Shown: positions 1 to 63,335, counted from the first letter of the whole stretch. The stretch is 63,335 nucleotides of DNA, filler included, from Reclinomonas americana ATCC 50394 (GCA_048213135.1; 14 parts of 14 records of this genome joined end to end with filler, not necessarily neighbours in it); one strand, 5' to 3'. The notes: a model not told the origin generated them from the sequence alone. A program made the numbers and translations.

Positions 1-2
1 AT

Positions 3-383
3 GCTGCTGCGGTTCCAGCTCCGGCTGCTGACCACAGGCTGCAGAATGCTGAATGCCCGATCATGATTCAGCCTGACTATGTAACGGCATCCGGGAGGAC
101 TCTTTGCGTCGGAGCTCATGCTCCCACTGCCTCACTGGGATCCACATTCCACGGCTTTAGAGAAGCCAAGCCCGGTGAGGTCAAGCGCGTGGACTACATT
201 TTCGCCTCTGGGATGGAGTGCGAGGTGCTTGACGCCACAATAGTCGACACGAGGGCCACGGGGGCCAGCGACCACCACCTTGTGATGGCCAAACTGTCTC
301 TTGAGAAGGTGTTTTGCCCAGCGGTTGAGTCTGCATTTCCGGGAGACATAGATATCGATGGAGAGATCGATATCTCGACGTAG
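3..383 (+). CDS. Endonuclease/exonuclease/phosphatase (EEP) family protein, C-terminal part (5' truncated)
   Basis: Frame is open from the window edge and carries the EEP C-terminal motifs STFHGF, RVDYIF and SDHHLV. Confidence 0.8.
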   Translation, partial: AAAVPAPAADHRLQNAECPIMIQPDYVTASGRTLCVGAHAPTASLGSTFHGFREAKPGEVKRVDYIFASGMECEVLDATIVDTRATGASDHHLVMAKLSLEKVFCPAVESAFPGDIDIDGEIDIST

Positions 384-598
384 TAACGCGAAGTAATATA
401 AAGTAATTATAAGAAGTCCTATTCACGATCGAGAGCCCAACAACAAAAGTGTCGAAGACGGAGAGAGGACAAGTTGCTTTCCACCGCAGATTGCGAGTGC
501 TCTCGCCTCTCACCCACCTCTCTCGCTGTCGTCTTCCCTCCTCTCTTCTCATCACGTTCTCCTCTCCCTTTCCCTTCCCTCCCCCCTTCCCTCACAAC

Positions 599-1735
599 AT
601 GTCATTCTACTGTTCCCGCATGCGCATTCTCTCCCACGACGGCTATGGCAACAACAACATCTTTGCTGTCACCGTCACTCCCGACGGCCGGTCAGCACAT
701 TGTGAGTGGCGATCGCATCGGAAAGGTGCGAGTGTGGTCGATGGCGAGTGGAAAGCAAGTAAGCTGCTTGCACGGACACGCAGGTGATGTGTTCTCTGTC
801 ACCATCACTCCCGACGGCCAACACATCGTGAGCGGAAGCTATGACAGGACCATTCGCGTGTGGTCATTGGCAAGTGGCAAGGAAGTGCGACGAATGAGGG
901 GTCACACAAAAGCGGTGACCTCTCTTAAGCTTGCCGTCACTCCGCACGGTGAATTCGTGGTGAGCGGTGGTTGGGACGCGACCGTGCGTGTGTGGTCGCT
1001 GGCAGACAGTGGCGTGCGAGTGTGGTCTTCTACCAGAGGAACAGAGGTGCGACGAATAGAGGGACACGTAGGCTCAGTGCAGTCTGTCGCCGTGACTCCC
1101 AATGGTGAGCACGTTGTCAGCGGCAGTGTAGACGAATCTATAAGTGTGTGGTCACTGACGAGTGGCGAGGAAGTGACGCGGTTGGACGTACACGCTTCGC
1201 CCGTGTACTCTGTCGCAGTTACTTCCGACAGTCAGTTCATTGTGAGTGGCAGCAAGGACGGCACGGTGCGTGTGTGGTCTCTGGCAAGTGGGGAAGAGGT
1301 CCGGCAGTTGGCGGGGCACATGGATGCATCGATGGGGTGTGGTCTGTTGCTGTCACTCCCGATAGTCTCCGCATCGTCAGTGGGAGCGGGGACAATACAG
1401 TGCGTGTGTGGTCGCTGGCAAGCGGTGAGGAGGTGCAGCGGTTGCAATTGGAGGGCCACACTGCCTTGGTGCACTCTGTTGCCGTCACCCGCGGTGGCCA
1501 GCATATCGTGAGTGGGAGTGCGGATCAGACGGTGCGCGTGTGGTCGACACCATGCAGCCTTGCTCGGCAGGAGTTGGAGGTGGCGCGCTTGGCCATGTCG
1601 GCGGTGCAGGAGATGCAGGAAAAAGGGGAAGGAGATTCACGGTGCCTGCCGGAGATGGTGTTGCGGTGCTTCATGGTGGAGGAAGCGGAGGTCGTGGTGT
1701 ACCTGTGTTACAGCGATCCGCGGATGCATCTCTGA
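599..1735 (+). pseudogene. 7-bladed WD40 protein with family-specific tail (copy 1), two frameshifts
   Basis: ATG at 599 (MSFYCSRMRILSH). GH...VAVTPDG.HIVSG..D.TVRVWS repeats are split over three ORFs (449, 474, 1148) by a 4-bp duplication near 685-692 and an imperfect 8-bp duplication near 1319-1334. Confidence 0.8.
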
Positions 1736-1740
1736 GTCGA

Positions 1741-1835
1741 GACGGTTGCCAGAGATAGTGTTGCGGTGTTTCTTGGTGGAGGAGGCTGAGGTCGTGGTGC
1801 ATCGGTGTTTCAGCGATCCCCAGCTGCATCTGTGA
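1741..1835 (+). repeat. Orphan tandem copy of the WD40-gene C-terminal tail
   Basis: Encodes RRLPEIVLRCFLVEEAEVVVHRCFSDPQLHL*, directly after the copy-1 stop. Homologous to 1640-1735 and about 3214-3309. Confidence 0.85.
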
Positions 1836-2141
1836 GTCGTGGCGGCCATGCATGATAGCATGAGCCAGCTGGAGGCTGAATGAACACAACCCCATCCCGT
1901 CTGATCTGCTTGAGAATGAGCTGTCGAAAAGGTTGCTCAAGAGAAGAATGAAGTTGCTTGCGTCGACGTCGGAGAAATGATCAAAGAACGAGACGGCAAA
2001 CGAGAGTGCATGCAGTGGCAGCAGGCTCTCACCGCGACGGTTCTCGAGACTCGGAAAGAACGACGAAGAAAGAAGAGGACGAGTCAGAGAAGGAGGACAA
2101 ACTTATCCGGCAGCACGCACACACACACAACCAGGCCTCCG

Positions 2142-2187
<46 letters not shown>

Positions 2188-2209
2188 TATTCTCCCCCCT
2201 CCCACAACC

Positions 2210-3309
2210 ATGGCATTCCAGTTTGCCCGCATCCTCAAGCACCGCGCTGCACTCACTTCGGTCGCTGTCACCCCCGACAACATGTATATTGTGAGCGGGG
2301 ACGACAAGGGAACAGTGCGCTTGTGGTCACTTGCGCGTGGAAAGGCCGTGGGTGTGCGGCGATTCGAGGATCTCTTTCATTCTGTGTGGTGCGTCACTGT
2401 CATTCCCGACGGCCAGCACATTATCAGCGGGGACGATGAGTGGGCAGTGCGCGTGTGGTCGGTGGTGAAGCAGGCGCGATCGCAGGGACGGTCTACGGCC
2501 GTGCAGGCTGTCGCGGTCACCGCGGATGGCCAACACATTGTCAGTGGTAGTGAGGACTACTCGGTGAGAGTGTGGTCACTCGCAAGTGGCAACGAGGTGC
2601 GACGGTTGGAGGGACACACTGATTGCGTGTCGTCTGTCGCCGTCAGTCGCGATGGTCAGTTCGTTGTGAGCGGCAGTTTTGATTACACCGTGTGTGTCTG
2701 GTCACTGACGGGTGGCGAGGAAGTGCGCCAATTGAAGGGACACACAGGCTTGGTGATGTCGGTTGCCGTCACTCCCGACTGCCAGTTTGTTGTCAGTGGA
2801 AGCTTCGACAAGACCGTGCGAGTGTGGTCACTGGAGAGCGGTGAACAAGTGCGACGATTGGAGGGGCACGATGGTTGGGTGCGATCTGTCGCAGTCACCC
2901 CAGATGGCGAACACATTGTGAGTGGCGGAGATGTGTATGGCAGTACAGTGCGTGTGTGGTCGCTGGCGAGCGGCAAGGAAGTGCAACGGTTGGAGGGGCA
3001 TTCCGGAGAGATTTATTCTCTCGCCGTCACCCCCGATGGTCAGTGCATTGCGAGTGCGAGCGAGGATGGCACAGTGCGGGTGTGGTCGACGACGTGCTAT
3101 CTTGCTCGACTCGAAATGGAAGCGGCGCGCTCGGCCATGCGTGCTGTCCGAGAAGTGCAGCGAAGGGGAGCGAAGAAAAGAAGGAGGAGGAGGAGGAGGA
3201 GGAGGTGGATTCCCGGTGTCTGCCGGAGATGGTGCTGCGTTGCTTCATCGTGGAGGAGGCCGCGGTTGTGGTGCATCGGTGTTTCTGTGATCCCGACCTG
3301 CACCTGTGA
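2210..3309 (+). pseudogene. 7-bladed WD40 protein (copy 2), 1-nt frameshift before the tail (possibly a sequencing error)
   Basis: ATG at 2210 (MAFQFARILKH), seven WD repeats. The tail SRCLPEMVLRCF...DPDLHL* lies in the -1 frame, with the shift near 3161-3170 next to a G run. Confidence 0.75.
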
Positions 3310-3639
3310 TCATGGCGCGTTTGGGACAGGGCGCGGTGAATGTACTATAGCATTGTGTCTGGTGTGGATGGGGGTTTCTCCAACTGGGCAAACACGCAGA
3401 CAGTGTGAGCTCTGCGTCGCTGTTGTACACGTTGAGTAATGATTCTCGCGTCCACTTGTCGTCAACTTGCACACTGCGTGCTTCATGATTTCAACAACAA
3501 CAACAACAACAACTTTACTAATCCAAACAGCAACACGGCTGCATGATGATCACCATCTTGAGTGACTTTGTCTCTCAGTTCTCGTACGCGTGGTGTCTCG
3601 GTTCCTGGTGCTCACTGAAGCTGGAGATCACCATGCCTG

Positions 3640-3854
3640 CTTCACGGATCCGGACCCCGCTTTGCTTTGTTTGCCTGGCTTATGGCCTTTTCCCGAATTC
3701 GATGTGCCGTGTACGATCGCAGAAAACGCTATGCGTCTATGCAAGTGCGTCAAATCCACTGGTCAACCACGTGCGGTGAAGATCGCAGTTCTCGACTTGT
3801 TCGGAGCTCCGAGAGCGAACACACACACAAGGAACCTGCTGCTGCCTCAAGAAT
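3640..3854 (+). repeat. Dispersed repeat family copy 1 (MITE/SINE-like or structured RNA)
   Basis: Core gaattcgatgtgccgtgtacgatcgcagaaaacgct...gttcggagctccgagagcgaac is nearly identical to the copies at about 9872-10165 (-) and 16822-17110 (+). Confidence 0.9.
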
Positions 3855-4341
3855 NNNNNNNNNNNNNNNNNNNNNNNNNNNNNNNNNNNNNNNNNNNNTT
3901 AATTAATTAANNNNNNNNNNNNNNNNNNNNNNNNNNNNNNNNNNNNNNNNNNNNGTCTCCGTCTTCTCTTCCTTCTCGCTTCCATTCCTTCTCATCTTTG
4001 CTTTGGTCCTCAGCCGATTATGTTCCTTCTCTTCCGCTCCACTCTTCTCTCTCCCTTCCACCTCTTCCCTCTTTGCACTTCTCTCGTTTTCTTATTCTCC
4101 CCTGCTTCCCCCTGCTTCCCACCCTCCTTCTCGTTCTTTCCCTCGTTGCTTCTCTCCTACCTCTTCCTTTTCCTTTTTCGCTCTCCCACCCACTTCCTCC
4201 CCTCCCTACGTTTCTGTCTGTCTCCGTTCTTTTCCTTCTAACGCCCTTCCCTCTCTCCTCCCTTCCCGTCCGCCTTCATCCTCTCCCTCACCCTCCCCTT
4301 TCCCCATTTCCTTCCCCTTCATTTCCCCTTTCCCTTCCCAG

Positions 4342-7300
4342 GAACTCACGCGCCTCTCCTCCGACACCGCCAACGCCATATCCGTGGCCTCGGGGGCCGC
4401 CCAAGCGACCGCCAGCGGCCCCGTTGCACAACTACCGTCACGAGTGGAGGCGCTGGAGCGCATGGTGGTGGATCTGTCGCAGCAGGTGCGAAGCGGACGC
4501 AGCGCCGGCGAGACGGCACTGACCGAGGCCGTGAATCGGGTGACGGCACAAGTGGACGACAAGATGAGGTGTGGGGGCGATACTGAGCAGTGCATGAGTG
4601 ATCCCTTTTCTCACACATCACATAGGGAGGATCGAGACGCCGCCGCGCAGGCCCGCTCCGCTTTGCAGTGCGTCAACTCCCTCCTTCATTAACACCCCTT
4701 CTTCTCACTCCTCACCCTCGTTTCCCTATCAACACCAGGGGCGACATTGCCAACGTGCGCACGGAGATGCAAGCGGCGGAGCAGCGTGTGGCGGCCAAGA
4801 ACACGCGTGCCATGGACAGCATGCGCACCGAGGTCATGGACACCATGCAGCAGCAGTTCAACCAGCTGCGCATCTCGTTTGCCGAGGAACTCGACAATCG
4901 CAGCGCTGCCGTGGACCTCCAACTGCAAGAGGGAGAGGCGCGCCTGTTTGAAAAGTCAAAGGAGGTGTGAGCTGCGGTGGTGATCGTCATGATGATGTGA
5001 GATCTCACACGGCGCTTGCAGGCCTCTGCCGTCAACGACACCTCCATCGAGGCGCTGTTGCTCTTTGGCGAGACATTTGGCATGACACGGGACGATATGC
5101 TTGGCCGTCGCAATGCCACGGCGGAGGTGCGGGGATGCGGGGGAAATGGGGGAAGAGGGAAGGCGGAAGAGGGAAGGGGTCATGCGAGGAAGATATCACG
5201 AGGCAACAAAGCGAGACAAGGAAGGAGCTGTTGGAACATTTCCGTCGCAATGCCACTGCAGAGATGCGGAGATAGGGCGACGGAAAGGGGAGGGAAAGAG
5301 GGAAAGGAATGGGAAAGGGGTGAAGGGAAGAGGGAGGCGGAAGAGATGCAGTACATAGGCAACGCGAGGAAAACATCACGAGGCAACGGGGCGAGATATG
5401 GAAATAGGTGTTGAAACATTTCCGTCGCAATGCCACTGCAGAGGTGCGGAGATAGGGCACGGAAAGGGATGGAAAGAGAGAACTGGAAGGGAAAGGAATG
5501 GGAAAGGGGTGAAGGGAAGAGGGAGGCGGAAGTGGAAAAGGGGTGAAAGGAAGAGGGAGGCGGAAGTGGAAAAGGGGTGAAAGGAAGAGGGAGGCGGAAG
5601 TGGAAAAGGGGTGAAAGGAAGAGGGAGGCGGAAAAGATGCGGCACATAGGCAACGCGAGGAAGGCATCACGAGAAGGAAGGAGATGTTGGTTCTTTTGTT
5701 CCGTACCCTAACTCGTCATTGGTGGTCACACGAGGAGCGGTTCCTGGTGATCGGGTGACGGGTCTTGCGAATTAGGGGTCAAGGGTAAAGGGGTAGGGAG
5801 CAACTATAGAGTCAGATACAAAGGTAGTGAGATGACAAGACGGGTAGAGAAAGGAAAGAGGAGGCGCCCTGCATCCATTCAGCCTGCACAACGCATCTTC
5901 TTCTCTCTGCTGCAAGCAATACTCCTTCGGCTTGTTGTCACCCGTTGCCTTTTGCTTCGAAGCTGTCGCTCCTTCGTATTCTTACTCAGTCTGCTTGAGA
6001 AGTGGAGGAGGAGGGGTTCTCTTTCTCACCGTATGCTGTCTTCTCGCTTCATCCGCATCGCGTTCTTCCTCTTCTCCGTCACGCCCTCTGACAGAGAGGT
6101 GCCGAGGCAGGGAACTTCCGTTCAGTCTACGTGAGAGGAGAAATTCTCTTTCTCGCCTCATGCTGTCTTCGCTTCATCCGTATCTTCCTCCTCCATCACG
6201 CCCTCTGACGGATGGAGGGAAGATACGAAGGGAGTGGCTTGTCTCCTTGCTGACCGTCGCCACAACCCTGCACAGGACAACCTGTCATTTGTGCGCGACC
6301 TGCCCGTGTTTATTGGACTGCGTCAGCAATTAGGTGTGCTGTCTTTCCGCTCTTCTCTCGCCAGATGTTGCTGCTCATGAGCACTGCAGAGGACAAGGTG
6401 GACCGAACGGCAATCAAGTCGTTCAAGAGAAGCGTAACGTTGCGTATGAATCACTGCGTCGAGCTGCGGGCATGCATCTAAAGGAGAGTGTGCCTTGCAG
6501 CGAACTGCAGTCGAGAATGCGCACGCTCGAGGCGCACTTTGAGAGTGAAATGGGTGTCACGGTGGACCTGACAACATCGCATGTTGCGTTTTCTGCTTGA
6601 AAATATCACTCTTATGTGCCTGTTCTTGCTCGCACACTCGTTGACTCGTTCCGACCATGCACGCGCATTTCTCGTATTCACGCTCACCTCGTTCTCTGCA
6701 GGATGACGACGACGAGAGGGGTGCAGAACAGCCACCCAGCGAGGGCGACGTGGAGCGCCTGGATCGCAAGATCACGGATGTGGAAGTGAAGCGGGTGGAG
6801 ATGAAACGACGTTGCGGTAGTTTTGTCCCTCTCTTTTGCTGGTGCAATCGCTCACCAAGGCCGAGCAGAACTCGACCGGTGTCAATCGACTCTTGCCCAG
6901 TTGCAGGAAAGCATCAATAGCAAGGTGCAGTCACTGATTCCCCCCACCTCACTCTATTCCTCCCACCTCCCGTACTCTTTCCGTCAAAGCATCCCACGAG
7001 TTGTTTGAACTGCAAGTATGCAGTTTCTGTGTCTTGTTGTTTCGCGTTGTATGTTCTCACCACGGAGATTAGTAGTACATACTTGTCAGCTCTCCTCCCC
7101 TCCTCTCTTCCTCCACTTACCCTATCCTCTTCAAAGCCATGGATGGAAGATGTGGATCGCGTGACAGAGACCGCGGTGCATGCCGACGTGTTCGAGGCCT
7201 TTGTCAAGGAGCTGCGCGAGGAGGTGGCCGACGACCGGGAACACCGCGATAACGAATCGCATGCGATTTCCGAGATTGTGAAGGAGATTGTCGTGCATGT

Positions 7301-9495
7301 CGACGTGCTGCGGCGGGAGAAGCTCGACAAGCGCGTGTTTGCCGGCATGAAGTTGTTGAGTCATTTGTGGGGGGAAAGGGGACCTTGTGAGTCGTTATCC
7401 TTACTCATGTTGGGAATGACGCAGATTTGGGGACGAGGATGAGGTGGCGTCTGCCGCGCGCTTCCGATGCATCGCTTGTGGTCGCAATGCGCCCACCGGT
7501 GTCGACCTGTTGTTGGTGCGTTGAAGTGGGTGAGCATAGGAGAGAAGGAGAATGCCTGCTGAACGGTGGGTTGTATGCAGGCGAATGAGGGATCGGGTCC
7601 GATTCCGTCAATGCCGCCGGCCACGCTGTCACCGCGAGCGGCGCATGCGGGGTCGCCGAGGAAGCATGCGGGGGGGAAGGGGGTGAGTGGTGGGAGGGGA
7701 AGGGGGAGGGAGGGGGAAGAAGGAGGGGAAGAGAGGATAAGAGGAGGAGGAGACGAACAGAATGTCAATGATCACAATGCGGTGGATCAAGGTGAGTAAG
7801 AGAGCAAGTCCACTTCACAAGCCGATTCGTACTCTCTGCCACTCACTGTCCGTCTGTCTCCAGTTCATTCTCTTCTCTCGTTGAGGGGTGTGAGTAGCTG
7901 CGATCGCTGTTGAGCAGTTTTGTCAGCATGGAGTTGCTCTGTCCGTCTCCTGTTGCTCCCCGTAGTCGAAAACGCATCATACACATCGAAGTGTTTCTAA
8001 TTGGTGAGGAGTTGAGACACAAGAGTCGACAGTACACACAGAGAAGAGAACGGAGAGAGCGTGGAGAAGCAGATCACGGGCACCTTGGCTGCTGTTGGCA
8101 GTTCGTGCTCTGTAAAACTTAGAGACGTTCACACACGTGACCAGTTTGGTAGCGTGTGGTGGATAGAGCGTGAGGGGCGAGAGCTGCCCATATGTTGGCA
8201 TTGGAGGTTTGAGATGAACAGGTTTACATCAAGCAGAGTGGATGCCCATATGTTGGCATTGGAGGTTTGAGATGAACAGGTTTACATCAAGCAGAGTGGA
8301 GAGATGGAGCCAGCAGTACACCTTGAGAGAAAAAGAGACGACGAGCTCATCGCAGGCACAGTTGCAATGGTCGGTAACTTGTACTCAGTGAATATCTGAA
8401 AGGAATTGGTACATGCATTGACCGTCTTGGGTCGTGTGTGCTCGATGCGGAGTGGAGAAGAGGAGGGGTAGGTGGTAAGACAAAATGCGGAGAATGAGAG
8501 GGAGAGAGAGGGAGAGAGAGAGAGAGAGAGCTCGATAAAGAGTGGAGAAGTGACGGACGAGATGCAAGGCAGAAAGACCAAGTGTGTGTGAGAGAGCGCG
8601 AGAGAGATGAATGGCAACAAATAGCTTCACATATGACCTTCACTCTCGCATGGGTGTGGGATTCGTTTTCTACTCCTTCCACTATGACTCTTTCTTTCTC
8701 TGTCTGCTCACTCTCTCTCTCTCTCTCTTTCCTTTTCTCTCGCACTATCCTTCCTTTCCCTTCCTCTCTCTCTCTCTCTCTGCATGCTGACGAGTCAGAG
8801 ATGATCACAACCTTTCTATGCACTCGTCACTGACCCTCATTTCCGCAGACGGAACAACCATTCACTCGCCACCCTCCACACTGGCAGTTGTGCAGCCGGT
8901 GCAACCTGCCACGGGAGCAGTTGGTTCACCAACACGTGTGGAGCAATACTACAAGTGGCTGGAGACAAAGTTGCGCAGCCCAGCTCTTTCTCGTTCTTGA
9001 CTTGTCGCTGACGCATGACACAACACAGTGCACCGGAGCAAGTGTACGCCGGTCCGGATGCCACCAGTGTTCCAGCCACGTGCGTACATTATACCACCTT
9101 CTCATCCTTCTGCGTGACGCCCTCACCTCGCTTTGTGCAGTCACACGGTCGGTCGCGACACCAAACTGTACCGCGTGGCCACCGACAGCACCCCACGTCG
9201 TCGCTCCTCTGATACCGTGGCGGTACCGGCCATTCGGCGCATGCTCGCCGGCAGCAACGCCTCGCAGCTGTACGCGAGAGTGGCGGCAAATGGCACCGCG
9301 GTCATGGAGGGGGGAGAGGGTGGCGAGGGCATGGAGCCTACGCCGCCGCCACCGCCGCCACCGTCGGTGTTTCCGCCGGTGACTGCCGCCGCCGCACGCA
9401 ATGATCCAGGTCCGCCGATTGCGCCACCGCACGCGATGAGCAGTCCTCGCAAGGCGGCGGTGGTGAGGTTGCCGCCGGCGAATGGTGCGTCATGA
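4342..9495 (+). CDS. Multi-exon coiled-coil protein, DUF4795/C16orf96/QRICH2-like (5' end missing)
   Basis: Phase-compatible GT-AG exons give long heptad helices, then EKLDKRVF...ASAARFRCIACGR and a late VGRDTKLYR. These resemble the CxxC and G.DG..Y motifs of that family (recalled, not searched). Confidence 0.6.
5105..5670 (+). repeat. Intronic tandem duplication of an exon 3' end plus donor, with nested approximately 33-bp purine repeats
   Basis: ccgtcgcaatgccac.gc.gag.tgcgg occurs at about 5105, 5242 and 5422. ggaaaaggggtgaaaggaagagggaggcggaagt units lie at about 5500-5635. Confidence 0.8.
8186..8301. repeat. Perfect approximately 58-bp direct tandem duplication (intronic)
   Basis: gcccatatgttggcattggaggtttgagatgaacaggtttacatcaagcagagtgga is present twice. 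Confidence 0.9.
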
Positions 9496-9871
9496 GGAGG
9501 GGGAGGTGGAAGGGGGAAGGAGGGTGGAATGCGGAGTGTATGTTACGAGAGGTGAGGTGGCTCGCACTTGGTCTGCTGCCGCGACGACGACTGCATCACG
9601 TGGCACGACGGCGACACCGCCATGTCTGTGGCCGACGTCGCTTACTGACCCTCAAGACTGTTGCTCTCTCTGTCAGCAGCGATCATCTGCAGACACTGTG
9701 ACGACCTACTCATCGTGGCGATTTCGCGTGCAGCTGTTGGGAGCTCGACGGTTGCTGGTTGTTTCCTTTTGTGTGTTGCAAACAACAACAACAATTCATT
9801 CACCAACAAACAAGCAACAGCTGTCTTGATGACCAAGTTCAACCGTATCCAAAACATCAACACAGACACCA

Positions 9872-10165
9872 ATCTTGAGGCAGCAGCAGGTTCTTTGTGT
9901 GTTTGTGTTCGCTCTCGGAGCTCCGAACAAGTCGAGAACTGCGATCTTCACCGCATAAGCGTGGTTGACCAGTGGATTTGACGCACTTGCATAGACGCAT
10001 AGCGTTTTCTGCGATCGTACACGGCACATCGAATTCGGGAAAACGGCGCCAGGCCCGGATCCGTGAAGCAAGCAAAGTAAAGCAGTGGAGGCGTCGTTGT
10101 TGGTGGTGAGGTTGAAACAAAAGAGAGCTTGTCGTGTTGTTGGTGAGGCTCATATCGGTGGTGGT
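9872..10165 (-). repeat. Dispersed repeat family copy 2
   Basis: Reverse complement of the core. Shares the aacctgctgctgcctcaaga tail with copy 1 and the ccaccaccgatat...caccaacaa.acgacaagc leader with copy 3. Confidence 0.9.
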
Positions 10166-10579
10166 GTGACACACACGTCGACTTCCAAACATGAGACAAC
10201 TTCATGATATCGATATGTTGCGCACGATTCCCGTGCACGTGCTGCAACTCGATTCTCTGCCGCTCAGCTTGCAACAACTTGATCCTCTCTCCTTCTATCT
10301 CTTTCTCTCTCCTCCCCCACATGACACACACTTCGACTGCCAATCGTGTGCATGAAAACCAATTCATGATATCGATCATGATATCTCGACATGTCGCGAT
10401 CAATCGCAACGTCGGAGCAACTCAGCTGTTCCTGTCTCTCAGTCTCTCTTTGTCTTCTCCTTCCATGATATCACCGTTGAGCCACTTCATGATACCGAAA
10501 GTGTCCTGCAACTTTTCACTGATATCCGGCGCGCAATCTCTTCCCCTTTACTCTTTTCCTCTCTCAATCCATCATCATC

Positions 10580-10711
10580 ATGGGCAACATCTGTGGCAAC
10601 GCTGGCGCGGCTCTTGAGCGCGGTGCCGAGCGTGCAGTGCACAAGGCCGAGCATCAGGCCGAGAGGAAGGTCGAGCAGGCCGTCAACAAGGAAGTCAAGG
10701 AGGTGTGTGTA

Positions 10712-10788
<77 letters not shown>

Positions 10789-10998
10789 GAGGGAGGGAGG
10801 AGGAGAGACACAACTAACTAACAACNNNNNNNNNNNNNNNNNNNNNNNNNNNNNNNNNNNNNNNNNNNNTTAATTAATTAANNNNNNNNNNNNNNNNNNN
10901 NNNNNNNNNNNNNNNNNNNNNNNNNAGAGAGAGAGAGAGAGAGGAGATCTGCACTCTATCAACCCCCTTCGCTGTCTCTCTTACTTTTTACTCGCAGT

Positions 10999-11035
<37 letters not shown>

Positions 11036-11321
11036 CGCGAGAGTTAGAGAGACCTGCACAAACTCCATCGGTTTTCCGTCTCACTCATTCACTCTTCCCA
11101 TCTCCCTTCCCCTTGTCCCCCTTTCCCCTCATTCCCCCCTCACCCTCCCTTTCCCTCACTCTCCCTTCCCCTCGTTACAGGTGACCAAGAGCGCCGCCAA
11201 GGCCACCAACGAAGTCATCCACGAGTCGGTGGGCCAGAGCAAGGCCGTTGACCGCGCTGTCAACAACGCCGCTGGCTCCGTGGCCAAGGACGTCAACCAC
11301 ACTGTCGATCACGCGCTCTAA
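10580..11321 (+). CDS. Small (about 87 aa) helical hydrophilic protein with N-terminal MGNICG acylation motif
   Basis: Exon 10580-10702 (MGNICGNAGAALERGAERAVHK...) joins exon 11181-11321 (VTKSAAKATNEVIHE...DHAL*) through a phase-0 GT-AG intron spanning a scaffold gap. Confidence 0.75.
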
Positions 11322-11577
11322 AATCGCAGCACCGGTTTTCCACCTTTGTTATTACTGGTGCCCCCTCCCTTTGTTTTCAATCAGTGCGTGGCCAAGTGAA
11401 TTAATCGTCGTTGGTGTTGCATTTGTCGGGTTTGCGGTGTAAGCCAGCAGAGATCACGTGGCGTGGAGGGTTTGTCGTGATGTTCGGATTTTGTCTGGTC
11501 AGTGGCGTAAAGTGTACGCTCTTGTCTGATTGGCTTATTCTCGTCACACACACGCGCACGCGCAGAGAACACGTGGC

Positions 11578-13503
11578 ATGGGCTGCAACACCTCCAAAGG
11601 TACGCAGATCCTGTGAGTCTGTCCTTGTCTCGTCGCTCACGTGGTCCGCCCGCTGCAGCAAGCCCCGTTCGCGAAAGACCGCGTGCTCCGCGGCCGGCTC
11701 CAGCTCCAGCTGCGCAGCCGCCACCTTCAGCCTCCGTGCCCAGAGCCACTGGTGAGTGTCTCTGTCGTGCATGTTGCGTGCATGCATTCCTCGCCGACAA
11801 CTGAGTGTGTCGATGCAGTGACCGCACCTGATGCCGGGTACGCATCGCAATCGTCTCCTCCTGTGCACCACAGCGAAGTGGTCCTCAGTGACAACGACGT
11901 GGAGTACATGACGTACGACACGAGCACAACGCACAGTCCCACTCCAACGCACTATGACTGGCGCGGAGGCAGTGACTCGTCGAGTGCACGGAGGGCATCG
12001 CTCGCTCCTCCAACGCGCAGTTCCTCTCGCTACCGCAGTGCCGAGGTGGTTGACTACGACTGGCGGAGCCGCCGCACTTCTGATCGGGCAAGTCCCTCTC
12101 GCTACCGCAGTGCCGAGGTGGTTGACTACGACTGGCGGAGCCGCCGCAGTTCGGATCGGCGTCCACCGCGCAGTCCTCCTCGCTACCGCAGTGCCGAGGC
12201 GGCAGAATACGATTGGCGGAGCCACATGCACGGTGCGAGTGAGCGATCGCGAGTTGCACACAGGGTTGCTACACCCCGAAGCCCCACTGGCTATGGCAGT
12301 TCGGAGTTGACTCATGAGCGTGCGCGATATGACTGGAGGGAGCACTACGATGCTGCTTTGGCACGCAGCGAAGCATTTATGGCTTCTCTACGGGCCCGGA
12401 TCGACTCATATTCGCAACCCACGGCTGTGCCCAATTGCAAGGTTGTGTTGAGCCGCAGTGCCCAGTGCACCAACTGCACTGGCACCAACCTCGACAACTG
12501 CTATCGACTGCCGTGCAGACATGGAGTCTGTCGCGAGTGGTCAGTCGCTAGTGCACCGTTTTCTCTCTATTGCTGGTATTTACTCACCCTTAACCACAAA
12601 GCTTGGCCGACATTTTGCAAACTCACATGGCTGGTGGCGATGCCGAAGAACCACTACGGTGTAGAGCCACTGGGTGCATGCAGGGTGAGTGAACGTCGGC
12701 GATCCACCACAGTCTTTCTCGTCATCGCCGCTGATTTAGAACTGCTCACAGACATACCCGAGGTGGTGATCCGTGACATGTGTGCCGACCAGCCAAACAT
12801 GCGCGAGATCCTGGCTGCATACGACGACCTGCTGAACATGTGCTACGTGAAGAAGATCTCCAAGCCGTGCCCGTCGGTGAGCGCAGACGACTTAGTGAAC
12901 TGCTGCTGGTAGAGCTGCGAGACTTACTGTGTTTTTTACGCAGTGCGGCACTCTGTGCATGCCCGCAATCGAACTGTTCGAGAACGCCGACTGCCGGTGT
13001 GGAGCGCGCTTCTGCCTGAAGTGCGGTGGGCCGTGGATGAGCCGCAGATCCACTGGTCCATGTGGCAACCCCGGGTGCATGTCAACGGACGAGTTGTTGC
13101 GCACGTGCGAGTGGGTGGTGAGTGCTTGATCATGAGACAACTCGCGCGATTCTTCTCGCTCACCACGTGCTTGGCGTATGCATGCTGCAGCGCATGTGGC
13201 CCTTCGACAACCCCACTGATCGCCCCGTGCCAAGTAGGCGTGCATGCCCGCGATGCCACCGTGTTCAAGGTACGCGCGCAGCGTAGCGAGAGACAGCTCC
13301 TGGTTCGTTGTGGTTGTGCTGATTCAGTGGTCGTCGGAACAGATCACGGCGAAGGCTGCAAACACATGAAGTGTCAGGAGCCAACTTGCCTCGCCGAGTA
13401 CTGCATGCGATGCTTGGCCGTCAAGGGTCCACGTGATTGGCCGGAATCGTGTGGGACGTATGAGTTTGCCTGCCGCATTGCTCCCATTCAACAGCTTTCA
13501 TGA
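11578..13503 (+). CDS. RBR (RING1-IBR-RING2) E3 ubiquitin ligase with MGC acylation motif and YDWR repeats
   Basis: Spliced model: MGCNTSK..., CTNC...LPCRHGVCRECL (RING1), KPCPSCG...CRCGARFCLKC (IBR), ACPRCHRVQDHGEGCKHMKC...YCMRC (RING2 with catalytic Cys). Confidence 0.85.
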
Positions 13504-13633
13504 CGAGGGCGCGCAGTCAAGAGACTGTAGTGAAGGCGTTTGCGGGTGTCAATGAGGATCGCATGGTGGAAGAAGAGTGTGCACGATCGATTCGTGCGAT
13601 TCTCATGGCTTTCCATTCATTTTCGCACTGCAG

Positions 13634-13936
13634 CGCATGTGGCCCTTCGACAAGCCCACTGACGAACATGTACCACGAATGCGTGCATGCCCACGTTGTC
13701 ATCGCGTTCAAGGCACGCACTTGGAGACAACTCATACATTTCTTGCGCTTTGTGTCTGACTCGACGGAACAGAGCATGCCGAAGGTTGCAAACACATGAA
13801 GTGTCAGGAGCCGACTTGTCTCGCCGAGTACTGCATGCGATGCTTGGCCGTCAAAGACTCACAAGACTGGCCGAATTCTTGCGGCACTTATGAGTTTCCT
13901 TGTCGGGTTGCACCCATTCAGAGGCTCTCGCGATGA
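13634..13936 (+). CDS. Second, intact copy of the two terminal RING2 exons of the RBR gene (alternative 3' cassette)
   Basis: Exons 13634-13712 and 13773-13936 mirror 13191-13269 and 13343-13503. The frame is open, ends ...VAPIQRLSR*, and the internal intron is GC-AG. Confidence 0.75.
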
Positions 13937-14034
13937 TAATGCGACGAGCTGGTAAACGGATGTCCATGTTAGTGTCTCCAGGTGATATAGTGCAACATGG
14001 AGACAAGTGCGCTCCAGCCTTTGCTTTTTTCTTT

Positions 14035-14445
14035 TCATTCCTCCTCCTGCGACGTCTGCTCCACCACCACCGCACCCTCGGCGATCCAAAACTGCGCGCG
14101 CTGCTTCGGATCACTCGTGCGCAAGTGCTCCACCGCGTACTTGGCCGTGTCGACCGGCGACAGACCCCTCTTCAAGCTGGCCTCGCCGAGGATCTCCAGC
14201 AGCCGCCACCCTGTAAACGCCGAGCGGGAGGCCTGCGTCGAGGCCAGCGCCACCACGCGCGACGGCTTCCACTCATGATCGGCATCCTCGTGCAGCCGCA
14301 GGTGCAGATCGCGCTGAAACGCCCCACTGTGACACGAGTCGGTGACGACAAACACCTCGCCACGACACGCGGCAATCAGCTTGGCCACGTCGTAGCCGTA
14401 CACGGCGCCGTACGAGCCCAGCGACCACTCGGCCTCGCCTGTCCT
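14035..14445 (-). CDS. Clan CD cysteine peptidase (caspase/metacaspase-like), C-terminal part
   Basis: Catalytic-Cys motif VFVVTDSCHSG followed by VVALAS. The 5' end is lost in the gap at 14446. Confidence 0.7.
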   Translation of the reverse strand, partial: RTGEAEWSLGSYGAVYGYDVAKLIAACRGEVFVVTDSCHSGAFQRDLHLRLHEDADHEWKPSRVVALASTQASRSAFTGWRLLEILGEASLKRGLSPVDTAKYAVEHLRTSDPKQRAQFWIAEGAVVVEQTSQEEE

Positions 14446-15057
14446 NNNNNNNNNNNNNNNNNNNNNNNNNNNNNNNNNNNNNNNNNNNNTTAATTAATTA
14501 ANNNNNNNNNNNNNNNNNNNNNNNNNNNNNNNNNNNNNNNNNNNNGCCGGCGAAACTGGTTGTGCGCGAGCTCCCTGGTTTTCGAACAAATTTGACCAAT
14601 AATCTATCGCTCATAACTCGTCGTCACATGCTCCGCTGGCACCAAGCCACATGGCATTGCGTGGGAAATCGTCTCCTGCCTCTCGTGGACCCTTTTTGCA
14701 GGACGGAATCAGGCTGCCTCGGCAGTGCCATGCGCCACGCCAAATGGACACCAAAAACTGTCTTAATTCCGGTGGTGGAACGACATCCACCGTGCGACTG
14801 AGAAATCTCTGCAATTCACTGAAGGTACCACCATGTAGAATGCACGGTGTAGAATCCAATGGACCCTTGCGCATGCACCAAGTTTTGTTCGGATCCGAAA
14901 AGGGGTCTGGACATACCACCACCCGAAAGCATCTTCGTGATCTCGGCTCGAACATGCCAACAACGCACTCCTTGGGAAGCGGGATGAAAACCGCCATCAG
15001 AACGTTGCACAGTCCCGCAGTGCGCGCGCCCAATTCAAATTTTAGAATCTTGCAATC

Positions 15058-16593
15058 ATGCACACGGCGCGTCTTTTCGTCCATTTCCCCCTCCTCCTCT
15101 TCCCCCTCCTCCTCCTCCTCCTCCTCCTCCTCGTGTGGCACCCACTGTGCGTCCTCTCCTCCCCCACCCACCCTCTCGCCTCCTCACCGTCACACACGGA
15201 AACTCGCGGGTTTCGCGCGCTGCCACCCATCCCGCAATTCACCACGCAGTCACCACCGCACGCATGTCCCCCTGCCGGCCCCTTCCAGCAGCCCTCACCG
15301 CCGGGTTCCCGCTTCTGTGACGATGGCACGCCAAGCATGGTGTACCTGTGCATGTCGGTGAGCGGCTGGCAGTGGACAGGCATTCCGTGTGAAGACATGG
15401 TGTCGTCGCCACTCGTTCTCTCCCTGAGTACCGTCGGCGGTGGTGCGTCGAGGCAAGTGCAAGTGCCGGAGCACTATGCCAACGCCTTGCAGCGCCTGCT
15501 GTGGCCGCTGTTGAATGCGCACGACGAGCCGCTCTCGTCGTCGCGATGCGTGCGTGGCAGTGGCGACGAGTGCGCAGAGTTCCCGCCTGTTGACTGCGCG
15601 ACGGCCGAGGGCCGTGAGGTGCGCGGCACGCGCGACGCCTTCATACGCTACGCCGAGGGAGTGGTAGTTGGCGGCGATGCTGATAAATACCAAGGCGGCT
15701 GGCTGCACCAGGAGGCGCTTCTGGCCTTCGTGCATCTCTCGCGCGTGCAGCACGAGCTGGGCGTGTACGGTGCGGTGGGCGAGATCGGCGTGTACCAGGG
15801 CATGTCGTTCGCGCCGCTGGCGTTGACGGCGGCTCGCTGCGAGTTCGTGTGGGGCGCCGATGTGTTCGACGACCAAGCGCTCAACCTCGACACGTCGGGC
15901 GCGAGCCCCGCAGGCGCCGAAGGCAATGCAGGTATGTGCAATATTGTCAGGGGGAAAAGATGCCACCCACACTCTCATTCATCTCCCGCAGCCGGTCTCT
16001 TCGAAAGGCTGCTGCATCGCATTGGCAACATCAACGATCAGCCGCGCACCATGGTTTTTGCGAGGTCGTCGCTCACGTTGAAGCCTCGCCAGCTCTGCAG
16101 CGCCGGCGTCACGCGCTCGCGCTTCATCTCCATCGATGGCATGCACTCGGCACACGCCACCTTTGAGGATCTGGAACTGGCGGCGTGCTTGCTGCTGCCG
16201 GGCGGCATCATCGCCGTCGACGACATTCAAAACTACCATTGGCTGGGCGTGCACGAGGCGGTCGACCAGTGGCTGCAGTGGCGCCGCCACGAGTTCGCGC
16301 CGTTTGCGATGGGTGCCAAGCTGTACATCACCACTGCGTCGCACTACGACGAGTACCTGCGGCGGCTGCTGGAGCTGCGTACGATGGACAACTCGGAGCC
16401 GCTGTATCATGCCAACTTCCGCCGACAGCGCATGGTGCACGGCTGGCCGGTGGCCACCATCAGCGACAGGGTGCTCACGCCGTCGGCGGCGGAGCTGGTC
16501 GTCGACTACCGTTACGCCATGTCGCCTGTCGCCCTGGGCGAGCTGCTGGCGCGCCTGGCGGGTGTGGAGCTCGAGGCTCCGCAGCGGGTGTGA
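15058..16593 (+). CDS. Secretory-pathway class I SAM-dependent methyltransferase (Methyltransf_24-like)
   Basis: Hydrophobic signal/anchor, then VGEIGVYQGMS and FISIDGMHS...LLPGGIIAVDD motifs. Contains an in-frame 60-nt GT-AG intron at 15932-15991. Confidence 0.8.
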   Translation: MHTARLFVHFPLLLFPLLLLLLLLLVWHPLCVLSSPTHPLASSPSHTETRGFRALPPIPQFTTQSPPHACPPAGPFQQPSPPGSRFCDDGTPSMVYLCMSVSGWQWTGIPCEDMVSSPLVLSLSTVGGGASRQVQVPEHYANALQRLLWPLLNAHDEPLSSSRCVRGSGDECAEFPPVDCATAEGREVRGTRDAFIRYAEGVVVGGDADKYQGGWLHQEALLAFVHLSRVQHELGVYGAVGEIGVYQGMSFAPLALTAARCEFVWGADVFDDQALNLDTSGASPAGAEGNAGMCNIVRGKRCHPHSHSSPAAGLFERLLHRIGNINDQPRTMVFARSSLTLKPRQLCSAGVTRSRFISIDGMHSAHATFEDLELAACLLLPGGIIAVDDIQNYHWLGVHEAVDQWLQWRRHEFAPFAMGAKLYITTASHYDEYLRRLLELRTMDNSEPLYHANFRRQRMVHGWPVATISDRVLTPSAAELVVDYRYAMSPVALGELLARLAGVELEAPQRV

Positions 16594-16821
16594 GCGGCCG
16601 CGTGACCAATGTCCGCCGGCATAGACCTTGGCACATCAACAAATAGAATAAACCACACACGTGCATGCGCACTAATGATTCTAGATCTCGAACAGCGCGC
16701 AGGTCATCTTCCTGGCCTGGAGGCCGTGTGTCCAGAATAGGGTTTCTTTTATTCGAACTCTCAACATCGAACACACGAGTTGCTGCAGCAACACTGACAG
16801 CAACACCACAACTGCGCATAC

Positions 16822-17110
16822 GCCACCACCGATATTAGCCCCACCAACAATACGACAAGCTTCCTTTGTTCCACCAACGACGACACTTCCACTGCTTTGC
16901 AATTGCTTTGCCTCGCAGCGACTATCGATCGAATCCGGACCTAGCTTTGCTTTGGTCGCCTGGCTTTTGGCCTTTTCTCGAATTCGATGTGCCGTGTACG
17001 ATCGCAGAAAACGCTATGCGTCTATGCAAGTGCGTCAAATCTGGTCAACCACGCTCATGTGGTGAAGATCGCAGTGCTCGACTTGTTCGGAGCTCCGAGA
17101 GCGAACACAC
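16822..17110 (+). repeat. Dispersed repeat family copy 3
   Basis: Same conserved core with a 3-bp deletion and a few substitutions. Confidence 0.9.
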
Positions 17111-17803
17111 ATACACATCGGATTTGCCACCGGACTGAGGGAGGCACGTCAAAGCAGGCTGCGCATACGAGTAACGAATAGCGTTCTTTGAGCGGCTAAG
17201 CAGACGCGAGGTTTGTCGATTTTATAGCTCGGATTCTCGATATCGACGTGATCGATATCTCATTTTTTCGATCTCTATGTGTAACATGCACACTGAGCAT
17301 GGACACTGTTGCAGCCGCCTTCGTAGTTATCGATGTGGCCGTTGTTTTCCACGCCACGCCAGCAGAGCTTGATTATTTCCTTTTCAGGCATTTCGACTTT
17401 TTCTCACTGTTTTCGTGATGTCTCAGCTTCTTTCGCTCAGGCCGGTGATCATCATGCAGCTGCGATGCTGTCAGGATCTGTAAAGCTGTTGTTGCTGTTG
17501 TTTTTCTGATTTCCCACATTCCACCACTCCACCACAACCAACGGACAGATACCGACACCACTCAATCTCGCGACGTGAGTCCTCACACCTCCCCCTCCTC
17601 CGCTCCCCACACGCATCACGCACTGCACATCGCCAGGCAAGCACCCCACCAACGCACTCGCACACACGCNNNNNNNNNNNNNNNNNNNNNNNNNNNNNNN
17701 NNNNNNNNNNNNNTTAATTAATTAANNNNNNNNNNNNNNNNNNNNNNNNNNNNNNNNNNNNNNNNNNNNAGAGAGAGAGAGAGACTGACTCGCGCGAGTA
17801 CAG

Positions 17804-18165
17804 GTCGTGTATCCAGCGATGATTTCCGCAAAGTGCTGGCCGAGTACGGCGTGAAGCGCGGAGTCAATCCAATCGTCCGTCGCTTTGCCGCCGCCGCCGG
17901 GGCGTCTCCCGCCTCCGCCGCAGCGTCGCCGTCTACACAAGTCGATTACACTGCGTTCTTGTCGTACTTTGCCGACGCGAAAAAGTTCTGCAATGGCCAT
18001 GGCGCGCTCTCTCTCTCTGTGCTCTTCTCTCTTGTGTACTGACGTGTGGGTTTGCGTTGTGTAAAAAACAAGGCCGCAACGGACGCCGCCGACGCCGACG
18101 AGTATGATGGCTGCACTGGCGTCGCCGACTTCGTTGAATGCCGAGGTGGGTGTCAATCAAGAGAG

Positions 18166-18214
<49 letters not shown>

Positions 18215-21200
18215 AATGGGAGAGAGCAGTGTGAGGCAGTGTAGAGCAGGGAGTGAGAGAGAGAGAGAGAATGCGTTCGACTTTGGATTGTCACGTTCTG
18301 TCATGTCTGAGATATCGAAGCGCAGCGGACAGTGTGTGTCTGGTGAACGATCGAGTGTGTATGTGTGTGTGTGATAGAGAGCATAGAGAGCGAAGAGTGT
18401 GTATGTGTTTGCGTGAGAGAGACGGTGAACGTTCTTGTGACGCGATGAATCGCGACAATCGTTTTTGTCGCTGAGAGAGACTGTTAGGATGAGCGGTGTC
18501 TTGTGTGGCTGTTGTGTTTGTGTGTACTCGGTTGTTGTCGCCGCGGGGTTGGTGGTGTTTCGTTGTGCTGTCGATATTTCTCCGATTTCTCGGACGCGCG
18601 GCACTCATCAACCGCTGAACTGATTCTCGTCTCGCTCTCTCCGCCCTGTTATCCATCTTGCGCTTTGCCTTGTTCTCCATTATTCGTGCCTCTCGTACCT
18701 CACGTCACCTCTCGACGCGATCCTCCCTCTCGTTCTCCACTTCGCGCTCCCCACCTCTCGCTCTCCACCTCTCCCACCTCGCTCTCCACCTCTCGCTGTC
18801 CACCTCGCTCTCCCCACCTCACTCCCCACCTCTCACTCCCCACCTCACTCCCCACCTCTCACTCCCCACCTCACTCCCCACCTCACTCGCCACCTCGCAC
18901 TCCCCACCTCACTCGCCACCTCGCACTCCCCACCTCGCTCCCACCTCGCTCCCCACCTCGCTCCCCACCTCGCTCCCCACCTCGCTCCCCACCTCGCTCC
19001 CCACCTCGTTCCCCACCTCGTTCCCCACCTCGTTCCCCACCTCGCTCCCCACCTCACTCCCACCTCACTCCCCACCTCACTCCCCACCTCGTACTCCCCA
19101 CCTCGTACTCCCCACCTCGTACTCCCCACCTCATCCTGCTTCACTCCCTTCCCTCCTCTCACTCCTCTCCGTTCCCCTTTCCCCCCATTTTTCCAACTCG
19201 CTCACCTCCCTTCCCCTTCTTCCCCCTTCCCCTTTCCCTTTCCCCCCACATAGACCCCACCCGTCTCCCAGGCCAAGCCCACCGAGATCTCCCACTCCCC
19301 CAACCCGCGCGACATGCGCACATCGGTGGACAGGAAAGCCAATCACCTCCACGGACCTGGCGAGTCATCACTCGCACGCCTGCTGAAAGATCGCGACCGC
19401 GTCGGCAGCACACTCCGTGAGATGGACCGCGAGCGCAAGGGAGTCGTCTCCAAGGCCGACTTTGAGGCTGGTTCGTCGCCGCCCCACACCCACCCTGTGT
19501 TTGTGCCGCTCGCTCACTTTTGCTAATGAACGGCAGGTTTGGAGAGCGCTGGCATTCGAGCCACAGACCCCGAGGTGCAAGCCATGGTGCGTCGCGCCGA
19601 GACCGCCGACGGCAAGGTTGCGTACTCGCAGCTGCTGTCGATTCTGCCAGACGCCACCACCATTACCACCCCGTCGGCCGAGTCGTCATCGCACGCCAGC
19701 CTGATGGCCACCACAGCCGCCAATCAGTTTGTGCCCGCCGCCGCCCAGAACGCCGCCTCGCGCCGCAAGTCGGTGCCGGAGACCATGGATATGCGCCAGA
19801 ACTCCACGCCGCTCAATCCGGTGACGCAGAAGCGCATGGCCAAGTTGGATCGCGCGATGCAGCTCTTTTCGAGCTCCGATCCGCTCAACACGGGTGTCGT
19901 GCCGGCCGATGACTTTGTCAGCAGTTGCGTGGGTGGGAGATATGTAGTGCAGGGCGAGTGCGAATGTGTTGCGCCTCTCTCTCTCTCTCTCATTCTCTCC
20001 CTCTTTCTCTCTCTCTGTTCCTTTCTGTTGTCATTTTCTGTCATTTCAATTCCAGTTACCCGCACGCTGTCACTCGTTTCCCGCTGTATCTCGGTCTTCT
20101 TTCTCGCTCTCTCTCTCTTTTGCCTGACGTACTTGTTGTCACTCATCTTGCACGTTGATTTTCACGCTCTTTCGCACTCCTTGTCTTTTTCTTCCATCCC
20201 TCATGTCTCCCCACATTTCTGTTTCGTCGTAACTTTCTTCTCTCCCCCTCTCCTCTTACTCCCGTCCCGTGTATCTCACTCTCTTCCCTCATTACATCCC
20301 TTTCCACTTCCGTTTCCCTTCTCCACTGCCATTGCGCCCTTTCCCTTCTCCCTTCTCCCTCACCTTCGCTTACCCTTTTGCAGCCCTCCGCACCATCAAC
20401 CCCACCGTCGGACCCAAGGAGGTGGAGCACCTCGTCAACCGCCTCAGCGATCCCGCCACCCGCACCGTCGACTACCGCAAGTTCCTGCAAGTGGCCAGCG
20501 CCCTCGAGAGCAAATTTGTCAGCGATCCCTCCTCACCCAGCGCTGGTGGCGCCGTGACCGACGACAGTGACGTTGCGTCCATCGCGCGACTCTCTTGTAC
20601 CTTACTCCACAACTCACCTTTCGCGTCTTTGTCTCTCACAGCAACGACTTGCGTTTGGTGTCTCATCCCCTCTGGCTGCCACCCGTCAGGAGCGCGCCGA
20701 GATGCTGCACACATCGGAGGTGTTTGACTCGAGTGCGGTGAGTGGCTGCGAATTTAGTTTGCGAGGCTGGCTGCTGTAGCTCACCACTTGCACTGCAGCC
20801 GCCACCATCATCGCCGGCCGGCAAGCGCTTCGTCAGGGAAAACGTCAACGTTGCTCCCAAGTTTGACGAGCAGAAGCGCCGTGATGTGGTGACCTGGGAC
20901 CGCTCCAAGGCTCTGACTCCGGAGGAGAAGCGATTGGAGGAGCTGCACAAGACCATTCGTGATAAGGTGTGTGCGGTGGGCCACGGTGGATATGAGATGG
21001 GGAGGTGGTGGGCTTGCTGGTAGATTTTCCTTCATGCACTGTCTCCTTCACTTCACCACCTTGTTCACATTTGTGACTTGGCTTGACGCGCGCACGCTCG
21101 TATTTCTTGTGCGATAGTTACACCGCATGCGTACTTCCTGTGTCATGGTTGCTGACTCGCGCAAGCGCTCGCTATTCAATTCTCTTAGCCACGTTGTGCG

Positions 21201-24200
21201 TGTCCTCCACACTGTGTTCCCTTCACGTCGTTGTGCCATGACGCGCGCACGCACGTTGTTTGACTTCTTTCTCTTCTTCACTGTCTCGGTGTGCGTGTCC
21301 TCTACTCTCCATTTCCTTATCGTCGTTGTGCCATGACTCAATTCCCTTCTCGTTCACTCTCATGGTGCATTGTTTTTCTGTACATCGTCTTTGCATTCGC
21401 TGTTGTGGTATCGTCGTTGTCGTGTGCATGGAGATACGCGCGCATGCGTGCGTATCTCAATTGTCTTGTCCAGCTTCGCATTATTCTCTCCTCCCTTCAC
21501 CTCTCTTCCCCTTTCCCTCCCCCTCACCCTTCCCTCTCCCTCACCCTTCCCCCTTCCCCCTTCCCCCTTCTCACCCTTCCCCATTTCGTAGGTGTACGGC
21601 CGCTCGTCCAACCTCGTCCAAGTCTTCCGCCAATTCGACCTTGACGGCAACGGCACGGTCGACCGCGACGAGCTCCGCAACGGCCTCTTTGGCCTGGGCC
21701 TGCAGCTCAACGGTCCCGATTTCGACCGCCTCTACCGCTCCTTTGACAAGGACGGCAGCGGCGAGATTGACTACCAGGAGTTCGCGACGGCCGTGGGCAT
21801 GGGGTGCGTCGAGTTTCCCTCTCTGTTTTCTTGTGTTTTTTCACGCGCTCACACTCTCTTCGCTAACAGCCCGCCTCCACCACCCACCGAGTACGACCTG
21901 TCGGAGCGCCGCGAGTTCACTGGCGGCATCAAGGGCGGTGTCGACGTGAAGATGGATCGCGACAAATCCGACATCTTTTTCGAGGGCGACGTGTCGAAGA
22001 AGGAGGAGGAGCGCATGCGCACCTCGGTCAAGGTCAATTACTACAAGAACAAGACCTCGGACGAGGTCAACCTCAGCCACAATCCGGAGGTGCAGGAGGA
22101 GATGGAGTTCCGCTTCCTCCGCGAGCAGATCATGGACAAGGCCGAGCGCAAGACCGAGCGCATTCGCGACCTGTTCTTGGAGTTTGACGAGAATGGCGAC
22201 GGTGTCATTTCGTACGACGAGTTCCGCCAGGGTCTGCGCAAGCTGGGTGTCAACGCCAAGCCCGTGCAGGTGGAGAAGCTGATTCAGTTGGCCGACGCCG
22301 ACGGCAATGGCGACATTGATTACGCCGAGTTTGTTGACGTGATGCGCTTTGACAAGATGTTGCGTTGCGGGGCAAGAGTGGGAAAGGGTGTTTTGATAAC
22401 TGTGCAATGACAGACAGAGTGCAGAAGTGAGCAGCAGCAGATAGGGAGAGAGAAGTACCAGGGGGGTCTGTGTAGCAAGAGGGCGTGCAAAGCGGGCGAG
22501 AGGCAGAGAGATGTGCTGTGAACCTTTCTCAGCCTTCGAAACCATGAGTGTTTCTTCTTTCAGAAGTTGCATGTGACCTGCGGAGCAAGAGAAAGATGGA
22601 GAATGTGAGTTGCTCCGCCTTGGAAACGATGAGTGGTTCTGTGTTGTGACTAGAGTGCACATGCGAGTGAGAAAGGGATGTACCATGCGCCTTTCCCCAC
22701 TTCGGAACCTCTGTAGTTTCTTTGAAGAAGTGATGGGGAGAGCTGCGAGACTCCTGTCGCCGAAGATGTGCATTCTTTTGACTCGTGGAAGTGAGGGCAA
22801 GCTCAGTGATAATGTCTGTTGTTTGTTGAATGCATGCCACTGTGTTGCCGCTGCTTGATCACTTCCCGTCATATTCCTTTGCTCTTTCCTTCCTCCCCGT
22901 CCTCAATCCTCTTTCCCTTACACCTGCCTCCCAGCCTTTTGGCATCTCTTTTGCTTCTCTCCCCTTGTATCTTCTGTCGCTGTCTCTCGCCCCCTTCCCC
23001 TTCTTCTTACCCTTCCCCTTCCCTCCCTTATCTCCCTTCTCCTTATTCAGTGTGGCCGAGGACCCATTCGCCCAAGCCGCGATGAAGCGCAAGACCGTGC
23101 GCCGCCGCAAGGTCGACTACCCCGGCAACAAGTGCCTCGGTATTCCGACCGACGTGCTGAACCAGCACCCCGAGTACGAGCGCCGTGACTACGAGTTTGC
23201 CTCGTCGCAAGGCGTGTACCAGCTGGTGCCGCTGGTGAAGAAGGGCACTGGACCGACGATTGTCGGACCCGACACGATGACCACCACCGACCGCAAGGAT
23301 TTGCTGCTGCGCCGCAAGATCACTGTTGCGTGGCATGACAATGATGATGTTGTGGTTGTTGTAATGACTGTTGTAACACTCACACTGTTTTTTTCCCCAA
23401 CAACAGGAGAAACTGTGGGGCCGTGACGACCGCCTGCGCGACATGTTCCAGCGCTTTGACAAGCGTGGCGAGGGTCACATTACGTACCCCGAGTTCCGCG
23501 ACGGCCTCAACTCTCTGGGCGTGGAGCTCACGATTCCCGAGTTTGAGCGCCTGGTCACCTACATTGACGCCGACAAGTCGGGCACGATCGAGTACAGCGA
23601 GTTTGTCACTCTGGTGCGCCCCGCCGGCGGCGACGACGCGCCCGGCTCGCCCGTGCGCGTGCCCGACCACCTCAAGTCGTCGCTGAGTGGCGCGGCTGGA
23701 GCGGTGGCTGACGACGCGGGACCGCGACGAAAGATGACGCGCCAGGATCTGATGCTGAAGCGCCGCATTGCCGATCGCATTACGCAGAAGACGGCCGACA
23801 TTCGCCGCGTGTTCCAGCAGTTTGACACGGACGGCAATGGCAGCTTGGATCTCGACGAGTTCCGCAGTGGACTGGAGAGTTTGGGTGCGTGAATTGGAGA
23901 GGGGACGGGAAGAGAGGGCAAGGGAAGAGAGAGGNNNNNNNNNNNNNNNNNNNNNNNNNNNNNNNNNNNNNNNNNNNNTTAATTAATTAANNNNNNNNNN
24001 NNNNNNNNNNNNNNNNNNNNNNNNNNNNNNNNNNAGTTTCTCCTTTCTGCCATTTCTCCACTCTGCGTCCTCTCCACTCTGCGTCCTCTCTCTTTGTTCT
24101 CACAACGCCGTTTTCTTTGCATTCTGCATACTCCTCACTCTGTGTTTTCTCGACTCTTGTTTCTCCACTCTCCGTTCTCTCCACTCTCTGTTCTCTCCAT

Positions 24201-25803
24201 GCTTATGTTGTCTCCACTCTGTTTTTCCATTCTGTCTCTCTCCACTCTGCGTTCTCTTCCCTACGCTTATCCTTCTCCTCTTACCCCCCTCTCCCTTCCC
24301 TTCCCCTTCTCGGTAGGTCTGGCCTTCTCCGACACCGACTTCGGCCAAATCGTGCAAATCTTTGACGAAGACGGCTCCGGCAACATCACCTACGACGAGT
24401 TCGCCGACCTCATCACCCACGACGACTCGGACCTGTCGGGCCGCGACAAGACGGTGCGACGACAGCAGCCGTCGTCGGCGCTCTTTTTCGAGTCCAAGGA
24501 GGAGCGTCGCGACCGCGAGGTCCGCAAGGCGCTGCAGGGCAAATTCGAGACCAAGGTCACCACCGTCAGCAACATGTTCCGCGAGTGGGACGAGAACGGC
24601 GACGGTGTCGTCAACCGCGAGGAGTTCCGCTCCGGCGTCCAGCGCCTCGGCATCCAACTGACCGACGAGGAGATTGATCGTGTCATTCGCGCGTGCGATG
24701 TCGACGGCAATGGCACGATTGATTTGCCCGAGTTTGCCAAGTATTTCACGGAGAATGCCGACGTGCCGGTGCAGGCGCAGATTGCGGCCGAGGATGTGGC
24801 CGCACAGCAGCGCGCCATTCCGCGCCAGCTGCAGTCGCACTTTGGCAGTGGCTCGCTCGGCTCTGGCGTGCCGGTGTTTGAGGAGGAGAAGACGGCTTCG
24901 CGCAAGGGACGCGGTGCGGCCAATGCCGCCGGTGTCACCGACTCGCCCAGCAGCTCGGGCCAGCAGACACCTGCTGAGCCGGCGGAGGAGGTGGTGAATG
25001 TGTCGGCCGACGGCACCCCGCGCCGCAGCTCTCCGGGCTCATCTCCACGTCGCAACTCGCCGGGTGACTCGCCCGACTCACAGTCGTCGCTGCGAGAGCG
25101 CCGCTTGGCGGCACTGGCTCAGCTGACGCTGGACGCGGAGCCGGCGGGACCACCGTTGCGTGCATCAATCCCACTTCCCTTTATCTCAATTCCAACTTTG
25201 GTTGCTCATGTACGATGGTTGCGTTCCACAGAGTTCCGTTTGCGTTGGACCCGACCGCGTCGGTGGCCGCCGCCTCGGACCCAGTAGCCAAGGTGCTGAA
25301 GGGCGAGTTGGTGGAGGTCACGGAGAACCGACCGGCCAAGATCCGCGAGGCCTTCCGTGCCATGGACAAGGCGCACTCAGGTCTGCTCGGCGAGGCCGAA
25401 TTCCGTCAGGCGCTGACCAGCTGCGGAGTGCGAGCTCCCGACTGGGTCATGGACCGCGCTGTGGCACTGTCCGACGTCGGCCAAGGCAACCACGACTACG
25501 ACCGCTTCCTCAAGTCGCTCGGCTTCGAGCTGATTCGCGACGAGAAGCAGTTCTTCTCGGGCCTGCGCGATCTGCGACGCAGCATCCCCTCGAACGAGGA
25601 GGGCGGCTACTTTGAGGAGGCCTCACCGCGTACGACCGCGCGCACTCCACGTGGAGCGAGCCCGCGCTACCGCTCCAACCCGCTGGACAGCGGCAACATT
25701 ATCGGCCACACGGACGAGGTTCGCTCATGTGATTTCCCGCGAGCGCGCAAGGGTCATCCGCAGTATGATCCGACTCCGTCGCCGTTGCACAAGACGCACC
25801 CGG
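17804..25803 (+). CDS. Very large multi-EF-hand calcium-binding protein (both ends incomplete)
   Basis: Canonical loops include DLDGNGTVDRDE, DKDGSGEIDYQE, DENGDGVISYDE, DADGNGDIDYAE, DADKSGTIEYSE, DTDGNGSLDLDE, DEDGSGNITYDE and DVDGNGTIDLPE. Exons join in phase, including across the gap at 23935. Confidence 0.9.
18745..19135. repeat. 12-bp minisatellite (ctccccacctcR) in an intron
   Basis: Roughly 30 variant copies are visible. Confidence 0.9.
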
Positions 25804-26837
25804 TGAGTCGCGGGGTTTTGGAGGGAAAGCGAGGGAGAAGAGAGGGGGAAAGAAGGGGGAAGTGAGGAGAAAGAGAGGGAGAAAAGAGTGGGGAAGAGAG
25901 GAGAAAGGGCTTTGTTGCTGTGGCGAATTGCTTCGCTCTCTCGCTTTGTTTGTCTGCTCAACCCAAATCTGAATCTCCATTCTGCTCTTGCCTCACTTTA
26001 TTACCCGCGTCTTTGGTTTTCTCTCTATTCCACCTCTCCCTTTATCGAGGAAGAGTGAGTAAGTGTGTGAGACGGAGACTTTGTGAGAACAAGCGAGTGA
26101 ATGAGAGAGAGAGAACAAGTAAGTTGTTTGTACCTTCTCTCTGTCTCCCTCTCCAGTTGTTTTGTTTCTCTCTGCACGTCTGCACCCTCTGATGCATGTC
26201 TCTTTTTTCTCCTCTCCTTGTGTATCTCGATCTTGTTGTCTCGCCTCTCTTTCACTCTCGCGCCCTCTCAACTAGCAAGCAACACACTCACTTACCGTGT
26301 TCGTGTATGCGAGGGAGATAGTGATTGCTTGATGTCCAGATGTTCACGCACGCTCTGTCACTCTCCAATAATACCGATTTCTTACTTTCTGCTTCTCCTC
26401 CGCCTCTCTTCTCACTTCCCCATTCCCTCCCCTCCCCCNNNNNNNNNNNNNNNNNNNNNNNNNNNNNNNNNNNNNNNNNNNNTTAATTAATTAANNNNNN
26501 NNNNNNNNNNNNNNNNNNNNNNNNNNNNNNNNNNNNNNTGTTCTTCTTCTTGTTCTTCTTCTCCTCCTCCTCCTCCTCCTCCTCCTCCTCCTCTTCCTTT
26601 GTTTCTTCTTCTCTCTCCTTCTTCTTCTTCTGTTCTTGTTCATCTCCTTCTCCTCCTTATTATTCTTGTTCTTCTCCCTCTTCTTCTCTTTTTCTTCTTC
26701 TTCTCCTCTCTCCTCGTCCTCCTCCTCCTCCTCCTCCTCTCCCCTTCTCCTGTCGCCCCTCCTCCTTGTCCTTTCCCTTTTCCTTTCCCTTTTCCTTTCC
26801 CTTTGCCCTCCCCTCACCCCTTCCACCCACCTCGCAG

Positions 26838-27969
26838 AACGTGGGCTCCATCAACCGCGGCGAAGAGACCGCCCCCGACCGCCACTTGCGCGCCGGCGCC
26901 CGCGCTCTCGGCATGCCCTTTGTTCGCTTCATCCCCACTCATCGTTGCGCGCCTTGCGTTCTTCTTCTTCTCTCCCCCATCCTTTGATAACTATTTGCTG
27001 AGCTCCACTCTCCCCACCCAGCCGCGTACTTTGGCAACGCGATACTCACCCGCCTCCCCGTTCTCAAGTTCGCCTGGACCCACATTCCCGAGGTCGCCGT
27101 GCCACCGACCTCGTCGTACGCCGACTATGGCGATCGCTCAGTGGCCGCCGTGCGCGTGCTGCTCGGCGACGGGCACGTGGTGAACGTGGTGTCGACGCAC
27201 TTGGATCACCGCACCGAGGACATTCGAGTGGGCCAGATGCGTTTCGTGAGCGAGTGGATGCGCGAGTTTGCGGCGGCGCCCAACGACGACGGCTCGTTGG
27301 TGGGGGTGAACGCTCCGTGCTTGGTGGTGGGCGACTTGAACTCGCTGCGTCGTGCCGACTATGACGAGGAGCAATGGGCGCTCGTCAGGCGTGGTCGCAA
27401 GAAAGCAGTGATTGAGCCGGCGCGCTTCGAGGTGGTGCAGCTGATGGAGGAGGAGATGCAGTGGGTGGACTGTGCTCGCGTCGTGGCGCCGTGTGTGGGG
27501 GAGGTGAGGAGAATGAGAGGGGGAGAGAGATCATAGAAGGTGCTGCTTGTGCGACCTGCTGCTCTAGGGAAACAGAAGCTGACTTGCTGAGTGCGACGGT
27601 TGTGGTGTTGATGTGATGTTGATGATGCAGGCACGCTCGTGGGAGACAGTGGCGAGTCCGCCGTGGCCACAGTTGCGTCCGTGGGCGACTGTCAGCCCGC
27701 CGGGCAATTTCTTCTTCAACGTGGCCACCTGCTGGGTTGGCACGCGCGTTGATTACGTGTTTGTGACACCCGACTGGAGCCTGCCGGTGGTGTCGTGCGC
27801 GCCGGCCGACAATCGCAGCGCGGATCACTTGCCACTCATTGCGGAGTTTGCGGTGCCGGAGGGCGGTGAAGCCGTGATGGCAGTAGCAGCACCACAAGCA
27901 GTGGAAGCAGAGGAAGTGGCGGTACCACAACAGGGTCGTTTACAAGAGGAAAATCCTCACGTTGTCTAG
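26838..27969 (+). CDS. EEP family protein (5' truncated)
   Basis: Spliced motifs YFGNAILTRLP, STHLDH, VVGDLN, RVDYVF and ADHLPL. Confidence 0.88.
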
Positions 27970-30900
27970 CAAATATATGTGAAGCACTGCGGTCCTGAAT
28001 AGCACTGCGCGCGGAACGACGTTAAAATCCATGAAGAGGATGGATGTTAGGGGATAACAGAAGCAGACCTTGCTGCACGATTCGCACTTGCTGCCAGTGT
28101 ATTGGACCTGCGGGAGAGAGAGAGAGAGAATGATAACGTAAGTCGCCGCGCCTGCCGACGTTGCGCAATCTCTTTCTCTTTCTCTCTCTACAACACACAA
28201 CCTCGTTGGAAATAATCGCACGTTGCAGTCTCTGTCGTTATCTATGCGCTGTTGCAAGGAAACAACCACAATACCTTCGCTTTCTACGCCATGTACTTCC
28301 TCTTCCTTTCTACCACCGATCTCTTCTTCCTCTTCTTCTCACATTTTCTCATTCCTCATCTCTCGCCAATAAAAACATTGCACACGGAGATGCCGGAAGC
28401 CCTTCTTCCGCTCTTTCCCTCTCTCGCCACGTGTACCATATCCCAGCTCCACAATACCCACTGCGAACACAACAGCTAACCATTTCTCCCCGCCACTTCC
28501 CCACCATGCACCGTCTCTTCTTCCCATTCTCATTTCTCGTCTTTCCCCACACCGCACTGCACACACAGTTACCAGAATCTTCCCCCCGCTCATCCTGCCT
28601 TAATTCGCACTCTGTCTTTTTCACTCTTTCTCCTCGTTTCAGTCCTCCATCCGTCTTCCACTCTTTTCCCATCTCTTCCTCCCTTCCCCTCATCTCTCCC
28701 GTCCACGCAACATTACACACACAGTTACCGGCCGCGTTGCACTGGCCGCGACCACCGCATGTCTCAACAGGCCGACAGCTGCAATCTGGTCCGCCGTACC
28801 TACACCACACATACGGAAATGTGAGATTACTGCAGTCAACACTGAGCAAGTGGCCTGCACAAACAAACCCTGTGTAGCACTTGCAAGTTCCTGCGAATAA
28901 CAAACAACACTCTCAGTTCAGCACAGCACCACATTACGCCCTACACAAAAGCACAGGCAAACGCACCGTCGGGGTTGCAAGTACCACCATTAGAGCAGGT
29001 GATCTGAGCCGAGCACTGAGTCTGCGAGGGAGCAATTTCGTTGTCAGAACTAGCTATAAATTTGGAGTGGGAAGCAGGCCGGCTCACCGCTGGTGCCGTC
29101 TCGCAGCTGGTGCCGGTGTAACCGGTCTTGCACACGCAGCCGGTGCCTGTGAGGCCATCCGAGCAGGAAGCGGTGCCCGTTGATGAGCTGCACACCTGGG
29201 TGAGTGGAAACTACACAATACTACAAAGCAAGACACCGTCACCACACCATGAGGAGCACTGCAGCAGTAAAGCACAACGAATGAGCTCGATATGCGCACA
29301 ACAACAATCACTCATCAAGAAGAAACCACACCTTGCCAGCGCAAGACGCGCCAAAATAGCCAGCCGCGCATTGGTTGCAGGCGGCGCCAGCAAAGCCCAC
29401 ATCGCACGTGCTGCGAGAGAGAGAGAGAGAAAAATTGCAGTGATGAGAATGAGAGTCAGCGGCGAATGCATCATTGAAAGGTGAATACAGACCAGGTGCC
29501 AGCCGAAGTGCAAGTTCCGCGACTGGAGCATGTTCCGGCACGCGAGCATGCGCACGTCGGACCACTGTAGCCAGTGTTGCATGAGCAACCACCAGTGGAT
29601 CCACTGACGCACGTGGCGGTGCCGAGAGTCGAGCACTCGGCGCACGAGCGATCGCAGAATGAACCCCAGAATCCCGACTTGCACACGCAGCCAGTGGAGC
29701 CGCAGGAGGCGGTGTTGGCGGCCACGCTGTGGGGTCGAGTAAGAATTCACAACCACCATCTCACTCTCCTCCTCCCCCCACAAGAAACTCACCATGTGGA
29801 GCACGTGAGGGTGCACGAGGCACCGAAGAAACCCGCAGCACAGCCACTGCAACTGGCGCCGCCATAGTTGCCCGTGCACACACAGCTACCGTCAGCCTGT
29901 GCGACACCACGACCGGAGCATGTGGTGGCATCCGCGTATTGACACAGCGGTCCGGCGGTACCAGCGGGGCACGAGCATTTTCCGTCGCCAGCAATGCCCT
30001 GGCGGCAAGTGCCACCATTCTGACACACGGGGCACTGACCGCTGCAGTCGGCACCGAATCGGCCGGCGGTGCACTCGCTGCAGGAGGTGTTGCCTTGCCA
30101 TGCCGAGTTGCACACGCATGAGCCAGTTGCTGAGCATGTACCTCGTCCGTTGCTACTCACCAAGAGAGGAGTGTGAGTTGCGCGTGCAGTGCTCCACGAG
30201 AGCGAACAACTCACCATGTGGTGGCCGGCACACAGACGACGGCAAGCGAGCAATCGGCCTTGGTGGAGCCATTGATGCACAAGCACGCACCAGTGTCTGT
30301 ATCATGCAGGCGAGGTGAGCCACATAGACTTCTCCAAACTGCACATCGCGTCAAACGCAACTGAGACACAAGCCACCGCCGGAGCAATTGACGGCTGGGT
30401 CGCACGGTGTGGGATTCTGCACGCGCATGAACAGGATGAGGAAAAAGAGGGAAGCAGCCACAGCATCTCAGCATGAAATGTAGTACCCACCGCCACGTAG
30501 GTTCGGCAATTGGGGAACTGCAGAGGGAATCGAGTGAGGGGAGACAGAGAAAAGGAGGACAGTGCAGAATCACAAAAGTCACCTCCGAGGCAACATAGTT
30601 GCGGGCACAGGCGTTGCAGTTGGGTCCCTGTGTGCGCGAGGACGTGAGAACAGGACATACATGCACATGGCGCCACCTCCATGAACGCACCTGATACTGC
30701 ACGTTGCAAAGGCAGGTGCCATCGGCCTGGCAGTTGCCACCCGGCTGATTGCAATCGGTGTGCGTCTTGCATGCGGAGGTCACTGGCGCCTGGTCGCACA
30801 GCGTGCTGGTGTAACCTGTCTTGCACAAACAGCCGCCGGTGAAGCCGGTGGTGCATGAGGAGGTGCCCGTTGCGGAGCTGCGAGGGGAGGGAAAGACGAA

Positions 30901-33651
30901 CGCAATCAGAAAAGAGAGCGAAAGGAGACAGCATCGAGCTCTATTCAACAGCGCGTGTCAGCTATTGCTATAGTTCCCTGCTGCTGCTCCTCCTTCTCCT
31001 CCACCTTCCTCCTTCTTTCACTCACCACTCCGAGCACTGCCTGCTGCAAGTGGAGCCCCAGAAGCCAGAAGCGCACTGATTGCAAGTGGATCCACTGAAA
31101 CTGCTCGTGCACTGGCAAGTGACGGCGCCCGCCGTTCCAACAGCGCACGTTCCGCGACCGTTGCTGTGATTGCGTGAAGCAAAATCAGCAATCAATCAAA
31201 CCACAGTCGTAGTTCACCAAGTACAGACCACCATACGGCTGGGTCACACACGCCACAATTGGCTGATGTCCATCCCGAATCGCACAAACACGTGCTGTCA
31301 GCCTTGCACGTGCCGCGGCCGGAGCAAGTGGTGAGCGCTGAGCAGGTGGGTGTGGCGGTGGCGCACAGAGGGCCCGAGAAGCCCGTTGGGCACACACAGG
31401 TACCGTCGCCTGCGGAGCCGTCCTTGCATGTGCCACCGTTCAGGCAGGTTGGGCACACACCTGCGTGTCAAACAAAGGACGCCAGGTGAGCTGCACTTTC
31501 TCGTCCTCCTTCTTCCTTACTTTCTCTCTCTCCCTCCCGTCTTCCCTCCCTTTCTTCCCCCTCCTCCCGGCAACTCACCAGAGCACGCCGGTCCCCATGA
31601 ACCCGGATTGCACTGGCAGGTGTTGTCGGCATTGCAAGTACCCTTGCCGGAGCACGTCGTGGCGGCCGAGCAAGCTGCACACAAATTTCAGCACAACATC
31701 CACAGTAGTTTTTCCCTCCCGCCGTACCAGCGATTTCGGTAATGGTGAACGACTTGGTGAAGGTGAGGCCGCCGGCATCGGTGGCCGTCAGCATCACCTG
31801 CAAGTCGCCGCGCACACCGTCCGAGTTGAGAATCAGCTGGCCGTTCACCAGCCGCACCGGTAGCGCCAATGACGCCGTGTCGCCCACATCGGGATCCTGC
31901 ACGGTGATGGAGCCAATGGCGCTTCCGGCGGCGCCACCAGCCGAGTACGTCTGCGAGGAGAGGAGAATGGCGGTGGGAGGGTTCTTCCCGGCCGGCGCTA
32001 CAGCGCAAGCAGCACCACTCCATCCACCGGTGCACGCGCAAGTGACTGCGCCACCAGTTCCGACAGAGCACGTGCCGTGTCCATTGCTGCAAAAGGGTGA
32101 TGAGGGGTCGGAGAGAGACAGAGTGGTGGTGGGACGAAGAAGACGAACCAGACAACGGCGGCGTTGCAAGTGTTGCACGTCGCTCCTGTCCACGCCGACT
32201 GGCAGGTGCAGGCAAGAGTGGCCTGCGAAGACCCTGTGCATGTGCCGCGTCCATTGCTGCGAAGTGAAAAGAGTGAGTGGAGAACGGCGACAATGCAAAG
32301 GATAAAGAGAGTACACACCACTGCACGACAGGGTCACAAGTGTCGCACTTGACACCAGTCCATCCCGTGGTGCAAGCGCACGAAACGGCGCCAGTGACGG
32401 GTGCAACAGAACAGGTGCCATTGCCGGAGCTGCAGGAACAAGGGAAGCATGAGGAAAGAGAGCTGTTGGAATCATGCGGGCAGCGTTGGGTCACAGCACG
32501 CACCATGTGGCCGCTGAATCGCAAGTGCCGCACGACGTGCCAGTCCATCCCGACTGGCATGTGCAGGTGACGGCACCCGATGTTGTATTCACTGCGCACG
32601 TGCCGCGATTGTTGCTGCAGCAATGGAAGAGGTGAGACCATGAAACAACAGCAGCGGCAACACACGCATCAATCGTACCAGAAGAAAGCCGGATTGCAAA
32701 CACTGCAGTTTGGCACCACGTCGAAGCCGGCATTGCAGGTGCAAGTGTTGTCGGTGTTGCACGTGCCGCGACCGGAGCACGTGGTGGTGGCACTGCACAC
32801 AACTGCACACAGCTTGAGGTGAAGGCGGCTCCCGTCATTCTCCGATATCACGGTGACTCACCAGTTGTCGTGGCACAAGTTGGTCCCTCGAAGCCGCTGC
32901 TGCACACACAAGTTCCATCGCTTTGCGCCTTGCCGTGGCCCGAACACGTCGTCGCGTCGCTGTACTGGCACAGGGCGCCAGCAAAGCCGGTCTTGCACAC
33001 GCATCCAGTGCCTGTGATGCCCTGGTTGCAAGTCGAGGTGCCCGAGGCCGAGCTGCGAAGAGCACGTGAGTAGCGGCAAGAGGCGGGCGAGTCAATTCAT
33101 ATCAGGAACACGCTCACCAACTGGCGCAGGAGCCACTGCAAGTGCTCCCGAAGAATCCAGTCAGGCAGGCACTGCACGACGATCCAGTGTAGTTTCCTGT
33201 GCACGAGCAGGTGCCGGTGCTCGAGACAGTTCCGCGGCCGGAGCATGTCACCGCATCGCTGAACTGGCACTGCGCACCGGCGTAACCGGTCTTGCAAACG
33301 CAGCCGGCACCAGTGATGCCTTCGACGCACTGCGAGAGGCCGGAGGCGACACTGGCGCGCGAGAGTGCACGAGTGAGCCAGACGTGAAACAGTGCCTCCA
33401 CTGCTTGCCACCACACTCACCATGCTGAGCACTGACCGCTGCACGTCGACCCAAAGAAACCAGCGCTGCACTGCGAGCACGTGGTGCCCGTGTAATTGCC
33501 GGAGCACACGCAGGAGCCGTTGGTCTGCGCCGTTCCGCGACCCGTGCACGTGGTGGCATCAGTGTACTGGCACAGTGGACCGGCGGCACCAGTCTTGCAC
33601 ACGCAGCCACCAGTGAACGAGCTGGCGCACGACTGCGAGTTGGCGGCCACG
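27940..33651 (-). CDS. EGF/laminin-EGF repeat array with one cadherin-like domain (probably the 3' half of the subtilase gene); 3' end uncertain
   Basis: Many exons of the form CSGRGTC...C.C..G..G..C. Domain NPPTAILLS...ITVQDPDVGD...TATDAGGLTFTKSFTI lies at about 31735-31985. Confidence 0.85.
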
Positions 33652-33698
33652 CTGTAAAGCAGTGCTGTGTGAGCAAGGGCCACAAAGATGTGAAAGAC

Positions 33699-33762
<64 letters not shown>

Positions 33763-34104
33763 AGCTCGNNNNNNNNNNNNNNNNNNNNNNNNNNNNNNNN
33801 NNNNNNNNNNNNTTAATTAATTAANNNNNNNNNNNNNNNNNNNNNNNNNNNNNNNNNNNNNNNNNNNNAGAGAAGAGAAGAGAAGAGAAGAGAAAGGAAA
33901 AAGAGAAAGTCAATCGAAGTGAAAATAAGCGAAAGAAAAGAAGAGAGGAGAAGCAGAAAGAACAATGAAGCACAAGAGAGACAAGCTGACAATAGACAAA
34001 ACGGGAAGTGCGCACACGAGAGAGAGAGAGAGAGGAGAAGAAGGGAAAGTGGAGTATTTCAATGAGTACATTCCCCTCTTGATGCAGTCGCTTGACGCAC
34101 AAAC

Positions 34105-47180: not shown

Positions 47181-48212
47181 TTACCACCCAGGCGCCCGCC
47201 GTTCAATCACCCTTGCATCCTCCAACACAAAACACTGCATCACGACATCGACCAGGATCCAGTCGTGGTCGTCCTCTTCTTCTGCAATCATCTCGTTGAC
47301 GGCCACTACGGCCGACCTTGCGGCGGCAGTCTCCTGTCCAGCGAGTCCGCGCGGCGACGACCACATTCGTGCAGTCATGTCATGGCCACCACTCAGGATG
47401 TGCTGACAGTCGGGAGTGACAGCGACAGACATCACCAAAGCAGTGTGTCCTTGCAGCTGATGCAACTCTTCTCCGCTCGCCAGCGACCACACGCGCACTG
47501 TCCGATCCTCGCTACCACTCACCACATGCAGACCATCCGGAGTCATGGCGACACACCACACTGACTGAGTGTGCCCTTCAAGTCGTCGCACCTCTTCTCC
47601 AGACGCCAGCGCCCACACTCGCAGCGTCTTGTCTAAGCTTGCACTCACGACGTGTTGACCATCGGGTGTGGCGGCAACAGATAGCACCCAAGTGTGCCCC
47701 TCCATCCGTCGCACTTGTTCACCAGTCGCCAAACGCCACACACGAACAGTGTCATCCCAACTGCCACTCACAATGTGATGCCCGTCAGAAACGATGGCAA
47801 CAGAAGACACCCAGTTGGTGTGTCCCTCCATCAGTTGCACCTGCTTTCCACTCGCCAGTGACCACACTCTCACAGTCCTGTCATAACTGCCGCTCACGAC
47901 GTGTAGCCCGTCGGGGGTGACGGCGACAGACATCACACCACCAGTGTGCCCCTCCAGCTGTCGCACTTCTTCACCACTCGCCAGAGACCACACCCGCACA
48001 ATCGAGTCCTTGCTCCCACTCACAGCGACCTGACTGTCGGGAGTGACGGCAACACATCGCACGAATTCCTTGTGTCCCCTCAACTGTCGCACTTCTTCTC
48101 CACCTGCCACGCTCCACACTCGCAATATCTCGTCATGACCGCCACTCAAAACGTGTCGACCGTCGGGTGTGACGGCGACACAATACACAGCAAATGGGTG
48201 CGTCCCCAAGAT
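47181..48212 (-). CDS. 7-bladed WD40 protein (copy 5), intact main exon; first exon not located
   Basis: Seven WD repeats and the same tail. Confidence 0.88.
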   Translation of the reverse strand: MLGTHPFAVYCVAVTPDGRHVLSGGHDEILRVWSVAGGEEVRQLRGHKEFVRCVAVTPDSQVAVSGSKDSIVRVWSLASGEEVRQLEGHTGGVMSVAVTPDGLHVVSGSYDRTVRVWSLASGKQVQLMEGHTNWVSSVAIVSDGHHIVSGSWDDTVRVWRLATGEQVRRMEGHTWVLSVAATPDGQHVVSASLDKTLRVWALASGEEVRRLEGHTQSVWCVAMTPDGLHVVSGSEDRTVRVWSLASGEELHQLQGHTALVMSVAVTPDCQHILSGGHDMTARMWSSPRGLAGQETAAARSAVVAVNEMIAEEEDDHDWILVDVVMQCFVLEDARVIERRAPGW

Positions 48213-48599
48213 CTGCAACCAACTTGCTGTGTGAGTTTGCTGCGCAATGAACACCAAGCAAGGGCGCACGCGCACAAAGAGACAGAGAGAGCGAAAGTGA
48301 GAAGGGAAAGGGAATGAGTGAATGGGCGTGAGACTGACGAGAGGGAGTGCTGTCTCTCAATATGTACATGTGTGTGTGTGTGTGTAGTGTGTGTGGTGAG
48401 TGATGGCAGCAAGTGAATCAGCGAGTGAGCCAGTGAGCACGACAGGAAGTAAGCCATTGAATGAGTGTATCTCTCAAGGTGTGTATGTGTGTCTATGCAT
48501 GCCTCTCTCTCACACACACACACTATTCTCTTTCATTCTCATGTGCACTGCACTGTCTTTCACGCACTCACTCATTCGCTTAATAGATGGCGAAACGCC

Positions 48600-49345
48600 T
48601 GCATGTCCTCACTCTCTCACCCTTCACTTCCATTCTCTCGCTCTTCTCCTTCACACTCACTCACTCTCTCACTCTCTCACACTCACACTCACTCAAACTC
48701 ACTCACTCTTCACTTCCTTTCTCTTACTCATCTCCCTCACTCACACTCTCTCTTCTTTACTCTTACTTTTCTCCCTCACACTCACTCAAACTCACTCACT
48801 CTGCACTTCCTTTCTCTCGCTCTTCTTCTTCACACTCGTTCACTCTTCTTTCCTCTCACTCTTCTCACTCACTCTCTCCCTCTCACACTCACTCAAACTC
48901 ACTCACTCTTCACTTCCTTTCTCTCGCTCTTCTCCCTCTCTCATTCACGCTCTTCTCCCTCACACTCACTCACTCACTCTTCACTTCCTTTCTCTCGCTC
49001 TTCTCCCTCACACACTCACTCTGCACTTCTTTTCTCTCGCTCTTCTTCACACTCGTTCACTCTTCTTTCCTCTCACTCTTCTCTCGCTCTTCTCCCTCAC
49101 ACTCACTCACCTCTCACACTCAAACTCACTCTCTTCTTTACTCTTACTTTTCTCCCTAACACTCACTAAAACTCACTCGCTCTCTTCTCTCACTCTTCTC
49201 TCGCTCTTCTCCTCTCATTCACACTCTTCCTTCCTCTCGCTCTTCTCCCTCACTCACTTCCTTTCTCTTACTCATCTCCCTCACACTCACTCACTCACTC
49301 TCTTCTTTCCTCTCACCCTTCTCTCCCCCACTCTCTCTCTCTCTC
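48600..49345. repeat. Degenerate CT/CA-rich tandem repeat
   Basis: Recurrent ctcactcaaactcactcactcttcacttcctttctctcgctcttctc units. Confidence 0.8.
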
Positions 49346-49436
49346 CCACCTTTGCTGCCATCGCGTGACAAGTACGTAAAACGCGTTTGATGCGTTGTCC
49401 TGTCAGACAACTCCCGTCTTATCCCCTCCTCCACAC

Positions 49437-50914
49437 ATGGCCAGCACCCGCATCAAACCCTGGGAACGCGACAATCGCCTCCTCCTCTCCTCCTCCTCCT
49501 CCTCCTCCTCCTCCTCCTCCTCCTCTCACCATCGCCGACCGCACTCCGTTCTCCCGCCCACCACACACCAACTTCGCACCAACAGCAGCACAATGCCGAA
49601 CATTGATCATCGCGACTTGAGCGCCCCTCAACGCCGCTTTCGCTCAGTCCGCGATGAGTTTCATAGTCGATACGGAAGCACCAATGCTCCTTCGCCCATC
49701 ACTGCTCCTCCTCCTCCTGTTGTGACGACAGGAGGCCGACCTGTAATGGTTCCGGCATTGGACGCGCAGTTGCAAGGACACGAGGGCGCAGTGGAGGTCT
49801 CGCCACCTGCTGTACAGTTGACGCAGGCGACTAGGCGACTCGCGGGCACTGCGGCAGCAGCAGAGGAGGAGCGCGTTGGGGATGCACGCGTGGTGCTGGA
49901 GCTGGCCGCTGCAGCGCACATGGAGCGACAAAAGATGGAGGAACGGTACTTGTCTTGTCTCCCTCCCATCTCACGTGCCTGTAGTCTGTTCACTGATGCC
50001 TTTGCTGCGTTGTTAGGCATCGCCGACTGGCCATTCGTGAGGCCTTTCACCGGCTGCAGCTCGAGTATACGCCCAACGTGCAGCGATGGCGATGGTTGAC
50101 GGTGCTGGCCAGTGTGCGCGAGGAAACGGCAGTGGAGCACTTTGTGGCGTTTGTGCGCGAGCGCCCGCTCCTGGCGCACTACCTACTCGAGGCGGCGACG
50201 CAGTCGGTGGAGCTGTGCGTCGACGGCTATGCGCTGCTGGGGGAGATGCGCGGGGAGGAGTGGCGGCTGGGCGAGGTGGCGGTCTGTGATGCGCTGTTGC
50301 GAGTCATGGTTGATGCGGCTGGTGCGGCGGTCGTCGTGTCGCGTGCGCTGTTACCCAATGAGGAGCAGTCGGAGCGGCGTGCGCAGCGTCGGCGGGCCAT
50401 TCGCGAGGCCGAGGAGCAGTGGGAGGCGGAGTGCGAGGTGTGGCCGACGCGCTCCACGTGGGAGCACATGGCGCGGTATGCGCGGCGGGAGCACGAGTGG
50501 CGTGCGCTGGAGGAGACGGTGCGGCGCACGGGTATGCCGGTGGAGCAGTTTCGCGAGATGGTGGAGCAGGAGATTCGCCGCCGCACCGAGGCCGCGCGAC
50601 GCATGTGGCGTGTGGTGGAGGGCGAGCGCGCGACGTTTTCGTTTGCCACCCAGCCGCCGCGCGTCGAGTTGGACAGTGAGCTGATGAGTGGCGTGCACAC
50701 CGTGTCGCTGGCGGTGGCCGAGCAGTGCAATGTGGCCGAGGACTGGGTGCTGGCGGCGTTCACGGTCGCCGAGGTGCGCGAGTTGTATGCCGGGCTTCTT
50801 GGTGGCAATGGTGTGCGAGAAGAAGTGCACCAGCGACTTGGGTTGGTGGAGGCGGCGCGATTTGCGCGGTGGTATTTGGAGGAGGCGGTGGGCCCGCCCA
50901 TGTTGCCGAGGAGG
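49437..50914 (+). CDS. Hypothetical helical protein (3' exons uncertain, possibly to about 52050)
   Basis: Two long GC-rich exons join through an intron at about 49946-50016. No domain recognised. Confidence 0.6.
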
Positions 50915-50974
50915 GTGTGTTGTGGGAAGGGATGGGAGAAGGGAGAAGAAAGAGGAGAAGGGGCGGGAAGGGAG

Positions 50975-51735
50975 GGAAAGGAGGTGTCGCCGCATGACTT
51001 GCACACTCTTCTCGTATCTTCTGTGTTCAATACGCTCTTGGTGGAGGGGGAAGGGAGAAAGGAGGCTCACCGACCTCGCTGTATGACTTGCACACTTTCT
51101 TTTCATCTTCTTGTGTTTCAACACGATTTCGGTGGTAGGGGAAGGGAGAAGGGAGGCTTGCCGACATCGCTGTGTGACTTGCACACTTTCTTTTCATCTT
51201 CTTGTGTTTCAACACGCTCTCGGTGGAAGGGGAGGCTCGCCAACCTCGCTGCGTGACTTGTTTCTCTCATCTTTTCGTGCCCAACACTATCTCTGTGAAA
51301 GGGAAAGGGAGAAAGGAGGCTCGCCGACCTCGCCACTTGCCTTGCACACTTTCTCTTTCATCTTTCTGTGTTTCAACACGATCTCAGTGGAAGGGAGAAG
51401 GTGAAGGGCATTCCAACCTGACCGCATGACTTGCACGCTTTCTTTTCATCATCTTGTGTTTCAGCACGATCTTGGTGGATGAAGAAAGAGGAAGGAAGGC
51501 TCACCGACCTCACTGCATGACTTGCACACGGTTTCTCATCCTTTTGTGTTTCTACGCGATCTTTGTGGAAGTGGAAGGGGGAAGGGACGCTCACCAATCT
51601 GGGCTTTGCACAATTTCTCTCAAGTTTTGTGTTCAACACGCTCTTGGTAGAAGGGGAAGGAGAAAGGAGGCTCATCGACCTGGGCGCATGACTTGCACAC
51701 TCTCTTTCCTCTTTTTGTGATCGGAAGGGGGCAAG
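50975..51735. repeat. Approximately 85-bp intronic tandem repeat, about 8 copies
   Basis: Unit aaggaggctcaccgacctc...atgacttgcacact...tgtgtttcaacacg is repeated. Confidence 0.85.
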
Positions 51736-52220
51736 GTCAGGCACGCCGTTGCGAAGAGACAAGAGATAGAAAGAGGTGGAGCAGGCAGTGCGCAAGTGCA
51801 GATACTGTGGGCAGCGGATTGAGCGGAGATCGATGGTGGCCTGTGCAGCGTTGTTTCGTGTGCATTCACGTTCTTTCATTGACCCTTTGTGCACCAGGTA
51901 CCCCCGGCTGTCGGTGCAGGAGCTCCACAATCTGTTTTGTGAACTCCCAAGACGCGTACCGAATGCGCCTGGCGCTCGAAGCGGTTCCCCACGGCTGGAA
52001 TCGTGCCGGCCACAAGCGGATCGCCACTGCCAGTGGCTTGTTCTGAAGGGCCTTTGAATCATGATTACACGAGCCACTCATCGCGCTTGTTGACGCGCAC
52101 ATCTCATCGTGGTCCCCCTTTTTTCCTTTGGGACTTCAGTTTACTGCCTCGGGAGACTTCTCTAACAACACACAAAAAGAAGGCCAGGATGTGGTGGCGA
52201 CTTGTCAGTCGTCAACACGC

Positions 52221-52822
52221 TCAGAAGTAGGCGATCTCGTCGTCAGCACTGCGGCGTGAGAGAGTGAGTGAGCACGAGAAGGGAAGGTGAGGGATGAATG
52301 AGGAGATCTCCACGCAACGACTTGCCAGCCTGCAGCGAGTGCAGCGAGTGCGCACCGCCGAAATCGCGGAACACGCGCAGGTGCACGTGATCGGCGCCAG
52401 TGTTCACCTTGATGAAGAACTGCGTGCCAGAGAATGTGAGTGCCGAGAACGAAAACGGAGAGAAGCAACGTGTCAGCACAAAACGTTGGTGCCAGCGACC
52501 TGCGAAAAGCACAAGGTAAGATATGAGACGACAAATGAATGCAGAGGCACGTGGCGGGTAAGAAGCGAACCACTTGCGACGTGTACGAGACCGGCTCGTA
52601 CTTCTCGAAAGCGTGGCCAGCCTGGGCCTCAGCCTGTGGGGTGCGGGAAGAGGGGAAAATGAGAAAAGGAGGTGGGGAAGGAAGGGAGAAAGGGTAAAGG
52701 AGGAAGACAAGGAGACGGACAACGGGCAAGTGAGTTGCAACACACCTCGTGGCGCACTGCCTCCGCGGCCGCACGAGCGGCATCATCAATGGGCTTGGCC
52801 TCGCTAACTCCTCCGGCGCGCT
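52221..52822 (-). CDS. Type 1 cystatin (stefin-like cysteine protease inhibitor); start exon uncertain
   Basis: Spliced RAGGVSEAKP...YTSQV|VAGTN|FFIKV...HVHLRVF...GKS|ADDEIAYF*, containing the QVVAG motif. Confidence 0.9.
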
Positions 52823-52969
52823 CTGCAACAAAGAGAGAAGAGTGAGAAGAGGCACAGAGAGAGAGAGAGGGAAGAGAGGAGGGGGAAGGGACAGAGGGAG
52901 GAGAAAGAGAGAAGAGGCAGATTGGGAAGCAAGAGTGGCAAAGAGAAGAGGGGAGGGGCAGAGACCAGA

Positions 52970-53148
<179 letters not shown>

Positions 53149-53929
53149 TCGCTTTATGGAAGCAAGAGACATGTACGTTGAAACTGAAGATGATTTGAAC
53201 TGCAGGTACTCGTCGGCCACGCTTGCGGGCTGCACCGTGCGTTCGAGAGGCGCCACCGCACGACTCAAAGGTGAGCAGAATGAGGAGAGGATCGTGATGC
53301 GTGCTTTGTTGTGCAAAGAGAGCTCTGCCGTACTCACCACCGTTAACGCTTCGCAGCAATCGGTGCTCACAGCTGCCGCGTGTCGCGAGACGCTCGCCAG
53401 ACGGTCACGGAGAGAAGGTCCTCCACTGCCAGCTTCGGCGACGCAGGTGAGATGTCAAAATGACGAATCAGGGAATTATTGAGCCTTGACGTTTTTTTTC
53501 TCTCTGCACAGATACATCGATTCCGGCAGAGGGCGTACCATACGGCAGGATTTTAGGGTGTTGTAATTCAAGTGTATAACAAAATTTTATCAGTTTATGG
53601 TGACAAAAAACATGTGGGAGGTGTCTGCCGACTGACATATACTGCACACACACTGCATCGCTGCGTGTCCCCAATGCACAAGCAGCAGCTGTGGTGCACA
53701 ACAAAGACGTAGAGTGCACTGTGTTTGGCGCTCGACCACGCATCGGGGAAAAAAAAAGACAGGAGGTGCTGGAGTCCATTTTTGGGCGCATCACTTGTCC
53801 ATCGCGCTCTCACTCATCGAGCGATGCTGGAAGGCGCCGAGTGCATGCGGGTGCGAGTGGATGCCGGCATCGTCAGCGGATCATGGCGTGTGTGGCGCCA
53901 GCGCACAGTGGGCAGGAACAAAAATAGAT

Positions 53930-54010
53930 CGCGACCTGAAGGATTCGAACCTTCGCGTGTTGCCACAACGCCTTAGCAGGGCGCCGCCTTAACCACTCGG
54001 CCAAAGCCGC
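53930..54010 (-). tRNA. tRNA-Ser(GCT)
   Basis: Cloverleaf with GCGGCTT/AGGTCGC acceptor stem, anticodon loop CT-GCT-AA, long variable arm, GGTTCGAATCC T-arm and discriminator G. A TTTTT Pol III terminator lies at 53920-53924. Confidence 0.95.
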
Positions 54011-54195
54011 TGTTACGACTCACTNNNNNNNNNNNNNNNNNNNNNNNNNNNNNNNNNNNNNNNNNNNNTTAATTAATTAANNNNNNNNNNNNNNNNNNNN
54101 NNNNNNNNNNNNNNNNNNNNNNNNAAAGGGAGTCCCTTTCACCAAATTGTCCCAGCGGTCGGTCACTCGCGCACACAGACAGAGAGAGTGCGAGG

Positions 54196-57100
54196 ATGCT
54201 CTCGCTGTCTGTGGGCTTTCTGGAGACACTGGCCACTGGCCGCAGCATTGAGCGATTCCCTCCCAATGTCTATGCAGAGGTCTCTTGTCTCACGCACACA
54301 GAGTGAATATGCAACTCGTGTTTGCTCACACACACACAGGTTCGCAAGATCATTCCACTGCGTGCGCTGCTCGCTGGTCAAGGCGACTTGCTGTTGCGTG
54401 TTGCGTTTTGCTTGCACTTTTCCCTTGCTTTCGACTCTCACTTTCATGTGATTGATTGACAAGTCGCGGCTATCGGTATGCACTGGAGTTGACTGACCAG
54501 GCGCATTCGGTGCGAGTGCTGTTGCATCCGTCGCTGTCGAGTGTGGTTGAAGAGGGGCGACTCAGTGCCGGTGGATCTGTGCGACTGGAGGGCATCAATC
54601 GCACGTATGAGCTCAGTGGGCGACCGGTGACCGTGGTCACGCGCATGCATGTGGAACGCAGTGCGGCCGAGGCGACACCGTCGACAGAGATCTCACGACC
54701 ACGTGGTGGAGGGCGCGGTGCAGCATCGCAGCCGGTGTATGTGCCAAACAAGGCACTGGATGAGTTCCTCGATGGGCGCAGCGTCGCTGCCGAGAAGGCC
54801 GAGTTGTCGGATATTTTGTTTCCCTTTTCGTCCTCCTCCTCGTCGATGGCGTTGTCGTCCAAGGCCTCTGCAGCGGCACTATCACAAGCGCGGTGGGTGT
54901 CTTTGTTCCCGCTGTCCGCAGCGAGTGATGCTGAGCAGGGTTTGTTGCACAGGCCGGCAACGGCGGCGCATTTTGAATTGGTTCGTGCTCCTGCGGGCGA
55001 GCCAGCGCGATTGTTGCACGAGGAGGCACAGGCGGCGCGTCCTGCATCTGTTGCCGCGGCCATGACCACCGGTGGTGGCTCATCGCCTCGTCGTTGGGCC
55101 GAGCCGGGTCCGATGAAGTTGCCGCTGGCAGTCGCCAGCTCCATGGGTGCGTTCCTCATTGTTTGGTCTTCCCCGTCTTCAGAAACTGATGTGGTGGCGC
55201 AATCAGATACTGCGGTGCCACCATGGCGAGGTGGTGCACCGAGCGGCGTGACTGCTGCCGATCCGAGTTTGCGACGTGTGCAGTCGGATCGCGTGAGGAG
55301 CGAGTCGGTGCCGCCACCGCAGTCGCGCGAAGACAGCGACGACGGTGGCGCGGCGATGAATCGACTCCTCGCCAATGCCACGCCGCGGACTCGCAAGCGG
55401 TGGGATCAGCGAGCGACTGTGCGCGAGTTCCCAGTGCTGCAGCCTGTGGACATGAGCGAGCCAGCGGGCGGCAGCCTTGCTGTTCCCGACGAGAAACGAG
55501 CACCCAGTCCGGGATTGCAGGCCGACAGCGTGGCATTCCTGTTTGCACAAGGTCCGTTGGGGGATGCTTGCTGTGCTCCTTTTTCCTCATCACTGATGCT
55601 GCGCATGCAGCCCCTCCATCGCCGCGAGATCCCACTGCCAGTGTGATTGTGGCGGCTGGCGAGAGCGACGCCGACGACGATGGTGAGTGGAGCATTGCGA
55701 GTGACCAGGAATCGGCGGCGACTCCGGCGGGGGGCGCCAGTGTCGGTGGGTGAAGTGATTGCTCGTGCTCGTCCTGAAGCTCGTCTGTTCACATGATGCC
55801 AGGAACAGCGAGCTCAGCCACGGCCACGGCCACCACGACAGCCACCACCATCACCTCTACTGCTGCTGCTGGTGCACCATCAGTCGCACCACAATCCATT
55901 GCTGTGTCGACTCCACCGCCATTCTTGCCGCCTTTTGCACTGCCTGTGTCGGAATACGTATCCTCACCATCGAACGCTTCGGGTACGTCTTCTTTTCCAA
56001 CACCAGCAGTCCGTGTGTATTCCCTCTGCTGACAGCACCACAGGTGACGCATTCCCTGTCGTCTACGCCAGTGCGAACGGATCCAAGAGACCACACAGTG
56101 CCGGCACCAACGCCGCCCAGCACGCCAGGATGACGACCAACACCGCCGCCGCCGCGCGCAAGAGTGTCCGCGACGAACAGGAGGCTGCCGGCCAACCGCT
56201 GTCGGCCCGATCGCGGCGACTCATTGCAGAGTCGAGCGACAGCGAATCGGGCAAGTCGGGGAGTGCGAGCGCTCGCGGGCGCTTCACTCGCACACCGCGT
56301 GGATGGAGTGCCGAGCCGGAAGCCGGTGGCGCAGTGTTGCCGCCGAAGAAGCAAGTGCAGCAGTGGGAGAACACGCTGCGTGACAAGCGCACTGATTTGC
56401 GCGGCACACCGCTGCACATCAAGGAGGATCCGTTGCGTGTGGGCAAGCAGGATGAGGGGAGCCCTCCGTGGGACAAGTCGCAGGCAGAGCCGCCGGCACG
56501 CGTGCCCGGCTCACCCACACCGTCGAGCCCGCTCAGTGCGCGCAAGAGACCAGGAAGCGGTCGTACACCGGAAAAACAACAACAACAACAACGACAGGAG
56601 CAGCAGCGTGGGCCTAGTGCTCACCCAGATCAACAGCCGGGGCCGACAGCACCGACTGCAGCGCGGTCGTTGATGTACCAGGAGAACTCGGAGCCGCTGT
56701 TTACCGCTCACGAGGCTTTCAGCGTGCCACTGAGCATGCGCACGCAAATGTGGACTACGTCGCTGCGCGATCAGGATCTGCCGTCGTCGGCGTCGGCGGG
56801 TGCCACCGGCAGCTCCATGTCGCCGCGCATGAAGGGCACGTCACCGCCCCAGGCTGCAGCAGCTCCAGGCGCAGCACGTCCTGCTGTGCGTGCAACCGGT
56901 GTCACAAAGGGCTCACCGCCACCGCCGCCCACTGTCACCTCGCCGTCGTCGGCCACAAGTCCACCACCACCAGACGATGGAGTGCCCAGGTCGTCCAACC
57001 GCGCGCGTGCGCAATGGGATCGACCGGTGACGCCAGCCGTGCTGGAGCCGACGGAGAGCGTCAACAGCATGCGTGTGCCGCGACTCATGGAGGCGCCGAC

Positions 57101-59046
57101 GGCAACTCTGTCGGCCGTGGCTGCTGCACCGACGCCCACGTCGGCCACCACCACACTCACTGCTGCGTCGGCGGCGACTCGACGCGGCAAGGTGCGGAGT
57201 GCGAGTGCGCATCGTCGATCCTTCTCCGAGGCGCCCGCTCGTCGCACCGAGCCCGTCAGCTCCGTTCCCATGCCTGCGAATCCGCAACTGGTGCCCAACA
57301 GTGGCCGCAAGACCGCCCTGCACGTCACCGTCACCCGTCACTCCGCCGAGCGGGAGGCACTGACGGAGAGCGTCCCGCGAAAGGCGGCCACTGTGCGCGC
57401 CAACCCTCCAGCCAGTGCGCCTCCACCACCGCCGCCGCCACCACCAGCCCCGCTGCCGCCACTTGCCGACTTGAAGAAGGCCGGCGTGTCGGCAACCGCA
57501 GGTGACGACGGAGACGATGAGCGCGGCAGTGATTCGGGTGTGGACCCCACCGAGGAGCAGGACCGTGAACTGGCGGTGGCGTGGGATCGAGCACGACAGC
57601 TGCGTCAGGTGCTGGAGGTGACGCTGCCCAAGTCGCAGGCGGCAGCTCCGCCCGTGGTCGTCATGCCCACCAGCGTCTCGCTGCCGTCGTCGCCACCGCG
57701 TGCTGATCCGTGAGTCACTCGCCCTTCTTGCGGTGGAGCGTGTCGCAATTCGTCTCATTTTTGTGTGTTGCAACGCGCAGGGGAGCCGAAGCCGTGGGTT
57801 CGGTGGCTCGCATCGCACGGCAGGTGCGTACTCTGAAGGAGGAAAAGGCACGCGCGATCCAGCAGCTCATGGACGAGAGCACTGAGTGCGAGGCACTGGA
57901 GATGTGCAGTCGGTGCGTCTGTTTTCACAGGCATGCCTGCGCTTCTCGCATGACACAGTTTCTGCTTCTGCTCGGCAGTGAATTCGCGGAGTTGGCCAGC
58001 AGTGTCTCGCGGCGCATCGACCCGGCGCGGTTGGTGTACGACTGCCTGACGTTCCACGACACAATTTTGAGGAGGTTTGTTTGCGATGCGTGGGGGAGTC
58101 TCTCTCTCTCTCTCTCTGTGTGTTCACCAAGTCACGGTGCCGCAGAATACGCGCCTACGAGAGGCTGCTGGACCCGCAAAAACCGCCGTCGTCGAGTGAC
58201 GAGGGCGCGTCGGATACGGCAAGTGCAGCATCGAGCGAACCAGAGCGACCGGCTGTTGGGCCGGGCACTGCCGCTCTGTTGGCTGTCACACAACAACAGC
58301 AGCAGCAGCTGTTGCCGAAACGCCGACCGGCTGCCGGGTTGAGCAGCACGCCAACCGTGCGCTCAACACTGCCGGTGACGGCGACGACGACGGCGGCACA
58401 GCCGAGTGGCAAGTCCTCCAGCGGCGCAACGCGCAACCGCATGAGTCTCGGCTCTACGGCTCCGGCCGACATGCGCAAGCTCCTCCAGGCCGCGGCGGTG
58501 CAAGCGCCAGTGCCAGCTGCGTCCGCCGCTGCCCCTGCCCCCGCCACACCGCGAAGTGGGTGGCGAGCGCCGCCGGTGGTGGCCACCGACGAGTTGCTGG
58601 TGCAGTGGCGTGAGCTGGCGTGTGAGGTGGAGAAGTGGTTTGCCGTGTTTGTTTTGCAAGGGTGCTTGGGTACGGCGGCATCGCCCACCGGCAGTCCCGC
58701 TCCAGTGGTGCGTGTGCTTCTGCAGCCCTCCGTCGTTGCTTCTGCTGCTGTTGTGATAACCCTCTCTCTCTATTCGTGGCAGGACACGCAACGCTCGATG
58801 CTCTTTGCGCCGGGTGGGCGGCGACGTGCGCACACCGACATTGCGTCCATGCTGCAAGACTTGTCGCGCTGGGTCGACACTGTGTTCGCCCTGAGCATGC
58901 ACGAGGGCGAAAGCAAACTCTCCGGCCGCTCCCAGTCCGAGTCGCATTTCGAGCTGATGGTCAACCTGCGCGAAGCACTCTCTACCTGCTCCTCCTCCTC
59001 CTCCTCCGCCACTGCCGCAGCTTCCCTCCGCGCCGCGCCATCATGA
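54196..59046 (+). CDS. Large protein with N-terminal RPA70N-like OB fold, long Ser/Pro/Ala-rich region and helical C-terminus
   Basis: MLSLSVGFLETLATG...VRKIIPL...YRYALELTD...LLHPSLSSVVEEGRL...GRPVTVVTRMHV resembles Rep-A_N. Long exons follow to a TGA at 59046. Confidence 0.65.
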
Positions 59047-59116
59047 CAGTGTAACACCGAAGCGATTCCTTCACTCTTCCTCAGAGTGCAGTTCGTGGAT
59101 TTCTGCGTCTTCATGC

Positions 59117-60020
59117 TCAGCACTTGTCGTCTGCGCACCGGCGGGGTGGGATGAGTGAGTTACCAGCTGCGCAAACAGTGAACAGCGTGCAGCACGCACC
59201 ATGGAAGTCCCAGCGAGTCAGCTTGGGCGACCGATCGTAGCCGACCATGCTGACATATCTCGCGTCATCGGCCGGCCCCACCTTGCATCGCACGTGAGCA
59301 GAAGAGAAAAAAGAGACAAGGTGCAGAGGAGGAGGAGGAGGAGGAAGACCTTCTCTGTGGCCGACGAGAGCATGCTCTGCAGCGAGATGCACACCGAGGC
59401 CACTGTCAACACCGGACTCCACTCGTCGTACAGTGTCGACAGGCAAATGTGTCCATTCGAGTACACATGTGGCTGCGCAACACAAAAGAAGAAGAGTAAG
59501 GCTCTCTGGGTGGGAAGAGAGAGAGCACATATGTGAGTGTGTGTGCGCAACGTGTCGCGGTGGACTGCCCACAAACACCACCTCCGGACTGTCGACTGCA
59601 CAAGAGAGAAGAGAGAGTGAGAGTCTCATCCCTCTTGTCTCTCTTTCTCTCACCACACACTCACCCGGGTATTGATCACTGAAGCGGAAACGAACTCTGT
59701 GCGTGTAAGAAGAGTGTGAGTTGAGAGAGGAAGAGGAGGGAGTTGAGGAGAGACAGAGAGAGAGAGAGAATGAGTGCACAAGCGAACCTGAATGTTTCGT
59801 CCTCATACAGACTACCTGGTGCGCCGTGGATCCACACGTAGGCCTCGTCGGAGCGACCAGCAGGCACTGCCGACTGTGTGTGCATGTGAGTGACTGTGGG
59901 AGAGAGTGACACAAAGAGGCACACACACACACACACCTCGTCAATCTCAATGCCCTCTGGTGGCGACGAGCGCAGCTTGCCCAGCTCCTTCTCCAGTCTT
60001 CGATGCTTGAGGCCGCTCAT
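59117..60020 (-). CDS. UBE2W: Ubiquitin-conjugating enzyme E2 W
   Basis: RRLEKEL..., YP.DSPEVVF..., HPHVYSNGHICLSTLYDEWSPVLTVASVCISLQSMLSS..., TRWDFHDDKC*. Confidence 0.92.
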
Positions 60021-60126
60021 TCCGCTCTCTCGTTCCTCTTTTACGTGAGTTGTGGACGCACAGATGCAGGACGAAACTAGATTTTTGGTTTAATTATGAG
60101 AGAGTTCTCCTTCCTCGCTGCGCTGC

Positions 60127-61817
60127 TCATCGCCGAGGACCACCGACAGCTCGTGGCGGTGCCTTCGCTAATGGTGCCACAGTGGAGGAGAGTGGCACAA
60201 GGAGATCGGGATCGGCGGCGCCACCGCCGGCGGTGACGCCGAGAGACGCGTGACTGCCGACCATGCCGGTCACTGTCGGCACTGTGAATCCGCTGGTGGC
60301 GGTGGTGGTGGTGTGAGGCGTGCGCGGGAAGATGTCGTCGTAGTCGTCGTCGTCGCCGTTGTCGGTGTCGAGGTCCGAGTCCTCGTGCATGAGCCGTTGC
60401 TTTAGTGCCGTCGGCTGCGATTGCGGGAGCATGCCGAGGTGTGGCGTAGGGGCCACTGTCGAGTCCAGCGACACAATCGTCGACGACGAGGAGCGCTTCT
60501 CGCGCGACATGGCCGGCGGGTGCGAGATGCGCATGGTTGTGGGGTAGTCGTCGAGCTCGGCGGCCACCGACGCGTCTTGCCGGAAAAAGTCTACGGCATT
60601 GCCGATAGCGAACGCGTGGTAGGTGCCGCTGTCTGGTCGCAGCATGCGGCGGCGGTGCAGCAGCATCACCACAAACACCGTGAGATTGGTCAGCCCCAGC
60701 GTCTGCAAAAAAACGGGAGTGAGTGACAACACAATGGAGAGAGAGCGAACACAACTTGCACACCTCCATCATGAGATACGTGGGATCGTGAGGCCAGGCG
60801 GCACCAAACAGCTCCGCCATGAACGCCACGCTAAACACGGAGCAGCACACGCATCCGGCAACGGAGATTACCAGCGCCTGTCATCACCACCGCCACCATC
60901 AGCAACAAGTGATTGGACAGCGGACATAGAAGAGAGAGTACCTTGCGAATGGCCGTGCGCAGATGCGCGCTGGCATTTGAGTAGGCATTGGCGCGTTGCA
61001 CGAGATGCAACAACAGCGGCGTCAACACCAACAGCAGGAAGAACATCAAGTTCGACACAAAGAAGCAGCCGGCGACGGCTTGCGAGAGCGTCGGGCACAC
61101 GGGATTGTTGGCAATGGCATCGATTGTGTTGCAGGTGGTTCCGTGCACGGCAATGATTACGACCAGCGCCACAAACAGCAACACCTGAATGCACATCATC
61201 ACGCCCACCGAGGCCGCCAGGAAGCTGCGCAGATTGCACGGACGCCATCGATTCGAGATCACCGACGTCAACACAAGGTACCAGTACACCGACACTGATG
61301 TCACAATGACACTGTCACATGCTTGCATGAGTGAACGAGTGAGTGAGTGAGACCCTCCTCTGCAGGCAGACGAAACGCGAGACAGGCATTGGCCAGCGCG
61401 ACCACGGCCACATCGGCGGCAAGTGGTGCGTCAATCGGCAACCACAGGTACACAAAGATGACCACAGACTCCACACAGCAGCCGAAACGCAGCACTTGAA
61501 TGAGCCAGAAGATGAGCTTTTGCCGCACACTTGCACTGTGTGTGTGTGTGTGTGCAAATGATGAGTGAATCTCTCACTCTTTCTCTCTTCTCTGTGTGTG
61601 TGTGATGATGATGCACTCACCGGCGCCCGGGCACGTAAAACAGATGGAAAGCTAATGAGGCGGCAGCTAATATCATGGCCGCTAGTGTGGAGATGCTAAT
61701 GACCACACATTGTGCTTGCTGTGAATAGTGTGTGTGTGTGCGTGAGAGAGAGAGAGAGAGCACACACACACGCGTGTTCTTTTCACTGAGAGACGCAACT
61801 GGGAAGCCGACACACAT
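60127..61817 (-). CDS. Multipass (about 7 TM) membrane protein with hydrophilic C-terminal tail
   Basis: Successive hydrophobic segments over several exons, followed by an acidic/Ser-Thr tail. Confidence 0.6.
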
Positions 61818-61999
61818 GCTGGCTGCAGCGCCCCACCGGCCTCCACTCACACTCACACTTATCGATAGTGAGATTGTGACTCACTTGTAAAAACTTCACT
61901 CATTTGGCTCATTGTTGCAACGGGGGATAACGAAAGAAAGGAGAGAGGGGGGGGGGGGTGGAGGGGGGATAGCGTTGGGGATCGCTTGCGCGATGGTTC

Positions 62000-63270
62000 T
62001 TACTTGCCGACACCGGCGGCGGAGGCGGCAGCGCCGGCCACTGTGCTGGGTTCGATCTGCGGGAAGGAGGGTGGGTGTGAGGAGTTGCCAAGATCGGGTG
62101 GAGAATGCACAAAAAAGGAGAGTAACCTCGGCGTACACCGAGGCGATCTCGTCGGCGTAGCGGCGGGCGAGCACTGGGCGTTTGATCTTCATCCTGTATA
62201 TGCGTAGTATTGGCGTGTCATGAATCACATAGACAGGGTAAGGAGCGGCAGGGGAACGAAACGTGGGTGTGCAGGCGTCATTGTCCACTGCGAAACGACA
62301 CGGACGGGGCAAGTCAGTGCGGTGCACGAAACAGCACCGGGAGGGGAGGAGAAACGAAGGGTACAAACCAGTCCACGGCTCCTGCTCGACGATAATGGCC
62401 GCCGGAATCTCAAAGCTGGTGAACTGCGCGACGAGCACGGGTGTTACAAGAGGTGCCACACACACACACAGCAAGAGATGCGTGCACTTGATATGACGTG
62501 CCTTCTCCGCCTTCGCAATGGTCCTGATCTGCTCGTGGATCTCAGCCGACAGCTGGTCACGCTTGTCCGACGCCACCACCGCTTGCAAAATGGTCTGTCA
62601 CGGATCGACAGTGAGCATGCAGCGGAAAGCGGCACGAAGGAAGGGAGAAGTGGCTCACCTCGGTGCCGCGCTTCTCAATGCCGTGATGAGCGGCCCAGGC
62701 CGTCACCGCGACTGCAGGAAAGAGAGATGAGACGACGCCATCAGAACGTAAAAGACAATGGATCACGTACTCTCGTCGGGCACGACAACGGCGATCAGCT
62801 GTGAAACGCAGCGGAAATCTGTGAGCGACGCAGAGGGAAATAAAAGGCATGGCAAGCAAGGCAACGAAACCTTGGTGCGCAGGCCGTCGCCTGCAACAAA
62901 GAAGCCAAGACAACAAGAGTCAGTCTCCAGCACTCCCTCTTAGCACATGAGAAAGAAAGCGCACCGTACACAAAGATCTGGCCGACCAGAGTGGCCGCGG
63001 AGAACGCGCCCTCCAGCTTCTCGGGACTGTCAACACATAACGCGTGAGGGACTCCAGAAACCACCTCCAGGCAGCTCGACACGTAGAGAGACGCAACGCA
63101 ATGTACTCGCCGAGTGCCGTCTTGAAGAGAGCTGCACAGCGAGTACAGGGTGTGAGAGAAACACATGAACGACAATCGATCCTGCACAGAAAACGCAACA
63201 CTTGGCACGGTCGACAATCGAGAAAGTGCCGTTCGGGTTGCGGCGACCAATGTCACCGGTGCGGAACCAC
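62000..63270 (-). CDS. Long-chain acyl-CoA synthetase, C-terminal part
   Basis: WFRTGDIG...IVDRAKSLFKTALGEYIAPEKLE...TPTMKIKR. Confidence 0.92.
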
Positions 63271-63335
63271 CTGCAACAACATGTCAGCGACACCCGGCAG
63301 CAAGTGGGCGGGGAAAGGGGGGGGGGGGGGGGGGG

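Follow-up and report, generated by a model that had tools for sequence, protein, structure and literature searches.

A frequent GTTGCG 5′ splice site following non-G exon ends in genomic DNA of Reclinomonas americana

What kind of 5′ splice site does Reclinomonas americana use after exons that do not end in G, and how might it be recognised? The window analysed here, a stretch of 63,335 nucleotides from strain ATCC 50394 (GCA_048213135.1; 14 records joined end to end with filler), had been proposed in a preliminary description to contain 22 introns that begin with GTTGCG, each preceded by an exon base other than G, and these were taken to represent a major second class of donor. Direct reading of the window confirmed the word at all 22 coordinates, as well as the non-G last exon base at every one of them (C in 9, T in 7, A in 6 and G in none), and position +7 was T in 17 cases, C in 4 and G in 1. 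The word is not enriched beyond chance: the window holds 60 copies compared with 49.4 ± 7.5 in shuffled sequence (at least 60 in 9 of 100 shuffles). The signal lies in the location of the word rather than in its frequency.

Transcript-level proof was obtained for one GTTGCG junction, the donor at 59551 on the minus strand, which had been assigned to a UBE2W-like gene through the conserved sequence PRH/PHVY (throughout, a slash marks the boundary). P0001, a 154-residue ORF taken from a public record of transcript type, matches coding sequence in the window at every residue (154/154, 100% identity) and threads onto it only via six GT-AG introns, all of which, 59551 included, have been removed from the mature transcript. 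Intron 4 (59473..59551; 79 nt, donor cac/GTTGCGCA, 3′ end GCGCAG) was present in all four threading solutions, and the junction cac/GTTGCG...CAG/cca is the only one that yields P0001, with the cut staying at the GU. The residues that it joins, H82/P83, are invariant and gap-free in eight homologues. The other five introns (59131..59936, minus strand), placed by the same threading, all follow G and serve as comparators: gag/GTGTGTGT at 59936, cag/GTTCGCTT at 59787, cgg/GTGAGTGT at 59664, aag/GTCTTCCT at 59349 and atg/GTGCGTGC at 59199. Metagenomes yielded 80 loci related to this protein, with best segments 38-70% identical and no close relative among them.

Protein homology supports two further donors of the preliminary description, again on the minus strand. 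In a stefin (cystatin) gene, the exon upstream of 52318 aligns to residues 54-90 of 99 in PDB 8gqq_A; the nine residues absent from this exon equal the length of the last exon, and the chain spliced through the last intron (52249..52318; donor gtc/GTTGCGTG, 70 nt) is free of stops. The same gene carries an intron with a GTTNNGY donor after C (52420..52484; aac/GTTTTGTG), which belongs to the checked chain, with a presumed QVVAG motif, and which is immediately preceded by a micro-exon of 15 nt (52485-52499). A protein search with the stefin exon, at longer lengths, recovered no transcript-derived relatives. In an acyl-CoA synthetase gene, fatty-acyl-CoA synthase homology ends at ...DRAK, at the donor at 63199 (E = 0.02; intron 63132..63199, agt/GTTGCGTT, 68 nt), and the spliced chain runs through 11 exons without a stop to a TAA at 62002-62000. 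This chain includes a second GTTGCG intron (63027..63097; tgc/GTTGCGTC, 71 nt), for which six acceptors are possible by frame alone, and whose junction gives GEYIA/PEK, presumably an acyl-CoA synthetase motif; a PDB search with the third exon of the gene gave no match. It also includes two introns with GTTNNGY donors, one after C (62194..62262; cac/GTTTCGTT) and one, the sole donor of this form after G, at 62799..62870 (aag/GTTTCGTT). Related GTTnnG donors had been cited at 52485 and 62263, and a G/GTTTCGT exception near 62871; the exact positions are 52484 (C/GTTTTGT), 62262 (C/GTTTCGT) and 62870. A further one at about 17975 could not be recovered, there being no GT in a GTTNNG context at most 4 nt away. 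Finally, the claimed donor at 61793..61799 (minus strand) lies about 200 nt 3′ of the acyl-CoA synthetase stop codon, in an untranslated context, and is doubtful as a donor that would restore the frame.

Two more genes were assembled by our own reading. In a subtilase gene on the minus strand, a stop-free spliced chain supports the donor at 37022 (36966..37022; tct/GTTGCGTT, 57 nt), and contains another GTTGCG intron that the preliminary description had missed (36808..36873; gat/GTTGCGCC, that is T/GTTGCGC, 66 nt). Comparator donors in this gene (36093..36768) were placed by the chain and by a Peptidase_S8 profile whose coordinates are continuous across the exons (107-162, 168-224 and 224-250); they are cag/GTTTACAA at 36768, aga/GTACGTGT at 36595, cag/GTCTGCAG at 36460, cgt/GTGCGTAT at 36218 and ttg/GTGCGTTG at 36093. 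On the plus strand, a coiled-coil-like orphan gene, an exon of which had 0 matches among 1.84 billion protein representatives, contains three GTTGCG introns in a stop-free chain: 6439..6500 (aac/GTTGCGTA, 62 nt), 6583..6701 (cat/GTTGCGTT, 119 nt) and 6811..6868 (gac/GTTGCGGT, 58 nt, or 55 nt if an in-frame GAG is used). The proposal that splicing at GTTGCG restores the frame is supported, on our own reading of stop-free chains, at 6439, 6583, 6811, 37022 and 63097. However, enumeration of frame-compatible GT/GC..AG pairs gave 11 to 101 candidate donors in seven cases, so that reading frames alone do not pin the donors. A donor said to be pinned by a GH18 domain was not substantiated, since Pfam profile searches, which were run on stop-to-stop ORFs, gave no GH18 match in the minus-strand ORFs of 37.5-43.5 kb.

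These five genes provided a curated set of 31 donors, most of them placed by our own reading. As in major (U2-type) spliceosomal introns, every intron in these chains is GT/GC..AG, with a single GC-AG intron at 62501. GTTGCG accounts for 9 of the 31 donors (29%), and within the window it is indeed a large class. None of these nine follows G, as against 17 of the 22 other curated donors (Fisher p = 9.9e-5), and the difference persists when the orphan gene is left out (0/6 versus 16/21; p = 0.0016). When donors of the form GTTNNGY are taken together, 11 of 12 follow a non-G base, compared with 3 of 19 normal-register donors (p = 8.8e-5; curated set), and only 3 of the 14 curated non-G exon ends have a normal-register donor; perfect unshifted donors after non-G are A/GTACGT, found twice, and T/GTGCGT. 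The rule had been described as not absolute, and non-G ends at 4668 and 9080 (cited as 9079) do use unshifted donors. Within the window the avoidance of G at −1 is real, and the contrast is much stronger against other donors than against the other 38 GTTGCG sites, of which 8 are preceded by G (0 of 22 among the claimed sites; hypergeometric P = 0.019). Additionally, GTTGCG was the top-enriched GT-hexamer upstream of branch-plus-AG modules in a donor-blind scan (9 of 59; p = 0.003), the sole result that we kept from signal-only intron scans, whose sensitivity was low. Self-trained Viterbi gene finders, with either a donor-blind or a two-class donor model, were noisy because codon bias is weak, and were excluded from all counts.

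Sixteen GTTGCG introns all end in CAG, and their mean column identity is 27%. As GTTGCG and CAG are all that they have in common, we regard the motif as a signal rather than the mark of a repeat family. An origin from introners (transposon-derived introns) was rejected, there being no further similarity along the introns. Neither are they of the minor type: U12-type 5′ splice sites have the motif /RTATCCTT, and the donors here read GTTGCGY. Most introns appear by eye to have a branch-site-like CTCAC or CTGAC about 15-25 nt before the CAG, although a rule-based module for such signals missed known introns.

The donors carry G and Y at positions +6 and +7, which are normally found at +5 and +6, and GTTGCGY looks like the common G/GTGCGY with the point of cleavage moved by one base. 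We favour, with a probability of about one half, a model in which these are ordinary GT-AG introns with a second frequent kind of donor, H/GUUGCGY or H/GUUNNGY (H = A, C or U), whose signal is the usual G/GUGCGY or G/GUNNGY shifted by one nucleotide relative to the cut. The recognition machinery, which we infer to be U1 first and perhaps U6 later, would read a seven-base frame, G-N-U-N-N-G-Y. Where the exon ends in G, that G would take the first slot and the cut would fall after it. Where it ends in A, C or U, the first slot would be taken by the +1 G of the intron, +3 U would stand in the place of the normal +2 U, and +6 G and +7 Y in those of +5 G and +6 Y, with the cut made at the sole GU, which lies one base further upstream in the frame. 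Equivalently, this might be described as a register with one bulged U. After an exon ending in G, the pairs formed by G(−1), G(+1) and U(+2) would seem to suffice, such that the rest could drift and GTTGCG would not be kept.

The canonical U1 5′ end reads ACUUACCUG. Pairing was computed with the human U1 5′ end given in PMC4856993, which may not match the U1 of this organism. With this sequence, 20 GTTGCG donors averaged 6.4 pairs when the register was shifted by +1 and 4.2 when it was canonical, whereas normal donors showed the reverse trend, with more pairs in the canonical register. However, whatever the register, GTTGCG donors are predicted to form almost no duplex with canonical U1 (a mean of −0.84 kcal/mol over 20 donors, which ranged from −3.8 to +0.7), compared with means of −6.1 kcal/mol after G and −3.8 kcal/mol after non-G for normal donors. 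Since the duplex is near 0 kcal/mol, and H/GTGCGT is rarer although it should pair at least equally well, a shift on ordinary U1 alone would not clearly be enough; given this near-absence of canonical pairing, either a register that is shifted or bulged, or a U1 that is non-canonical or additional, may be at work. Two further observations sit uneasily with the one-nucleotide shift: under a pure shift, the −1 base of the claimed sites should be distributed like the −2 base of normal donors, which is rich in A, and it does not look so; and there is the G/GTTNNGY exception at 62870.

A possible, if less likely, explanation is that the reader is a non-canonical or second variant U1, whose 5′ end is the straight complement of GUUGCGU (e.g. 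...ACGCAAC...). Such a U1 would pair perfectly with H/GUUGCGY and, with one bulged U1 base, with G/GUGCGY, and G/GUUGCGY would be avoided for pairing too tightly. In keeping with this, the six positions of GTTGCG are invariant at the 22 claimed sites despite near-zero pairing with canonical U1. Curated donors have U at +3 in 17 of 31 cases and A in only 3, which is odd for position 6 of canonical U1; CAGGTAAGT-like words are scarce (2 versus 7.9 expected, with at least 2 in all 100 shuffles), and GTAAGT is rare (13 occurrences) beside GTGAGT (118). When 1280 alternative 5′ ends were scanned, the canonical end ranked 1229th for GTT-type donors and 662nd for normal ones, and the exact complement ACGCA gave −9.0 and −7.3 kcal/mol; but the scan favours any GC-rich sequence and thus proves little. 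Variant U1 genes do exist in humans (PMC3561869, PMC10870369). On the other hand, such a 5′ end would leave mismatches at GTTTTGT and GTTTCGT donors, the A/GTACGT donors fit canonical U1, and the window contains no U1-like 5′ end word, canonical or alternative, and no snRNA gene at gathering or E ≤ 1 thresholds. Nor is the U1 5′ end known to vary more than very slightly among eukaryotes, which also counts against this explanation. More tentatively, the lineage may have re-tuned its U1, or acquired a second one beside the canonical form, with a 5′ end complementary to GUUGCGU and with the last exon base deciding the class of donor; this would predict a U1 gene beginning ...ACGCAAC(C)UG and the coexistence of two donor classes.

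In other eukaryotes, the −1 base is known to be interdependent with positions in the intron, and exon and intron halves might simply compensate for one another with no change of register: exons without G at −1 would require a strong intron half, GUUGCGY being strong for a reason other than pairing with U1 (such as a protein, U6 or U5). Indeed, curated donors after G are degenerate (GTGTGT, GTTCGC, GTCTTC, GTTTAC, GTTACT, GTCTGC and others), while those after non-G are without exception drawn from a small fixed set (GTTGCGY, GTACGT, GTGCGT, GTTTCGT and GTTTTGT). We nevertheless consider this improbable, as it gives no account of G and Y at +6/+7 instead of +5/+6, and names no reader for the motif. 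It is very improbable that most GTTGCG sites are not donors at all, with the real sites at nearby GT or GC and the pattern a product of frames drawn by eye. The many frame-compatible donors, the several acceptors available per intron, the noise of the donor-blind gene finders and three doubtful sites (22359, 28711 and 61799) could be read in that way, as could a crude automatic intron test that passed only 11 of the 22 claimed sites. But the same test passed only 7 of the 38 unclaimed sites (p = 0.018), and it rejected the known-real introns at 52318 and 63097; its outcome cross-tabulated with G at −1 was uninformative (p = 1.0). Moreover, 59551 is fixed by the transcript-type record, 52318 and 63199 are supported by structure-database alignments, and a single 6-mer stands at 9 of 31 curated frame switches, far above the 1 in 256 that would be expected of a given word at +3..+6.

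The displaced-signal model has precedents. For human U1, pairing in either a shifted or a bulged register is established (PMC4856993, PMC9311317); there, the mammalian shifted-register sites of Roca and Krainer (2009) are described as a rare atypical class with long downstream complementarity. As proposed here, the cut at those sites is at the GU, the helix formed with U1 lies one position away from its usual place and +1 G stands in for −1 G; the example oligonucleotide in Table 2 of PMC4856993 likewise has a non-G base at −1. Unlike the human sites, the donors described here make up about 29% of the curated set, have a GC-rich GUUGCGY sequence with little predicted pairing to canonical U1, and obey a near-absolute −1 rule. 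The +2/+3 bulge register (Roca 2012; Tan 2016, PMC4856993) is similar in combining GU, an extra U and normal downstream pairs, and GU-U-GCGU lines up with GUGCGU when one U is looped out, so that on sequence alone the shift and this bulge are indistinguishable. In a bulge, however, G at −1 should help, yet it is found at none of the 22 sites, and the human sites predicted in Tan 2016 (PMC4856993) number only 68 for the +2/+3 bulge and 51 for the +3 bulge. Exon/intron compensation as known elsewhere shares the fixed intron half after non-G and the degenerate half after G, but here the strong half is not the best complement of canonical U1 and sits one base out of place. The variant U1 snRNAs described in PMC3561869 and PMC10870369 illustrate how a second reading head could define a second donor class. 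In the STAT3 tandem donors, flexibility of the U1/U6 register likewise decides which GU is cut, although that account concerns alternative splicing of a single gene rather than a constitutive class (PMC11162779). In a body of literature with few subscription papers, no earlier report of a GTTGCG donor class was found among the papers listed for the motif or for unusual donors and U1 in protists.

Non-canonical U1 registers are known from humans as rare exceptions, gene by gene, whereas about three in ten introns of the genes checked here seem to rely constitutively on a donor that is offset by one base, under a simple rule that depends on how the exon ends. Should this extend genome-wide, the organism would offer a natural system for studying what sets the cut site under a displaced U1 helix, and whether the U1 5′ end can co-evolve with splice sites. 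In such genomes, a large share of genes would be wrongly annotated by gene finders that had been trained on GTRNGT-type donors.

The remaining claimed sites vary in the evidence that surrounds them. No pyrimidine tract with YAG occurs within 140 nt downstream of the two doubtful sites 22359..22365 (plus strand) and 28705..28711 (minus strand), both of which precede purine-rich sequence; read-through of the former runs for 17 codons before it meets a stop, and the latter yielded no acceptor. Elsewhere, short introns ending in CAG are plausible from sequence, though not pinned by frame alone, at 8970, 19924, 20572, 23325, 25155, 26944, 35228, 42447, 54393 and 39405. A putative intron at 23325..23406 (plus strand; act/GTTGCGTG, 82 nt) lies in an EF-hand gene region, with 165 open codons upstream, 161 downstream and 11 candidate donors by frame; EF-hand matches occur in the downstream exon and, further upstream, at 21592-22407, and none in the adjacent upstream ORF (22830-23423). 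Another, between EF-hand exons identified by Pfam, is at 25155..25231 (plus strand; acc/GTTGCGTG, 77 nt), where 372 and 210 open codons flank a donor that is not unique by frame. The putative intron at 42385..42447 (minus strand; agc/GTTGCGTG, 63 nt) has no family match, 254 and 121 open codons on its flanks, and only three GT candidates by frame. That at 30297..30361 (minus strand; tca/GTTGCGTT, 65 nt) falls in a gene with EGF Pfam matches along it, and an EGF-like cysteine pattern is seen on both flanks when the exon ends are translated by eye, outside any spliced chain. Splicing signals alone suggest putative introns at 20572..20641 (plus; gac/GTTGCGTC, 70 nt), 8970..9028 (plus; aaa/GTTGCGCA, 59 nt), 35165..35228 (minus; aca/GTTGCGTG, 64 nt) and 26944..27021 (plus; atc/GTTGCGCG, 78 nt). 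When 12 unrelated exon peptides were aligned as a pool to look for transcript-derived proteins, not one of the 1338 candidates reached E ≤ 10. Of the other claimed donors, gca/GTTGCGTG at 19924..19930 (plus) has an acceptor that is not fixed, about 130-137 nt downstream; gct/GTTGCGTG at 54393..54406 (plus) has a second GTTGCGT 7 nt downstream and an ambiguous acceptor; and tca/GTTGCGCT at 39399..39405 (minus) has no acceptor within 140 nt. Finally, we noted that four unclaimed GTTGCG sites, at 39008, 13096, 38448 and 11773, are donor-like too.

The GTTGCG donor at 59551 is the best documented, and lies in the UBE2W-like gene (59131-59936, minus strand). When the exon downstream of it was used as a query it proved 100% identical to P0001, a 154-residue open reading frame (ORF) with a source name of the type given to ORFs called on one nucleotide record. 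Since ORF callers read contiguous sequence, we infer that the record behind P0001 is a spliced transcript. The protein threads residue for residue onto the minus strand via six GT-AG introns, and the four solutions obtained differ from one another solely by extra introns, all spurious, placed at the last residue. In this threading intron 4 begins at 59551 (minus; cac/GTTGCGCA...GCGCAG/cca, where the slash marks the cut), placing the H82/P83 junction in an invariant HPHVYSNGHICL block that is gap-free across eight homologues. The site, which the preliminary description had pinned by the UBE2W motif, is thus proven. The remaining five donors of the gene (GTGTGT, GTTCGC, GTGAGT, GTCTTC and GTGCGT) follow G in 5/5 cases. 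One UBE2W intron (59282-59349, minus) has the acceptor AAG instead of YAG (GATGCAAG/gtg), as fixed by the transcript-type protein.

For a wider comparison we used 31 curated donors from five genes: UBE2W (6), a subtilase segment (7), stefin (4), the acyl-CoA synthetase C-terminus (10) and an orphan coiled-coil gene (4). The chains were read from the sequence and the spliced products then checked by script (all GT/GC..AG, zero internal stops); among them UBE2W alone is proven, and an exon of the orphan gene had no match in a search of 1.84 billion protein representatives. GTTGCG accounts for 9/31 donors. G precedes none of these nine, compared with 17/22 others (Fisher p=9.9e-5, curated set), and omission of the orphan gene leaves 0/6 versus 16/21 (p=0.0016). 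The five other donors following non-G are A/GTACGT (twice), T/GTGCGT, C/GTTTTGT and C/GTTTCGT, and when GTTNNGY donors are pooled a non-G base precedes 11/12, as against 3/19 of the rest (p=8.8e-5). The offset donor pattern is therefore real in the window and beyond chance. The rule for the last exon base is a strong tendency and not an absolute one, given its named exceptions: G/GTTTCGT does occur at 62870, as the sole curated GTTNNGY donor after G, and perfect unshifted donors follow non-G at 4668 (A/GTGCGTC) and 9080 (C/GTGCGTA).

Protein similarity bears on several further sites. For stefin, the exon that ends at 52318 gives a gapless alignment with residues 54-90 of cystatin-A2 (8gqq_A, a chain of 99 residues; E=1.2e-6). 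The nine residues still lacking, and then a stop, are exactly what the exon past the 70-nt intron encodes. A 15-nt micro-exon of the stefin gene (52485-52499, minus), between a G/GTTCGCT and a C/GTTTTGT intron, encodes VAGTN, which would be the centre of the QVVAG loop of cystatins. The ORF with the exon ending at 63199 aligns to fatty-acyl-CoA synthases of solved structure through ...DRAK, and the similarity ends at the donor (E=0.02). Alignments thus back 52318 and 63199; the acyl-CoA synthetase chain leans partly on motifs that we presume to be conserved, such as GEYIAPEK at the 63097 junction, and frames alone permit several acceptors per intron. An open, collinear chain also requires a GC-AG intron (aag/GCACGTCA; 62424-62501, minus). 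In the subtilase gene, the Peptidase_S8 profile matches of three exons follow one another in order (positions 107-162, then 168-224, then 224-250), which fixes two ordinary introns; the same gene carries the donor 37022 and a GTTGCG donor at 36873 missing from the preliminary description. Most introns read have a branch-like motif before the acceptor, mostly CTCAC and less often CTGAC or CTAAC (e.g. 36710-36768, 52249-52318 and 63132-63199, minus); in the intron 62799-62870 (minus) an AG immediately after it is skipped.

GTTGCG as a word is not enriched in the window (60 occurrences on both strands; 49.4 +/- 7.5 in shuffles). All 22 claimed donors do carry it, preceded, as claimed, by C (9), T (7), A (6) and never G, with T (17), C (4) or G (1) at +7. 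The 38 remaining occurrences follow T (13), C (11), G (8) or A (6); because G preceding GTTGCG is rare everywhere, its absence from the claimed sites is, measured against these 38, only modestly unlikely (P=0.019). Some claims fared poorly. Donors 22359 and 28711 are weak, with purine-rich sequence and no acceptor signals downstream, and at 22359 the frame simply continues for 17 codons to a stop. Donor 61799, also weak, lies about 200 nt beyond the acyl-CoA synthetase stop. For the claimed GH18, minus-strand ORFs between 37.5 and 43.5 kb gave no Pfam match, nor did anything at about 17975 fit the GTTnnG donor proposed there. Signals and open frames are all that ten further claimed sites offer, and these fail to pin a donor. 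G/GTTGCGT at 19617 (plus) stands in frame within an apparent exon without intron signals downstream, so the word by itself does not make a donor. It also occurs in tandem, with copies 5-7 nt apart (GTTGCGTGTTGCGT, GTTGCGTTGCG), at 54393-54406 (plus), 22359-22369 (plus) and 58425-58437 (minus); such pairs could yield alternative out-of-frame donors.

A repeat family as the source of the motif was rejected, since sixteen GTTGCG introns are alike solely in GTTGCG and CAG, and sharing so limited points to a signal. Judged from the sequence, that signal is best read as the common G/GTGCGY with the cut displaced by one base. Normally at +5 and +6, the conserved G and Y here stand at +6 and +7, and GTTTCGT and GTTTTGT behave likewise; donors after G-ending exons are degenerate, whereas those after other exons are drawn from a few fixed words. 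The offset G and Y and this difference in degeneracy are what a one-base-offset register would predict. One-base-offset registers are documented for human U1 (PMC4856993 and PMC9311317), where they are rare, with 68 predicted bulge +2/+3 sites in PMC4856993. Our literature search found no earlier description of the GTTGCG donor class. The mechanism suggested in the preliminary description, shifted U1 pairing or a dedicated U1 or U6, is a plausible candidate.

Against the human U1 5' end printed in PMC4856993 (the canonical end being ACUUACCUG; that of R. americana may differ), 20 GTTGCG donors form more pairs in the shifted register than in the canonical one, at 6.4 versus 4.2. However, their best predicted duplexes average -0.84 kcal/mol, near zero, versus -6.1 for normal donors after G, and H/GUGCGU (H being A, C or U), expected from pair count to be at least equal to them, is the minority. 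Curated donors have U at +3 in 17/31 cases and A in 3/31; across the window GTAAGT occurs 13 times versus 118 for GTGAGT. CAGGTAAGT-like words, with at most one mismatch to the complement of the canonical 5' end, are scarce (2 versus 7.9 expected; at least 2 in 100/100 shuffles). Poor canonical pairing, U at +3, this scarcity and the low rank of the canonical end for GTT-type donors (1229th of 1280 alternative 5' ends, in a scan that favours any GC-rich sequence) make it a serious rival that a non-canonical or second U1 head reads the GTTGCG donors. Rfam found no snRNA genes in the window, and a search for U1-like 5' ends of either kind likewise gave none there; the one tRNA that Rfam found is a tRNA-Ser (anticodon GCT; 53930-54010, minus) directly adjoining a linker.

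The window comprises 63,335 bases of eukaryotic draft sequence of about 56% G+C, interrupted by 13 linkers of the form N44-TTAATTAATTAA-N44 (e.g. 3855-3954, 10826-10925, 45365-45464 and 54025-54124). These carry stops in all six frames, any annotation cuts genes spanning them, and many are flanked by microsatellites, e.g. (CA)n or (CT)n. Two genes (402-3436, plus; 44204-48356, minus) carry very regular WD40 repeats in long exons, with as many as 7 repeats matched in one exon and E values as low as 1e-78, and have far fewer introns than their neighbours.
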